Shown: positions 1 through 52,846 of the stretch, in pieces
How positions within the stretch are numbered: position 1 is the first letter of the stretch
Layout of the letters: each line of letters opens with the position of its first letter
Virus record (IMG/VR): IMGVR_UViG_3300025674_000058
Span: 1 to 52,846 of that record
Source of the DNA: a virus
Lineage: Duplodnaviria > Caudoviricetes
DNA length: 52,846 bases
Reading direction: 5' to 3' (one strand)
Notes under the pieces: model-generated
The model's database searches: none
What the model was told of the DNA's origin: nothing
The model's input: the letters and a program-made list of their open reading frames with translations, nothing else
Program-made: the position numbers and the translations under genes

Positions 1-92
1 CTTATTTCTCCGCCAACAATCTCGAAAAACTTTTCCTCGCAAATCCGACGAATCAAAGTCGCGTCATTCTTAAAGTTTAGTTTCTTAGCCAT
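1..92 (-). CDS. partial hypothetical protein (runs off the left end)
   Basis: ATG at 92 overlapping the end of 85..489; open frame MAKKLNFKNDATLIRRICEEKFFEIVGGEI to the window edge. Confidence 0.55.
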   Translation of the reverse strand, partial: MAKKLNFKNDATLIRRICEEKFFEIVGGEI

Positions 93-489
93 ACTTCTCT
101 TGTTCTTTTTTAACAACGGATAATCTGCTTCTCATGGCTTCAAACTGCTTTTCACAGCTATCGTACAATCGTTGGTAGGTTCGGTAAGCGGCATCTGCCT
201 TTCTTACCTCGAAGTCTTTTTTGGTTACTAATATTTTCGCCCAAAAGTCGGCTTTAGAAATACTCTCCCCTTCGTTTATTTGCCCTTGCTTGTGTTGCAA
301 AAATTCCTCTTCTTTTTGGTGTTCTAACTGCAACTTATCGTAATACTTAACCGCATAAGACTCGTTCACAGTAGCTATGAGCGACGCTAAATCAGACACG
401 CAAATAGAAAGACTGTTAGGGTCTTCAAAGTTATCTCTTGCCCGCGCAACAATCTCGTCAAGCATTGATTTCAACTGCTTATATGTCAT
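85..489 (-). CDS. helical/coiled-coil protein, possibly UvsY-like recombination mediator
   Basis: 134 aa all-helical, C-terminal 'FEAMRSRLS' segment, lies near recA; function is inference. Confidence 0.4.
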   Translation of the reverse strand: MTYKQLKSMLDEIVARARDNFEDPNSLSICVSDLASLIATVNESYAVKYYDKLQLEHQKEEEFLQHKQGQINEGESISKADFWAKILVTKKDFEVRKADAAYRTYQRLYDSCEKQFEAMRSRLSVVKKEQEKYG

Positions 490-851
490 ACTAAGTATTG
501 TTTGTAAATATCAATATCCCACATAAGCTTAACTCCGAACCGAACGCAATCGTCAATAAAATCTGACACGTCTTTTGGCGGAGAAAGGGTTACTCCCTTA
601 ATGCAATAAGCATCGTCTGAGATAATAACTTCGGTTTGGTCGGCTCTTAGTGACTCGAAAAATATGTGCGCAAAATCCCGCGAAAAAGGCTTTTGGTAAA
701 TCTGAACTGCGTTGCGAATCTTCACCGCATCTTTAGTCAACCTACTGTCGTAGATTAAATCTAAAAACCTTTTTGCTTGAAACGGTGATGTGTAAAACCC
801 GTCAAACCACTCTGAGTAATCTTGCTGTTGCTCCCTAGACATTTTGGTCAA
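486..851 (-). CDS. hypothetical protein
   Basis: 121 aa ORF overlapping its neighbours in an operon. Confidence 0.7.
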   Translation of the reverse strand: MTKMSREQQQDYSEWFDGFYTSPFQAKRFLDLIYDSRLTKDAVKIRNAVQIYQKPFSRDFAHIFFESLRADQTEVIISDDAYCIKGVTLSPPKDVSDFIDDCVRFGVKLMWDIDIYKQYLV

Positions 852-1059
852 TTATTTTGTTTTCTATCGCGTTAAAAAGCGTGTCTTTTTTTCCGTCTAT
901 CTCCACCTCAACATTCAAAAACGGGAACTCTTCATAGCCATTTATATCGTAAATTGCGTTTTGTTCAGAGTCGTAGAACAATTCAAATAGAACGTCCTTT
1001 TTTCCGTAAACAACTATCTTGTAATCGTTAAGCCTCGTTTTGGTAATGGTTAGTTTCAT
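835..1059 (-). CDS. hypothetical protein (start moved to MKLTITK)
   Basis: TAnnTTTG box on the minus strand at 1068-1075 lies just upstream of ATG 1059. Confidence 0.7.
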   Translation of the reverse strand: MKLTITKTRLNDYKIVVYGKKDVLFELFYDSEQNAIYDINGYEEFPFLNVEVEIDGKKDTLFNAIENKIIDQNV

Positions 1060-1067
1060 AAACTTTG

Positions 1068-1130
1068 CAAACATACGCAAAAAAAACTTCATAAAAAACT
1101 TTTTTGTTAAATATTTTTTACCTATCTTTG
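1068..1130. promoter_or_regulatory. divergent Bacteroidota sigma70-type promoters
   Basis: TATGTTTG on minus (1068-1075) and TATCTTTG on plus (1123-1130). Confidence 0.75.
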
Positions 1131-1394
1131 CCGCGATGAGTTAAAGTTTCTCATCGGGCGAGTTGACGGCGTGCCCCAACAAAAAGGTACTGCGACGAGG
1201 ATACTTCATCGACGAGCAGAGAAAGTCAACAAGATAAAATGCGGGTTCTCCCGCGCGCGCTTGCGCGTTCTTTATCTTTGACGGCTTTTTTCTGTTTACT
1301 GCTCTAAGTTTCTTATCTCGGAGCAGTTATTACTTAGTACAGTGTTATCGTAGACTAAGTAAGATTAGATAAAACTTAATACAAAAAAAAATAA

Positions 1395-2270
1395 GTGAAA
1401 TTAGTAAGTTTAGATAGTACAGTAACCGAGAAAGTAGATGTTATTTCTACTGGTAGTTTTTTAGTAGACATGGCTTCGGGTATTGGAGGGTTTCCCCGAG
1501 GAAGGATTGTAGAGTTGTTCGGTTTTGAGTCTACTTCCAAAACAACACTTGCTATTCACACAGTAGCACAAGCAAACAAAAAAAAACTGAGAGCAGCCTA
1601 CATAGATGCTGAACACGCTTTTGACAGAGAGTACGCACAGAATCTTGGTGTGGACTTTAGCTTAACTGACTTTGGGCAACCCGACAACGGGGAGGAAGGA
1701 CTGAACGCTGTTATTGAAGCTTGCGAAAGTGGTAAGTACGGAGTTGTTGTTGTGGACTCTGTTGCTGCACTAACCCCAAAAGCAGAAATAGAAGGTCAAG
1801 TTGGCGATTCGGTTATTGGACTTCACGCAAGACTTATGAGCCAAACTTTGCGCAAACTTGTAGGAGTAGCAAACCGAACAAAAACACTTGTTATTTTTAT
1901 TAATCAGTTTAGGTCAAAGATTGGTGTTAGCTTTGGAGACCCTAGAGTAACAACAGGTGGTAACGCACTTAGGTTTTACGCTTCTATGAGGCTAGAGTTT
2001 AACCGAACAAAAGAAGACGGAAACGACCTCATCAAAATCAAATTCGTAAAAAACAAACTAGCCCCGCCATTCACAAAAACTGAAACAAAAGTTTTCTACG
2101 GCAAAGGAATCTCGCAGAGCTATGAACTCTTGCAACTAGCCTTAGAGCAAGGGATAATCACAAAGGGCGGTAGTTGGTACAAGTACAACGAAGAAAAAGC
2201 ACAAGGAGAAACCGCAGCGCTAAACATTGTGGAGGATAACTTTGAAGAAATTAAAAAACAAGTCTTTTGA
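1395..2270 (+). CDS. recA: RecA-family recombinase (short N-terminus, variant Walker A)
   Basis: ISTGS, GGFPRGRIVELFG, YIDAEHA, VVDSVAAL, ARLMSQ, IFINQ, TTGGNALRFYASMRL, KNKLAPPF motifs. Confidence 0.95.
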   Translation: MKLVSLDSTVTEKVDVISTGSFLVDMASGIGGFPRGRIVELFGFESTSKTTLAIHTVAQANKKKLRAAYIDAEHAFDREYAQNLGVDFSLTDFGQPDNGEEGLNAVIEACESGKYGVVVVDSVAALTPKAEIEGQVGDSVIGLHARLMSQTLRKLVGVANRTKTLVIFINQFRSKIGVSFGDPRVTTGGNALRFYASMRLEFNRTKEDGNDLIKIKFVKNKLAPPFTKTETKVFYGKGISQSYELLQLALEQGIITKGGSWYKYNEEKAQGETAALNIVEDNFEEIKKQVF

Positions 2271-2394
2271 AATACGTATTTAAAACAAACATTCTTGGAT
2301 AAGGTAAACGAGGCTTTAAACTACCACGAAATAAATTTGGACGAAATGTGCCTAGATTAAAAGTTTTTACTTATATTTGCCAAAACTGAAAAAA

Positions 2395-2733
2395 ATGGAA
2401 TTAAAAGCAAAATTCGTGAAGCTACTAGACTTCGCATCAGGAGAAGGAAAAAACGGTGTTTGGAAAAAACAAGAGTTCTTGGTTGAAACAGGGGATAAGT
2501 ACCCGAAAAATGTAAAGATTGTAGCTTGGGGAGAAGATGTCATCGACTCGCTAAAAGGATTTACAGGGGGCGACGATATAACCGCACACATCGACATCGA
2601 ATCTCGTGAGTACAAAGAAAAGTACTACACAGACGTAAAGGCTTGGAAGATTGAAGGAGGCTCGCAAAAAGCACCTAAACCACAAGAGCCAAAAGAGTCA
2701 CTAGCCGAGGTTGAAGACGACCTACCGTTTTAA
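2395..2733 (+). CDS. DUF3127-family OB-fold ssDNA-binding protein
   Basis: WKKQEFLVET..YPK, IESREY..KYYTDVKAWKI, acidic tail EDDLPF; promoter box 2372-2379. Confidence 0.85.
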   Translation: MELKAKFVKLLDFASGEGKNGVWKKQEFLVETGDKYPKNVKIVAWGEDVIDSLKGFTGGDDITAHIDIESREYKEKYYTDVKAWKIEGGSQKAPKPQEPKESLAEVEDDLPF

Positions 2734-2783
2734 CAAGCAATGACTAAGGGTTCTTTTGCGTATATTTGCAAAAATTTGTTATT

Positions 2784-3086
2784 ATGAAACCTTATTTACA
2801 GAAAAACGAAAAGGACGTGGACGCTGTTAGAATTAGCGACAGAGAACTAAAATCTTTGTACGAGAAAAGAGAATCCCTTCCTTTTGGTGGTGTTTACTTT
2901 GAGCCAATAGAGGTTAAGCCTAAAGGTGGCGCTCCTAGAAAGTACCGAGTGGTTTTAAAAAACTCAAAAGGTATTTTTATTGGTTACAACGGTGATTTTA
3001 TTGTTAAAGACCAAACAGGAGAACTTTCAATTTGGTCTAAGGACGCTTTTGAAGCCGCCTTTGCCTCAGTAAAAGATGCTAAGTAG
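2784..3086 (+). CDS. conserved phage protein
   Basis: GDFIVKDQTGELSIWSKDAFEAAF motif typical of a widespread small phage family; promoter box 2761-2768. Confidence 0.7.
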   Translation: MKPYLQKNEKDVDAVRISDRELKSLYEKRESLPFGGVYFEPIEVKPKGGAPRKYRVVLKNSKGIFIGYNGDFIVKDQTGELSIWSKDAFEAAFASVKDAK

Positions 3087-3336
3087 ATACAACGACGTTC
3101 GTAGCGTAACAATCATTTTCCCCTCGCAAAAACAAGAAATGCGATTTAATGTTGGCGGGGAGATTGGTCAAAGCGGAATAAAGGTAACTGCAATAATCGT
3201 AAACGAAATTTTCGTTATGGAAGGTGGAGAACCGAGAGTTGAAGTTGTGGCTATAAACACAAAAGAAGAATACCCAACAGAGAAGGTTTGGAAATCTTAC
3301 CCCTTTAGTTGGTGTGGTCTTGAACAGAATTTATGA
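3076..3336 (+). CDS. hypothetical protein
   Basis: 86 aa ORF coupled to neighbours. Confidence 0.7.
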   Translation: MLSRYNDVRSVTIIFPSQKQEMRFNVGGEIGQSGIKVTAIIVNEIFVMEGGEPRVEVVAINTKEEYPTEKVWKSYPFSWCGLEQNL

Positions 3337-4112
3337 AAAGTATCGGGCGGTTTTTAATACAAGTACCTTCAAAAAAGCAATACGAAATAAATATTGCTGG
3401 CAAGGTGTTTCATCAAGCCGCTCAATTTGGCTCAGAGTTCGATAACGTCTTTCAGTTTGGTGAAATATTAGCTTGCCCAAAAGACGAACCAATAAAAGCG
3501 GGAGATGTAGTTTACTTCTCCCACATGGTTTACAAAGACGAAAACCACATCAAGCACGAAGGAAAGGATATATTCTCAATCCCCGACAGAAAGTTTAAAG
3601 CAGACGTTGAGGGGTTTATGCCCGTTGCGCTTTTTAAGTTGAACAAAACAAACATTGAACCGCTTTACCACGTTACCGTTTGTAAACCAATAACCGAAAA
3701 GAAAAGCAAGCTATCGCTTGAAAAAGAAGTGGAGCAAAAAGCAGAGGTTATTGTCTCAAATGTTTACAAAAAAGGCGACATCGTTGAGTTTACACAACAC
3801 GCAGACTACGAGGTTAGTTATCGGGGGCAAAAGCTAAAAGCAATACACAACCGATACATAACACATTGTAACGGAGAGATTATGGAAGGGTGGTGTGTTG
3901 TAGAACCGTTTGACCAAATGCAAGAAAAAGGAAACTTATTAGTTCCTATTCGCACACTTATGGGCACGGCTTCTGTGGGTATTGTAACCGAAGGTAAGCA
4001 CAAGGGAGAAAGAGTTGTTTTCAAAAAGAACTCTGTTTTTAGAGATAATTTTAATGTAATAAAAGAGGAGCAAATTTTGGCTCTGTGGAAAGAAGATGGA
4101 CTACAAGCTTGA
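3333..4112 (+). CDS. tandem GroES-like fold protein
   Basis: repeated GroES-like strands: GEILACP..IKAGDVVYF, KKGDIVEF, GERVVF..IKEEQILA. Confidence 0.55.
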   Translation: MKSIGRFLIQVPSKKQYEINIAGKVFHQAAQFGSEFDNVFQFGEILACPKDEPIKAGDVVYFSHMVYKDENHIKHEGKDIFSIPDRKFKADVEGFMPVALFKLNKTNIEPLYHVTVCKPITEKKSKLSLEKEVEQKAEVIVSNVYKKGDIVEFTQHADYEVSYRGQKLKAIHNRYITHCNGEIMEGWCVVEPFDQMQEKGNLLVPIRTLMGTASVGIVTEGKHKGERVVFKKNSVFRDNFNVIKEEQILALWKEDGLQA

Positions 4113-4413
4113 GTATGAAAAACTAAAAAAGGAATACGATAAATTAGTGGAGGTTTTTTCAGATGAGATTGACGCTAATTTGTACGTAACCTTGCGCTAC
4201 AAACTAAAGCAAATGACAGAAGCTTTGGGCGATGTTCAGTACGACATCAATAGCGACAAAGACGACAAGCTTCAAGAGCGCGTAGATAGGTTTTATACCA
4301 ACATACCCAAAGTTTATCAAGCCATAGAACTCACAAAGTCAAAGGCAACTGTGGAATCTCGAAAGAAAGCGCAGTTAGGCTTCTCGCCTGAAAGTTATGC
4401 CAACAAAGGGTAG
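4096..4413 (+). CDS. putative terminase small subunit
   Basis: 105 aa helical ORF overlapping the large terminase start; positional inference. Confidence 0.45.
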   Translation: MDYKLEYEKLKKEYDKLVEVFSDEIDANLYVTLRYKLKQMTEALGDVQYDINSDKDDKLQERVDRFYTNIPKVYQAIELTKSKATVESRKKAQLGFSPESYANKG

Positions 4414-6460
4414 CGAAGAAAAAAAAGCGTACTTAGCATTTAAGCGAGAGAGAACTCTTCGCGGTGGGATTCAAATAACCTTACCTTCCCCACCAAACAT
4501 AACCGACATTGCCAACTACGGGGTAAAGGACGAAAACAAAAGAACATTTCCTTACGTCAACTTAAAAGAAGAGTTTGACACGCAACCCCCCGAAATAAAG
4601 AAAAAAATAGCAGACCGAGAACACACAAGGGTAAGGCGTGGTTTTTGGTTCTTTAACGGGAGCAACGACAACATAACCCTAGAGTACGTTACAGGCGACC
4701 ACTACTTTTTATTAAACTATTTTCCAATCACAATAAGCAAGGTTGACGGCTCTACGGGTGGGGTTGGAAACGCAAGCTTTATCGACGCGCAAAGAGATTT
4801 GTGGTACGTTTGGGAGTACGTTAAAACAAACCCAAACCTTCACGGGCTACTGCTTTTCTCAGGTCGTCGTTTTTCTAAAACCACCTTTGCTTGTGCTAAC
4901 GGCTACCTTTCTACAATAAGCCAATACGCGGCTAACTTCGCCATTCAGTCAAAGACACGAAACGATGCGAAAGACAAAGTTTTTGGGGATATTATTATTC
5001 GGGCTTGGAAAAAGATGCACCCACTTTGGAAACCAAAATCCACAGGAAACGCAAACCCAAAGACAGAACTTGTTTTCGATATGCCCTCATCCAAAAAGGA
5101 GGAGCTTGGCGGGGAAACGGGCGACTATTTAGGCTCTCGTATTTATTACGAATCAGCATCCAACGCAGCCCTCGACGGTTCGCGAAACACGTTTGTTTAT
5201 CACGATGAGATTGCAAAACCCGAAACGGGTGTTGACCCTGAGAAAAGGTGGTACATTTCAAGACCTACTTTAGAGGACGGCGCAAACATTATAGGTAAAG
5301 CAATACTGACAACAACAGTAGACGACGACCAAACCGAAAAGGCAGCGGCAGAAGCTACTAGAAGTTTGTTCGATAAATCAGACCCAAACGAATTAGACCC
5401 ATTTCTAAAAAGTACAAAGAGTGGTCTTATTCGGTATTTTAACCCAGCTTGGTACGGGTTTAGAGGCTCGCACGAAGGGCAAGCTTTTATTGATAAGTGG
5501 GGGTACTCACAAATTGAGTTTACCAAAAAGTATCACGAGGCTAAAATGTCTAGGTTAACGGGAAACGACTTAATATCTTATAGAAGGAAGTTTCCTCAAG
5601 ATGAGTCTGATATATTTTTAGCAGACACAAACTCTTCGCCACTTGACCTTAAAAACATTTACGACCAATACGAATTTAACGAAAACGGTGGGGCAGACCA
5701 CCTAAGACGCGGGGACTTTTACAGAGAGGGAGGTCACGACGAGGGTATCGTTAAGTTTAAATCACACGGAAACGGAAGGTGGCTTATTAGCGAGTTGTCG
5801 AGGTTAGAAGACCAAAACGCTTATGTGTTTAGAAACGGTCAGATGACCCCCGCAAGGGACGAGTTTAGAATTGGCGTTGACCCAATCGACACGGGAGAAA
5901 CGGTAGATAAAGACGGCTCTAACGCTGCTGCTTTAGTTAGCGGTGCAAACGGAACAGAGTGGTGCGCCTTGTACTTACACAGACCTCCAAAGCCTGAGAT
6001 ATTTTACGAAGATATGATTATGGCTGCTGAGTTTTATTCCGCGCCGATTCTAATTGAAAGAAACAAAGTAGGGTGTGTTAACCACTTCGTCGACAGGGGG
6101 CGTTCGGGCTACTTACTTCACGACCCATTAGAAACCGACATAAAAAGAAGACTCAAAGCTTTTGGTTTTTACATGAAGGACGAAACAAAACGAAGAGAGC
6201 TTGTGAACATACTCATAAGCCACGTTTACGACTTTATAGGAAGAAGGGCTGATGGTTTTGGGGTTTGTCCCTTTAATGAACTTTTGGACGATTGGACTAA
6301 GTTTGAACCTTCAAAGAAGTGGACAAAGAATGACTTGTCGGTTGCCTCGATGTTAAGCTTGGCTGCTTGGCGCAATCCTATAAACAAAGTTTCGCACAGG
6401 CACATAAAAAGGTTGTTGCCAAAGTTTGATAACTCAGGGAAAATAAGTAGAAGAATATGA
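4397..6460 (+). CDS. terL: terminase large subunit
   Basis: GRRFSKT ATPase motif, YHDEIAK Walker B, IGVDP nuclease motif, ILIERN, NDL; TGDHYFLLNY N-terminal motif of Bacteroidota phage terminases. Confidence 0.9.
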   Translation: MPTKGSEEKKAYLAFKRERTLRGGIQITLPSPPNITDIANYGVKDENKRTFPYVNLKEEFDTQPPEIKKKIADREHTRVRRGFWFFNGSNDNITLEYVTGDHYFLLNYFPITISKVDGSTGGVGNASFIDAQRDLWYVWEYVKTNPNLHGLLLFSGRRFSKTTFACANGYLSTISQYAANFAIQSKTRNDAKDKVFGDIIIRAWKKMHPLWKPKSTGNANPKTELVFDMPSSKKEELGGETGDYLGSRIYYESASNAALDGSRNTFVYHDEIAKPETGVDPEKRWYISRPTLEDGANIIGKAILTTTVDDDQTEKAAAEATRSLFDKSDPNELDPFLKSTKSGLIRYFNPAWYGFRGSHEGQAFIDKWGYSQIEFTKKYHEAKMSRLTGNDLISYRRKFPQDESDIFLADTNSSPLDLKNIYDQYEFNENGGADHLRRGDFYREGGHDEGIVKFKSHGNGRWLISELSRLEDQNAYVFRNGQMTPARDEFRIGVDPIDTGETVDKDGSNAAALVSGANGTEWCALYLHRPPKPEIFYEDMIMAAEFYSAPILIERNKVGCVNHFVDRGRSGYLLHDPLETDIKRRLKAFGFYMKDETKRRELVNILISHVYDFIGRRADGFGVCPFNELLDDWTKFEPSKKWTKNDLSVASMLSLAAWRNPINKVSHRHIKRLLPKFDNSGKISRRI

Positions 6461-7140
6461 TTTGGGAAAACTTCAATAATTGGCAAAAAAGACTTTGGTA
6501 CGTCCCCGAAGATGTGGCGCAAAAGGTTGGTAGTGTAAAAACGGGAAAAAACGTAGCAATACTTGAACACAAGGGGGAAAAAATAGACTTAGGCTACGCG
6601 GTAGCTAAATCATCCGACTTAATGGCAAAGGTGCATCAAGGAAAGGGTGGCTTGGAATGTGAGTGGGCTTTTAATCGCGGCGTTTATAGTATAGATTGCA
6701 AAATACAAGAACCGATAATAAGCGGTCTTTGGCACGCACCACTATGGTTTATAAGTGAAAGCAAAAACGAAATAATGCCCGAAATAGACGTTTGCGAGGC
6801 TTACTATGGTGTAAAAAAGAACCACGCAGATATTTTCCGCGCACTAGGGATTCCGAGTAATTGGTGGATAAAAACAAGGCGAATGGAATCCAACCTACAC
6901 TTTGGAAAGGTTTACAAATCAAAGCACCACCACAAAGAGGGAAATATAAATCACGGCTCAAAGGACTTCACAGATTGGGTAACTTACAAAATGGTTTGGG
7001 ACAGGGACGTGGAGATTTTTTACAACGACAAAAGGGTGCGGGTTTTTAAAAACTTTCGCTCTCCCGCAAACCTCATCCCGATAATTTCAGCGTCGAACGG
7101 AAAAATAATTGCAACAAATTTTTCGTATTCAAGTTTTTAG
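6457..7140 (+). CDS. glycoside hydrolase family 16 protein
   Basis: GLWHAPLWF...PEIDVCEAY (EIDxxE catalytic motif), SNLHFG, YKMVWD. Confidence 0.75.
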   Translation: MIWENFNNWQKRLWYVPEDVAQKVGSVKTGKNVAILEHKGEKIDLGYAVAKSSDLMAKVHQGKGGLECEWAFNRGVYSIDCKIQEPIISGLWHAPLWFISESKNEIMPEIDVCEAYYGVKKNHADIFRALGIPSNWWIKTRRMESNLHFGKVYKSKHHHKEGNINHGSKDFTDWVTYKMVWDRDVEIFYNDKRVRVFKNFRSPANLIPIISASNGKIIATNFSYSSF

Positions 7141-7142
7141 TT

Positions 7143-7150
7143 TACTTTTG
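7143..7150 (+). promoter_or_regulatory. -7 promoter box abutting the cassette crossover
   Basis: TACTTTTG followed directly by tcAAC core at 7153-7155. Confidence 0.65.
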
Positions 7151-7282
7151 TCAACCTTTTGCGGTAAACTCTCGTTGCCGTTTTAAATACGAGAGGTTAA
7201 TTTTCAAATTACAACAAAATGAAAGACAAAGAACAAAACATCAAAAAACAACAAGGCAATGGAGTTTTACCGTGTGTTAGCG
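7149..7282 (-). mobile_element. attC-like site A1
   Basis: AAC-cttttg-CGGTAAACTCtcgTTGCC (7153-7179) pairs with GGCAAtgGAGTTTTACCG-tgt-GTT (7255-7278). Confidence 0.75.
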
Positions 7283-7563
7283 GTAGTATTAATGTGCATA
7301 AAAGAACAAGATTGAATCAGCGACAAGTACAGTCAAATTCTTGTTTTTTCAATGTTGACGAAGATATAATTGTAATAGTTGACCGTGAAAAAATAATATT
7401 TAAAAAGCCAACAATAGATTATATGGGCAAAACAATAAAACCAAAAGCCTTGTCAAGTGGGTGGGTTACATTTTCGATTGTAGCAGATTTACCAATTACA
7501 AAAGAATTAGAATTTGACGATGAAGAAAGCACGGAAGATAGATTGGTAGTATATTACCGCTAA
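7219..7563 (+). CDS. cassette-borne hypothetical protein (cassette A1, 7155-7563)
   Basis: 114 aa; ATG inside the attC loop; stop TAA lies in the attI-like core; GTTAGCGGTAGTAT (7276) matches the reverse complement of ATATTACCGCTAAT (7551) at 12/14. Confidence 0.8.
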   Translation: MKDKEQNIKKQQGNGVLPCVSGSINVHKRTRLNQRQVQSNSCFFNVDEDIIVIVDREKIIFKKPTIDYMGKTIKPKALSSGWVTFSIVADLPITKELEFDDEESTEDRLVVYYR

Positions 7564-7603
7564 TGTCGGCTATGTGAACCAAAAGTATAGAATAACGGAG
7601 GTA
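7558..7603 (-). mobile_element. attI-like site A
   Basis: TAATgtcgGCTATGTGAACCAAAAGTATAGAATAACGGAGGTA, one of four copies; core AAC changed to AAT. Confidence 0.7.
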
Positions 7604-7675
7604 GGTAAATAATTACGCCACTTTTTACGTGTTGTTTAATTATTTTGCGTATGTTTGCCAAACAAATAAAAACAA

Positions 7676-8098
7676 ATGAAAAAAGTATGGGATTTTTACC
7701 ACGATAGTAAGTTTGTTTACTCTTCGTTGGATTTGGTTGATATGAAAAGCTACGTTAAAGACTACTTGGGTAGTGAGTGGGAAAAGCGTGGCGAGCTTGC
7801 GGTTTGGGACAGAACGGTTGACGGTTTAAAAGAAACTTGCCGAATTAGCTTGCGCTCTTACAAGGGTTTAGCTCTTGTTGACCGAAAAAATTACTATTCA
7901 AACAAAAAAATTCGGCGAAAAGTTGACGCTGAATTAAAAAAGTTAGCATATTTGCAAGCACAAATAGGAACTAAACAAAAAGATGACGAACAAATAGTAC
8001 GTGAAATGGCGGAGATTACAGAAGTAATAAACACCATAGACCCTACTTTTCTAAATAATGAAAACGAATATGACGCAGAAACAGAAAGAAAGAGTTGA
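7676..8098 (+). CDS. hypothetical protein
   Basis: 140 aa ORF; promoter box TATGTTTG 7650-7657. Confidence 0.75.
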   Translation: MKKVWDFYHDSKFVYSSLDLVDMKSYVKDYLGSEWEKRGELAVWDRTVDGLKETCRISLRSYKGLALVDRKNYYSNKKIRRKVDAELKKLAYLQAQIGTKQKDDEQIVREMAEITEVINTIDPTFLNNENEYDAETERKS

Positions 8099-8537
8099 TA
8101 AAATATTGGAAGTTGTATCAATGGTAAACAACATACCAATTAGTGAGATAAAGCAAAAAGGCTCAAGGAACAAGTACGTAGTTCTTTCCAAAAAGGTTTG
8201 TATGTACTTGATTAAAAACGACCCTTGGTTAAGGAGAATGACTTTAGAGTCCGTCGGGGCTATTTTCCAAACAGACCACTCCAACACCATACACCACCTT
8301 CGTAGGTGTGAGGAAGCTATGACCCCTGATAGGATGGGGCGGTTCACAAGCAACCCGAATTTAAGAAAGGTAATACTTGACTGCCAAAAATTACTTGAGG
8401 TAATTCACGGCATAAAGCCAAGTAAACCAAAAACTGAAAACCTTTGGGCTTTAGTAAAGGGATTAGAAGAACAAAGGGATTATATAGAAAACGAAATTCA
8501 ATTAGCTAAAAACAAAATTAACGCTTTATACCAATGA
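8058..8537 (+). CDS. DnaA domain-IV-like HTH DNA-binding protein
   Basis: SRNKYVVLSKKVCMYL..MTLESVGAIFQTDHSNTIHH resembles Bac_DnaA_C (RDHSTV). Confidence 0.7.
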   Translation: MKTNMTQKQKERVDKILEVVSMVNNIPISEIKQKGSRNKYVVLSKKVCMYLIKNDPWLRRMTLESVGAIFQTDHSNTIHHLRRCEEAMTPDRMGRFTSNPNLRKVILDCQKLLEVIHGIKPSKPKTENLWALVKGLEEQRDYIENEIQLAKNKINALYQ

Positions 8538-8776
8538 TAGTACCAAAAGGAAACTTAGTCTTAGTAGAAAAGATTGAAACAAAGAGCAAGATAGAACTTT
8601 CTCCAAGCGCAAAAGAACACACCCAAGAGGCTGTTGTTGTTCGGGTGGGGGATGCGGTCACTCAAGTCAAAGAAGGGGAGAAAGTCCTTCTTTCAAAGTC
8701 AAACAACATAGAGGTCAAAGAGGGGGGTAAAACCTATCAACTCGTTTACGAAAGCTCTATATTAGCGGCGTTATGA
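8534..8776 (+). CDS. groES: co-chaperonin GroES
   Basis: PKGNLVLVE, AVVVRVG, VKEGEKVL, LVYESSILA; 80 aa. Confidence 0.85.
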   Translation: MIVPKGNLVLVEKIETKSKIELSPSAKEHTQEAVVVRVGDAVTQVKEGEKVLLSKSNNIEVKEGGKTYQLVYESSILAAL

Positions 8777-8889
8777 TAGAACTTATTCATTTTGTGGCGG
8801 AGGAGCTAGGGCATCCCATAATCCAAGAGGACGCAGAAAGCATTTTGGATGACTTTTTGAGTGGAGATAATCGGGAATTATCCGATTAA
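8773..8889 (+). CDS. small hypothetical protein (38 aa)
   Basis: ATGA overlap with groES stop; MIELIHFVAEELGHPIIQEDAESILDDFLSGDNRELSD. Confidence 0.5.
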   Translation: MIELIHFVAEELGHPIIQEDAESILDDFLSGDNRELSD

Positions 8890-8909
8890 CAATGTAGATA
8901 ATAACAGAA

Positions 8910-9617
8910 GTGAACAACCAAGAAACATACTCTTTTAGTAGATTAAGTACCATAGAAACTTGTCCTAAAAGTTTTGAATACAAGTATGTTTTAGGAGAGT
9001 CAGAAGAGGGTAATTGGTTTTCTGATTTGGGTAGTTTTGGGCATTTGCTTTTGGAGCTTTACGACAGGGGTAAAATAAAAAACTTAGGTTCTGTTTACCG
9101 AAAGTATTTAAGAAAAAGGGTTCAGTTACCCACGTTTACTTGGGCGCACAAATGGGAACAACAGTGCCAAGACTTTTTCGACACCTTCGATGGTTGGTCA
9201 ACCGATGCCGTTTGGATAGAGAAGTACCTAAACTTTCCAATAGACGACTTCAACCTTCAAGGGTTCGTGGATAGGGCGAGTTACACCAAGAGGGGCTTTA
9301 CAATAGTTGATTACAAGGTGGCTAACATTTTTAAGGGCGAAAAGCTCCGCCAAAAGGCACGACAACTTTACCTTTACGCTTACGGAACAAAACAAGAAAT
9401 TGGAGAGTACCCAAGAGATTTAATCTTTTATCATTTCCGCCAAAAGACCCCCGTAATAATACCTTTTAAAGAAAAAGATATGATAGAGGCAGTTGATTGG
9501 GCAAAGAGAATGGTGGAGAAGATAAGAACCGAAAAAGAGTACAAACATAATTTTGATAAGTTTTTTTGCGAAAATATTTGTAGTTTCAGAAAAATTTGTA
9601 CCTTTGGTGAACTATGA
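8910..9617 (+). CDS. PD-(D/E)XK exonuclease (AddB/Cas4-like)
   Basis: YSFSRLS..CP, GFVDR, IVDYK, QLYLYA, C-terminal FCENICSFRKIC. Confidence 0.88.
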   Translation: MNNQETYSFSRLSTIETCPKSFEYKYVLGESEEGNWFSDLGSFGHLLLELYDRGKIKNLGSVYRKYLRKRVQLPTFTWAHKWEQQCQDFFDTFDGWSTDAVWIEKYLNFPIDDFNLQGFVDRASYTKRGFTIVDYKVANIFKGEKLRQKARQLYLYAYGTKQEIGEYPRDLIFYHFRQKTPVIIPFKEKDMIEAVDWAKRMVEKIRTEKEYKHNFDKFFCENICSFRKICTFGEL

Positions 9618-9763
9618 TAAAAGATTTAATAGAAGAACTAATTGAACAAAAGGCAAACCCGTATCAAGCACTCGTTGTTTTATCGGTTATGCAAAATGAC
9701 ATTAGCGCGGCAAAAAACTTTTTGGAGTGTTACGAAGAATACTTAAATGACTTACCTCGATGA
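9614..9763 (+). CDS. small hypothetical protein (49 aa)
   Basis: ATGA overlaps at both ends; promoter box TACCTTTG 9599-9606. Confidence 0.55.
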   Translation: MIKDLIEELIEQKANPYQALVVLSVMQNDISAAKNFLECYEEYLNDLPR

Positions 9764-9972
9764 AAAATATAATCGCCCACATGAAGGCTGATAAATCTTT
9801 TTTTGTATTCGTTTTGTGTGTATTCATAGTGATTCCTCTTCTGCTTGTTTGGTTAGAACAATCGCAGGAGGGGGATGACTATATCCCACAATTATTAACC
9901 ACAGGGTTGTTTGTCATATTGGCAATAGCAGCAATAATAAACCACATAAAATGGCTTTTTCGTCGGCGCTAA
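9760..9972 (+). CDS. small two-TM membrane protein
   Basis: two hydrophobic stretches, basic C-terminus. Confidence 0.7.
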   Translation: MKNIIAHMKADKSFFVFVLCVFIVIPLLLVWLEQSQEGDDYIPQLLTTGLFVILAIAAIINHIKWLFRRR

Positions 9973-10361
9973 TATTGTTTTTAATAGCGGGTGCTATGAA
10001 CGGGTTAATGGATGTGTTAGCCCATCATTGGTACGGCTCTGTGTTTTTTAACATGAAAGGTTTTTGGTACAGGTTTTTTCACGAAGATAGTTGGAGAAAC
10101 AAGTACGTAAACGGTTGGGATTTTGCGGCGAACAAGTACGTAAGAAACAATACACCAATAGCTTTCACGGACGGTTGGCACTTGGCTAAAAGCGTTATGC
10201 TTTGGTGCTTGAGTTTGGGTGCTGGGCTTAGTTTAATTTCGGGCTTTCCTTTTAACGACATTTGGACTCTTATTATTTGCGTCGTATTGTTTAGGGCATC
10301 TTTCGGCGCAGGGTTCGCGATTGTATATTACACTTTAAAAAATGGTAGGGGACAGTTTTAA
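9951..10361 (+). CDS. membrane protein
   Basis: hydrophobic helices; SWRNKY..TDGWHLAK motif. Confidence 0.75.
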   Translation: MAFSSALILFLIAGAMNGLMDVLAHHWYGSVFFNMKGFWYRFFHEDSWRNKYVNGWDFAANKYVRNNTPIAFTDGWHLAKSVMLWCLSLGAGLSLISGFPFNDIWTLIICVVLFRASFGAGFAIVYYTLKNGRGQF

Positions 10362-10560
10362 AATATGTTGGGGTGGAGAAACCTATGATGTGGTAGTTTG
10401 GTACACAAGAACCGAAGAAAGGGGTGATTATTGGAATCCTAGCTTTAGTAGCATAGACTTGGAAATTGAAAGCATAAACGACGACACCGACCACCCACTA
10501 AAAAACGAGGGCGACTTCATAACTTTAGTTGAGGAAGAAATTGATTGGAGAGGACATTGA
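10342..10560 (+). CDS. acidic hypothetical protein
   Basis: 72 aa ORF overlapping the previous gene. Confidence 0.65.
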   Translation: MVGDSFKICWGGETYDVVVWYTRTEERGDYWNPSFSSIDLEIESINDDTDHPLKNEGDFITLVEEEIDWRGH

Positions 10561-10759
10561 GAGCGCAAAAGGCTTGGAACGCGGTTGCAAACGCACAAGT
10601 AAGAGTCCATTAGATTGTTCGGAACATAACGACTGCGCTCTTTTAGAGTCTAACATTTATCGGATATGTGTAAAGAAAGCAGACAATAACGGAGTGCTTC
10701 TTAACCAAAACAACACTTAGCTATTTCTTTGTTTATCTTTGCACTAAATTAGTGCTTAA

Positions 10760-13123
10760 ATGTCAGACAGGCTATTAGGTTTTCCTTCTCCCTTTAAAAC
10801 CGCAAAAGAAAAAAAATCACCCAAGTACGGGTTAGAGTACGCTAAGGCTATTTGGAGTCGCGCACAACACGGGCGGTTCGACGCTTTCTATTCCCGCCAA
10901 AAGCGAATAATTGAAAACCGAGAGTGGGCTAGGGGTACACAATCAATAGACCACTTAAAAGACCTAGTTTCCACAGGGGGCGACCTATCGTACCTTTCTA
11001 TGAATTGGAACGTAGCAAACCCAATCCCCAACTTAGTAAACACCTTTGTAAACAAAACCGTAGAAAGAGATTACGATGTGGTTGTGTCAGCCCTTGACAA
11101 AACAAGCAAGGGAGAGCTTGACAAAATTCGATTAGAAACCTACAATAAGGTTTTTATGAAAAAGAACAAGGCTCGATTGGAAGAGTTGGGTTTAAAGATT
11201 TCCGATTTGGAAGCCGTTGAGTCAGCGCCTGATAGTTTCGCGGATGCTGATTTTGATTTAGAGCTAAACGCCAAAACCGAGCTAGAAGAGTTTCTTGAAA
11301 CGGGTATAAACTTCGTATTTAACAACAACGGAATAGAAGAAATAAAGGAAACGGTTGCGAGGGATATTTTTGAAAACGGTTACGGCTTTGTTCGCACTGG
11401 ATTCGACCACAACCGAGACCCTTACATTCGGGCGGTTGACATAAAAAACTTCGGGTTCTCATATTGTAAGAAAAGAGATTTCAGCGATTGGGCTTATTTT
11501 TACGAAATTCTTGAAATGCCCCTTAGCCAACTTAGAATGCGTTTGGGGGATAAAGCGTTCACAGAGGATGAATGGTTCAACATCGCTAAGTCAAGCGCGG
11601 GTCAGTACGGAAACCAATCGTGGACTTACGGTTCTTATTACGGAGAAAGAAATTATGATTTTAGCGACTACGCTGATTTTAATATTTTGGCGATGGATTT
11701 TGTCTTTAAGACTGTCGACCAAAAAAGGTTCATAAAGAAGCAAACAAAGAAAGGTAACGGATATTACTACGAGGAAAGGGATTTAAAACAAGACCTTAAA
11801 AAGGAGCGCGGAATTGAGCGCATAGATGATAAGAACATCGAAGTAATGTACGAAGGGCTTTGGATTGTCGGCACGCAGCACATTAGAGATTACAAGCTTT
11901 GCGAAAATATGCTTCGCCCGCGAGAGGACGGTATTTACTCAACAAGGGTAGTTAGCCCGTTTGTTGGTTTTGCCACAGACCTTTTAGATATGGAAACTAA
12001 GTCTAAGGTGGAGCAAATGACTCCAATAGCGGAACAAATGATGTTGCTTGACCTAAAGACCCAACAGATTATCGCGCAATCAAGACCGTCGGGTTTGGCG
12101 ATAGACGCTTACTCAATAGCTTCGGTTCAAGATGCTTTAGGAATAGATTACGACACAGAAGAGGCTATCGCGATGTACGACCAAAAGGGGTCTGTGTTCT
12201 ATTCGTCTAAAGGAGAGGACGGCTCGCACCAAAACAACCGCCCAATAACCGAGTTAGCAAACGGCATACCAAACAACATTATAACGGTAATAGAATTGTA
12301 CAACGCTGCTTTAGCAAAGCTTTATCAAGTGTCAGGGTTTAACCCAAGCGTTGATGGGACTAGCTCTGACAAGGATGCTTTGGTGGGTGTTGAAAGGATG
12401 CGAGAGGCTGCTCACAACAACGCGGTGCGCCACCTAACAAGTGCTTACGCGAAAATCATAAGTTCTGCCGCTAGAAACTGCGGGTTGTTGGTTCAAGATG
12501 CTTTAGAGTTCTACGGTAAGCAAAAGGGTTGGGATTTTGCTATTGGAAACCTTCGGGTGGAGGGCTTGAAAGATTCGGCTAAGTACAACTACGCTGAAAT
12601 GGGAATTACCATAAGGTTTAGACCCACCCACCAAGAGATGCAAGACTTCATTGATTCGTTGGCTATATCTTTACAAAACCAACAGATAGATGTAACAATA
12701 ATGACTCGCGCCAAAAGGATTGCAAGCACAAGTATAAAGGCTGCTGAAAGATACCTAGAGGGTGCGAGCAAGAAGTTCCAAGAGGCTAAGTTTAAAGAAA
12801 GCTTACAACTTCAAGAAGCCAACGGGAAGGTTCAAATGGAGTCTAACGTGGTATCTGAGCAACAAAAAAGAGAAACCTTACAGCTCGAATACGACCTTAA
12901 ACTACGCAACGAGATTGAGGTTTATAGGTTGGGTAGAATACCTCAAGAGGAGGTTCGCGGAGATAAGGATATTGAGCGAGCTATTGTAGAGGGAGACATT
13001 AAGAAAGAACTTGTGGAGTTGGCAACAGACCAAACCCCACAAAGCTCCGATTTAAGACAAACATCTATTCCAAAAGGTTCGGGTGTAAGAGAGCCGAAGG
13101 TGTTTCCTCAACAAGCGACGTAA
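10760..13123 (+). CDS. portal protein
   Basis: 787 aa; YGLEYAKAIW, DLSYLSMNW..PIPNLVN, VMYEGLWIVGT motifs of Bacteroidota/crAss-like portals; upstream of scaffold and capsid. Confidence 0.88.
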   Translation: MSDRLLGFPSPFKTAKEKKSPKYGLEYAKAIWSRAQHGRFDAFYSRQKRIIENREWARGTQSIDHLKDLVSTGGDLSYLSMNWNVANPIPNLVNTFVNKTVERDYDVVVSALDKTSKGELDKIRLETYNKVFMKKNKARLEELGLKISDLEAVESAPDSFADADFDLELNAKTELEEFLETGINFVFNNNGIEEIKETVARDIFENGYGFVRTGFDHNRDPYIRAVDIKNFGFSYCKKRDFSDWAYFYEILEMPLSQLRMRLGDKAFTEDEWFNIAKSSAGQYGNQSWTYGSYYGERNYDFSDYADFNILAMDFVFKTVDQKRFIKKQTKKGNGYYYEERDLKQDLKKERGIERIDDKNIEVMYEGLWIVGTQHIRDYKLCENMLRPREDGIYSTRVVSPFVGFATDLLDMETKSKVEQMTPIAEQMMLLDLKTQQIIAQSRPSGLAIDAYSIASVQDALGIDYDTEEAIAMYDQKGSVFYSSKGEDGSHQNNRPITELANGIPNNIITVIELYNAALAKLYQVSGFNPSVDGTSSDKDALVGVERMREAAHNNAVRHLTSAYAKIISSAARNCGLLVQDALEFYGKQKGWDFAIGNLRVEGLKDSAKYNYAEMGITIRFRPTHQEMQDFIDSLAISLQNQQIDVTIMTRAKRIASTSIKAAERYLEGASKKFQEAKFKESLQLQEANGKVQMESNVVSEQQKRETLQLEYDLKLRNEIEVYRLGRIPQEEVRGDKDIERAIVEGDIKKELVELATDQTPQSSDLRQTSIPKGSGVREPKVFPQQAT

Positions 13124-13389
13124 ATCTCTTTACATCGGTTAAGAAACTGAAACACGCCTAAGTTAAAAACAAAGGCTATCTTCTCTAAAGAAAGAAGTGG
13201 TGGTGTGTGGTTTCCTTTTTCTATTTTAAGAATTAAGCTTCGACCAACCCCCGCTAATTGCGCGAGTTCGTTTTGCGACAACCCCGCTTGCTCTCTTAGT
13301 TTTAGCACGCCATAGGCGATACATTTATTTGTTTGCTTATTATAAGCCTCAAACCTTTTGCTTTCCAAAATTACATTAGATACTTCCAT
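13108..13389 (-). CDS. XRE/Cro-type HTH transcription regulator
   Basis: LREQAGLSQNELAQLAGVGRSLILKIEKG..P.L..LEKIA; own promoter box 13397-13404. Confidence 0.85.
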   Translation of the reverse strand: MEVSNVILESKRFEAYNKQTNKCIAYGVLKLREQAGLSQNELAQLAGVGRSLILKIEKGNHTPPLLSLEKIAFVFNLGVFQFLNRCKEIYVAC

Positions 13390-13479
13390 ACGGCTGCAAA
13401 GATACAAAAATGTTTTTAAAAGCAAACAAGAGGCAGTTTTTTTTCGGGGTATTTTTGCAATAATTAAAAATTAGTTGAT

Positions 13480-14610
13480 ATGAACGAAGCTTTATCTAAG
13501 GCAGTAAACGAGAGTTTGGGGTTTTCAAAACCCAAAGAAGAAGAAACTAAAGCGGTAACGGAAGAAGCCGTAAGTCAGGAGCAAGCCCCTCAAACTGAGC
13601 AAACTCCTGAAACTAAAGAAGCTCAACAAGAGTCGGTTCAAACCGACGAAAGTTCTTTGAATAGCAAACCTAATTCGTCAACCGAAACGGGATATGATTG
13701 GAAGGCGGAAGCCGAAAAAAACGGTTATATTCCTAAAGACTCGTATGTTCCCGAAGACCCTTTCATTGCTAAAATGATTGAGTTCAGAAAGAACAACGTA
13801 AACATCGAAGACCCTAAATTTTGGGCGACGGTGCAAAAAGATTACACTGCGTACGATTTAAATGACGCGGAGCAAGCTTTGAACATTGTTAAAGAGGGTT
13901 TACGTTTAAGCGAGCCTGACATCACTGATAAGGAAATCAACGCGGAGTTAAGCGAATTTAAAGTCCTTGGGGAGAGACCTCCTTTAAGGGAAGACTTTGA
14001 AGACAGCGAAGACCCTGAGCGTGCTTACAACAAAGCCATGAAGTCTTACAATGACCGAATGGAAGTTGCGGAAGGTAAATTAATAAGACAAGCGAGAGAG
14101 CATCAGAAGAATCTTTTGGAGCATCAGAAGTCTTTGCAATTACCGTCTGTACAAAGTAAGGAGCAAGAGCAACTTTTAGCCCAACAGCAAGAGCAAGCAC
14201 AGCGAGCTTTTGAATCGGCTACGAGTAAGTTTCTTGAAGATTTCTCAAAGGTGAGTGTAAAGATTGGTGATTGGGATTTTGAACTTGAAGTTCCTAACGA
14301 GGAAAAGACTGTTATTAAGGAAGGCATCCTTAAAAGCGACCAATTCTTTAACCGTTACATTACAGGAGACAAAGACAATCCCATTGACTACTCAAGCCTA
14401 TCAGAAGACATCTCTTGGGCGAACAAAGAAATACGCAATCGTCGTTTAGAGGCGATTATTAACCAAGCTAAGTCAGTAGGTGGCGAGGAGAAAATTGTTG
14501 GGCTTAAAAACCAAAAAGCCCCGACTATTGAGAATCCGCAAGCTAAAAAAGCATCTAGTTTACTAGACCAAATTGGCGAGCAGTTAATCAGTAAGGGGGT
14601 TAAATTTTAA
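13480..14610 (+). CDS. capsid scaffolding protein
   Basis: acidic, coiled-coil, low-complexity N-terminus, between portal and capsid. Confidence 0.7.
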   Translation: MNEALSKAVNESLGFSKPKEEETKAVTEEAVSQEQAPQTEQTPETKEAQQESVQTDESSLNSKPNSSTETGYDWKAEAEKNGYIPKDSYVPEDPFIAKMIEFRKNNVNIEDPKFWATVQKDYTAYDLNDAEQALNIVKEGLRLSEPDITDKEINAELSEFKVLGERPPLREDFEDSEDPERAYNKAMKSYNDRMEVAEGKLIRQAREHQKNLLEHQKSLQLPSVQSKEQEQLLAQQQEQAQRAFESATSKFLEDFSKVSVKIGDWDFELEVPNEEKTVIKEGILKSDQFFNRYITGDKDNPIDYSSLSEDISWANKEIRNRRLEAIINQAKSVGGEEKIVGLKNQKAPTIENPQAKKASSLLDQIGEQLISKGVKF

Positions 14611-14627
14611 CCTTTTAACAAACAAAA

Positions 14628-16067
14628 ATGGGATATAACGTAACGCCGAGTGCGACAACTTCGGCAACAAACAGAAATTACATCAACTCACAAGTGTTAA
14701 GCACTGCTTATAGCTCTGTGACTATTGAGAAACCAAACGTGTACGACGAACTTGTTCGCGGCTTTGGTTCGGGCAACATCTCTACCTTCTTAAAAATGAT
14801 GGACAGAGAGGCTTTGACCGACAACCCTGTATTCATTCACGGAGAGAAAGATTGGATTCGTGACGTAATTAAGGTTACTGCGAGTTCAGGACACGGAGCG
14901 GGTGCTGCGGTTACTTTGACAGTAGCTACTGCTTACCGCGATTCAGTTTCTAACTCTGCTGCTCCTGAGTATTTAGCTTCGGGAACTACTACTAACATTA
15001 TGCCTATTGCGCAAGATGTTATCCAAGTTCCTAACGGCTCAGGTGGATTTGTTGAGTGCTTGGTTACTGCTGTTAGCGGAAACGACTTCACTATTTACCC
15101 TGTGGTAACTGGCGAAACTGTTCCCAATGTAACAACTTCAACTGAGATTATCAGAACTGGTACTGCTGTTAAAGAAGGTTCTTCTGCGACAAGCTCACGT
15201 TCAACTCAAATCTCAAACTACACCAACAACGTACAGAGAATGCGCGATTACCATGAGGTAACGGGTACTGCTCTTAGCTCTATCACTTGGTTGAATAACT
15301 TGGGTGAAGACGGAAACGGTTCTGCTTGGTATTTGGAGGGTATTCGCGATGTTTACATCAACCACCAAAACGACTGCGAGTTCCAAATGTTGACTTCTCA
15401 GAAGATTACAAACGCTACTTTGACAGCCGTCAGTGGTCAAGGTACGACAATCAAAACTGAGGGTTACATTCCTTTCGTAGAGTCTAACGGTCAGCGCGAG
15501 CAATACACAGAGGGTTCTTGGTCTTTAACAGACTTGGAAAACATGGTAAAGAAACTTTACAAGTATAAAGGTTCTACCGAAAACGCCCTTTGGGTTGGAC
15601 ACAATTTGTCTATCGAAATCGACAACGTAATGCGTAACTCAGAAGGCTTGAAAGCTGGGGGTATTCAATACGCTGGTGTAGGTGGAGAAGAGCGTTCTGT
15701 TAAGTTCGGGTTCAACTCGTTCACTTACGGAGACATCAGCTTCCACAAGAAAACCCTTGAGGCTTTCACTTCACCTGTTGTTTTTGGCGCAGACGGCTTC
15801 AAATACGCAAACATGGGATTGGTTATTCCAATGGACAACACGATTGTAGCAAAAGACGGGACAAACTCCGCAAGCACAACCGTACCAAGTTTACGTATGG
15901 AGTGTCTTAACCGACCTGACATGACTAACGGCTACCGCGAATGGGTAACTGGTGGTGCAGGTTTGGATGACCCAACAGACGGAGATGACGTTATGAAAGT
16001 TCACTTGTTGTCTGAAAAAGGGCTTCACGCCTTTGCAGGACACCGACACGGACAGTTCTACGTTTAA
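14628..16067 (+). CDS. major capsid protein
   Basis: 479 aa, biased codon usage, position after scaffold, strong terminator after it. Confidence 0.85.
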   Translation: MGYNVTPSATTSATNRNYINSQVLSTAYSSVTIEKPNVYDELVRGFGSGNISTFLKMMDREALTDNPVFIHGEKDWIRDVIKVTASSGHGAGAAVTLTVATAYRDSVSNSAAPEYLASGTTTNIMPIAQDVIQVPNGSGGFVECLVTAVSGNDFTIYPVVTGETVPNVTTSTEIIRTGTAVKEGSSATSSRSTQISNYTNNVQRMRDYHEVTGTALSSITWLNNLGEDGNGSAWYLEGIRDVYINHQNDCEFQMLTSQKITNATLTAVSGQGTTIKTEGYIPFVESNGQREQYTEGSWSLTDLENMVKKLYKYKGSTENALWVGHNLSIEIDNVMRNSEGLKAGGIQYAGVGGEERSVKFGFNSFTYGDISFHKKTLEAFTSPVVFGADGFKYANMGLVIPMDNTIVAKDGTNSASTTVPSLRMECLNRPDMTNGYREWVTGGAGLDDPTDGDDVMKVHLLSEKGLHAFAGHRHGQFYV

Positions 16068-16087
16068 TCTTTTTAAACACAAGAAAG

Positions 16088-16118
16088 AAGCCTCGGAAAT
16101 TTTTTCGGGGCTTTTTTT
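16088..16118 (+). terminator. rho-independent terminator
   Basis: AAGCCTCGGAAA-ttt-TTTCGGGGCTT followed by a T run. Confidence 0.85.
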
Positions 16119-16289
16119 GTGCCTTAAAGTTTTTTGTTGTAAGTTTGCATTAAAGGTAAACTATTGGTTTGTGAATAAGGATTTGTTTGTAAGGGGCTAT
16201 CGTATTTTAAGGCACGCAGCGCAGTTTGTGTTTACATTTGATGTAAGACACCGATACGAGATAGACCATTACCGATACACGAAACGGTT

Positions 16290-16339
16290 TTCTAACGTAT
16301 CACGGCTATGTGAACTAAAAGTATAGAATAACGGAGGTA
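16290..16339 (-). mobile_element. attI-like site B (no complete cassette)
   Basis: TAACgtatcacgGCTATGTGAACTAAAAGTATAGAATAACGGAGGTA; nearly identical to site A but 8 nt spacer. Confidence 0.65.
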
Positions 16340-16386
16340 TCATACCTAGAACATCACTATTGGGTTTTTATTCGTAATTTTGTAGT

Positions 16387-16587
16387 GTGTTAATAAAGCT
16401 ATACGACCCCAAGACAAACACGGTTTCATCTCACGAGGTTGACCAACTTGTGGCTAACATTATTATCACAAATCAAAACCTTGTTTTAGACTTAGAGGAC
16501 GAGGTTGAGTATTTACGAACACTTATACAAACCCCAATTTATGAACGAGAAGAATCAGGAGGAGTCAAATTTAGATGCGTTAATTGA
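16387..16587 (+). CDS. hypothetical protein
   Basis: 66 aa; promoter box TAATTTTG 16375-16382. Confidence 0.55.
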   Translation: MLIKLYDPKTNTVSSHEVDQLVANIIITNQNLVLDLEDEVEYLRTLIQTPIYEREESGGVKFRCVN

Positions 16588-16672
16588 GCGCATGGCAAAG
16601 TTGCAAGAAGAAAACAATGTAAAGGCTTGCGATTTGGACGCGCCTGAATCTTGCGAAACTTGCTCGGGATGA
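16541..16672 (+). CDS. small acidic peptide ending in C-x6-CxxC (43 aa)
   Basis: MNEKNQEESNLDALIERMAKLQEENNVKACDLDAPESCETCSG; ATGA overlap with the next gene. Confidence 0.6.
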   Translation: MNEKNQEESNLDALIERMAKLQEENNVKACDLDAPESCETCSG

Positions 16673-16857
16673 AAGGTTGCAAACCAAGAAAAGGAAAAGC
16701 CTCTTGTAAGGTCGTTGACGGAAAGAAAGTATCTTACGGACAAAAGGGAGTTCGAGTAGGGAAGGTGGGTTCAAAGCGACAAAAGGCTTTTTGCAAAAGG
16801 CACGCTAAGAATAATGGTACAGCAGGAAAATTAGCAAAAAGAAGGTGGAAGTGTTGA
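16669..16857 (+). CDS. small basic protein
   Basis: KKVSYGQKG..RQKAFCKRH..RRWKC motif, K/R-rich. Confidence 0.7.
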   Translation: MKGCKPRKGKASCKVVDGKKVSYGQKGVRVGKVGSKRQKAFCKRHAKNNGTAGKLAKRRWKC

Positions 16858-16861
16858 TATT

Positions 16862-17158
16862 ATGAAATCACGTTCAGCAAGATACTACAAAACAGGCTCA
16901 ACAGTAAAGGGTAAAAGTAACCCTAAGGCAGCAAAAGCGGCTCGCGCAAAAAAAGCGGCAACTGACAAAAAGATAAACGCCCGCCCTGAGCAAAAAGCAA
17001 AGCGAAGGGAGTTAGCAAGGGAGCGAAGAAAGCGCGGAATAATGGGTAAGGGTGGAAAAGACCTATCTCACACTAAAAACGGACTGCGCTTAAAGTCGGT
17101 AAAGGCTAATCGAGGAAGTCGCTCAGATAGTTCGGGCGATAAAAGGGCTAGGGGCTAA
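16862..17158 (+). CDS. highly basic protein with degenerate HNH-like motif
   Basis: GKDLSHTKNG...ANRG; very K/R-rich. Confidence 0.65.
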   Translation: MKSRSARYYKTGSTVKGKSNPKAAKAARAKKAATDKKINARPEQKAKRRELARERRKRGIMGKGGKDLSHTKNGLRLKSVKANRGSRSDSSGDKRARG

Positions 17159-17535
17159 CCGTTCCAAAGCCTTCTTTTGATATTCTTTTTGTGCTTTGTC
17201 AAGAACAACTTAATCTCTTGTGGGTTTAGTTCCTCTATTTTATTTTTCGATTGTATCTTATCTAGCGCGTCAAAGCAATCCCCAACGGGTTTATCGCAAA
17301 GTTCGGCTATTTGTTGGAGTTGACTTAACAAAAGCCTGTCCATACCCCCACGCTCGAATATAAGGTTCATTTGCGACCTTGTGAGTTTTAGGGTTCGGTA
17401 GAACTGCTCGTGTGTTACGCCGTTTTCTAAAAACCAAACCTCAATATCGTTTAATGTTCTTCGGCAAAGTTTAGAGCCTCTGTAATAGTTTACCTTACCT
17501 ATTCCTTTATCTATGTAATAATATTTTGCTGCCAT
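17155..17535 (-). CDS. hypothetical HTH-like protein
   Basis: own promoter box 17541-17548; helical pattern VTHEQFYRTLKLTRSQMN. Confidence 0.6.
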   Translation of the reverse strand: MAAKYYYIDKGIGKVNYYRGSKLCRRTLNDIEVWFLENGVTHEQFYRTLKLTRSQMNLIFERGGMDRLLLSQLQQIAELCDKPVGDCFDALDKIQSKNKIEELNPQEIKLFLTKHKKNIKRRLWNG

Positions 17536-17590
17536 AGTTGCAAATATAACAAAAAAATACATATCTTTGTCGGGGAAAGTAAAAAAATAA

Positions 17591-17899
17591 ATGACAAAAG
17601 AGCTTTTTATAGAAAGTATTGAAAAATTAGAGGCTCAATTTCGCCACGACCAAAAGTGTTCGGAAGCGTTCTCTTTTATTTTGAAGAACGACTACGTTTC
17701 GGGGTACGATAACGGTATTTTGATAGGGCAAATATTGAAGGTGATTAAAGATGCCGTGAACGATAAGGACGATTGGATTGACTACTATGTTTACGAGCTT
17801 GACTTTGGGAAGGAGTATAGGGATGGGTGCGTTACTTTTGATGGCAAGAATGCAAGGTTGAAAACTACCAACGACCTATGGAACATAATAGCTACATAA
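17591..17899 (+). CDS. hypothetical protein
   Basis: DWIDYYVYELDFG motif; promoter box 17562-17569. Confidence 0.75.
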   Translation: MTKELFIESIEKLEAQFRHDQKCSEAFSFILKNDYVSGYDNGILIGQILKVIKDAVNDKDDWIDYYVYELDFGKEYRDGCVTFDGKNARLKTTNDLWNIIAT

Positions 17900-17957
17900 A
17901 GAAACAATATTGAAGTTTTAAAAGTCGTATATTTGCACATACGATTAAACCTCAATC

Positions 17958-19388
17958 ATGGCTTTCTCTTCTGAACTAAGAATTTTACCTTACCCCTCGC
18001 ACAACGCGAAGACAATTACCATTCAAGATGCAACAACCTACACTAGCTTGGCTATTGACGCTGGTGACGAAAGGGGTATTATTAAGATTGTTGACCCCGA
18101 TGGTCTAACGTCTTACAACAATACAAGCGTTGGTTCTCCCGACATAACTGCACTATCTAAAACTGTTAGCTCGGTTAGCGCGGCTACTGATATTATAACA
18201 ATGAGTGCGCCACACGGGTTGGTTACGGGCGACCCTGTTCGTTACAACGCGGCTACTTCTGCGGATTCAGGGCTTACAAACAACGCGAATTACTTTGTTA
18301 TTTACGTTTCGGCAACCACCTTAAAGTTAGCCACCACCTTAGAAAACGCAAAGGCGGAAACCGCAATTAGTCTTTCTGCGGATGCCGTTGGCGCGGAAAA
18401 GTTGATTTACAAAGCGGCTACTATTGCATTACCCTTAGATGGGGATGGAAACATAAAGCGAGGGGGTTACACCGTAACGCTTACCTTGTTTGATAAGGAC
18501 GTAACGGGAACAACCTTTGAGAGAAGTATTTATTTTGATTACGATTATTCTCGCCCAAGTATTGCGCTATCAATTAGCCATTCGGTAATTAACCCAATTT
18601 TCTTTAAATCGGTTGATGAAACTTCGTATGATTACAACGGGGTAACGCCAACGATAACAAGAACCCACACGTTGTTCTTTCCAAAAGACAAAGGCAGTTA
18701 CAGTGTTACAACAAAGACACTAAACACAAACTCTTATTACACGGGGGCAAGTACGGTTTATTTGCTTTCTGTGACCGATTACGTTTTTGCCACGGCTTAT
18801 TACACAGACGACACGGCAAACCTTGTTAATTGGAGGTTGTCTGATTCCTTCTCTAAAAATGAGGCGTACACAGTAAGCGACTCTACGAGCGTTTGCGATT
18901 ACTACTCTTGCATTGAAAACTTGTTTGACAAGGTTCAAGAAAAAAGATTAAAGAACGCAAACGATTACGAGTCTTTGAAGGCTGATTTGGATTGGGCTAC
19001 GTTAAATTGGCAGATGTTACAAAACGCAATTAACTGCAATAAATCTGAGGATTTCCAAAAGTACATTACGCAAATCGAAGATGCAACAGGATGTACAGGG
19101 ATTTGTGATAGTGGACAAGTAACCCTAGTTACAGGGATTGGGGTTGTTGATGTTCTTGATAAGAGATACGATGTAACAGCGCCTACGAACTTAGCTTCTT
19201 ACACGTTCCTTAATTCAAGTGGAAACGCTGCCCTTATAGGGTTTAACTCAAATAACGGAGATGTTTTAGTTTACGTTGACGGGTTGTTAGACACGGGTGG
19301 AAGTTTAGATTCAAGCACGGGTACTTATACTTTCGGTGCAGTAGTAACAAACGGGGCTGTTATGACGGCTGTAATAAATCAATTATGA
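17958..19388 (+). CDS. virion structural protein with inserted beta-rich module
   Basis: T/S-rich 476 aa; HGLVTGDPV..GLTNNANYFV..LKLATT module; Cys-containing helical segment. Confidence 0.7.
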   Translation: MAFSSELRILPYPSHNAKTITIQDATTYTSLAIDAGDERGIIKIVDPDGLTSYNNTSVGSPDITALSKTVSSVSAATDIITMSAPHGLVTGDPVRYNAATSADSGLTNNANYFVIYVSATTLKLATTLENAKAETAISLSADAVGAEKLIYKAATIALPLDGDGNIKRGGYTVTLTLFDKDVTGTTFERSIYFDYDYSRPSIALSISHSVINPIFFKSVDETSYDYNGVTPTITRTHTLFFPKDKGSYSVTTKTLNTNSYYTGASTVYLLSVTDYVFATAYYTDDTANLVNWRLSDSFSKNEAYTVSDSTSVCDYYSCIENLFDKVQEKRLKNANDYESLKADLDWATLNWQMLQNAINCNKSEDFQKYITQIEDATGCTGICDSGQVTLVTGIGVVDVLDKRYDVTAPTNLASYTFLNSSGNAALIGFNSNNGDVLVYVDGLLDTGGSLDSSTGTYTFGAVVTNGAVMTAVINQL

Positions 19389-20344
19389 TGAAAAAGTTAT
19401 TAGTTTTAGTTTTTGCATTTGTATCTTTTGGGGCTTACTCGCAAGCCTTTAAAGAGGTAAACCAAAAGTTGTACTTTAAGAACGCAACTAAGTTTGGAGA
19501 CACCCTGTTTGTGGATTCGGCAAGTGTTTTAGGTAGCGGTCAGTTTTTGAAGATTGTCGATACTACGGCTTCTGTTTGGAGGCTTGGACGTTCTGATTTC
19601 GATGCTACGGACACAAGCTTCTTTAGCAAAGTTGGGTTTAAGTTAGAGCCTAAGAATGTTGAGGACACTATTGCTGCTGCGGGGTTGGATTTGTATGGAA
19701 TATCTGGTTCGGGTAATGAATTGCGGATAGGTTCTGACAACAGGGTTTTTCGCGCACCAATAGACTCGAGCTTTTTTAATAAGGTAGGATTTAAGTTAGA
19801 GCCTAAACATACGGGAGACACCATTGCGGCTGCGGGGCTAGACTTGTACGGCATATCGGGTTCGGGTAATGAGTTGAGAATTGGTTCTGATAATAGAGTT
19901 TACCGCGCACCAATAGACACGAGCTTTTTTAATAGGGGAGGCTCTCTTGTTGTCTTAAAAACATTATCCGACACTTTGCAGGCTAGTTATGCTCGTATAA
20001 ATACGATTCAGACTTGCGTTGACAGTACGTCTGTTTTTAACGCGATAGGAGGCTTTACGGGGCTTTCGTTCACTAATAACTGCTCTGTAAACGTAATAAC
20101 ATATTCTGACACTACCTCAAGTGGTTTACAGCCAAAAGTAATTACGTTCGGAGGTCTTATTGCGGGGTCGACCGTAACCTTAGTTGGCGGTTTTAGAAGT
20201 GCTAGTGCAGACTCTTCTGTTGTTATTTTGGACACGCCTCCGTTTTTCTTAAATGGAAATGACACGTTAAAACATAGAGAGTCTATAACCTTATTTATAA
20301 AGAGCGCAACCGAAGCTATTGAGGTTTCAAGAAGTGATAATTAA
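19385..20344 (+). CDS. repeat-containing fibre-like protein with signal-peptide-like N-terminus
   Basis: MMKKLLVLVFAFVSFGAYSQ; 51 aa tandem repeat. Confidence 0.7.
   Translation: MMKKLLVLVFAFVSFGAYSQAFKEVNQKLYFKNATKFGDTLFVDSASVLGSGQFLKIVDTTASVWRLGRSDFDATDTSFFSKVGFKLEPKNVEDTIAAAGLDLYGISGSGNELRIGSDNRVFRAPIDSSFFNKVGFKLEPKHTGDTIAAAGLDLYGISGSGNELRIGSDNRVYRAPIDTSFFNRGGSLVVLKTLSDTLQASYARINTIQTCVDSTSVFNAIGGFTGLSFTNNCSVNVITYSDTTSSGLQPKVITFGGLIAGSTVTLVGGFRSASADSSVVILDTPPFFLNGNDTLKHRESITLFIKSATEAIEVSRSDN
19610..19933 (+). repeat. 153 bp in-frame tandem repeat (two copies plus start of a third)
   Basis: units start at 19610, 19763 and 19916 (D[TS]SFF...). Confidence 0.9.
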
Positions 20345-20985
20345 TGTTAAACGTAAATACGGTATATAAGCAAGTTTTAGACTTACTCAACAAAAATCAA
20401 ATTGGTGGGTACTTGGATGAAACTGTGTTTAACTCTTACGCTGAGTCCAGTCAGATTGATTGGTTTAACGATGCTTATGCTCGTTACGAGTCCAACCAAA
20501 AGAACGTGGACGATATTCGTGTACTCCGCGCAAAACCGAAGATACTAACTTTGGACGCGAACGGAGAGGCAAGTTATCCGAGTGACTATTATCACGCTTC
20601 TAATATTTGGCGACCCGAAGTTGTGAACGGAAGGCGTTCAAGCGTGGACATTATCACAGACGCAGAATTAGTGCAAAGGTTGGGTTCGGCTTTAGAGGAG
20701 GTAAACGAGGATTACCCCATAGCCGTACTTTACGACACGTACATTCAGGTTTACCCAACGACAATACGTAGGGTAGAGTTGTCTTACTTGCGCGTACCCA
20801 CAGCTCCTAATTGGGCTTACACGGTAACAAACGGGCGGAAGGTTTACGATTCGGGCAACAGCACCGACTTTGAAGTGCCTGATTATGCTATAAACGATAT
20901 AGTCAACAGAATACTTACAATGGCTTCTGTTGAGATACGCGACCAATTCACAACACAATACGGAGCGGCAAACAATGACAACTAA
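20344..20985 (+). CDS. tail ring/adaptor protein
   Basis: VYKQVLDLLNKNQ.GGYL..FN, LSYLRVPTAP.W motif; position in the tail module. Confidence 0.7.
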   Translation: MLNVNTVYKQVLDLLNKNQIGGYLDETVFNSYAESSQIDWFNDAYARYESNQKNVDDIRVLRAKPKILTLDANGEASYPSDYYHASNIWRPEVVNGRRSSVDIITDAELVQRLGSALEEVNEDYPIAVLYDTYIQVYPTTIRRVELSYLRVPTAPNWAYTVTNGRKVYDSGNSTDFEVPDYAINDIVNRILTMASVEIRDQFTTQYGAANNDN

Positions 20986-21580
20986 AAGAAGGTTAGCGGA
21001 ACAGGTGCAAAAGATACTTTACCCAAGATTGGGAAAGGATGTGAAGTTCTCTTTGAGAGAGGCTATGTTAGCCGTTTCTCAAGTTAGGGATAATATTGCT
21101 TATTCTCTTTTAACGTCTGCTGCCTTTGACGGGGATTACGATTTGTTCGGTGGTTTTGTAAGCGAGTACGAGTTTGTGGCGGAGAAAAACAGCAAGGGTG
21201 TGTTTGTTCAGTTACCCGTTGCGCCATTGGATTTACCAAAGGGTATGGGGGTTTATAGGGTGTCTTTAACCGAAAGCCCCGACAAGGTTTTTATACCGTT
21301 ACCCATAAACTTTCTGTCTATGTACGCTGAGGACGAGATGTTAAGTTTGGAAGGAAACAGGGGGTACATATTTCAAGGCAACAGATTGTTGTTTCCAAAG
21401 GGCGACGAGGGGATGTGTTTGTCAGCCCTTATGATAGTTTCGGGGGACAGTATTGACCCTGACGCTTATTTTCCAATGCCGCCCTCTTACGAGCGCCAAG
21501 TGATAATGGGTGCTGTGGAGATGTACACATTGCAAAAGCAAGTAGGCGAGGATTTGTTGAACGATAATATTTCGGAATAG
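20975..21580 (+). CDS. tail ring protein
   Basis: start MTTKRR overlapping the previous stop; ~200 aa in the ring cluster. Confidence 0.6.
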   Translation: MTTKRRLAEQVQKILYPRLGKDVKFSLREAMLAVSQVRDNIAYSLLTSAAFDGDYDLFGGFVSEYEFVAEKNSKGVFVQLPVAPLDLPKGMGVYRVSLTESPDKVFIPLPINFLSMYAEDEMLSLEGNRGYIFQGNRLLFPKGDEGMCLSALMIVSGDSIDPDAYFPMPPSYERQVIMGAVEMYTLQKQVGEDLLNDNISE

Positions 21581-22300
21581 ATGAGAAGTTTGTATCAAAT
21601 AGCAAAAGACTACGCGGTAAGCATAGGTCGGGATTCAGAGCATGACGTGTTACGGTACATGAAGTTTGCTATTTCGGGATTGAAAGATTTACACTTTGAC
21701 GTAAACGGTTATCCAAAAGAAGTTAAGTTGGAGATTGAGTCAAACGGAACTGCGGATTTACCAAGTGATTATGTTAAGTGGTTGCAAGTAGATACTATTC
21801 GTCACGGGCGAAGATACCCATTAAACAACTCAAAGTCTATTGCTCCAAGAACGAGTGACGATTGCGGAGATACAGAACCGCAAGAGGTAACTCCCGTTGG
21901 TATGATAGACAGCACAACAACTTACACGAACCGACACGGGGAGGCAATAGGAAGGATGTACGGGTTGAGCGGCACGTTTAATGGCGATTTTGTAATAAAC
22001 AACGATTTGCACCGAATAGAGTTTGACCAAACGCCCTCAAACGATGTTTACTTAAAGTACCTATCAAAGCCCACGCAAGTAGATGGGCGGTACATGGTGC
22101 ATGAGTTTTTGGTTGACCCCTTGATGTATTGGATTGATTATTGCGCCAAGCGGTTTCAAAAGATTGCGGTAAGCCAAAAGCAGTACGCGCACATTCAATA
22201 CGTAAACGCGAAGATAAAGGCTAAGAAAAGGTTTAATTCAATGACTAAACGCACGGCGGAGCAAGTGTTACGTCGAGGTCAAAAATCAATGAAGTTTTGA
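21581..22300 (+). CDS. tail ring/tubular protein
   Basis: LPSDYVKW, VYLKYLS, VHEFLVDPLMYWI motifs. Confidence 0.7.
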   Translation: MRSLYQIAKDYAVSIGRDSEHDVLRYMKFAISGLKDLHFDVNGYPKEVKLEIESNGTADLPSDYVKWLQVDTIRHGRRYPLNNSKSIAPRTSDDCGDTEPQEVTPVGMIDSTTTYTNRHGEAIGRMYGLSGTFNGDFVINNDLHRIEFDQTPSNDVYLKYLSKPTQVDGRYMVHEFLVDPLMYWIDYCAKRFQKIAVSQKQYAHIQYVNAKIKAKKRFNSMTKRTAEQVLRRGQKSMKF

Positions 22301-25300
22301 GGGAAAAGCGGTTTTTCTTTGGCGGCATGAATAAGGACGACGACCCTCGTTTTGTAGAGAACGGGGATTGGATTGATGCTTTAAATTGCGCGACCTATAA
22401 TGACGATGGCATTGGTGGAGATATAGTTACAGAGATAGGTAACAGAGAGATTGTGTCTTATAGCTTAGGAACTGCTCAGTACACGCTACCTAGCGGAACA
22501 AACACTTGCATAGGTTCTGTGGATGACCCGATAAGAAGCTTTACTTATTACTTCGTTCACAATTCAAACGGAAACCACGTTATATTGCGTTACGATTATG
22601 ATGAAAACGTGGCGAGATTGGTTTTTGAAAACAATGACTTCTCGCTGCTTTCTGCGTTTTCCACCACCACAACTTACACGATAAATAGTGAGGTTACTAG
22701 CGGAGGTGAGTCGTATAAGCTTTTTAGAGAAGATTATTTATCTCGAAAAACAGTAACGTCTTACAACAACTCTACAAATGTAATTACGGTTGGCACTCAC
22801 TATTACAAGACGGGCGATATGGTTACATTCTCCGAAAATAGCGGGTCTATTGGTGGTTTGACCGACGGGGATGTGTATTACATTATAAGAACATCGGCAA
22901 CCGAGATACAAGTTGCGCTTAGTTTTTCTGATGCAATAAATGGCACGGAGATTAGTTTAAGTAGTACGCTAAGTGGCTCGCCCTATTTTGAGTACACTAA
23001 CGGGGTTTTAGATAAGAGCGCTTGGTTTAAAACATCCGACAAGATAAACTTTTCTTTATCTAATAAAATACATAGCGCTGCGGTTATAGAGCAAAGCTCA
23101 AAGGTGTATTTAATTTGGACTGACAACGGCGAACAGCCTTCGGTATTAGACGTTACAACCGCTCCCGCAACCCCAAGGTCAAGGGCTATGGTTGACCTTT
23201 ACGCCACTCAACCTCAGCACCCAATGACCGCAGAGTACGGTAGCGACTCTATTACCGATAATAACAATACCGCTAAAAAAGCCTTACAATTTAGGTATTC
23301 TTATAAATTAAACGACAACAGAACCACTGTAATGTCGCCAATATCAAGAATACCGATACCAACGGTTGCTAATTACTCAAGCGTTCGGTCAGATAACAAA
23401 GTTCAGTTACAAGTTCCTATTGACGAAAGGTTAAGTATATCTGAGGTAAATATTTATGTCAAGGTAAATGGTAGTGGAAATTCGGGCGATTGGTATTTAG
23501 CCGATGTTATTAAAGTTTCCGACTCAACCGTAGTAGAAAACTCATCACCATTTTCGGATAGATATTTAAGGTATATTGCCTACGACTTTTTTAACGAATC
23601 GGTTTTAGCCCCCGTTCAACAAGAGATACAACAACAGCTACAAGATAGAATACCTAGAGCTAGTAAAGCCCTTTGCGTTGCCTCTGATAGATTACTATTG
23701 GCTAACAACTTAGACGGGTACAACTTTAACCTATCTAGTTTAGACGTTAGCGTCGAGCCGATTACAACGGTAGAGGATTTAGCTTCGGGCGCAGCACCAT
23801 TGCCAACATTTAAAAAGGCTTGTAAATACCCAATAGGTATTGTTTATGGCGATAGGAGTGGAAGGGTAAGCACTGTTTACACAAACAAAGATATGTTCTT
23901 AGAAGTTCCCTATTGGGCTTATTGGAACAGGGGGCAAGTTAAGTGTAAAATATCAATAGGGCACGCGCCCCCAAGTTGGGCAGAGTTTTGGTATCCTGTT
24001 TTTTCGGGAAACCAAACAATGTCAAGTTGGACTCAATCCGCTGTTGATTCTGTTGCCACGAACAGGGTTGGTTTAGCTGATGTTGATTCTTATAACGCGG
24101 AAAACGATGATGCGGGTTATGACATATCTTTTTTAAAGGGGCAGCAAACTAGGGTTATTTATGATGCAAGCGCGGTGAATTTCATAGCAGCAACAAACGG
24201 AGATGTTCGCGTTGCTGGAATATCAACAAGCTACCTAGTTAGGGCTAGTTTCAATCAGTTTACAACAAACCCAGCGAACAATGATTTAATGGAGGTTTAC
24301 CGCCCCAAAACGCCCGATGAAATAGACACGGCTATTTGGTATGAAATGGGGTGGTCTTTTAAAATAGAGATTGACAAAAACGGCAACAGGGTACACGGTG
24401 GTAACTCAAGCTTTTATTCTTTGTCTGATAGCTACTCTGCCGCTGAATATACCGTAACCGCAGTAAACACCACGTCTGACCATATAACAATAGGCTCTCA
24501 TAACTACACAACGGGCGACCCGATTCTTTATCGCGACGGTGGTACGGCAATAACGCCTTTGGTTGATAATACTGTTTACTATGTAATTGTTGTATCCCCA
24601 ACGGTAATTCAGTTAGCCACAACTCGCGCAAACGCTTTAGCGGGTACAGACATAAACCTAACAGCAACCACAACATTTGGTCAGGTTATACAAGGAGATA
24701 ACACGCCTGTAAAAACGCAATCACAAATTATAGGGGCTGATTCTCAAGATTGTATTGTGGTGGTTGACCAAGCTGATTGTTATCTAAGAAATATATTAGA
24801 CTTAGATAGCGGGTCGCCGTCTGTGTATAAAACATACGAGTTTCAAGACATTTTTCCCTTTGAGGACTCTAAGGTTAGGGGTATAGGTAGGTCAAATATT
24901 TACAACGAGAGTTACAAAGAAACAAGAATAGAGGAAGACATATCGTTTTCTGAGAGAATAGTAAACGACACAGACCTCATTGGTTTTAACCGATTCTTAG
25001 ACGCTAACTTTAGCTCGTCGGTAAGTAATAGTTTTGGTGGTATAAACTTCATGTTTGCGGAAGGAGATTCAGTTCTTTGCTTACAAGAAACAAGAACATC
25101 GAGGTTGCTAACAAACCGAAACTACGTTTACACTACACAAGGCTCTTTAGAAATACAAGCAAACACATTCCTTTCAGAACCTCAGTATTTCGCACAAGAG
25201 TTTGGTTGTCAAAACCCCGAAAGTTTTGCGCAATATAGTGGCGTTAAATTTTGGGTTGATGGGTTTAGAGGTGCGGTTATAAGGTGTGTTGGAAACTCTT

Positions 25301-26253
25301 TAGAAAATATTGGGCAGATAAAAATGTCTTCTTATTTTGAAAGAAACCTACCTGATACATACCCCGAAAGTCAGAGTATAGGAAACAATGGCTTTGTGTA
25401 CGGCGGTTATTCTTTTAGAGATAATTCTTATTACATAAACATAGACACTCACAGGGATATAATAAGAAGTGGCTCTACAAGTGGCGCTAATTATGTTGTT
25501 CAAATGACCGACCTCGACATAGAGGACGGTACTTTTGATGATATAGTAAACAACGGCACTATGTACATTTTTATTGAACCTTATCTTTCACTTTCTTTAA
25601 CCGAAAGATACGTTGGGTTGAGTGTTGTTGCAAGTAGTTCGGAAAACAAAACAATAACAATTAACAGGGGTCTTTTAAGCCCAAACGCAAGCATTTTAAT
25701 TTATGTGCCAAAGGTAGAAACACTTTCTTTTTCAAACGAAAGAAACAGGTGGATTAGTAGGCACTCTTTTAACCCCGAGTGGATTGGCGGCTCGGGCAAT
25801 TCTTTGATTAGCTTTAAGTCGGGGAAAATGTACAGGCATTACCTATCATCATACGAAACAGACTTTTTTACAACGCAATTAAACTACGCTAGGTTTTACA
25901 ACGTAAATTATAATATGTCTATTGAAGTCCCGTTCAACCAAGATAACAATGTTGTAAAGACCCCTCTGAACATAATGACCGACTCAAACCAAGTCTTTTA
26001 TGTTGATTATGCTCATAATGAAAGGGGGCAAATAACAGAAAATGTATTAGCTGATTTTGTGAGCAAGGAGGGAGGATATTGGTCTGTTATGTTTAGGGAT
26101 AAAACAACGCCTAATTTAACATACCCATTATTGGAGGGTGATTTAATGAAGGGCAGGGCTTTGAGGTGTATATTAGAAACAATAGTGGACGGAAACCAAC
26201 AGTCGGTTCTTTCGGCTACGGAATTAGTGTACAATCAAAGCAAAGCCATTTAG
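22297..26253 (+). CDS. tail nozzle/muzzle (stabilisation) protein
   Basis: 1318 aa; GGMNKDDDPRFV.NGDWIDALN N-terminus, QFRYSY, FGCQNPESFA, TLSFS..RNRW.SRHSFNPE. Confidence 0.82.
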   Translation: MREKRFFFGGMNKDDDPRFVENGDWIDALNCATYNDDGIGGDIVTEIGNREIVSYSLGTAQYTLPSGTNTCIGSVDDPIRSFTYYFVHNSNGNHVILRYDYDENVARLVFENNDFSLLSAFSTTTTYTINSEVTSGGESYKLFREDYLSRKTVTSYNNSTNVITVGTHYYKTGDMVTFSENSGSIGGLTDGDVYYIIRTSATEIQVALSFSDAINGTEISLSSTLSGSPYFEYTNGVLDKSAWFKTSDKINFSLSNKIHSAAVIEQSSKVYLIWTDNGEQPSVLDVTTAPATPRSRAMVDLYATQPQHPMTAEYGSDSITDNNNTAKKALQFRYSYKLNDNRTTVMSPISRIPIPTVANYSSVRSDNKVQLQVPIDERLSISEVNIYVKVNGSGNSGDWYLADVIKVSDSTVVENSSPFSDRYLRYIAYDFFNESVLAPVQQEIQQQLQDRIPRASKALCVASDRLLLANNLDGYNFNLSSLDVSVEPITTVEDLASGAAPLPTFKKACKYPIGIVYGDRSGRVSTVYTNKDMFLEVPYWAYWNRGQVKCKISIGHAPPSWAEFWYPVFSGNQTMSSWTQSAVDSVATNRVGLADVDSYNAENDDAGYDISFLKGQQTRVIYDASAVNFIAATNGDVRVAGISTSYLVRASFNQFTTNPANNDLMEVYRPKTPDEIDTAIWYEMGWSFKIEIDKNGNRVHGGNSSFYSLSDSYSAAEYTVTAVNTTSDHITIGSHNYTTGDPILYRDGGTAITPLVDNTVYYVIVVSPTVIQLATTRANALAGTDINLTATTTFGQVIQGDNTPVKTQSQIIGADSQDCIVVVDQADCYLRNILDLDSGSPSVYKTYEFQDIFPFEDSKVRGIGRSNIYNESYKETRIEEDISFSERIVNDTDLIGFNRFLDANFSSSVSNSFGGINFMFAEGDSVLCLQETRTSRLLTNRNYVYTTQGSLEIQANTFLSEPQYFAQEFGCQNPESFAQYSGVKFWVDGFRGAVIRCVGNSLENIGQIKMSSYFERNLPDTYPESQSIGNNGFVYGGYSFRDNSYYINIDTHRDIIRSGSTSGANYVVQMTDLDIEDGTFDDIVNNGTMYIFIEPYLSLSLTERYVGLSVVASSSENKTITINRGLLSPNASILIYVPKVETLSFSNERNRWISRHSFNPEWIGGSGNSLISFKSGKMYRHYLSSYETDFFTTQLNYARFYNVNYNMSIEVPFNQDNNVVKTPLNIMTDSNQVFYVDYAHNERGQITENVLADFVSKEGGYWSVMFRDKTTPNLTYPLLEGDLMKGRALRCILETIVDGNQQSVLSATELVYNQSKAI

Positions 26254-26279
26254 AATAAAAACGTATATTTGCAAGAGAT

Positions 26280-26975
26280 ATGGAGCCACTTACATTAGCC
26301 GCAATAGCGGGGGGGAAATTGCTTTTAGATAAGGCGGGGATAAAGCTATCTAATCCATTTAACACAAAGCAAGCCGAAAACGCTTTGGCGGCTCAATCAA
26401 AAGCACAGCAAATGACCGCTACGGCGATGCGTAATGTGTTATCTCAGCAAGAGCGCCCACAGATGAACGCTCAAGTAAACACGCTTTCGCAACTTTACAA
26501 CGACGTTACGAACACCCTTCCCGAGCAGCAGTTCCAACAGCAAGTTGAATTAGCAGACAGGGCGGCAATGACGGGGGTTCGTCAACTTCAACAAGGGCGC
26601 ACTGGCAATAGGTTTGTCGGCGGTCTTACTTCTAATTTAGCAGACGCTTACAGACAAGCTAACTTAGACCGTATGCAAATGCAAACACAAAACAGATTAG
26701 CCACAGCGCCTATGTTAGCTCAAGCGCAAGGGCAACAAGAGTATTACAACGTACTTAGACCACGAGAGCAACAAGAGGCGGAGTATATGGCTATGTTAGG
26801 CGGGGGGCAACAGAACTATCTGCAATCTGCTTATATGCAGTCTATGAGAGGGGCAAGAAACCAACAAACGGCGTTGGACGCAGGGGCTTTGGCGGTTGAA
26901 GCTCTTCCCACGATTGTTAGTTTAGCTTCGAGTGGCGCAGCGGGCGGTGGCGCGGGTGGTGGCGCGGGTGGTTAA
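26280..26975 (+). CDS. putative ejection (internal virion) protein
   Basis: MEPLTLAAIAGG start, Q/A-rich, Gly tail; promoter box 26264-26271. Confidence 0.65.
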   Translation: MEPLTLAAIAGGKLLLDKAGIKLSNPFNTKQAENALAAQSKAQQMTATAMRNVLSQQERPQMNAQVNTLSQLYNDVTNTLPEQQFQQQVELADRAAMTGVRQLQQGRTGNRFVGGLTSNLADAYRQANLDRMQMQTQNRLATAPMLAQAQGQQEYYNVLRPREQQEAEYMAMLGGGQQNYLQSAYMQSMRGARNQQTALDAGALAVEALPTIVSLASSGAAGGGAGGGAGG

Positions 26976-26991
26976 TTAGTATAAATAAAGT

Positions 26992-28689
26992 ATGAGTTAC
27001 GTACCAACAACACAACAACAGGGACAGGGTGGCGCTCAAGTAGGGCAAGCCCAAGCATTACCTCAGTTAGATTTTACGGGGGCTAGAATTGCCGTCGACT
27101 CAATGAAAGAGGCAAAGGAAGCGGCGCGTCTTGCGGAGCAAAAACAAAATGAGGCTCAGTCTAAACTAAACGAAAGGTTTGGGGTTCTTAGAGCCGTCAT
27201 GTATCCACCAGCACTACAAGGTGGTTATGATAACTTTATAGAGTCAACCCTAGAACAAATAGAAAAAGACCCTAGAAACGCTATAGCATATATTTCTGAG
27301 GCGGAAGAGACAAAAAAGATTTATGACGAAAGGGCTAAGTTATTATCTAAAGACGCGTTTGATTTAACGCAAAAAGATGTTTACTTCAAAGACCCTGCGC
27401 TTGCGGCTTTTAACGACTACGATTCGGTTAGAGCCTCGGGGGAAACAGACCCTTTTAAAATATCAGAAGTTGTTTATAGCGCATTGGGTCAGGCTGTACC
27501 CGTAAATGAGAACTTAGGAAAAGATATTTACGATTTTTCAGGGCGATTAGCGGCTGAACTATCAAACACCGAGGGGGCTGAAAATCTTTTTGATGGTGGT
27601 TTAAATGTAGTTAGAGAGGGCGGTTTTGTTGGCGCTCAATTGGTTCAAAAACTAAGCCCCGAAGGTCGAGAATATGTTATCGACCAAATTTACGGTACGC
27701 CCGAAGTTCAAAAACAGTTAGTAGGCAAGTTCTTTAGCCCCGACCCAACCGAAACCGAGCGATTAGCTAAGGATTACATTCGTAAAAACATAGGCTTTGA
27801 AAAGGTAATGGGGCTAAGTCAAGCATCGTCTGGCGGTAGAGGTAGAGATAATGTTGGTATTTCTATTTCAGATGGGGTTGGCGAGGTTAAGAACAGTTTT
27901 GCGGACGCTAAGAGGCTTGGGGTTGCTAGTGTTAGACCTAAAGAGATTTTTATGTCGCCCTATCTTCAAGAAGAAATAAAAGTAACCGCTGACGTAAATC
28001 AAGACGGGCAAGGTGAGAGCTTAACGGGTAAGGTTGTTCGACTTACGGCTAATGCAAGCGGAGAGCCTGTTGTTGTAGTAGAGGTTAAAAAACCCTATGA
28101 CCCTTCAAACCCAAGCTCAGCAAGCGAAAGAATAAATATAGAAGTCCCTTACGAGGGTGTAAAAGACGACATTCTTCAAAACATTCGCGAGCAATATGGA
28201 GAGAAAAGAGGAAAGGTTATATTTGACACTATATCTGAATGGGAGGGGATGATAGGCGATATGGAGAAAACGCCTTTCCCTGAAAAGGAATTGGAGAGTA
28301 CGTACAACCAACTTCATAAAATAGCCACATCGTCAGAGAGTGACGAGAAAAAGACATCGCAAATACAACAGTTATTGGGTAGAAGTGATGTTAGTTACGT
28401 TGGCGGGTTTAGTACCACAGACCTTAATGTTGGTGGAAAAGAAGTTAAGTTATTTAAGTTTGGTAGTAAAGCTAAATTATCGGGCGAAGACCTTGAAGAA
28501 ACATTATCCACCCTATATGATGCCGATGCTATAATAAGTGGTCAAGAGTCGCCCACCGAACCAACAAATGAGAATAAGAATTATACGGAAGCGGAAGAAT
28601 CTGGCATAAAGGCGGTAATGGAAAGTAACGGAGTTACAAGGGAAGAGGCAATAGAGGCGTTGATTGAGGCGGGGAAAATAAGTAGATAA
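26992..28689 (+). CDS. putative ejection protein
   Basis: 565 aa between small and giant ejection genes. Confidence 0.6.
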   Translation: MSYVPTTQQQGQGGAQVGQAQALPQLDFTGARIAVDSMKEAKEAARLAEQKQNEAQSKLNERFGVLRAVMYPPALQGGYDNFIESTLEQIEKDPRNAIAYISEAEETKKIYDERAKLLSKDAFDLTQKDVYFKDPALAAFNDYDSVRASGETDPFKISEVVYSALGQAVPVNENLGKDIYDFSGRLAAELSNTEGAENLFDGGLNVVREGGFVGAQLVQKLSPEGREYVIDQIYGTPEVQKQLVGKFFSPDPTETERLAKDYIRKNIGFEKVMGLSQASSGGRGRDNVGISISDGVGEVKNSFADAKRLGVASVRPKEIFMSPYLQEEIKVTADVNQDGQGESLTGKVVRLTANASGEPVVVVEVKKPYDPSNPSSASERINIEVPYEGVKDDILQNIREQYGEKRGKVIFDTISEWEGMIGDMEKTPFPEKELESTYNQLHKIATSSESDEKKTSQIQQLLGRSDVSYVGGFSTTDLNVGGKEVKLFKFGSKAKLSGEDLEETLSTLYDADAIISGQESPTEPTNENKNYTEAEESGIKAVMESNGVTREEAIEALIEAGKISR

Positions 28690-31600
28690 TGGGGAAGCAA
28701 AAAATAGATATATCTGTATTTGACGAGGCGGTAAAAAAGGTAGATGTTAGTGCCTTTGATGAAGCTGTAAAAAAAAAAGAACCTTCCGCGTCTTCGGTAG
28801 AACCTTCACGTACACAACCGACCCAACAGGAACAACGATTCGAGTTACCAAGTAGTTCGGGGAAAGATACTACGGAAAGACAGGGTAGGTTAGACGTACC
28901 CGATTTTGGTCAAATAGAAGAACCCTCTCAGTCGGCTGCTGCAATAGCTGATGACTTGGGTGTAACAACTCAAGATTTAAAAATAACAGAAGTATTACAA
29001 GACCCGAAGGCGAAACAAAGCAATTTGGGCAGACCACTTCCGACATCGGAGCAATATAAAATAAACGGAAAGCCCGTGTATAGGGATGAGATGATTGATG
29101 TAATATACAATCAAGTCAATAAAATACAAGCGGGTACTGTGGATATTGAAATATCGGACGACCCCGAGTTACAATCTCGGTTACAAAGGCAGATTCAATC
29201 TGGTTCTCGGGGCGGAGATATATTAGAGTCTTTGGGCGCAGGGCTTGTTTCTACGGCACAATCACTAGAGGGATTGCCTAGTTTAGTAGCGGCAACCATT
29301 GAGGAAATAACGGGCTTACCAACGACAGAAACCTCGATAGCTATTCAATCAAGGCTAAACGCTATGGACTTGGGGCGAAAAGCCGAGGAAATACGTGAAA
29401 AAACAAGGGCTTACGAGGGTAACTTTTTAGAGTCTTTATTGAACGGTAATTTTGTGGACGCAGCCGCGCAGGGTATGAACCTAACTATGGAGAGTTTGCC
29501 TATTACAGCCATATCTGCTGTTACGGGTGGTGGCGGTAGTATTGGTTCTTACCTACTGCGAAGCGCTGCTACTTTAACGCCTATTATGGCTTCTAGGGAG
29601 TTTTCTGAATCGCAGGTATCACAAGACCCCGACATACAGAATTTAGAGCAATCGCAAAAGGTTTTGCGGTCTTGGTTGTACGGTGGTGCGGAAGCGTTGG
29701 GGGAGTCGGTAACAGGTAGAATAGCCTCGAAAAACTTTGATATTTTAAAGGGGTCTTTAAAGTCTACCGTTGGGCGTGCCGCAGCAGAAGTCGGGGAAGA
29801 TGGCGCAAGGCAAACAGCGAAACAAATAGCAAAAAACACAGCCATTGACATTGCAAAAAACATGGGGGTTGACATGAATCAAGAGGGTATTAGCGAGGCT
29901 GTAACCGAAATGACTCAAATGTTGACCGATGACTTAATGGGGGTTAAGTCTTATAGTTTTGGGGACTATGCCGAGCAAATGTCAAACGCTTACGCTTCTG
30001 GCGCTTTTATGGGTGCTGTAATGGGGTTGGGCGGAGCTGTTGGGGTTTCTGCCGATGCGGTAAAAAAATACAGAAGTACAACGTATCAAAATATAGCAAA
30101 GGGGTTAGAGCGTTCCGTGGCTAATGGGGAGATAACCGAGGTAGAGGCAAACGCAGTAAAAGCGGATGCTGCCGCCATATCACAAACAAACCCCACGTTA
30201 AGCGATAAAGCTCAAGCGGCTCAAGCGTCCTTAATAAAAGAGCGCAACGGATTAGAGCAGTTTTTAGAGGGGGTTGACAAAGCAGCTGCGCCAAAAGAAT
30301 ACGAAAGGATTAACCAAATAAACCAAGAATTAACCAAAATAGCAGAAAATGATGAAACAAGCAAAGAAGACCAAGAGTTGCTCGAAGCCGAAATCAGGGA
30401 AGAAATCGAGCAAGAGAAGTTACGGGAAGAAGTCAAAACTAGGGATGTAGCAGATGAGAAAGCCGTGTTGGAAGAACTATCAGATGATAGGATTCAAGAA
30501 GAAGGGGAACAAGAGAGTCCCGAACTGCGTACCGAAACCCAAGAAGAATTAGATGTTCAAGAGCAAGAAAAAATAGCCGAAAGTATAGGTAGGTTTAGGC
30601 GCGTTAAACCCAAAAACATTAGAGGGTTGCTCGATGTAATGGGCGGTATATTTGGCTTAAACAAACCACAAGCAGAGAGCGCAGCGGTAGTGGGCGATGT
30701 TATGGTGGAGGCTATGGCTAAACGTGCGGGTGTTTCTAAGGATGAGATGTACCAAAGGATTGCTTTTCAAAAGGCAGAAAAAGCACCCGATGGCAGCTTA
30801 AGACAAGAACAGCCTACATTTAAGTCTACGGCTAAAGAGGGTTTAGCTAACATACAACAAGCCGCTGCGACACCTGAACAATGGGTTAAGCAAATAGGGG
30901 AGAAGGGCGGTAAGGGGACAACCCAAGAGCTTGAGTGGATAGGACTACAAGACTATCTTAACGAGTGGAAGAAGGAAAATAACGCAAAGTCTGTACCTAA
31001 AGAAGTTGTTGAGCAATACATCAACGATAATCAAATAGAAATTGTTGAGGTTAGTAAAGGAAGGGTAACTAAGTCGGATAAGTTTGATATTCAATATAAT
31101 AATGGAGTTTTTACTGTAACCAGAAATGGTATAGAAGAAAAAAGTTTTACTGATGAGTTTTTAGCTAATAACTACATAGCCAATCAACAATTAGAAAAAG
31201 AAAAGAAAGAACCAAAATACTCCCAATACACCTTAGAAGGCGGGGAAAACTACCAAGAGGTGTTGTTGACGCTGCCACAATCAAAACAAGATAAAGCTAG
31301 AATAGTTGAATTAAATAGTGAAAAAAACGAGTTAGATTTAGAATACAACAAGATATATGATAAAGATATACGAGATGTTGAAAATCAAATAATTGCTATT
31401 TTAGAAGAATATAAAGCAAAAGAAGGTGTAACCCCTAGCATACCATCACTAGAAAGCAGAGGGGATAGTAGGGCAAGAAAATTAGATAATAAAAAAAGAG
31501 AATTACAGAATAAAGCCGATGCAATTCTAAGGAAACAAAATGAGATAACAGCAGAGGTAAACAGAATAAAAACTAATGACTCATACAAATCCTCACATTG

Positions 31601-34600
31601 GGACGAGGCTAACATCCTTGCCCACCTAAGAATAAACGAGCGTACCTTACCAAACGGAGAGCGTGTAATGTTTATCGAAGAGGTACAATCTGATTGGGCG
31701 CAAGAGGGGAAGAAGAAAGGGTTTAATATACCAAACAAAGAAAGGGTAAAAACAAAAGAAGAGGTAAAAGCAGAAGAGTTGAAGATTGATGAGGATGCAA
31801 AAAGACTTAATCTGCCAACAAATGTGCCAGAATTAGAAAGGATAGGAACTCCAGAAGCATTAAATTTAATAGACAGAATAAACCAAAACATAGACGATTT
31901 TCTAAGATTGGACAATGCAAATTGGAGAAACGAAGGTAAAATACCAAATATGCCATACAAAAAAACCGACCAATGGGTAGGTATGGCTATGCGTAGAGCA
32001 TTAAAGATGGCTGCTGACGAGGGCTTTGATAGGGTGGCTTGGGTAACGGGAGAACAAAGTGCTGATAGGTATGATTTGAGTAAGCAAATAAGCCAAGCAT
32101 CAGCAATAAAAAATGATGACGGAACATATAACCTTGTTTTAGAAGACACGAGAGGGAATGAATTACCAGAATATAGAGCTTCTGGTAAAAAGATGACACC
32201 TTCTGAAATGGAGGATACAATAGGTAAAGAACTTGCTCAAAAACTTATAGAAGGAGCAGATAGAAACAAGGGAAGAGAGTGGAAAAATCAACCTACAAAT
32301 CCTGAGTTTTTTACACTAAGAGGCGATGGGTTGAAAGTTGGTGGCGAAGGAATGAAAGCCTTCTACAACTCCATCCTACCTAAAGTGGCGGGGAAAGAAG
32401 CTAAGAGGTTTGACAAAAGGGCTAAGGTTGAGGTTGTTGATTTTGGTGACAACACAAGAAAGGTCGTTGTGGATGTTCAAAGGGACGGTTCAATACGACT
32501 TATTAACGAAGGTGGCGGTTTTATAGCTGAATACAATAAAAATCAATTTGAGGAGGCTTACAGAGAAGCCGATAGATTAAACGAGAGAATAGATAATTCA
32601 CAAGTTGTTGGTGAGCAGCTATCAATCCCCATCACACCCGAAATGAGAATGAATCTCAATAGAGCTGTTCCGCTATTCCAAGGAGAGCAAGGTGCTATGT
32701 TGGCTCAAGACGGCAATTATATTATATACGCCTTAACAGACCCTAACGTATCAACCCCCCTCCATGAGTTAGCTCACGTTTATGAACACTACCTGTCTGA
32801 TGCAGAGCGTTCAGAGATACTTGCGTGGGCGCAGACAGATACTTGGACAACTGAAACAAGCGAGAAGTTTGCTAGAGGCTTTGAAAAGTATTTATCAGAA
32901 GGTAAAGCCCCCGTGAGTACACTTCAAAAATACTTTGATAATTTCAAGAATTGGTTGTTAGAGATATACAACGGAATAGTAGGAAGTGATATTGACATAG
33001 AGTTAAACGCGCCAATGCGTAAAATCTATGACAATATGTTTAGTCAAGTACGGGGCGAAAAAATCGTCGCGGGCGACAAAGTAACCGTAACTTATGAGGA
33101 CTACGTTAGGGGTAAAAAAACAAAAAAACAGCGAAGGGGTGTTATCGACTCGGTAAACCCTGACGGTAGTTTTAACATACGTGCAAGGGAGGGTGTTTAC
33201 AAAAACATTTCACCAGAGGGCGTTAGTAAGGTAAAAAGTACCCCTACCGTAGAATCCGAAACACAGGGCTTAACAGAAAAGGAGCGTTTTGTTCAAGGAT
33301 TCAAGGAGATAATGTCTGCGAAGGACGAGAAGATTCGTCAAGCTAAGGAGGCGGTAAAAGAAAAGCTATCGCAAGCTAGGGCTAAGTTTGGAGAGCGTAT
33401 GAGCGCTCAAAGAAAAAAGGTGAGTGAGGCTAAAACAGCCCGCGCTGAATTAAGTCGGTTGATTGCCCTTGAGATGAAAGAGTTGGGCTTATCTGACGTG
33501 AGGGCATCTAGGGTTAAGTCTATGTTGTCGAGCATGAAGAACATAACACCAAACAATATAGACAGCGTTATTGAGCGTGCTTATGGGTTGGTTGTTGCGG
33601 AGGCTAAAGCGCAAAGGCTAAATACTTACAAAAAGAAATCTAAAGAAGCCAAAAGGAGAATACAGCGAGGGGATTTTGATACCGTTTCTGTTGGTATGAT
33701 TCCTTTAATGGAATTAGATGTTCGGGCTATTTTGGACGAGGACATAAAACGCTACACAGAGTTGGTGGATGACTTTTCGCGTCGCGGTAAATTCGCGGTT
33801 GAAGACGTTGCGGCTAAAATACAAGAAGCAAACGAGATAGTGAACAGAGCCGCAGAGCAACTTGGGTTGCGAGAGGTTGAGGCTAGTAATATAGCGCAAG
33901 GTTTAACCGAAGAAAACTACAACGAAACCATTAGTAATTTGGTTGCAAGTGGGGATATAACCCAAGACATGGCTGACTTTATGCGTGCGAACAAAAAACG
34001 ACTATTGGAGCTAGAGAAAAAGCCTGTAAATAAAGAGCAAGTATTTTTCGAGATTCAGGATAAGGTTGGGTTTGTAAAAAACAACCAACAAGACCTATCG
34101 GGTAGACCCGTAAAACAAAAGGCTCAAGACGTAATATCTAGTGTAAAGCGCGAAGACTTGGAGAATATGAGCGACGCGGACTTGTCTTTATTGAACAGGG
34201 TTCTTGACGCAATGGAGGTTGGTCTTATGCCAAGCCAAGCATCCAAGTTGGCGCAAACCATTGAAGCTCAAAGAACAGCTAACTCAATAAACGAACAAAC
34301 CAAACAAGAGAGAGGTCTTATCGGTAAGTTGTTTGACGCAATAGACACGCCAATCAGGGAACTTGCTTCGGGCAAAGCTAAAAGGGTCAGAAGACAAATG
34401 ATAAAGAGTCAAAGTACAACGCCCGATTCCTCGTTTGGGTTTAAGGGAAAGGCTATATCAAAGGCTTTAGAGCCGTTTAACATCGCTTACGGAGAGTTAG
34501 AAGCTCAAGCTAACAAGTACAAGGGGATGTTAGCTAGGGCTATAAAGAACATTAAAAAGTCACAAGCCTCTGACATACGTGGGTTTCTTTACATGGCGGA

Positions 34601-36707
34601 GATGCACCGAAATGCCAACCCTCAATCAAATAAAGCTTATACGGTAAAGCAGCTTATAGATGTTTTAACGGGAACTACGGAGGCGAGAGAAACGTACATA
34701 AGCAATTACGGCAAGAAGCGATACAAAGAAATACTAAAGACTTACGACAAGTTTAAGGACGAGAACGGGGAACTTGACGCTAAGAAGCTGTACGAATCTA
34801 TGAGTAAAGCTGAAAGGGATTACGTGAGTACAGCCGAGATTATATTTAGTGAGAACACAGAATTTGCCCGCGATGCTCGTTGGGTTCGCGGAGAGAGTTT
34901 TGAGGAACTGAACTACTATATGCACTACCCTGTTGTTATGCAAACATCAAAGAGTGATGTGAACGCTTCGGTGGATAACATGATGAATAGCGGTATTGTC
35001 CGCCCTTCAACAAAAGCGGGTAACTTAGAGGAAAGAACAGAGGGTGTGAAGTTGGTTTCTTTTAGTTTAGCGGAGTCGGTTCAAAACTCCTACCAACAGA
35101 CACTAGAGGACTACTATCTAACCCAGCCGCTAAGAACGGAGCGAAAGGCTTTCAATATGTTTGAAAAGATGAACTCCAATAACGACAAGATGTTTTCTTT
35201 TGCTTCGGGGGTTAATAAGGGCGCGGAAGATTTTAGAAGATACTTATTAGCGAGTAAACAGGTAAGTAACTTCAACAACCCTATTACAAACGCTATAAAG
35301 GCGGGCGCTTATAGGTATATGTTAGGTTCTACGGCTCGCGCGGTAAAGGAGGTTTTAAGTAACCAGTCTTACGTGGCTATGAGCGATTTAGTGAACTTTG
35401 AAACGGCTTCGTTCAAATCTTTTGAGATTGCTAAAAAGACGCTTGCCGAGCCTGATTGGTTGTTTAAGGCTGTTGCTAACTTGCCTATATCTGACAAGCA
35501 AAGGATTTTGGGTAACGCTGTTTTCGCGGGGCAAGCGGACGCAGCAACCATGCTTGGGGAGGATGTGGGTTTTACTGCAAGAACGCAATCTTTAGAAGCT
35601 AGGGTTGGAAAGGGCATTGAGGCTATGCAAGACCTTGGTTTTACTGTAAACATAAAAGGAAACCGAATAAGAATATCCAACAAGGCTTACATGGAGGCGC
35701 TGTTAAAAACGCCCGATATGTTTTATTCTCGTGGGGTGTTCTTTGATAAGTTACAACGCGCTTACAAAAAGGAAACGGGCGAAAGCTTAGACCTCGACAA
35801 ACTTACCGATAAGAAGTTCATAAACGACAACAGGGTTTTGTTTGACAAGATAACCAAAGAGGCTAGTGCTGCGGTTAGAAAGGCGTTTTCTACAACAAAC
35901 CTAGCCGAGCGTTCGGGGGTTCAGCTAAAGGCTTCTGCGGAGGGTGGAATGTTCAACGCTGTTAAGTATTTCATGTTACCGTTTGTGATTAACGAGTACG
36001 AGCAACTGCGAATGGCTGCGGTGGAAGACGGGTTGTTCGGTGGTTTGAAAACGGCAATTCCTATCCTTTCTCGTTTTGCGGTTTACGGTGCGCTAACGGG
36101 GGCTTTAACCCGCGCAATCGCAGCAGCCCTTTCGGACGAAGACGAGCCTATTGAGGATATTCTACCCTCCATGGATGAGTTTATGAAGTCGCTTATTTCT
36201 TCTGTTGTTACTTTAACACTTCAAAGAAACTGGACTTTTGCGCCAAGAGCCGCGTCAAACTATGTTATTGAGTACTTAAACAAAGAGTTTGGGGAAGGTA
36301 TAACAAGAGAGTCTAAAGAGTACGACAAGTTCAAGGATAACATAATGTTCAACCGAATGAATTTGGATGACGTTATGGGGATGAGGTGGACTGAAATGGC
36401 GCAAATTATAGCACCTCAATACTCACCACTTCTTAGTTCTTATGAGGCGGCAATGAAGTCTACGGATGAGCGAAACAAACAAAGAAAAGAGTATTTAGGG
36501 TGGAAAGCTTTGGTAACTGCTTTGGCGGGGTTAGGGTTTTTATTACCAAGAGACGTTAGAGATATTTACATATATTCTAACGAAGATGTGCGCGACTTAA
36601 TTTTCGAGGATAAAAAGAAGGGGGTTTCGGGGACTATAAAGGGCGGTTCTTCATCGAGGGCTTTGTCGGGTGGTAGCGGAACGACCATAAAGGGGTCTGC
36701 TCGTTAA
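28689..36707 (+). CDS. giant polyvalent ejection protein with zincin metallopeptidase-like domain
   Basis: 2672 aa; STPLHELAHVY..EKFARGFEKYL; SHW..FIEEVQSDW module; G/A-rich hydrophobic segments. Confidence 0.75.
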   Translation: MGKQKIDISVFDEAVKKVDVSAFDEAVKKKEPSASSVEPSRTQPTQQEQRFELPSSSGKDTTERQGRLDVPDFGQIEEPSQSAAAIADDLGVTTQDLKITEVLQDPKAKQSNLGRPLPTSEQYKINGKPVYRDEMIDVIYNQVNKIQAGTVDIEISDDPELQSRLQRQIQSGSRGGDILESLGAGLVSTAQSLEGLPSLVAATIEEITGLPTTETSIAIQSRLNAMDLGRKAEEIREKTRAYEGNFLESLLNGNFVDAAAQGMNLTMESLPITAISAVTGGGGSIGSYLLRSAATLTPIMASREFSESQVSQDPDIQNLEQSQKVLRSWLYGGAEALGESVTGRIASKNFDILKGSLKSTVGRAAAEVGEDGARQTAKQIAKNTAIDIAKNMGVDMNQEGISEAVTEMTQMLTDDLMGVKSYSFGDYAEQMSNAYASGAFMGAVMGLGGAVGVSADAVKKYRSTTYQNIAKGLERSVANGEITEVEANAVKADAAAISQTNPTLSDKAQAAQASLIKERNGLEQFLEGVDKAAAPKEYERINQINQELTKIAENDETSKEDQELLEAEIREEIEQEKLREEVKTRDVADEKAVLEELSDDRIQEEGEQESPELRTETQEELDVQEQEKIAESIGRFRRVKPKNIRGLLDVMGGIFGLNKPQAESAAVVGDVMVEAMAKRAGVSKDEMYQRIAFQKAEKAPDGSLRQEQPTFKSTAKEGLANIQQAAATPEQWVKQIGEKGGKGTTQELEWIGLQDYLNEWKKENNAKSVPKEVVEQYINDNQIEIVEVSKGRVTKSDKFDIQYNNGVFTVTRNGIEEKSFTDEFLANNYIANQQLEKEKKEPKYSQYTLEGGENYQEVLLTLPQSKQDKARIVELNSEKNELDLEYNKIYDKDIRDVENQIIAILEEYKAKEGVTPSIPSLESRGDSRARKLDNKKRELQNKADAILRKQNEITAEVNRIKTNDSYKSSHWDEANILAHLRINERTLPNGERVMFIEEVQSDWAQEGKKKGFNIPNKERVKTKEEVKAEELKIDEDAKRLNLPTNVPELERIGTPEALNLIDRINQNIDDFLRLDNANWRNEGKIPNMPYKKTDQWVGMAMRRALKMAADEGFDRVAWVTGEQSADRYDLSKQISQASAIKNDDGTYNLVLEDTRGNELPEYRASGKKMTPSEMEDTIGKELAQKLIEGADRNKGREWKNQPTNPEFFTLRGDGLKVGGEGMKAFYNSILPKVAGKEAKRFDKRAKVEVVDFGDNTRKVVVDVQRDGSIRLINEGGGFIAEYNKNQFEEAYREADRLNERIDNSQVVGEQLSIPITPEMRMNLNRAVPLFQGEQGAMLAQDGNYIIYALTDPNVSTPLHELAHVYEHYLSDAERSEILAWAQTDTWTTETSEKFARGFEKYLSEGKAPVSTLQKYFDNFKNWLLEIYNGIVGSDIDIELNAPMRKIYDNMFSQVRGEKIVAGDKVTVTYEDYVRGKKTKKQRRGVIDSVNPDGSFNIRAREGVYKNISPEGVSKVKSTPTVESETQGLTEKERFVQGFKEIMSAKDEKIRQAKEAVKEKLSQARAKFGERMSAQRKKVSEAKTARAELSRLIALEMKELGLSDVRASRVKSMLSSMKNITPNNIDSVIERAYGLVVAEAKAQRLNTYKKKSKEAKRRIQRGDFDTVSVGMIPLMELDVRAILDEDIKRYTELVDDFSRRGKFAVEDVAAKIQEANEIVNRAAEQLGLREVEASNIAQGLTEENYNETISNLVASGDITQDMADFMRANKKRLLELEKKPVNKEQVFFEIQDKVGFVKNNQQDLSGRPVKQKAQDVISSVKREDLENMSDADLSLLNRVLDAMEVGLMPSQASKLAQTIEAQRTANSINEQTKQERGLIGKLFDAIDTPIRELASGKAKRVRRQMIKSQSTTPDSSFGFKGKAISKALEPFNIAYGELEAQANKYKGMLARAIKNIKKSQASDIRGFLYMAEMHRNANPQSNKAYTVKQLIDVLTGTTEARETYISNYGKKRYKEILKTYDKFKDENGELDAKKLYESMSKAERDYVSTAEIIFSENTEFARDARWVRGESFEELNYYMHYPVVMQTSKSDVNASVDNMMNSGIVRPSTKAGNLEERTEGVKLVSFSLAESVQNSYQQTLEDYYLTQPLRTERKAFNMFEKMNSNNDKMFSFASGVNKGAEDFRRYLLASKQVSNFNNPITNAIKAGAYRYMLGSTARAVKEVLSNQSYVAMSDLVNFETASFKSFEIAKKTLAEPDWLFKAVANLPISDKQRILGNAVFAGQADAATMLGEDVGFTARTQSLEARVGKGIEAMQDLGFTVNIKGNRIRISNKAYMEALLKTPDMFYSRGVFFDKLQRAYKKETGESLDLDKLTDKKFINDNRVLFDKITKEASAAVRKAFSTTNLAERSGVQLKASAEGGMFNAVKYFMLPFVINEYEQLRMAAVEDGLFGGLKTAIPILSRFAVYGALTGALTRAIAAALSDEDEPIEDILPSMDEFMKSLISSVVTLTLQRNWTFAPRAASNYVIEYLNKEFGEGITRESKEYDKFKDNIMFNRMNLDDVMGMRWTEMAQIIAPQYSPLLSSYEAAMKSTDERNKQRKEYLGWKALVTALAGLGFLLPRDVRDIYIYSNEDVRDLIFEDKKKGVSGTIKGGSSSRALSGGSGTTIKGSAR

Positions 36708-36765
36708 AGTAAACAAAGGCAATAGTTTTTTATGCGTATTTTTGTACTCATCAATTATCAAAGCT

Positions 36766-37233
36766 ATGCCTCTAAAGATTTACACCACTAAAGACACTGT
36801 TCCTGCAAGCACTGCGGGTACGGGAAACGTGTCAACCATAGGAACACAATACACAACAGTAAGCGATAACCAACTACAAGTAGGGGATTGGATTTACGAT
36901 GCGGCTCAAGACGAAGCTCGAAAAGTGGTTGTGGTTACTGACGCTAACAACGGAAACATTAACAAAGCCTTCTCTGCTGACCTTTCAGCAGTGTCTTTGG
37001 TTATAATTAAAAAGAACGACGCTAAGATTTCGTCTATTTCGGTTTCTTCTCCTTCGGGGGGTGCGAGTACCATTTATGAATTAGACGGTGGAACTAGCGC
37101 TGCTTTGCCCGCTTCGACTTCTGTAAACTACACAGCTTCTGATTTGGGGCAAGAGTTTTTGAATCCAATTTCGGTTGACGGCACAACAAACAACGCAACC
37201 GTATTTTACAAACAAAAAGGCGTAGATTACTAA
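36766..37233 (+). CDS. beta-rich virion-associated protein
   Basis: S/T-rich; promoter box 36737-36744. Confidence 0.6.
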   Translation: MPLKIYTTKDTVPASTAGTGNVSTIGTQYTTVSDNQLQVGDWIYDAAQDEARKVVVVTDANNGNINKAFSADLSAVSLVIIKKNDAKISSISVSSPSGGASTIYELDGGTSAALPASTSVNYTASDLGQEFLNPISVDGTTNNATVFYKQKGVDY

Positions 37234-37234
37234 G

Positions 37235-37549
37235 ATGCACCTAACGGTTGGCGAGGCTTTAGTATGGATAGTAGGGATAGGAATACCCGTTGCTGCTGCT
37301 ATATATGCTATTTACAAGCAAATAAAGATTAGTGGCAAAAAAGAGGCTTACAACGAGAAGCACGAGGAAAACCAAGACAACAGGATAACTGCTGTGGAGG
37401 ATGACATTCGTGAAATCCGCGAAACTTTCAAGGATATTTTCAACTCTTTGGACGATAAGTTTAGTGCGGAGGAAGGTCGTAGGTTAATGAACCAAGTAGA
37501 TACAATACTCAATATTTTCTTAAAAAAAGTCGGAAGTGATAACTCCTGA
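37235..37549 (+). CDS. holin/haemolysin-like single-TM coiled-coil protein
   Basis: N-terminal TM helix then coiled coil. Confidence 0.55.
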   Translation: MHLTVGEALVWIVGIGIPVAAAIYAIYKQIKISGKKEAYNEKHEENQDNRITAVEDDIREIRETFKDIFNSLDDKFSAEEGRRLMNQVDTILNIFLKKVGSDNS

Positions 37550-37979
37550 TAGTTTAGATAAGAAAATAGCGAGGTTGGCAAAGGTAATGGACAACATAAA
37601 GCCGTTGGATATAACGGTGGGTATGTTGGACGATGTTTTCCCTCACGGTTATCATTTAATAGAGGTTAAGTGGGATGGTGATGAAACGTACTCTGTTGTT
37701 CAGAAGAACTCTAAGGGCTACTTAAAAAGCTACGGTTACAATGATGAAGAGTTGCCAATGACAATGGCTTCTAAGTACATGGTTGCGCGAAAAGAAGAGG
37801 TTGATGAGTCGAACGTAAACTTCGACCATACGATATTAACAAAAGAACCGACAAGTGGGTACATTGTAATTACGCACAAGTCGGGCAAAGACGTAAAATA
37901 TTTTTACCGAAACGTGGTAACTGACTGTTACAATGACGGTAGAGCAAAAACAATTTTAGGATACCAAGTAAAATGCTAG
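37536..37979 (+). CDS. possible PAS-fold protein
   Basis: NSKGYLKSYGYNDEEL..ITHKSGKDVKYF..DGRAKTILG pattern. Confidence 0.45.
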   Translation: MITPDSLDKKIARLAKVMDNIKPLDITVGMLDDVFPHGYHLIEVKWDGDETYSVVQKNSKGYLKSYGYNDEELPMTMASKYMVARKEEVDESNVNFDHTILTKEPTSGYIVITHKSGKDVKYFYRNVVTDCYNDGRAKTILGYQVKC

Positions 37980-38572
37980 GGGAAATAGATGGAGAGATAG
38001 CGATTAAGTTTTTAACCAAGCATTGGAAGAGTGTGTTGTCTTTGGGGCTTATTGTGGCGTTGTTCTTTTCGGTTCAATCTTGCAAGAAATACCAAGACGA
38101 GTATTTCATAGCCCAAAACAACTACGAGTCTGCGTTAGATGAAACCCGCGAAACGGTACGAAAAGAAATACTGACAAGAAAACAACTTACTGCGCTTTAC
38201 AAGACTGAGTTGGACTTGTTGCGTGACTCTTTAGCAATAAAACCAAAGACAGTAGAGCGTCTGCAAATCATACGCACAGTGGAACACGACACGGTTATAT
38301 CCGTAATTCGAGAATCGCAAACAGACCTTCACATAGCTGAGTTTAAGAAGGGTTGCACCGAAGGAAGTTTTGTTTGGGTTGACGGGGATTCTTTAGGCAC
38401 TTTCACTATCAAGAATAATAATTCTTTTTTAATAGTTGACCATTGGCAAAGGTCGAGGTTGTTTGGTTGGGGGTGGACTCCAAAGTGGGGGCGTAAATTC
38501 GGAAACGTCTCGGTTATTAACGAGTGTAACAAAGACACCCTTATTCAGAACAAAGTAATAGAAGTACGATGA
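37973..38572 (+). CDS. putative spanin-like lysis protein
   Basis: N-terminal TM, coiled coil, HDTV, RLFGWGWTPKWG C-terminus. Confidence 0.55.
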   Translation: MLGEIDGEIAIKFLTKHWKSVLSLGLIVALFFSVQSCKKYQDEYFIAQNNYESALDETRETVRKEILTRKQLTALYKTELDLLRDSLAIKPKTVERLQIIRTVEHDTVISVIRESQTDLHIAEFKKGCTEGSFVWVDGDSLGTFTIKNNNSFLIVDHWQRSRLFGWGWTPKWGRKFGNVSVINECNKDTLIQNKVIEVR

Positions 38573-40101
38573 GTAACTTAATAGGGTGCGATGCTATGCT
38601 TGTTGGTGGAGGAGGCGGTGGTACTCCTGGTGCGGATGCAACGGTAAAGAATAGCGATGAGAGCTACACAAACACGGTTGCAAGCGGTGATACTTTAGTG
38701 CTGCCCGACATTACAGTAACTGATAGCGACGGCAGTACGTTTACTCAACCTTCTGTTGTGAATGTAGTTTGTAGTTTAGCGGCAGATGGTACGGTGAATG
38801 TAAATAGTGTATTTTTTGACAACGTAGCTTCAGGAGGAACCTTAAACATCGAGGTAAGACAATCGACTGGAATGACATTAATAGGTTCAAAACAAGGTTC
38901 ACATTTTAGAATACCTGACAGCGTAATCACTTTAGACAACACAGATGGCACGACATTATCGACTACAAATGTACTAGCCACAGACTCATTAACTCTAACA
39001 GCACCCGATGCTACTGCTGTGATAAAAAACACGTTAAATGCAGTTTTGAGGTCGGAGTTAATTGCTAGTAATGTTAGCGAGGATATTATTATTGGCGATG
39101 CGACTATAAACATTAACAAAAGCGATGGTACTTTAATAGCAAGCGCAACTATAACAGCAGAGGGTTCAGGAGTTTACAATGTCGCTGATTCAACTGTCAA
39201 TGTGGTTAATACTCTTGGCACAGTTTTATCAAGTAACTTAGTAAAAGCCACAGAGACTGACAATGTTTTAGCACCTGATGCAAATGTAGAGAACAGCGAC
39301 GGCAGCTACTTAAACACGGTTGCAAGTGGAAGCACGTTGGTACTGCCCGACATTACAGTAACTGATAGTGACGGCACTACGAGTAGTTTTCCTTCGGTCA
39401 AAAATGTAGTTTGCACTCCTGCTGCGCCTACTCCCCCTTTAATTACTTTGTATCAAAGGCCTAATAAACCAAACCAACTTATATCTTATGATACTTATGA
39501 TGCGGGTTGGCAATTAGCAAATGGAGTTTTTAATAACTTCAATCAAACTACAGCTTCAGGCGTACAAGTAAGAACCCAAATATTAGATTTTGCAACTGAC
39601 TCTACAGGTAATACCCTTTTTTACAATAATCCATTCGGAAACAAAGACAGGTGGACTGATGAAAACGGACTTCAAGTTTATGGTAATAATGTCGCTATCG
39701 ATAATTTAACTGGTATTAGGTGGCCTCACGTTATCGATGACCCAAACTTCAGTAACAACACCAAACTTTATAGTACCTTATTGAGCGATGCAGTAGCATA
39801 CACAGACCCTTTAGGGAACTCAGATTATTATGTACCTCCGTTTGAAATTATTATGACTTTGCCTATAATAGACTTTAATCAATCAACCATTCAATATGCA
39901 GCAGGTTTAACACCTAACGGCGTTTCTGGCAATCATTATTTTATTTCATCTACAAGTGGGCCAAATTTTACAACTTGGTTTTATAGAGTAGCTCTTAGAA
40001 ATAGAGCGCAAGTTGCATTTGACCAAAAATCTTTTACCGAGTTTAGAAACTTTGCCGTTGTTTGCGCTATATTACCACAACCAATAATACCAAACCCATG
40101 A
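38569..40101 (+). CDS. tail fibre / receptor-binding protein
   Basis: V/T/S-rich repeats (DATVKNSD..LVLPDITVTDSDG twice), C-terminal NNPFGNKDRWTD..IDNLTGIRW (DUF1566-like). Confidence 0.75.
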   Translation: MSNLIGCDAMLVGGGGGGTPGADATVKNSDESYTNTVASGDTLVLPDITVTDSDGSTFTQPSVVNVVCSLAADGTVNVNSVFFDNVASGGTLNIEVRQSTGMTLIGSKQGSHFRIPDSVITLDNTDGTTLSTTNVLATDSLTLTAPDATAVIKNTLNAVLRSELIASNVSEDIIIGDATININKSDGTLIASATITAEGSGVYNVADSTVNVVNTLGTVLSSNLVKATETDNVLAPDANVENSDGSYLNTVASGSTLVLPDITVTDSDGTTSSFPSVKNVVCTPAAPTPPLITLYQRPNKPNQLISYDTYDAGWQLANGVFNNFNQTTASGVQVRTQILDFATDSTGNTLFYNNPFGNKDRWTDENGLQVYGNNVAIDNLTGIRWPHVIDDPNFSNNTKLYSTLLSDAVAYTDPLGNSDYYVPPFEIIMTLPIIDFNQSTIQYAAGLTPNGVSGNHYFISSTSGPNFTTWFYRVALRNRAQVAFDQKSFTEFRNFAVVCAILPQPIIPNP

Positions 40102-40388
40102 GAATAGAACTAGACAAAAAAGGCAATTTTGTAGATGCCACAAATATTCGCTTTCACAAAAAAGTAGCGGATGTAACGCTAGGTATTCAACGTGGCGTGG
40201 ACGTTTATTTTAGGTTTGAAACGCAAATGAATAAGCTTCTAACAAATGAACGATGCTTACACTTCACTAGTTTAACAACACCTTGGAGCGACGAAAAGTG
40301 TTTACAAGAGGTTGTTAAACGAATAGAAAGCGGTGAGCTTATAAAGACACAAATCAATTATCCACCAAAAACAGAAGAACCAATATGA
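40098..40388 (+). CDS. hypothetical protein, possible fibre chaperone
   Basis: ATGA overlap with the fibre stop. Confidence 0.6.
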   Translation: MRIELDKKGNFVDATNIRFHKKVADVTLGIQRGVDVYFRFETQMNKLLTNERCLHFTSLTTPWSDEKCLQEVVKRIESGELIKTQINYPPKTEEPI

Positions 40389-40699
40389 TTTACGTAACAG
40401 CTTTATTGGGTACTTTGATAGCGGAATTATCAAGGTACAACGCAAACCAAAAAAAATACCCTAACTTGGGCGTGTGGGTAAAAGACCGTTGGGATAATGT
40501 GGCAATAGCTTTTATGGGTTCTGCTGCTCTTTGTTTAGCTTACGAAGAGGTGGCTGCGCCTATTAGCAACTTAATAAACTTTGATATAACCAACAGCCCA
40601 AACATTTCGGGGCTTATTATCGGTTTAGGTTCTACTCCAATTATTAACTTCATCTATAAAAAAATAAGACGTGAAACCACCGAAAAGAAAAGTGTATAA
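40385..40699 (+). CDS. putative holin
   Basis: 2-3 hydrophobic helices, basic C-terminus. Confidence 0.6.
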   Translation: MIYVTALLGTLIAELSRYNANQKKYPNLGVWVKDRWDNVAIAFMGSAALCLAYEEVAAPISNLINFDITNSPNISGLIIGLGSTPIINFIYKKIRRETTEKKSV

Positions 40700-40761
40700 G
40701 ACCAAGCACGCAGGGGGGATGTCCATTAAGCGAGTCGAAACCCCAAAGAAGCGTAAGGTAG

Positions 40762-41202
40762 TTGTTAAAATGCCAAACGGCAAAAAGACAAAGGTTGTCA
40801 AGAAAAAAGGTTAACACACGCAAACGTTCCAAAAAGAAGGGTAAGTACCGAAGTAATTTTGAGGGTGACTTCGCGGCAACATTAAGCGTGCCTTTTGAGT
40901 ATGAGTCGCAAAAGATAACCTACGTTGTTCCGCGTACTTATACGCCTGATTTTGTTTTTGAAAAAAAAGACGGTTCGTTTATGTACGTGGAAACAAAGGG
41001 TGTGTTGGATGTTCGCTCAAGGACAACGCTACTCCACGCCAAGAAGTGCAACCCTGAAATAGATATACGCATAGTATTTCAAAGAGGTTCAAACACGATT
41101 AGTAAAATATCTGCAACAACATATTTAGAGTGGGCAAGGAAGAACGGTTTTCCTTGCGCGGAAAAAAGAATGCCGAGCGAATGGAAAAAAGAGTTGAAAT
41201 AA
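40762..41202 (+). CDS. T7 endonuclease I-like Holliday junction resolvase
   Basis: YRSNFE, FEYE, YTPDF, YVETKG, IDIRIVFQ, TYLEWARKNGF; exact start uncertain. Confidence 0.88.
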   Translation: MLKCQTAKRQRLSRKKVNTRKRSKKKGKYRSNFEGDFAATLSVPFEYESQKITYVVPRTYTPDFVFEKKDGSFMYVETKGVLDVRSRTTLLHAKKCNPEIDIRIVFQRGSNTISKISATTYLEWARKNGFPCAEKRMPSEWKKELK

Positions 41203-41627
41203 AGAGAGAGTACAAAGATGCTCAAACGGAGGGAAGGTTGTACGCCTTTAACGAACGTAACGGTGTGGACTATTCTTGCGACACTTTAGAGTTGGCTTGG
41301 AAAGAAAACAAGGTTCGCGTTAGTTGCATACCCGAAGGTTGGTACAATGTTATCCCTCACGTTTCGCCAAAATTCGGCAAGTGCTTTTGGGTTAAAGACG
41401 TGGAAGGAAGAACTGAAATACTTTTCCACGACAAAGTAAACTTCGTAGGTTCAATAAACCCTCGCACAAAGCGCAGCGATATTCTCGGTTGCATTATCCC
41501 TTACGAGCAATCTATGGATATAGACGGAGATGGGGTAAAAGACATCGCCCCTAAAAGTAGCACCGTAGCTATGGATAAGTTACTAGAACTTTACCCCGAC
41601 GGGTTCACGCTACACATTTACTCTTGA
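41181..41627 (+). CDS. DUF5675-family putative endolysin
   Basis: TLEL.WKEN..SCIPEG.Y, GRTEILFH, GCII. Confidence 0.8.
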   Translation: MEKRVEIKREYKDAQTEGRLYAFNERNGVDYSCDTLELAWKENKVRVSCIPEGWYNVIPHVSPKFGKCFWVKDVEGRTEILFHDKVNFVGSINPRTKRSDILGCIIPYEQSMDIDGDGVKDIAPKSSTVAMDKLLELYPDGFTLHIYS

Positions 41628-41812
41628 CCCTCGGCTAAGGTAATTAACTTCTCTATGTAAAGGGTTGCGTCTTGTAGCTCTTCTTGAAGGTGTTTAAGCC
41701 ACTCTACGGTTGTTAAATCGTCTCTATCGAGTGTTACCCCGTATTTATCTATTCCCGCCTTAGAACGGCTTAAAAACTTCTCTACTACTTGTTGTACTAT
41801 TTGGTCTTGCAT
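41618..41812 (-). CDS. small all-alpha NTP-pyrophosphatase-like (MazG-like) protein
   Basis: RS..GIDKYGVTLDR.DL..WLKHLQEELQDATLY; promoter box 41821-41828. Confidence 0.65.
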   Translation of the reverse strand: MQDQIVQQVVEKFLSRSKAGIDKYGVTLDRDDLTTVEWLKHLQEELQDATLYIEKLITLAEGQE

Positions 41813-41831
41813 AATGTCGGCAAATATAAAT

Positions 41832-41870
41832 AAAAAACCCCTGCCGAGAAAATTGGCAAGGGTCTTTTTT
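41832..41870. terminator. bidirectional rho-independent terminator
   Basis: AAAAAA-CCCCTGCCGA-gaaa-TTGGCAAGGG-tcTTTTTT. Confidence 0.75.
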
Positions 41871-42307
41871 GAAAGGAACTGTAAAAAAAATTACAGGGCG
41901 TTGATTCGCGTTTGGATGGTTGTGCGATTTTCTGTTACGGGGGCGGTGTAATTAACCGCGCCTTTGTAATACAAAACTGTGTTAAGTTGAAAAGATAAAT
42001 AAACCATTGCAAGGTTGCTGTTTGGTAAAGAAAGCACTATTTCTCGCCATTACCTCTACGTTTTGATAATTTTGGCGGTTTTTTATACACTCGTTTAAAA
42101 TCCGTCACGCATTTTACGTGATGAGTGATTGTCATTTATTCTACCAACCCCAAACGCCACATCTTCGGGCAGCTTCTCGACAAATATCTTATCAAGAATT
42201 AGTCTAACAATTCGGGTTGTTCTGAAGCGTATTCGTATTCGGCGCATCTTTCGCATTGATTTTTACAACTACCAACCCCCAACTCTTTATTGGAGCAGTA
42301 GAATCTT

Positions 42308-42793
42308 TTAGTTTCCAACAATGTATTCATAATGTTCTTTAGCTTTTGTTAAAACATCTTTTTCTCCCGACTCGCAAGCAGACAAAAGCGCATCCCTTCG
42401 GTTGTCAAGGTTTCGGTGTTCTTCTCCCCACATAGGAATAGAACTGCGAACAGAGCCTAAGATAAACTTAGCGTACTCGCTTCTGTTTTCTTGCTTACTC
42501 AAAGCACAAGCCCTAAGAGCGTTTTTGCGGCAATATTGCAGCACCTCTGTATAAGACATCTCCTTTGTTTGGGTAAAGTCTTTCTTTGGTCTTCTAATGC
42601 GGTTGTAGTCGCCTTTCTTTCCTTGCTTAACTTCTATTTCGTACTCGCCTTCTTGCCCAACGGTAAACGCGGGTTTTTCGGGGTTGCCCAAATATAAGCC
42701 CTCTGTTCCGTCCTCGAACTTTATGCTGTGCATTTTGTTGCCGTACTTATCTAAGTCGCCAAATGCTTTTAATTCTGTTACTTTACTTTTCAT
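42308..42793 (-). CDS. putative OB-fold ssDNA-binding/annealing protein
   Basis: beta-rich N-terminus (FTVGQEGEYEIE..YNRI), next to primase-helicase; promoter box 42819-42826. Confidence 0.5.
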   Translation of the reverse strand: MKSKVTELKAFGDLDKYGNKMHSIKFEDGTEGLYLGNPEKPAFTVGQEGEYEIEVKQGKKGDYNRIRRPKKDFTQTKEMSYTEVLQYCRKNALRACALSKQENRSEYAKFILGSVRSSIPMWGEEHRNLDNRRDALLSACESGEKDVLTKAKEHYEYIVGN

Positions 42794-42833
42794 CTTTTTT
42801 GAATAAATCGTTCAACTCCAAAGGTACAAAAAA

Positions 42834-44621
42834 TTATAGTTCTAAGCTACTTTGTAGAATCTTTTTGCTCCAATATTTTCTTATAGGGTCTATACCACCG
42901 CACTCAAAACCGCACAAGTCGGGGTTGGAGCGCAACATTACGGGTTCTTCGTTAGGGGTTGGTTTGCCCCCCGTTTCTGTGTCTTTTACCTTGTCTATGT
43001 GTATTTGGTTGTACATCCAATTTTCGGGGTCTTTAGTATCTCTGTGTATGATAATAAAGTCGTCCACCTTGTTTGCTTTGATTTGCCCTCCTTCTATTTG
43101 GCTTTTGTAGGGTCTGTTTATCTTTCCACCCTCCCCCTTGTCACGAGCGGCAGATGACGTTACGTGGTCGGCAACCCATACACTTGAATAGTTTTCTTTA
43201 AACACCCGAAGTTTGTTGAGGTTCGATATGTTTTCTATGTATTGGTTATCTTTTATCTCAAAAGAGTTGTAGGGGTCTGCCATAAGGCAATCGTACTCCC
43301 AACCCTCATCAAACACAATCTCTGCGCGAAGTAAAAAGTCCTCCAACGAATAAAACTTTCGGTTTGTCATTATCTTGTAATGTTCCGAGAACCACTTTTT
43401 TCCCGACTCAACCTCTTGCTTTGAGCATTCTTTTATTGGTTTGTTTAGATACAGTTCTATTATCTTTTTTCGGGCTTGCCCGTCGTTGTTTTCCGCAGAG
43501 TACACTAAGAACTTCCAATCGTTAAAGATAGCAGCAAGAACTGACAAGTACCACATAACCGTAGTTTTACCTGAGTTGTCCACCCCTCCAAACCAAACCA
43601 TTGTGTTTCGCTTTAACCTAAAGAAGTAGTCAAGGTTTTGCAACCCCGTTGAGCTTCCCATTTCAAGCGTGCCGTTTATCACAGCGTTAATGTAATCGTC
43701 CATTTCGCTATCGGAAGCTAAGAAGTCGTAATTACCCTCTTCGTTAATAGTAAACTCTACACTCTTTTCAATCTTTTTTGTTTCTTGAACGGGCTGGGCT
43801 TTACCGTAAGCTATTCCGTCGTCAATGGTCTTTAACGCGCCGTTCATGTCTTTAGGGTTCTTTGCCCTTATTTCATCTTCTAAAACTTGTCGGGCGTGGG
43901 CTTCGTCAATCTTTCCAATCGCAATGTAACCGCCCAATAGTTTTGCTGCCTTTAAAAGGTTTCCGTGCTTTTCTCCGTCCACACTTGCGCGAACCATTGA
44001 AACAGCAATAGATATTATTCGGTTGTTTCGCCTCTCTTGCGTTCCCCTTTTTATTTCACGAACCTCTTTTTTTGTCGCCATCATTTCCCAAACCCTAGAG
44101 TTCGGGTTAATGTAAATATCAGGGTCGTAAGACTCGTAGCAAAGCCTAGCAATGTTTTGTGAGGTTGTATCAAGTTCGGGGTATCTGTCCACAAAAGCAA
44201 GGTACATATCTTTGTGACGTTCTATATCGGGGCGGCATTTAACAAGAGCCTTTAGCCCGTTACCCGAAGGGGAAACCCAACAAGCGTAGATGTAGTCGTC
44301 CAACATCAAAACCTTCTTTTTAGCCGCAACGTCTTTTACCTTATCAAAGTCCAACACAAAAAACCCTGAGTGCGCAGTAATAGAGTTGTCATCCCGAAAA
44401 GAGGTGTACGTTGCTCCGTTAGACTTTACTTTTTCAATGGCTTTTCGGCACTCCCCGCCAAAAACAACCGAGGGCAAGTTCTTCTTTTGTCCACTATCAC
44501 CTTTTCTTATAGCCTCAACTATGTGCTTTGACTTACCGTCACGTATTCTTTGCAGCGCGGTTTTAATAGATATGTACTTCGGGTTGTTTGTGTCGAAAGA
44601 GTCCTTGAATATTGTAATCAT
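42834..44621 (-). CDS. primase (BT4734/VirE N-terminal type) fused to DnaB-like helicase
   Basis: KKNLPSVVFGG, HSGFFVLDFD, SPSGNGLK, ARLCYESYDP; Walker A GVDNSGKT, ADPYNS. Confidence 0.88.
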   Translation of the reverse strand: MITIFKDSFDTNNPKYISIKTALQRIRDGKSKHIVEAIRKGDSGQKKNLPSVVFGGECRKAIEKVKSNGATYTSFRDDNSITAHSGFFVLDFDKVKDVAAKKKVLMLDDYIYACWVSPSGNGLKALVKCRPDIERHKDMYLAFVDRYPELDTTSQNIARLCYESYDPDIYINPNSRVWEMMATKKEVREIKRGTQERRNNRIISIAVSMVRASVDGEKHGNLLKAAKLLGGYIAIGKIDEAHARQVLEDEIRAKNPKDMNGALKTIDDGIAYGKAQPVQETKKIEKSVEFTINEEGNYDFLASDSEMDDYINAVINGTLEMGSSTGLQNLDYFFRLKRNTMVWFGGVDNSGKTTVMWYLSVLAAIFNDWKFLVYSAENNDGQARKKIIELYLNKPIKECSKQEVESGKKWFSEHYKIMTNRKFYSLEDFLLRAEIVFDEGWEYDCLMADPYNSFEIKDNQYIENISNLNKLRVFKENYSSVWVADHVTSSAARDKGEGGKINRPYKSQIEGGQIKANKVDDFIIIHRDTKDPENWMYNQIHIDKVKDTETGGKPTPNEEPVMLRSNPDLCGFECGGIDPIRKYWSKKILQSSLEL

Positions 44622-44652
44622 ATATTTTAAAGTAATATGTAAGCCGTTGAGT

Positions 44653-44799
44653 TTACTTTATTCCTATTTTGTAAAGGTAATCGTTTACAGCCTCTAAGAT
44701 AATTCCCGTAACTGTGTTCTCGGTATCGCGCCAAGACGTTATTTCTTTTAGCGTGTTGTGAACATCATCGGGTAGGTCTAACAGTAGCTTTGACATATT
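44653..44799 (-). CDS. ribbon-helix-helix-like small regulator
   Basis: MSKLLLDLPDDVHNTLK..TVTGIILEAVNDYL. Confidence 0.6.
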   Translation of the reverse strand, partial: NMSKLLLDLPDDVHNTLKEITSWRDTENTVTGIILEAVNDYLYKIGIK

Positions 44800-45175
44800 C
44801 AGTTGTTTTGATTGTTGGTGGTAATATTTGCTCTCCGTTTTCGTCATATATCTCGCCCTTCTCGGCGGCTTTCGACAAATCTTTTAGTCTTTTAATCTCT
44901 TGCTCTAATCTTTTAATTTGAGCCACGTCTGAGAAGTCGTGAGTTTTGCGCGAACAAAGGGTTAGCGTGTGTTCTCCAACCGTAACCTCGCCTCCGTAAG
45001 ATTCCAAATCCTCAATAAGAAGTGGGTCGAGTTGCTTTAATTTAGCTAAAGCTTTCTCTATTGTTTTCCTGACCACAAACTGAATCTTCGGGTCTTTCTC
45101 TCCGTTCATCACAGCCTCAACCTCTTGGTCTATCATCTCACTAAGGCTGTTTGTTTTTTTAATTAGTTCGTTCAT
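44765..45175 (-). CDS. hypothetical protein
   Basis: 136 aa; C-terminal YDENGEQILPP; promoter box 45229-45236. Confidence 0.75.
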   Translation of the reverse strand: MNELIKKTNSLSEMIDQEVEAVMNGEKDPKIQFVVRKTIEKALAKLKQLDPLLIEDLESYGGEVTVGEHTLTLCSRKTHDFSDVAQIKRLEQEIKRLKDLSKAAEKGEIYDENGEQILPPTIKTTEYVKATVRPTR

Positions 45176-45235
45176 TATAATGTTTGTTTAAAGGCGCAAA
45201 AGCACCGTTGTTTGTTGCTTTAATTACGCAAAGAT

Positions 45236-45269
45236 AAAAAAAAAGCCCAACTAATTACAGAAGGGCTTT
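45236..45269 (-). terminator. rho-independent terminator
   Basis: A9-GCCC...GGGCTTT downstream of 45291..46355. Confidence 0.6.
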
Positions 45270-45290
45270 AAAAAAAATGTTGGGTTGAGA

Positions 45291-46355
45291 TTATTCTTTC
45301 TCTCCGATAGCCTCGATGAGTGCTTTTCTAAAGTCCTCGTTGCCCTCAATCTCTTGGAATAGAGGCTTCTTTTGTTTAGAAATAAACTGGTCTTGGAAGT
45401 GGAAGCCCATGTCTTCTGCGTTCCAAAAAATCACGCCCACTGCTTTTGCTCTTTCAAACAACTCTTCGGCTGTGGCGCGCTTTAGTTCGGTTTTGGTTAT
45501 GTCTTGCTTTACGCTTTTGAAACCACCGTACTCGTTGCCTGACCTTGCGCAAATTTCCATGAACGCAGCTAAGTCCTCTTCACTTGAGTCGCAAGTTTCC
45601 GCGAAGTGAGAGATAACACTAACCCCCGTTGGAGATGTTTTAATTGTCGAACCGTCCGCCCAATAGAGTGCGTTGGCGCGAATGTCTGTCTTAACAACGC
45701 CTTTATCTTTAGCGTCAAGTAAGATGTACTCACGTTTTGTTATCTCTGAGTTGAATCGGCGCAAGAAAGCTTCGGGTTCTCTTTGTGCGTGAGATACTAA
45801 GTCCCAACGAATCTCTTCCGAGTCTTTGTTCACACCGTACACATCAGTAATTGGCACGCCGATAACTTTTGCGTAAGCTACTAGTTCTTTAATTGGTGCT
45901 TCGTAAACAACTGACTTAGCTTTAGTGATTTTAATATCATCAGTCAAGCTTTTCTTGGCACTGTCCTCGCGGTTTACCGCCTCGTAAGTCGGCGTTGAAC
46001 CGAGTGTGTCACTAGAGATAGAGTTCTTACAATACGAAGAAGCGTCAAGGTAATCTTGAAGGTTTTCCTCGTACTCTCTTGCTACTAGCACGCCTGTTTT
46101 ATTGAAGTTAATCTTGGGTTGGTTCTCGCGAAGGTAATCTTTTACCGAACCTTGAATACCCCAATCTTCTACAAAAATAGAGGGCATATTTGGGTCGAAA
46201 GCTATGAATCTTTTTCGCGGGGTTTGTTCGTCGGGCTTGGCTATTACAACTTGACACCAACTAGGTATAGAAACCTCGCTTGTGTTAATTGACTTATCGC
46301 CCATTGTGTTGTTGCGTTTTCTAATAACGCGGTAGAGTTTTGCTTTTCTTTTCAT
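45291..46355 (-). CDS. conserved Bacteroidota-phage protein
   Basis: 354 aa; ELVAYAKVIG..EIRWDLVSHAQREPEAFL; own promoter box 46373-46380 and terminator. Confidence 0.75.
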   Translation of the reverse strand: MKRKAKLYRVIRKRNNTMGDKSINTSEVSIPSWCQVVIAKPDEQTPRKRFIAFDPNMPSIFVEDWGIQGSVKDYLRENQPKINFNKTGVLVAREYEENLQDYLDASSYCKNSISSDTLGSTPTYEAVNREDSAKKSLTDDIKITKAKSVVYEAPIKELVAYAKVIGVPITDVYGVNKDSEEIRWDLVSHAQREPEAFLRRFNSEITKREYILLDAKDKGVVKTDIRANALYWADGSTIKTSPTGVSVISHFAETCDSSEEDLAAFMEICARSGNEYGGFKSVKQDITKTELKRATAEELFERAKAVGVIFWNAEDMGFHFQDQFISKQKKPLFQEIEGNEDFRKALIEAIGEKE

Positions 46356-46415
46356 TTTAATTTAAGTTTGGGCAAAAATACAAACGAAAAACAAAAGGTT
46401 GTGTTTGTTTTGAAA

Positions 46416-46461
46416 CACCTCTGTTATTGTCTACTTTTGGTTCACATAGCCGACGTTAGCG
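46416..46461 (+). mobile_element. attI-like site C
   Basis: cacctctGTTATTGtctacttttgGTTCACATAGCcgacG|TTAGCG; reverse complement of the site A/B motif. Confidence 0.75.
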
Positions 46462-46797
46462 TTCATTGCCAACAAAGTCCAGTATTAGTTTTCCCGCCAA
46501 AAGAATCATTGTGTTTTTATTTTCGATTGGTAAGTCCTCAAATTCAACTTTGCAATTTTCTTGAGTGTTCCAGTTAGTTCTTTTGGCTATCTGTTCGTAG
46601 TTATCGTGAAGGTATTTAGCTAAAACCATCGGGTCTGATGGCAACGAAACGCTAACACCGTATAACCGTAATTGCTCGGTTACGTGTTCCTCAATTAGCT
46701 TGTTCGCTTTATTTAGTTTTTCAAAACCTTCAGCATCATCTTTATAGCCGTCTTTACCCATATTTAGGATTTTAAGTGCAATTTCATTCTGTGTCAT
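46456..46797 (-). CDS. cassette-borne hypothetical protein (cassette C1, 46456-46847)
   Basis: stop codon in the GTTA core; start inside the attC loop; GTTAGCGTT (46455) pairs with AACGCTAAC (46648). Confidence 0.8.
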   Translation of the reverse strand: MTQNEIALKILNMGKDGYKDDAEGFEKLNKANKLIEEHVTEQLRLYGVSVSLPSDPMVLAKYLHDNYEQIAKRTNWNTQENCKVEFEDLPIENKNTMILLAGKLILDFVGNER

Positions 46798-46853
46798 CTT
46801 ACAATATTTAAGTTAATAATTCCGCAACTACGGTTATACGTGGCACGTTGTAC
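46650..46853 (+). mobile_element. attC-like site C1 (long coding loop)
   Basis: AAC-ac-CGTATAACCGTAATTGC ... GCAACTACGGTTATACG-tggcac-GTT (16/17 bp stem). Confidence 0.8.
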
Positions 46854-46969
46854 ACAATATGGCTTAGTTCCGTTCTCGTATCAAAGTTGGTGCTAATCAT
46901 ACCGTATTTATTTTCCCTTTCCCTCGCTTTTTTAGTTACTATATTTTGCCACTAATTAGCGTTTAGTGG

Positions 46970-47218
46970 CTATTTATAGGATTTCTCATTTTTGCCTAAT
47001 GGGTTAATAAAAGTATAATAATATTCTTCGGCAGGCTCATAATAATATTTTCTTGGCATAGGGTTTAAATAATCTTTCGTCATAGCTCTAATATAACAAC
47101 TTATAAACTGTTGTTTCTCTTTCTCAATAAGTTCATTATACTTAGCTAATAAATCATTTCCTATGAAATATTGGTTTTGCTCCATATATTCCATTAATTC
47201 TTGTAGTGGTGTTTTCAT
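46970..47218 (-). CDS. cassette-borne phage-type hypothetical protein (cassette C2)
   Basis: MKTPLQELMEY..IEKEKQQ..AEEYY; AT-rich. Confidence 0.75.
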   Translation of the reverse strand: MKTPLQELMEYMEQNQYFIGNDLLAKYNELIEKEKQQFISCYIRAMTKDYLNPMPRKYYYEPAEEYYYTFINPLGKNEKSYK

Positions 47219-47451
47219 AATTTTTCTATTTCTTTTTGTACTTCATTCCAAAATTCTTTTTGATAATCTGTTAAGTTTATTACAAAACTTGTAAGTATTT
47301 CTATTACCATTTCATTGCAAGCTTTTTTTGCATTATCATAAATCAATGTGTTTTGCCACACAATAGCGTTCCATTCCGAATCTCCAAATTTACCTCCAAG
47401 TTTTATAAACATCCTGTTTACAATCGCTTCTGCTTTTTCTTTTGGTGTCAT
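47215..47451 (-). CDS. cassette-borne phage-type hypothetical protein (cassette C2)
   Basis: MTPKEKAEAIV..FWNEVQKEIEKL; ATGA-coupled to the next gene. Confidence 0.75.
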   Translation of the reverse strand: MTPKEKAEAIVNRMFIKLGGKFGDSEWNAIVWQNTLIYDNAKKACNEMVIEILTSFVINLTDYQKEFWNEVQKEIEKL

Positions 47452-47559
47452 AGTTTTGATACTCTTTTAATTTTTCAAATTAATATTTGCCACCGCACAA
47501 AAAATAAATACTAAGTTTTGTGCTTCGGTCATAATTTCGTTTTTAAAATCCGCCACATC

Positions 47560-47690
47560 ATATAACAACGTCTATAAATAATGCTAAAAGTGCAGGATAA
47601 TTCACTATTCATATCAATTAAGTCAGTTTCATCCTTACTTTTATGATACGGTGCATCATATCGCACTATTCATATACCTAGCCGTTAGCC
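47560..47690 (+). mobile_element. attC-like site C2
   Basis: TAAC-aacg-TCTATAAATAATGC ... GCACTATTCATATA-cctagcc-GTTAGCC. Confidence 0.7.
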
Positions 47691-47695
47691 ACCAT

Positions 47696-47917
47696 TTAAG
47701 GCGCTATTCCTTTAGTGTGTAGTTCCATATACAGTTTGCAATCTTGCAAAAAACCAGTGAATAAAAGTATTTCATCTTTTATTTCGTAAACGGTTTCAGT
47801 GCAGTTGCCCTCTGTCTTAATACTAATTGGTTTTGATTCCTTTACGTATAAATGAAATACTGTTTTATAGTTAAAAATTTCGTTTGTTTCTTGCAGCCTA
47901 TAAGTGAATCTTTCCAT
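47696..47917 (-). CDS. hypothetical protein (possible remnant cassette lacking attC)
   Basis: follows the GTTAGCCACC core; no matching GGCTAAC found beyond its start. Confidence 0.7.
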   Translation of the reverse strand: MERFTYRLQETNEIFNYKTVFHLYVKESKPISIKTEGNCTETVYEIKDEILLFTGFLQDCKLYMELHTKGIAP

Positions 47918-47921
47918 AATT

Positions 47922-48062
47922 CTAAAGTTTTAGTTTTATTGCGTTGTACTTTCTTTTAAGTCGGTTAAATTCTTCCATGTTTTCGGCGGCTTCGATGAGG
48001 TGCAGTAAACCGATAAGTTGCGCCAATGTATCGAAGCTACCTTCTATCCAATCCTTGTTCAT
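47922..48062 (-). CDS. small hypothetical protein (46 aa)
   Basis: MNKDWIEGSFDTLAQLIGLLHLIEAAENMEEFNRLKRKYNAIKLKL; ATGA overlap. Confidence 0.55.
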   Translation of the reverse strand: MNKDWIEGSFDTLAQLIGLLHLIEAAENMEEFNRLKRKYNAIKLKL

Positions 48063-48262
48063 CTTATGTTTATTGCGTTGCCGTCTATGAGAAGCTTTCC
48101 TCTTTCTTTGATGAGTCTAAGCACCCAAGTTGGTTCATATTGTTCAATGAGAGTGCCACGAATTTTGTTTTTCCGCGCAAAGTCAAATATCTTTTGCTTG
48201 TCGTAAGCGCAAACAATAAGTCTATTGTCGTGAATCAGTTGAAATGTTCTGTGTTTTTCCAT
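48059..48262 (-). CDS. hypothetical protein
   Basis: 67 aa in a tightly packed operon. Confidence 0.65.
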   Translation of the reverse strand: MEKHRTFQLIHDNRLIVCAYDKQKIFDFARKNKIRGTLIEQYEPTWVLRLIKERGKLLIDGNAINIR

Positions 48263-48264
48263 GA

Positions 48265-48468
48265 TTATCTTTGCGCAGCTTCGCGCCCTTTTTTAAATCC
48301 AAAATTGTAACCGCACCGATAAGACCTACAATCTAAAGGTGATAGCGGACAAGGTGGGGTAAGAGGGCAAAGTGCTGTTTGTCCTTTCACATCTCGCCAT
48401 CCCTCGCAGTAACCGTCGTTAAACCCATCGCAATAAGTGAGGGTAAGTAATAGTATTAGTGTTTTCAT
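48265..48468 (-). CDS. small Cys-rich protein with hydrophobic N-terminus
   Basis: MKTLILLLTLTYCDGFNDGYCEGW..CPLTPPCP..YRCGYNFGF. Confidence 0.7.
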   Translation of the reverse strand: MKTLILLLTLTYCDGFNDGYCEGWRDVKGQTALCPLTPPCPLSPLDCRSYRCGYNFGFKKGREAAQR

Positions 48469-48472
48469 ACCC

Positions 48473-48658
48473 CTACAAAAGTAAACAATTTATTTTGTAC
48501 TCGTCGAAAAGATTTTGTAATTCTCTTTCGGTTAGTAGTTCTCCGCCCACGATTTTGTAGCTAACTTTATCTAAGTTGTCAAATATCATAAGCTTTTCGG
48601 GTAGGTTGCGCAGTTTCGCGGCGACTACCGTTTTCCCATCTGTTGCTATTACTTGCAT
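48473..48658 (-). CDS. hypothetical protein
   Basis: 61 aa in the operon. Confidence 0.6.
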   Translation of the reverse strand: MQVIATDGKTVVAAKLRNLPEKLMIFDNLDKVSYKIVGGELLTERELQNLFDEYKINCLLL

Positions 48659-48873
48659 ATTACTTCTCCTTTGTTGTTTATAACTATGTAATGCCCCGAA
48701 ATGGGGTGAACCGAAGTTTCAATATCTACTTCTTTTGGAAAACCTAAGTGCCAACCCTCCTCAATAAAAGAGCGTGGTACTTTAGGGTATCTGTTGTCAA
48801 AATTTGTGGCGATTGTTTCGTCGCCCCTAACAAGGCTTATTCGCCCGTCTTGTACTTCTACTGTTGTTGTCAT
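48649..48873 (-). CDS. hypothetical protein
   Basis: start at MTTTVEV gives ATGA coupling with the upstream gene. Confidence 0.65.
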   Translation of the reverse strand: MTTTVEVQDGRISLVRGDETIATNFDNRYPKVPRSFIEEGWHLGFPKEVDIETSVHPISGHYIVINNKGEVICK

Positions 48874-49067
48874 CGTTGTTGTTTTTGTGCGCAATTAACA
48901 AACCCTTGCTTTAATAGCTCATTTATAAAAGCATTTAGTTTTATCCTATTCTTGAAGCAAGCAATATCAAAGAAGTCGCTCCCATCCTTGTGTTTCTTTT
49001 CTCCGTCATAGTAAGAAACTAAATACTTTACCTTTCCCACGCTGTGTTTTAAATTAAATCTCTTCAT
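48870..49067 (-). CDS. conserved small phage protein
   Basis: VGKVKYLVSYYDGEKKHKDGSDFFDIACFKN. Confidence 0.75.
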   Translation of the reverse strand: MKRFNLKHSVGKVKYLVSYYDGEKKHKDGSDFFDIACFKNRIKLNAFINELLKQGFVNCAQKQQR

Positions 49068-49091
49068 TTCATTTTTGTTTTTGTGCGCAAA

Positions 49092-49136
49092 CGCGCTGTT
49101 ATTGGCTGCTTTTAGTTAACATAGCTGCCGTTAGCA
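49092..49136 (+). mobile_element. attI-like site D
   Basis: cgcgctGTTATTGgctgcttttaGTTAACATAGCtgccG|TTAGCA; fourth copy of the motif. Confidence 0.75.
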
Positions 49137-49140
49137 AACA

Positions 49141-49317
49141 TTATAGTTGCTTAACGTCATATACCATTCCATCCAATCCGTAATCACAAGTCCATCCTTT
49201 TTGCTCTAATTCTTTTTGTATTCTATTGCACTCTGCATATAAATCTTTGTTATCATCCCAACTATCCACTATGTTTTTTACGTCTTGTGGTAAGTTTTCA
49301 TATTCTTCTGCTGTCAT
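49141..49317 (-). CDS. cassette D1 gene, 'CDYGLDG' family small protein
   Basis: 58 aa; cassette 49131-49416; GTTAGCAAA pairs perfectly with TTTGCTAAC (49328). Confidence 0.85.
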   Translation of the reverse strand: MTAEEYENLPQDVKNIVDSWDDNKDLYAECNRIQKELEQKGWTCDYGLDGMVYDVKQL

Positions 49318-49329
49318 AATTAAACGATT

Positions 49330-49422
49330 TGCTAACAAGGTATATAAGCCATACCCTATTAAGGTTATTGTTTAATTTTAAAGTTTGTGATTAGGTACGG
49401 CTTATATACCCAACCGTTATGG
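49330..49422 (+). mobile_element. attC-like site D1
   Basis: TAAC-aa-GGTATATAAGCCATACC ... GGTACGGCTTATATACC-caacc-GTTA (16/17 bp stem). Confidence 0.85.
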
Positions 49423-49456
49423 GCAAGTGTGCCGAAGCACACCCACCCGATAACAA

Positions 49457-49723
49457 TTACTTCTTTTTGGGTCTTTTTTCGGGTACTTTCTCAACAGGGT
49501 AGTAAATACCGCTTCTCTCATCTTTTTCCCATTTCCAATCAGAAGGTTTTGAAACTCCACTTGCATCGTGTTGTTTCTTTTTAGCAAAATTCCATGTTCT
49601 TAACATAAAAATTAGTATTAAACACCAGCCCATAACATCAAATATAAAACAGCAGGGATGTGGTGCTGAATCATACTGTGTACTACTATTCATCATTTGT
49701 GGTCGGCTAATAGGGTTTCGCAC
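49457..49723 (-). CDS. cassette D2 gene, small basic hypothetical protein (start uncertain)
   Basis: cassette 49417-49754; GTTATGGGC pairs perfectly with GCCCATAAC (49628); real start may be MLRTWNF. Confidence 0.55.
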   Translation of the reverse strand: MRNPISRPQMMNSSTQYDSAPHPCCFIFDVMGWCLILIFMLRTWNFAKKKQHDASGVSKPSDWKWEKDERSGIYYPVEKVPEKRPKKK

Positions 49724-49760
49724 TTAATCCCTGCCGATTTTATATTTGTAGCCGTTATAT
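49630..49760 (+). mobile_element. attC-like site D2
   Basis: TAAC-atc-AAATATAAAACAGCAGGGAT ... ATCCCTGCCGATTTTATATTT-gtagcc-GTTA, one unpaired base in the stem. Confidence 0.85.
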
Positions 49761-49952
49761 GCAATTATCTTTAACTACATCAAGAATAACCCAATCGTGA
49801 ACACCCTCTTTTTTAAACTCTTCCAACTCTCTTTCAGAGTCTAAGTAAAAGAAAATGTCATCATCATCTTCTTCTATATCTCCAATTTTTAGAATCATAT
49901 CGTCTTGTATGTTTCCGTTATCTAACCATTTTATTGTTGCTATAAATCTCAT
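49755..49952 (-). CDS. cassette D3 gene, acidic hypothetical protein
   Basis: cassette 49755-50043; stop in the GTTA core; GTTATATGC pairs perfectly with GCATATAAC (49983). Confidence 0.85.
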   Translation of the reverse strand: MRFIATIKWLDNGNIQDDMILKIGDIEEDDDDIFFYLDSERELEEFKKEGVHDWVILDVVKDNCI

Positions 49953-49984
49953 TTTAACTAATTTTTAATCTATTAATAAAAAGC

Positions 49985-50049
49985 ATATAACAATAGCTAT
50001 ATGCAAAACTCCGTTGCACTACGTTCAGCACATATCCCAACCGTTCGTT
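49985..50049 (+). mobile_element. attC-like site D3 (short, 65 bp)
   Basis: TAAC-aata-GCTATATGC ... GCACATATC-ccaacc-GTT, then backbone sequence. Confidence 0.75.
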
Positions 50050-50404
50050 AAACAAAGTTAAAAATGATTTGCGGAATTACAAGTAAAAGTAAAAACGCGG
50101 CGGCGGCTAGTCCAATAGCCAAACCAAATTCTTTTCTTATTTCGTTGTTCATATTAGTTTGTTTTTCTTCGGCGAGCCATTCGTTTACCTCATCTTCAAT
50201 AGCCCAATAGAACCGACTTTTATACAATCGTTGCGCATACTCCCAAGAAGAACAGCATTTTGCATCCCGTATTTCGTTAATGATTTCCGCGTCTGTCGTT
50301 CGATGCGTAAAAGTTTTGGTAGTTCCGTTTGTTTCTACCTCACAAGTAACAGTCCACGAGCCCTTGCCCGTGAAACTGTGTGAAAAATAAAGTTGTTTTT
50401 TCAT
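50048..50404 (-). CDS. hypothetical protein with C-terminal TM helix
   Basis: 118 aa; stop 2 nt from the last cassette core. Confidence 0.7.
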   Translation of the reverse strand: MKKQLYFSHSFTGKGSWTVTCEVETNGTTKTFTHRTTDAEIINEIRDAKCCSSWEYAQRLYKSRFYWAIEDEVNEWLAEEKQTNMNNEIRKEFGLAIGLAAAAFLLLLVIPQIIFNFV

Positions 50405-50589
50405 TGTTGTTTGTTTAAAGGTTCAACGTCATAGACTTCTCCATCAAGTCCATAGTCGCAAGTATATCCGTTTTGCTCTAATTCTAATTTAATTCTTGCA
50501 CACTCTTGGTACAAGTTTTTATTGTCATCCCAACTATCTACTATGTCTTTGATGTGTTGAGGTAGGCTTTCGTATTCGTTTTCTGTCAT
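50401..50589 (-). CDS. 'CDYGLDG' family small protein, paralogue 2
   Basis: clear alignment to 49141..49317. Confidence 0.8.
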   Translation of the reverse strand: MTENEYESLPQHIKDIVDSWDDNKNLYQECARIKLELEQNGYTCDYGLDGEVYDVEPLNKQQ

Positions 50590-50615
50590 CTTGTTTATTT
50601 TTTGTTATTCAAATT

Positions 50616-50798
50616 TTAAGTTGTTAAAATGTTCGGGCGCACGTTGTAAATAACCCCGTCAAGCCCATAATTACAAGTAAAGCCAACTGAATTTAATTCT
50701 TTGGCTATTCGCGCACACTCTTTGTATGCGTCTTTCCCTTCGTTGAAACTATCAAGAATTACTTGTATGTTTCGCGGCAAATTATCGTATTCGTTCAT
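50616..50798 (-). CDS. 'CDYGLDG' family small protein, paralogue 3
   Basis: YDNLP..ILDSF..YKECARI..EL..GFTCNYGLDG. Confidence 0.8.
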   Translation of the reverse strand: MNEYDNLPRNIQVILDSFNEGKDAYKECARIAKELNSVGFTCNYGLDGVIYNVRPNILTT

Positions 50799-50809
50799 AT
50801 CAAATATAC

Positions 50810-51049
50810 TTACTCTGACTTAAATTCACAATTCCAATCACTCATTAACTTTTCAAGCCTTTTTTTAGCTGAACCGAAAGTTTTTGAAGTGTGAATACAA
50901 GCACCATTAAAGTAAATTGAGAACCAATTAAATCTATCATTCCAAGTTATCCAACCAACCCTTAAGTCGTCAGATAAATTCCGCTCACACCATTGCTCAT
51001 TGTCAAAGTGAAAGTCTTGTCCGTTTTTTAATTCTGTTTCCCGCATCAT
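50810..51049 (-). CDS. hypothetical protein
   Basis: 79 aa ORF in the early cluster. Confidence 0.7.
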   Translation of the reverse strand: MMRETELKNGQDFHFDNEQWCERNLSDDLRVGWITWNDRFNWFSIYFNGACIHTSKTFGSAKKRLEKLMSDWNCEFKSE

Positions 51050-51068
51050 CTTATTGTTTGGTTTTTAA

Positions 51069-51347
51069 CTACACTGAATCAATATCAAAGCACCCAAAAT
51101 AGTTAACCACCTCGTCTGACTCTTCGATTATTTGCCTTAATTCGTTGATGGATACAACTTTAATGGGTGTCAAGCCGAATTTAATGTCGCTATCCATAGC
51201 TGTTATTTGTCGCAATTTATTAATTGCTGCTATCTTGGTGTCAAACCCATCGACTACCACATCCCACTTTCGATTAATTCCAACATGGTTGCCATTGTTA
51301 CCTACTAAAACATAAAAAGGCTTTTTGAATAATAATTTTGTTTTCAT
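51069..51347 (-). CDS. hypothetical protein (start MKTKLLF)
   Basis: ORF in the early cluster. Confidence 0.65.
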   Translation of the reverse strand: MKTKLLFKKPFYVLVGNNGNHVGINRKWDVVVDGFDTKIAAINKLRQITAMDSDIKFGLTPIKVVSINELRQIIEESDEVVNYFGCFDIDSV

Positions 51348-51397
51348 AGTCTCTCTTTTTAAAAAGCGGGGTAGCCTTAGCCGCGCTCCGCTCAAAC

Positions 51398-52312
51398 CTA
51401 AACTAACTCTTTATCTAACCAACCAAGCATTGTTCTGTAGGCTCTCTCATTAATCTTAGCCTCAGTCCCAAACATCAACCCGTAGTCAACATCTCTTGAT
51501 GACGTGCTGTGATTGGTGTACCTAGTTACCCCGTTAAACAAAGCCCAAAGCGTTGAGCCTTGCTCGGCAATAGACGTTTCAATGTCTTGAGATAAAGCCA
51601 TTACTTGATTCTTGCGTCTAGTACTAAGTTTGTCATTTGGTATGTCAAAGATATTACGCCCAAAGACAGTTTGCACAATCTCTCGAATGTTTTGGTTCTG
51701 TATTGATTTTGTTGATGCTTCTTCAAAGACTTGCATCTGCTTATCATCCTCTCGAATCATTCGACTAATAACTTGCACCGCCTCGTCAATACGTTGCTGC
51801 ATAGAGGAGGTGTGTCTGAACTTTGACAGTTCTTTTTGCGCCATTTGGAACGTGTTTTTACAGCAAACAACTTGGTTACCCGTACCAAAGCCAACACTAC
51901 CGCTACCGTCGTGAAAGTTGGTTACAGTTATGTATCGCTTAATGTCTGAGCGACCAATGTGTTCATCAGGTAGTTCAATCTGCATAAACACTGCCTTGCC
52001 ATCCTTTAAAGAACCGCCTCCAATGTTACCAAAAGAACCCAACGTTTCACTGTTGTCCCAAGGGTGTTTGAACTTTGCCCCCTTATCAAACAACTCACCA
52101 CCCGCGTCATATATAACGTGCGCCATGTCTTGGTTTTGCAGGAACTCATACTTGTTTCCTACAACCCCAAGTGCTTTGTTGTTGTCACTTCTTATCACCC
52201 CGTACTTGTCAGGAACTTCTATTCCGTCTACGGTTACCAATGGAGATTTTTTTACTGTCCAATTTAGACCAGTGTTCTCCAACACTTCAAATATTACTTC
52301 GTTTGTACTCAT
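51398..52312 (-). CDS. DUF932-family protein
   Basis: GLNWTV, IRSDNNKALGVVGNKYEFLQN, NFHDGSGS, VCCKNT, RHT, GSTLWALFNGVTRY; promoter box 52335-52342. Confidence 0.88.
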   Translation of the reverse strand: MSTNEVIFEVLENTGLNWTVKKSPLVTVDGIEVPDKYGVIRSDNNKALGVVGNKYEFLQNQDMAHVIYDAGGELFDKGAKFKHPWDNSETLGSFGNIGGGSLKDGKAVFMQIELPDEHIGRSDIKRYITVTNFHDGSGSVGFGTGNQVVCCKNTFQMAQKELSKFRHTSSMQQRIDEAVQVISRMIREDDKQMQVFEEASTKSIQNQNIREIVQTVFGRNIFDIPNDKLSTRRKNQVMALSQDIETSIAEQGSTLWALFNGVTRYTNHSTSSRDVDYGLMFGTEAKINERAYRTMLGWLDKELV

Positions 52313-52374
52313 TTTGTTTAAATTTAAGTTTTGCCAAACATACAAAGCCCGTTTGACTTGGGCAAATTTTCTTT

Positions 52375-52641
52375 CTAGTTTTCGACAAACTGCACGTTGC
52401 CTATTCGTGTTACTGTGTCAAAGTTAAAGGAACGATAAGCTTTTTTGTGTACGTCGTACACCTTTTGCACTAACTCAGACTTTTTCATTGGTCGTGGGTT
52501 AGGCACTAAGTACTTCTTGACGCCAGTTCTGCAAAGCATTAACCGCGTAGTGCCGTCTTTTTTTGTGAACTCTACGCTGAAGAACTTGCCTTTTTTATCT
52601 TTTATTATTTCCTTTATCATGTGTTTTTTTACTGTGTTCAT
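52375..52641 (-). CDS. small SH3-like phage protein
   Basis: GKFFSVEFTKKDGTTR.M.CRTGV, VYD....YRSF. Confidence 0.7.
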   Translation of the reverse strand: MNTVKKHMIKEIIKDKKGKFFSVEFTKKDGTTRLMLCRTGVKKYLVPNPRPMKKSELVQKVYDVHKKAYRSFNFDTVTRIGNVQFVEN

Positions 52642-52663
52642 TTTGCGTATAAATTATGTTGGT

Positions 52664-52846
52664 TTAATTGATTTTCATTTTAGTTATCATTCCCGTTTCA
52701 ATATTCACGTATTGGTTGCCGCCTCCCGTAAAATCTTTTTCGTCTTTGGCTGTTCGATATAGCATTTGCCCAAAGTTAAAGTGCCTTACGTCGGATATGC
52801 TGAAGTAATAGCACTCGTTGTCCTTTGTTCTAAAGAACCCACTTAA
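52664..52846 (-). CDS. partial conserved phage protein (runs off the right end)
   Basis: open frame LSGFFRTKDNECYYFSISDVRHF..LYRTAKDEKDFTGGGNQY.. Confidence 0.7.
   Translation of the reverse strand, partial: LSGFFRTKDNECYYFSISDVRHFNFGQMLYRTAKDEKDFTGGGNQYVNIETGMITKMKIN

Follow-up and report, generated by a model that had tools for sequence, protein, structure and literature searches.

The stretch between positions 7143 and 7603 raises the question of how small accessory genes come to lie between the core genes of a tailed phage and how they are read. The initial annotation saw here an integron-like array with inverted cassettes, in which every ORF would run towards an attI-like site and phage transcription would enter from the oldest, distal end, without a promoter inside attI. 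The window, i.e., the whole stretch of DNA analysed, comprises the entire IMG/VR record of a virus (52,846 bases), whose completeness is rated at 94%. Both ends of the record overlap with metagenome contigs (L022, L027, and L029), and from these overlaps the gap between 52846 and 1 is estimated at ~8 kb. The plus strand (1395-41627) carries RecA-like, terminase, portal, capsid, and tail genes together with a 2672-aa ORF without a family, and the minus strand (41618-52846 and 85-1092) encodes primase/helicase and numerous small ORFs. The portal protein is ~25-28% identical to those of Cellulophaga, Flavobacterium, and Maribacter podoviruses, and the window phage is a lytic podovirus of the Flavobacteriia type. 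Megablast against the GenBank phage collection returned no close relatives of the window.

Several parts of the genome away from 7143-7603 deserve mention in their own right. The 2672-aa ORF (28689-36707) lies at the end of the structural module, and neither Pfam nor PHROGs assigned it to a family, nor did a PDB sequence search produce a match. Two minus-strand genes, 13108-13425 and 17155-17562, oppose the plus-strand structural module, each within a gap of 350-430 nt; the first encodes a Cro/CI-type HTH protein (HTH_3, 3.9e-11), and neither has the junction motif described below on its flanks. Near the strand switch, a 495-nt gap between minus-strand genes (41812-42308) contains an inverted match to window positions 6505-6539 (35 nt, 80%). 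In the part of the genome missing from the record, ~1.4 kb (L027:293-1705) holds no ORF of more than 77 aa on either strand and no tRNA gene, and may be an origin or a non-coding region; scans for tRNA genes found none.

The stretch 7143-7603 is probably one accessory-gene slot, in which an ORFan separates the end of a core gene from the next operon's regulatory module (Table 1). The upstream core gene is 100% identical in the relative L019, and its sole Pfam signal is a weak match to Glyco_hydro_16, under the Pfam cut-off. The ORFan belongs to no Pfam or PHROG family, and a search of 5.8 billion clusters retrieved just 3 homologues, 67-99% identical to it. The two annotated genes of the downstream operon encode a helix-turn-helix (HTH) protein resembling DnaA domain IV (Pfam Bac_DnaA_C, 2.2e-10) and a GroES-like protein (Pfam Cpn10, 1.7e-11). 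The unit of motif plus promoter in front of this operon is ~79% conserved in L022, L025, L026, and L029, where it precedes other genes. The short hairpin element at the left of the slot shares its design, and a similar loop, with elements in L026 and in the phage G001, and its predicted fold is not significant (z -1.22, 24/200 shuffles equally good).

Table 1. Positions of the features discussed, given in the window unless a contig is named.
Feature	Position	Strand	Details
RecA/UvsX-like gene	1395-2270		Pfam and PHROGs
Upstream core gene, 227 aa	6457-7140	+	From the ORF list; stop TAG 7138-7140
TACTTTTG, match to Bacteroidetes -7 promoter box	7143-7150	+	Followed by TC and AAC (7153-7155)
Short hairpin element	7152-7201	+	CAAC, 13-nt spacer, 7-bp stem, loop, second arm, GTTA
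Accessory ORFan, 114 aa	7219-7563	+	TAA stop inside the repeat 7558-7605
Strong junction motif, copy w1	7558-7605	+	Sequence model R1, 59.2 bits; overlaps the ORF stop codon
TATGTTTG -7 box	7650-7657	+	18 nt before ATG 7676; predicted promoter of the next core operon
Downstream core operon	7676-8776	+	140-aa gene; HTH gene 8058-8537; GroES-like gene 8534-8776
Motif copy w2	10654-10696	+	Before the portal gene
Motif copy w3	16295-16340	+	After the capsid gene region
Motif copy w4	46415-46460	-	Closes array D before core gene 45291-46355
Motif copy w5	49093-49137	-	Within array D, 26 nt before ATG 49067
Hairpin D-d, long	47563-47687	-	z -1.77, 10/200 shuffles equally good
Hairpin D-c, long	49333-49419	-	19-bp stem; preceded by a second hairpin at 49455-49416
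Hairpin D-b, long	49633-49757	-	z -3.10, 0/200 shuffles equally good
Array D entry	49988-50060	-	TTG-N19-TAACTTTG box (50060-50053), then stop TAA within TAAC (50050-50047)
Hairpin D-a at array D entry		-	z -2.67; terminator-like stem and T-run (50004-49983)
Methyltransferase slot loci	L022:3077-3769; L025:207-1088, 1321-1746; L026:119-2556; L002:4757-5419		

The repeat that closes the slot is a strong motif of ~45 nt. A sequence-only model, built from 13 copies with the 5 window copies among them, was run against 120,646 bases (the window and related loci) and found exactly those 5 copies in the window and nothing further to E = 10. All 5 copies are co-oriented with the local genes, lie at the downstream end of a variable stretch, and start on or immediately behind the stop codon of a small ORF. 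At 4 of the 5, a TAnnTTTG box follows 35-45 nt downstream, 4-18 nt before the next start codon, and the gene that comes after it is a core gene. These boxes are at 7650, 10734, 16375, and 46373; that of copy w4 (46380-46373) precedes its ATG by 17 nt. Copy w5 is instead followed by a small GC hairpin and lacks a -7 box, a short layout that recurs in the unrelated phage G001 and its relative L002. Because w5 and the copies of the G001 type have no -7 box, the motif is not simply the upstream element of a host-type promoter. Stem pairing within the motif was considered and rejected: folding is no better than that of shuffled sequences (z +0.66 for w1, with 149/200 shuffles equally good, and -1.21, +0.38, and -0.17 for others), and no positions co-vary across the 13 copies, so that the strong motif is not a hairpin site. 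A search of the genomes of 185,579 species with the motif pattern gave a single match, in a Clostridiales MAG, which we judged to be due to chance; a relaxed pattern, applied to viral contigs, added only two look-alikes without the left part of the motif. Both a Cpn10 (GroES-like, window 8534-8776) and a Cpn60 (GroEL-like, L022:3881-5368 and L029:1621-3108) are encoded by the phage lineage, and a copy of the strong motif lies upstream of each. The lineages have a further short junction sequence in common, ~20-31 nt long (window 46848-46878, minus strand; L002:4739-4758; L026:979-1009), whose L002 copy directly precedes the strong motif.

The TAnnTTTG box itself is named a Bacteroidetes-specific promoter motif in the available text of PMC10309648. 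The window contains 95 such boxes, compared with 64 ± 8 in shuffled sequences; 17 lie near a co-oriented start, 12 of these at 2-25 nt before the start codon. Arrays A and D each have a promoter-like -7 box at their upstream edge, that of array D with a TTG at N19. The box at 7143 has no -33 TTG (none 17-21 nt upstream) and is 68 nt from the ATG. The initial annotation had drawn attention to the proximity of this box to the AAC, as if promoter and crossover site adjoined; the box and the AAC are present as described, but an AAC follows within 0-4 nt at 13/95 boxes, against ~12% expected, which is chance level. On the opposite strand, a full TTG-N19-box match occurs inside the motif at 1 of the 5 copies (46432-46439), and a second copy has just the box (7587-7580). 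A promoter lying antisense within the motif was rejected as a candidate: the box is intact in only 2 of the window's 5 copies and missing from those of the L022 type. Generic scans for sigma-70-type promoters and for terminators both stayed at shuffle level.

As to the direction of reading, the array ORFs that could be placed all point to a strong repeat downstream (1 in array A, 12 in array D, and 3 in the array B insertion of L019), and the array D gene 50048-50404 (-) does stop next to an AAC, its stop codon (50050-50048) being the TAA of TAAC, with the AAC 2 nt later. To call this orientation opposite to that of canonical cassettes, however, depends on naming the repeat attI: the supposed reverse expression logic arises because the repeat was so labelled, and the ORFs run with the flanking operons. 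A Pc promoter reading into the cassettes is not what is seen here, since the -7 box beside 4 of the 5 strong copies points out of the array and into the core gene that follows. That phage transcription reads the slots from the far end is the simplest prediction, in that the ORFs are co-directional and -7 boxes lie upstream, but the inverted cassettes, the attI, the AAC crossover, and the "oldest end" that accompanied this proposal are not supported. The slot ORFs are ordinary co-directional operon passengers; they follow the direction of their own operons, to which the idea of a reversed integron adds nothing.

Comparison with relatives reveals how the slots change. The breakpoints that could be mapped come from three comparisons. 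L019 is 96% identical to the window over 3191-10633 and carries, in array B, ~1.1 kb of extra DNA with 3 ORFs just upstream of the motif copy of the portal gene; the right-hand edge of this block lies inside the motif, with 4/17 mismatches to the left of the AATAAC block and identity to the right. In L029, which is 92-97% identical to window 1-4044, the early operon opens with ~2.2 kb of DNA whose five ORFs of at least 72 aa are absent from the window, and both edges of this insert fall within copies of the same promoter box and its flanks. Between L022 and L029, a block has been replaced whose left edge lies inside the 3' end of a gene and whose right edge lies at the motif. Some of the homology edges coincide with the AAC at the 5' end of the motif or lie near an AAC. 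Relatives thus differ by whole blocks of small ORFs, and every mapped right-hand edge falls in the motif-plus-promoter module, at a varying position. The variation in breakpoint position fits homologous recombination between repeated modules and speaks against a fixed crossover such as that at the G/TT core of integrons. The ORFs of the exchanged blocks in the three comparisons belong to no recognised family. Elsewhere the cargo is recognisable: L022, L025, and L026 have the motif, the promoter, and the GroEL-like gene in common, and differ in the DNA methyltransferases upstream, which are N6_N4 in L022, C-5 plus N6_N4 in L025, and D12 plus N6_N4 in L026. In L002, a C-5 methylase stands before the DnaA_C operon where G001 has a 107-aa ORF. 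(This 107-aa ORF and the 114-aa ORF of the window slot were compared, and no homology was found.) The slot upstream of the motif of the GroEL-like gene looks like a hot-swap slot for anti-restriction genes.

We therefore favour, at a probability of roughly 0.6, a reading in which PeSL-like modules allow accessory genes to be swapped by homologous recombination and to be expressed as operon extensions. The turnover of genes follows from the comparison of relatives, the mechanism is our inference, and the promoters, read-through, and termination are predictions from the sequence. Accessory genes, including DNA methyltransferases, would be exchanged by homologous recombination between the repeated regulatory modules, a process in which the phage's own RecA-like protein could serve. 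Once in place, the slot ORFs would extend the upstream transcription unit and be expressed by read-through, from a local promoter, or both, and the module of motif and TAnnTTTG box would restart or regulate transcription of the core gene. At the entry of array D, read-through would be limited by the terminator-like hairpin with its T-run. The motif is not a PeSL in the strict sense of promoter plus terminator.

Many slot ORFs are followed by an imperfect hairpin of recurrent design: YAAC and GTTR form its two ends, the arms pair in a stem of 7-21 bp closed by a loop, and the spacer after YAAC is longer than the one before GTTR. We chose 14 hairpins located between ORFs, 12 of which are matches to a two-box pattern, the others being the left site of array A and one L019 element recognised by eye; pattern matches inside or across ORFs, or duplicating a shorter match, were dropped (3/7 in the window, 3/7 in L029, 3/3 in L022, and 1/2 in L014). 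In all 14, the longer spacer adjoins the stop of the upstream ORF (4-13 nt vs 0-7 nt). Given that this polarity follows transcription on both strands, it points to a role in RNA, and the hairpins may act by attenuation or termination, or as processing or stabilising structures. Hairpin D-b has two related copies in L029, with 7 of 28 pairs still pairing after changes on both sides, and the region around hairpin D-c (49328-49460) folds with a z of -5.29. The design is dense in the arrays and is not enriched genome-wide: the TAAC-stem-GTTA pattern occurs 11 times in the window against a mean of 14 in 30 Markov controls, and for the two-box pattern the count is 15 against a control mean of 7.7 and maximum of 20. 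An AACG soon after the stop codon is found at 11/73 genes against a background of 8%, a modest excess concentrated in array D. Rfam gave nothing at the gathering threshold; over 46300-50200 there were only sub-threshold matches to three unrelated families, far below gathering scores (best E 0.26).

Some further observations concern the coding content around these hairpins. Three paralogous small ORFs of the early region (49141-49338, 50401-50589, and 50616-50798, minus strand) are 54-72% identical, and the first two were flagged by a repeat finder as a 165-nt direct repeat. The listed 88-aa GTG ORF 49457-49723 (-) overlaps hairpin D-b; a 45-aa ORF from the ATG at 49593 is more likely to be the gene. 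Past the window end at 52846, L022:5692-6000 (= L027:39-293) encodes a 102-aa protein that matches Ribonuclease_3 with 26.4 bits against a cut-off of 27, and neither PHROGs nor a PDB sequence search supported the assignment; if real, this protein could cut the long intergenic hairpins.

In layout, the hairpins invite comparison with the attC sites of integrons, and this resemblance counts against our reading: the YAAC/GTTR ends, the unpaired spacer, the semi-conserved inner arms (TATRTG/CAYATA), the variable centres, and the overall length of 47-127 nt are all reminiscent of attC, stop codons often lie within TAAC, gene content varies at the arrays, and some homology edges fall at AAC. In addition, the accessible text of PMC9892861 reports attC clusters without an integrase in virulent phages, including a Polaribacter phage, with 5/6 tested phage attC sites recombined by IntI1 and methyltransferase cassettes among their cargo. 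Integron-like arrays would consist of attC-like hairpins, an attI-like motif, a crossover at AAC/GTT, and inverted cassettes, mobilised by a recombinase of the host or one that escaped recognition. Against this, no integrase or tyrosine recombinase was found among the window ORFs (73 searched with Pfam, 72 with PHROGs), and no recombinase among the 40 ORFs of L019, L022, L025, L026, L027, and L029, the contigs covering the gap. Only the 4-nt YAAC/GTTR ends are common to the 14 hairpins, as the attC core consensus RYYYAAC fits 1/14 and GTTRRRY 0/14. The sites bounding 7143-7603 fail single-strand folding (left z -1.22, right z +0.66), the hairpin patterns are at the control levels given above, breakpoints fall in a promoter box, in the motif, and in the 3' end of a gene as well as at or near AAC, and hairpin polarity follows transcription on both strands. 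Nor do ORFs stay with their own 3' elements: the frame ending in motif copy w3 (at 16326) shares 47% identity, across 38 aa, with an ORF in L019 array B (7498-7710), with a hairpin at the 3' end of one and the strong motif at that of the other, and the three early paralogues (ending at 49141, 50401, and 50616) have three different 3' contexts.

The spacer asymmetry bears on the same issue. In attC nomenclature, a double prime designates the arm next to the end of the cassette ORF. PMC3053210 gives the names T12'' and G20'' to the pair of extrahelical bases in attC. When the orientation of ORFs is tabulated against spacer asymmetry, the extra bases lie by the upstream stop in 14/14 hairpins, i.e., on the same side as in canonical attC, so that the ORFs would not be inverted even if the hairpins were taken as attC-like, an outcome that the initial annotation had itself named as refuting its proposal. 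Taken together, we consider an integron-like origin of the arrays very unlikely.

A different mobile-element reading would make the hairpins the ends of non-autonomous elements of the IS200/IS605 type, inserting 3' of a TAAC-like target and moved by a host HUH transposase. Strand-polar hairpins adjoining a conserved tetranucleotide, and the presence of the same element family in two unrelated phages, are what such elements would lead one to expect, but the phage carries no transposase, the exchanged blocks lack a pair of left-end and right-end hairpins, their breakpoints are variable, and the search of the 185,579 species' genomes, which was made with the strong-motif pattern and not with the hairpins, gave 1 chance match. 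This reading appears extremely improbable.

The strong motif itself extends beyond the lineage of the window phage. It is ~95% identical, in one copy each, in G001, a complete phage of 33.4 kb, and in its relatives L002, L005, and L006, and G001 and the window phage have only three proteins in common (blastp, E 1e-4 or better). The C-terminal 159 aa of the tail-fibre-like protein 38569-40101 are 83% identical to a tail gene of G001 (L015). The sequences suggest that G001 and the window phage share a host and exchange modules. In both lineages, the gene for a Bac_DnaA_C HTH protein (window 8058-8537; L005:2378-2842) lies one gene downstream of a copy of the motif, the two proteins being 24% identical (E 5e-6), and the motif contains a TGTG block that we take to resemble half of a DnaA box. 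Given this proximity in both lineages and the half-box-like block, the motif is a possible, if tentative, candidate operator for the DnaA-domain-IV-like HTH protein of the phage.

Alternatively, the strong motif could itself serve as a promoter, recognised by a non-housekeeping sigma factor or by an RNA polymerase that the phage directs. The conserved blocks, with their fixed spacing, would be the recognition elements, and the arrays would end where middle or late units begin. The spacing is strictly maintained, with no indels between the TATGTG and AATAAC blocks in 13/13 aligned copies; no TAnnTTTG box separates the motif from the start codon, 26-35 nt away, at w5 and in G001/L002, and copies precede the portal gene, the GroEL-like gene, and the GroES operon. 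However, in neither phage could a sigma factor or RNA polymerase be recognised, sequence searches with the 2672-aa protein returned neither a family nor a solved structure, the two phages share so few proteins, a separate host-type box lies downstream of 4 of the 5 window copies, and we know of no promoter class into which the 11-nt spacing of the blocks would fit. We regard this possibility as unlikely.

That a motif is ~95% identical in two unrelated phages could also mean transfer by a dedicated mechanism. Hairpins and half-site motif would then form a single-strand site-specific recombination system with a core of its own, distinct from classical integrons and served by an enzyme of the host or one not recognised. 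Although we hold this to be quite improbable, unrelated flavobacterial phages sharing a host would, if it were true, trade anti-restriction and other accessory genes, with the motif as a docking site. Should the exchange rest on homologous recombination, as we prefer, a gene-swapping mechanism of T4-type coliphages would be extended to a very different phage and host group. The hot slot of the relatives carries different DNA methyltransferases, which are likely anti-restriction genes. Two features merit further attention, namely, the nearly invariant motif of two unrelated phages and the family of strand-polar hairpins with conserved 4-nt ends. Among the papers listed by a full-text literature search, none appeared to describe such modules in these phages.

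The closest parallel is provided by the PeSLs of T4-type phages, which the available text of PMC2839356 and PMC4122927 describes as promoter-bearing repeats in ORFan-rich regions, where homologous recombination inserts, deletes, or replaces genes without a dedicated recombinase. Like PeSLs, the modules reported here are short, repeated, intergenic, and equipped with a host-type promoter; they lie in variable, ORFan-rich regions in which the indels and replacements of relatives map to the modules, with no dedicated recombinase, with the phage's own homologous recombination genes, and with co-directional ORFs. Unlike in PeSLs, the conserved ~45-nt part is not a stem-loop, and hairpins are found as separate elements behind single ORFs; the promoter belongs to the TAnnTTTG type of Bacteroidetes, the phage is a Flavobacteriia podovirus, and the same motif is common to two unrelated phages. 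With integrons and the attC clusters without integrase, as the accessible sections of PMC9892861 present them, the arrays have in common small, promoter-poor ORFs, each followed by an imperfect AAC...GTT palindrome, stops that often lie in the first core, swapped methyltransferases, and no integrase nearby. They differ from integrons in that the 7-nt core consensus and a fixed crossover are both absent, ORFs travel separately from their 3' elements, and the half-site module lies downstream of the ORFs with its promoter facing away. By the spacer lengths scored, the hairpins also appear to differ from attC in having an asymmetric internal loop (4-13 vs 0-7 nt) where attC has paired single extrahelical bases.

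Two other phage systems offer more partial likenesses. In phage T7, RNase III processing hairpins lie between the genes of the early polycistronic region. By analogy, the hairpins reported here may be compared with those of T7, being long, intergenic, co-oriented with transcription, placed right after coding sequence, and interrupted by an asymmetric internal loop, whereas their lower stem is only ~4 bp and the only hint of a phage RNase III-like protein is the sub-threshold Pfam match in the relative L022. Morons of lambdoid phages are single, self-contained units of promoter, gene, and terminator. The slots resemble them in adding extra genes between core genes, with transcription signals of their own or borrowed ones; unlike morons, the inserts of this phage lineage share repeated junction sequences and form arrays.

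Follow-up and report, generated by a model that had tools for sequence, protein, structure and literature searches.

The closest described counterparts of the element reported here occur in T4-type phages: the mobile regulatory cassettes termed promoter-early stem-loops (PeSLs; Arbiol et al. 2010, PMC2839356; Comeau et al. 2014, PMC4122927), which, in the portion of the account drawn on here, run from stop codon to start codon, hold a promoter and a stem-loop, and mediate indels (PMC2839356); promoter-carrying intergenic repeats are also reported from the halovirus HF2 (PMC8707807). The window (the whole stretch of DNA analysed, 52,846 bp) corresponds to an entire but incomplete phage record; the isolates nearest to this phage are Flavobacteriia podophages, and the element-bearing phage is of the lytic type. 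Like the PeSLs, as far as the cited descriptions go, its element is a short repeated intergenic cassette that spans a gene boundary from stop to start codon, combines a host-type promoter (predicted here) with a stem-loop, lies beside small ORFs of unassigned function and other plastic genes, and marks the points at which close relatives differ by insertion, deletion or replacement. Within the same limits it differs from them in an extra, highly conserved and unstructured 45-nt block (the core) 5' of the stem-loop, in the Bacteroidota type of the predicted promoter (missing from copy c4 and from that of phage G001), in its copy number (approximately 5-6 per genome versus approximately 50 in phi1), in its weak stem-loops, and in being common to an otherwise unrelated phage at approximately 88% identity. 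The HF2 repeats, so far as that source describes them, share with it a length of a few tens of bp, the intergenic position in a virus genome and a role in transcription (putative here), but belong to an archaeal virus and have different sequences, and for our core a promoter function is only putative. These data are best read as a PeSL-like mobile regulatory cassette recombining through homology, and we give this reading an even chance of being correct; the additional block and the low copy number count against it.

Two further systems invite comparison. The lambdoid modular theory places boundary or linker sequences between the modules of mosaic phages; these resemble our element in that a short intergenic stretch is conserved in otherwise different phages whose modules are exchanged by homologous recombination, whereas here one defined 45-nt motif is repeated within the genome, always in one orientation. 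The integron attI1 site, with which the preliminary description (followed here for some of its features) had compared the repeats, is likewise non-palindromic and approximately 45-65 bp long; one of its strands carries three GTT-type boxes as direct repeats, and gene content varies on one side of it. In contrast to attI1, there is here no intI near or far, no GTTRRRY core, no inverted box pair and no attC partner, but several copies per genome, a lytic-type phage as host and junctions that do not all fall at one point.

All four sites of approximately 45 bp claimed previously are present at the positions given for them and, as stated, co-oriented with their flanking genes, which holds for every copy. 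A 17-nt core pattern gave four matches, all with 0 mismatches (7569-7585 (+), 16305-16321 (+), 46434-46450 (-) and 49109-49125 (-); chance expectation at ≤3 mismatches 1.07), and a 30-nt pattern of core plus 3' block likewise four, against 0.00 expected (shuffles with any match: 0/100). With a profile built from 12 copies, the four main copies scored E values from 3e-16 to 4e-12: c1 (7556..7603, +; 3e-16), c2 (16291..16339, +; 2.6e-13), c3 (46416..46461, -; 6e-16) and c4 (49092..49138, -; 3.9e-12). As a total, the number four has to be revised: a decayed fifth copy, c5 (10660..10697, +; E 1e-4; dispersed-repeat family D4), precedes the portal gene (ATG 10760), and a probable, tentatively assigned remnant with an internal deletion (50007..50047, -, i.e. 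50047-50007) starts at the stop codon of ORF 50048-50404 and is followed by a terminator-like hairpin at 50004-49983; the 12-copy profile search did not recover this remnant. Decayed and truncated copies exist, which indicates that single copies are dispensable.

That all these sites represent a single intergenic element of fixed orientation is a view we hold with as much confidence as doubt, and the same balance applies to the proposal that the 45-nt core forms the conserved 5' part of a gene-boundary cassette of 70-110 bp, which reaches from a stop codon to the next start codon in the order stop codon, core, short weak stem-loop, predicted Bacteroidota-type promoter, A-rich leader and ATG. 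The stop codon falls within the core or ≤10 nt before it in c1, c3, c4, L027, L030, L033, L034, L037 (both copies), G001 and L026. In c1, the TAA at 7561-7563 ends ORF 7219-7563, and the remainder of the cassette (7604..7675, +) comprises a weak stem-loop, a T-run, a TAnnTTTG-type box (7650-7657), which we take to be a promoter of the Bacteroidota type, and an A-rich leader up to ATG 7676. The c3 cassette, 74% identical to that of c1 over 85 nt (repeat family I1), heads an operon with primase/helicase: ORF 46456-46797 terminates at its TAA (46458-46456), and its remainder (46356..46415, -) holds a stem-loop followed by a T-run and the box at 46380-46373 before ATG 46355. Copy c2 is located 220 nt past the major capsid gene and has a 5-bp stem-loop 3' of the core and then a box at 16376-16383; no upstream ORF is convincing there. 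The box of c5 lies at 10735-10742, so that four of the five window copies (c1, c2, c3, c5) possess one. It is absent from c4, which begins 8 nt past the stop of ORF 49141-49338 and continues (49068..49091, -) with a GCGC/GCGC stem-loop and an A-rich leader to ATG 49067, and from the G001 and L026 copies; for these three, which speak against the preferred reading, the designation "upstream promoter element" cannot hold.

The core might itself be a promoter for a non-housekeeping RNA polymerase holoenzyme (with an alternative sigma factor of the host, or with a polymerase modified by the phage), a rather improbable reading; the arrangement that it would imply, tandem promoters at c1, c2, c3 and c5 and a sole promoter at c4 and in G001, is no less improbable. 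It would fit the orientation of the element with the genes at operon heads, the spacing of 25-27 nt between 3' block and ATG in copies lacking the housekeeping-type box, an xxGAAC block with CGG 16 nt further on, reminiscent of ECF-type promoters, and, if the factor were the host's, the occurrence in unrelated phages of the same host. However, the would-be -10 'CG' is CA in c3, c4, G001 and L026, the 'spacer' is as strongly conserved as the boxes and its length is lost in decayed copies without apparent harm, no sigma factor or RNA polymerase family was detected in the window phage or in G001, and host-type genomes yielded no copy.

The core is unstructured (fold z-scores of 11 copies from -1.65 to +1.82, positive in 7/11), and the following stem-loops are weak: four c1-type cassettes share a consensus stem-loop of 8 pairs (-2.6 kcal/mol, 1 compensatory pair), and a generic terminator scan called none after c1, c2, c3 or c5, a further point against the PeSL-like cassette. 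Strict co-orientation with transcription, the start at a stop codon and an unstructured tract ahead of a hairpin, with a T-run in c1, c3, L030 and L037, would suit an element working as RNA, the upstream message ending in a tract that binds protein or RNA, as would the similar placement of lambda nutR between stop codon and terminator. To this interpretation, and to the roles it could imply (nut/boxA-like antitermination, a processing or stability site, a 3'-UTR-derived regulatory RNA), we assign a low probability: no Rfam family matched, the T-run is missing after c2, c4, G001 and L026, the hairpins, in contrast to boxB, are not conserved in sequence, no similar block occurs in the rRNA leader of the single Bacteroidia genome examined, and none of the complementary 18-mers found in genomes had the flanking blocks.

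Close relatives of the window phage hold further copies of the core; L027 (96% identical) carries a canonical one at the place of the decayed c5. The c1 cassette is approximately 79-82% identical over 92-100 nt to the cassettes before GroEL in L030, L033, L034 and L037, although the flanking genes differ. G001, a complete and otherwise unrelated phage of 33.4 kb, has a single copy with 37/42 identical positions; its cassette agrees with that of c4 at 79% over 61 nt, from core to ATG, between flanking genes that are both unrelated. The identities over 42 nt (c3-G001 37, c1-c3 38, c1-c4 29) indicate that the copies do not cluster by genome. Judged from the cassette alignments, the cassette is a unit.

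G001 also bears on a possible trans-acting partner. A DnaA-domain-IV-like HTH protein (8058..8537, +; PF08299, 2.2e-10) is encoded by the second gene downstream of c1 and is a candidate for this role. The core might be its operator, through which the protein would autoregulate the c1 operon and control the other copy-headed operons; we regard this as unlikely, albeit worth considering: Bac_DnaA_C is the only DNA-binding Pfam family common to both motif-bearing lineages, the gene is again second downstream of the sole copy in G001 (14142-14606), a D-H-(S/A)-x-T stretch is retained in both where they align with the recognition helix of DnaA, and a 9-mer of the core agrees with the DnaA box at 6/9 positions. 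Yet the proteins are just 24% identical over 70 aa, compared with 37/42 for the sites, elsewhere than in the copies the 9-mer is about as frequent as expected (12 versus 11.4), c4-type copies have no promoter to regulate, and in a third phage, G002, such a gene sits in a tightly packed operon in a genome with no motif at ≤3 mismatches and no dispersed repeat of at least 20 nt.

Gene content varies beside the copies. The slot upstream of the phage GroEL gene has four alleles in related contigs, three of them unrelated DNA methyltransferases; homology between alleles begins at the 5' edge of the core, and the core is identical in three alleles from the eighth base on, which puts their junctions all at the extreme 5' edge. 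Directly 5' of c5, a 1.09-kb indel comprises three small ORFs that are present in L027, where the block lies between a TAACGAC fragment and the full copy beginning TAACGTC; in the window 28 nt remain. The third indel, 2.2 kb long, takes in five small ORFs and one entire copy; its junction lies within a 22-nt promoter repeat and not in the proposed core, which is the signature of homologous exchange. Four contigs (L027, L033, L034, L035) end <150 nt downstream of a copy.

These events bear on the earlier proposal of stand-alone, attI-like primary sites, into which an integron-type integrase, host-encoded or unrecognised, would insert cassettes site-specifically. The several copies per genome and the change of content at the 5' edge of the core (exactly there in two of three events) stand, and the 5'-edge junctions of the three GroEL-slot alleles, which a fixed crossover point also predicts, weigh against the PeSL-like cassette; the variation of the first approximately 7 nt with the upstream gene while the remainder goes with the downstream module, the position of the L027 block between fragment and full copy, and the TAACGG-type half motif at the end of many small ORFs would agree with integration as well. 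AACGG is, however, a frequent pentamer of the gene strand (103 in coding DNA versus 32 for its complement), the window allele of c5 is not a clean empty site, and the third event is joined in the promoter repeat. The GTT repeats exist but are not invariant (the outer box of c1 reads TAAT on the gene strand, so that no GTT is present there, nor in one L037 copy; that of c2 lies 4 nt further out), all three boxes depart from GTTRRRY, and the inverted partner box is absent. The position at the end of a cassette array applies in a loose sense only: ten successive ORFs of 61-113 aa lie between c3 and c4, no attC-like site occurs in the gaps of this run or beside any copy, and the window's 6 passing candidates all lie inside long ORFs (6/6). 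No tyrosine recombinase was found among 73 window ORFs (Pfam) or 72 ORFs (PHROGs), nor by six-frame PF00589 search of the window record and G001, which detected control genomes in 14/14 cases. The motif search for intI-adjacent copies, as had been proposed, yielded no true copy in a one-genome-per-species collection of 185,579 species (flanking blocks in 0/41 and 0/26 matches), hence none beside a host intI at that stringency. The element is very probably not an integron attI site, and site-specific insertion by such an integrase is very improbable.

For the PeSL-like cassette, the enzymes would be at hand. While PHROGs, Pfam and the six-frame search revealed no site-specific recombinase, the window phage has a RecA/UvsX-type recombinase (1395..2270, +), an SSB (2377-2733), a PD-(D/E)XK nuclease (8910-9617) and an endonuclease I (40762-41202), which, as assigned with PHROGs and Pfam, form its own general recombination equipment. 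The cassette would act in cis on transcription at operon boundaries, its unstructured core, 5' of the promoter, most likely being recognised by a protein in double-stranded form. Its occurrence at several boundaries and in co-circulating phages would at the same time make it portable homology, the copies of which, as with the PeSLs of T4-type phages, general recombination (probably RecA/UvsX, SSB and nucleases in the window phage, a Rad52-like protein and an exonuclease in G001) may use to replace, insert and delete genes.

The repeat itself is real: the four sites listed in the preliminary description (7558-7603 and 16290-16339 on the plus strand, 46416-46461 and 49092-49136 on the minus strand; here copies c1 to c4) had been placed correctly. 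A 17-nt pattern of the 45-nt core matched the window four times without mismatch, a 30-nt pattern including the 3' block gave four matches versus 0.00 expected, and a profile built from 12 copies returned the four sites at E values of 3e-16 to 4e-12. A fifth site upstream of the portal gene (10660-10695; E 1e-4 by the same profile, also recovered as dispersed-repeat family D4) is a decayed copy (c5), the 96%-identical contig L027 having a canonical copy at the equivalent place. Each copy is co-oriented with its flanking genes, and at c1 and c3 the stop codon of the upstream ORF is the TAA inside the element. When the window copies are aligned with those of related contigs (14 in all), the blocks CGG, TATGTGAAC, AAAAG and AATAAC of the core are invariant or nearly so, the last of them being preceded by a variable 5-nt stretch; the first ~7 nt (YAACGNC) are less conserved.

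Neither a dyad nor a stable fold was found in the core when 11 copies were folded as RNA: the folds were no better than those of shuffled sequences (z of −1.65 to +1.82, positive in 7/11), and RNA structure within the core was dropped as a reading, as was a known RNA family (Rfam, gathering thresholds: no match in the whole window). Directly 3' of the core, most of these folds contain a short hairpin; it is weak (consensus of the four c1-type cassettes: 8 pairs, −2.6 kcal/mol, 1 compensatory pair), and a generic terminator scan made no call on it at c1, c2, c3 and c5. The same four copies are followed, after the hairpin, by a box of the type TAnnTTTG (7650-7657, 16376-16383, 46380-46373 and 10735-10742, respectively), a putative promoter of the host type, a type to which a sigma-70 promoter scan is unsuited. 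Copy c4 has no such box; its core is separated from the ATG just by a GCGC/GCGC hairpin and a leader rich in A. The copies of two further phages, G001 and its relative L026 (see below), lack the box as well. Since hairpin, box and leader run up to the next gene, what is repeated between genes is an entire cassette of 70-110 bp that extends from one gene's stop codon to the start codon of the next, with the 45-nt motif as its 5' part. An ATG within the core is followed at once by TGA throughout the copies (e.g. 7572-7577) except for three (c4, c5 and one copy of contig L037), in which the TGA is lost and a frame of 7 codons ends at the TAA/TGA in the 3' block; because the spacing is fixed, this frame may be a matter of chance.

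The window (52,846 bp) covers one virus record from end to end; the record is classed as linear and ~94% complete. Gene identities, based on Pfam (73 ORFs) and PHROGs (72 ORFs), include a RecA/UvsX-type recombinase (1395-2270), an SSB (2377-2733), the large terminase (4397-6460), a GroES-like co-chaperonin (8534-8776, plus strand), a PD-(D/E)XK nuclease (8910-9617), the portal (10760-13123) and capsid (14628-16067) proteins, and an endonuclease I (40762-41202); the minus strand codes for a primase/helicase (42834-44621) and numerous small ORFs. Judged by the portal protein, its nearest isolates infect Cellulophaga, Flavobacterium and Maribacter (~26% identity), and between its genes there are TAnnTTTG boxes and A-rich leaders, features typical of Bacteroidota. 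The long late operon contains a plus-strand ORF of 2,672 amino acids (28689-36707) without any match in PDB, Pfam and PHROG sequence searches; an ejected/internal virion protein or a polymerase (virion RNA polymerase) are candidate products. The structural region is interrupted, between the portal and the scaffold/capsid genes, by a Cro/CI-type HTH gene of opposite orientation (13108-13425, minus strand). Internal duplications were seen in ORF 19385-20344 (tandem 153-nt duplication at 19610-19915, 79% identity) and in the tail-fibre-like gene (137-nt repeat, 38635-38771 versus 39277-39413, 78%), and two small ORFs are paralogous (49153-49317 versus 50425-50589, 76%).

Position 1 of the window is bridged to position 52846 by the contigs L037 (1-5570), L030 and L035 (1-3581) of related phages; as these chain round the window ends, they imply that ~8 kb is absent from the window record, at least relative to those phages. 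The missing stretch holds a methyltransferase slot, a further element copy, a GroEL gene and small ORFs. Thus a GroES-like gene is found in the window and a full GroEL gene (phrog_5725, E 8e-122; L030 3881-5368, L037 1621-3108 on the minus strand) in close relatives, each behind an element copy; the two would form a phage-borne chaperonin pair.

True copies amounted to 2/12 loci in the first IMG/VR pattern scan, 4/4 in a later one and 10/16 in the metagenome scan, in which L025, L029, L031, L036, L039 and L040, devoid of the flanks, were excluded as chance matches; a looser IMG/VR pattern gave 14 loci, namely 4 that earlier scans had found and 10 A-rich chance matches, so that no true copy was added. 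The true loci fall into two groups. The first comprises close relatives of the window (L001, L027, L028, L035, L037; 92-100% identical in the overlaps), the second the 33,409-bp phage G001, which has direct terminal repeats and is rated complete, and its 83%-identical relative L026. G001 shares only three items with the window, i.e. a DUF5675 protein (46% identity), a tail-fibre segment and a distant DnaA-domain-IV-like protein; its single copy (14850-14875) nevertheless lies in a cassette identical to c3 at 37/42 positions and matching c4 from the core to the ATG. The tail-fibre segment comprises 159 amino acids at 83% identity (window gene 38569-40101, G001 32788-33270), and its presence in two otherwise unrelated phages suggests a common host receptor and recent exchange. 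Beside the primase-helicase gene of G001, a 377-nt gap (9327-9703; L042) contains about a dozen GTGTAACA/TGTTACA iterons and is likely a replication origin.

Beyond these groups, the motif was absent, at up to 3 mismatches, from phages with 39% portal identity to the window, and one of these, G002, which has a DnaA-domain-IV-like gene, had no dispersed repeat of at least 20 nt except a single 21-nt pair. GenBank phage records gave no match to the motif, only the promoter part matching a Cellulophaga phage (E 0.4), and megablast of 25 kb returned nothing. In literature text a 13-mer of the core was without match, and 9-mers occurred, among the 10 listed of 369 matches, only in papers with unrelated titles.

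The related contigs allowed three variation events to be read, and in all three the junctions lie in or at cassettes. At the GroEL slot, L030, L033, L034 and L037 share the cassette and the downstream GroEL gene at 91-98% identity, while the upstream side exists in four alleles: three unrelated DNA methyltransferases (phrog_67, 116 and 56; L030 3077-3769, L033 207-1088 and L034 119-838, the latter two on the minus strand) or a 104-aa ORF. Homology of these alleles starts at the 5' edge of the core. Being set in otherwise near-identical contigs, the methyltransferase slot is likely an anti-restriction gene-swapping hot spot. The second event concerns the portal slot: in L027 a TAACGAC fragment is separated from the canonical copy by 1.09 kb that contains three small ORFs, where the window has 28 nt and the decayed copy instead. 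The third event is a 2.2-kb indel in L037 (five small ORFs and one cassette, absent from the window); its junction lies outside the core, in a 22-nt repeat that constitutes the −7 box region of two promoters. In addition, four contigs stop no more than 150 nt past a copy, a sign that assemblies may branch there. Other gaps, in the window as well as in L027, L037 and G001, contain truncated or half copies. The half motif "TAACGG" was rejected as a general gene-end signal, since AACGG is enriched only 1.8-fold in the intergenic part of the window (15 in 3,995 nt versus 103 in 49,167 nt coding) against a general strand bias (103 versus 32 for its complement on the gene strand of all window ORFs, a threefold skew). 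The abundance of AACGG on the gene strand in part inflates the impression of many half copies; some are probably real remnants and others chance.

The preliminary description had interpreted the sites as attI-like, stand-alone primary insertion sites that provide several plug-in slots per genome. The idea of slots is borne out in part, as gene content does vary beside the copies; the attI mechanism behind it is unsupported, with no tyrosine recombinase, no attC beside the copies, no GTTRRRY and no inverted partner. Neither Pfam (73 window ORFs) nor PHROGs (72 ORFs) revealed a tyrosine recombinase, and a six-frame search with PF00589 at E ≤ 1 gave 0/2 for the window and G001 versus 14/14 for control genomes. 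Since the window record is ~94% complete, an integrase gene could lie in the missing part; the complete G001 has no tyrosine recombinase gene. The supposed GTT-type core and boxes read GTTAGC, GTTCAC/GTTAAC and GTTATT on the opposite strand, i.e. the RRR positions of GTTRRRY are not occupied accordingly, and two copies, c1 and one from L037, carry ATT as the outer box; reading and folding of the copies revealed neither an inverted partner box nor a core dyad. The attC cassettes said to adjoin the sites did not emerge from a scan of the window for RYYYAAC...GTTRRRY at 50-150 nt plus folding: of 28 raw pairs 6 passed (0-1 in shuffles), each of them within a long ORF, and the gaps next to copies contained none. 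As to a host chromosomal site next to intI, two scans of a species-genome collection (one genome per species) with exact patterns, by which diverged copies are missed, gave 41 and 26 matches, about the chance expectation, and none (0/41 and 0/26) had the flanking blocks; on these grounds a host chromosomal motif, a CRISPR-repeat mimic and an sRNA target were likewise dropped. Nor is the window allele at c5 a clean empty site.

One observation touches on site-specific exchange: at the GroEL slot, the first ~7 nt of the core vary with the upstream gene, the remainder staying with the downstream module. A fixed crossover predicts this pattern, and donors already carrying the same downstream module predict it equally. 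If the crossover were fixed after ~7 nt (YAACGNC arriving with the incoming gene, GGMTATG... remaining with the resident module) and performed by an unrecognised phage or host recombinase, the element would serve lytic Flavobacteriia-type phages as a site dedicated to gene capture, with several slots per genome collecting anti-restriction methyltransferases and other accessory genes, integron-like without an integron integrase; we regard this as very improbable.

The simplest explanation of the slots would be that genes are exchanged by homologous recombination at a regulatory cassette that is portable. General recombination genes are at hand in both lineages (RecA/UvsX, SSB and nucleases in the window; a Rad52-like protein and an exonuclease in G001). 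The closest described counterpart is the promoter-early stem-loop cassette (PeSL) of T4-type phages: in PMC2839356 and PMC4122927, PeSLs are described as repeated cassettes that extend from the upstream stop codon and combine a host-type promoter with a stem-loop, and recombination between them leads to indels and replacements among close relatives. The window cassette agrees with PeSLs in where it lies and in being associated with variation, and would also agree in its composite build if the TAnnTTTG box and the weak hairpin act as promoter and stem-loop; it differs by its extra 45-nt core.

Our preferred guess is that this core is bound, as DNA ahead of the promoter, by a protein. Only one candidate for such a partner emerged, a DnaA-domain-IV-like HTH protein that might use the core as an operator. 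In each of the two lineages with the motif, its gene is the second one after a copy (window 8058-8537; G001 14142-14606, minus strand); moreover, a 9-mer of the core matches the DnaA box consensus at 6/9 positions. The link is weakened by three findings: identity between the window and G001 proteins is only 24%, in G002 a gene of this kind (28030-28629) occurs without the motif, and c4-type copies lack a promoter to be regulated. The small proteins of these three different phages, all with the DnaA domain IV HTH at the N-terminus, could serve regulation or interference with host DnaA boxes; a wider search for relatives gave near-identical ones only, and a literature search on DnaA domain IV in phages nothing relevant. 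A promoter or an RNA-level element remain as alternative readings of the core. Three specific signals were considered separately and set aside: a boxA-like signal (weak evidence from a single Bacteroidia genome, whose rRNA leader has a GTTCATTGACAA-type block of a generic kind but no core-like sequence), an antisense promoter (opposite-strand TAnnTTTG box in only ~4/11 distinct copies) and an ECF-type promoter (copies differ in what would be the CG of its −10).

If the reading as a portable regulatory cassette is true, PeSL-type "mobile regulatory cassettes" extend beyond the T4-like phages of Proteobacteria and have a sequence-defined counterpart in aquatic Bacteroidota-type phages, common to unrelated phages of one host pool. 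The element marks places of accessory-gene exchange, e.g. the three DNA methyltransferases in one slot before a phage GroEL gene, and thus gives a concrete means of locating, in phage genomes from metagenomes, the slots of accessory and anti-defence genes. Its conserved, unstructured 45-nt core offers a target for seeking a transcription regulator in phages of a phylum that departs from textbook rules in its promoters and translation signals.
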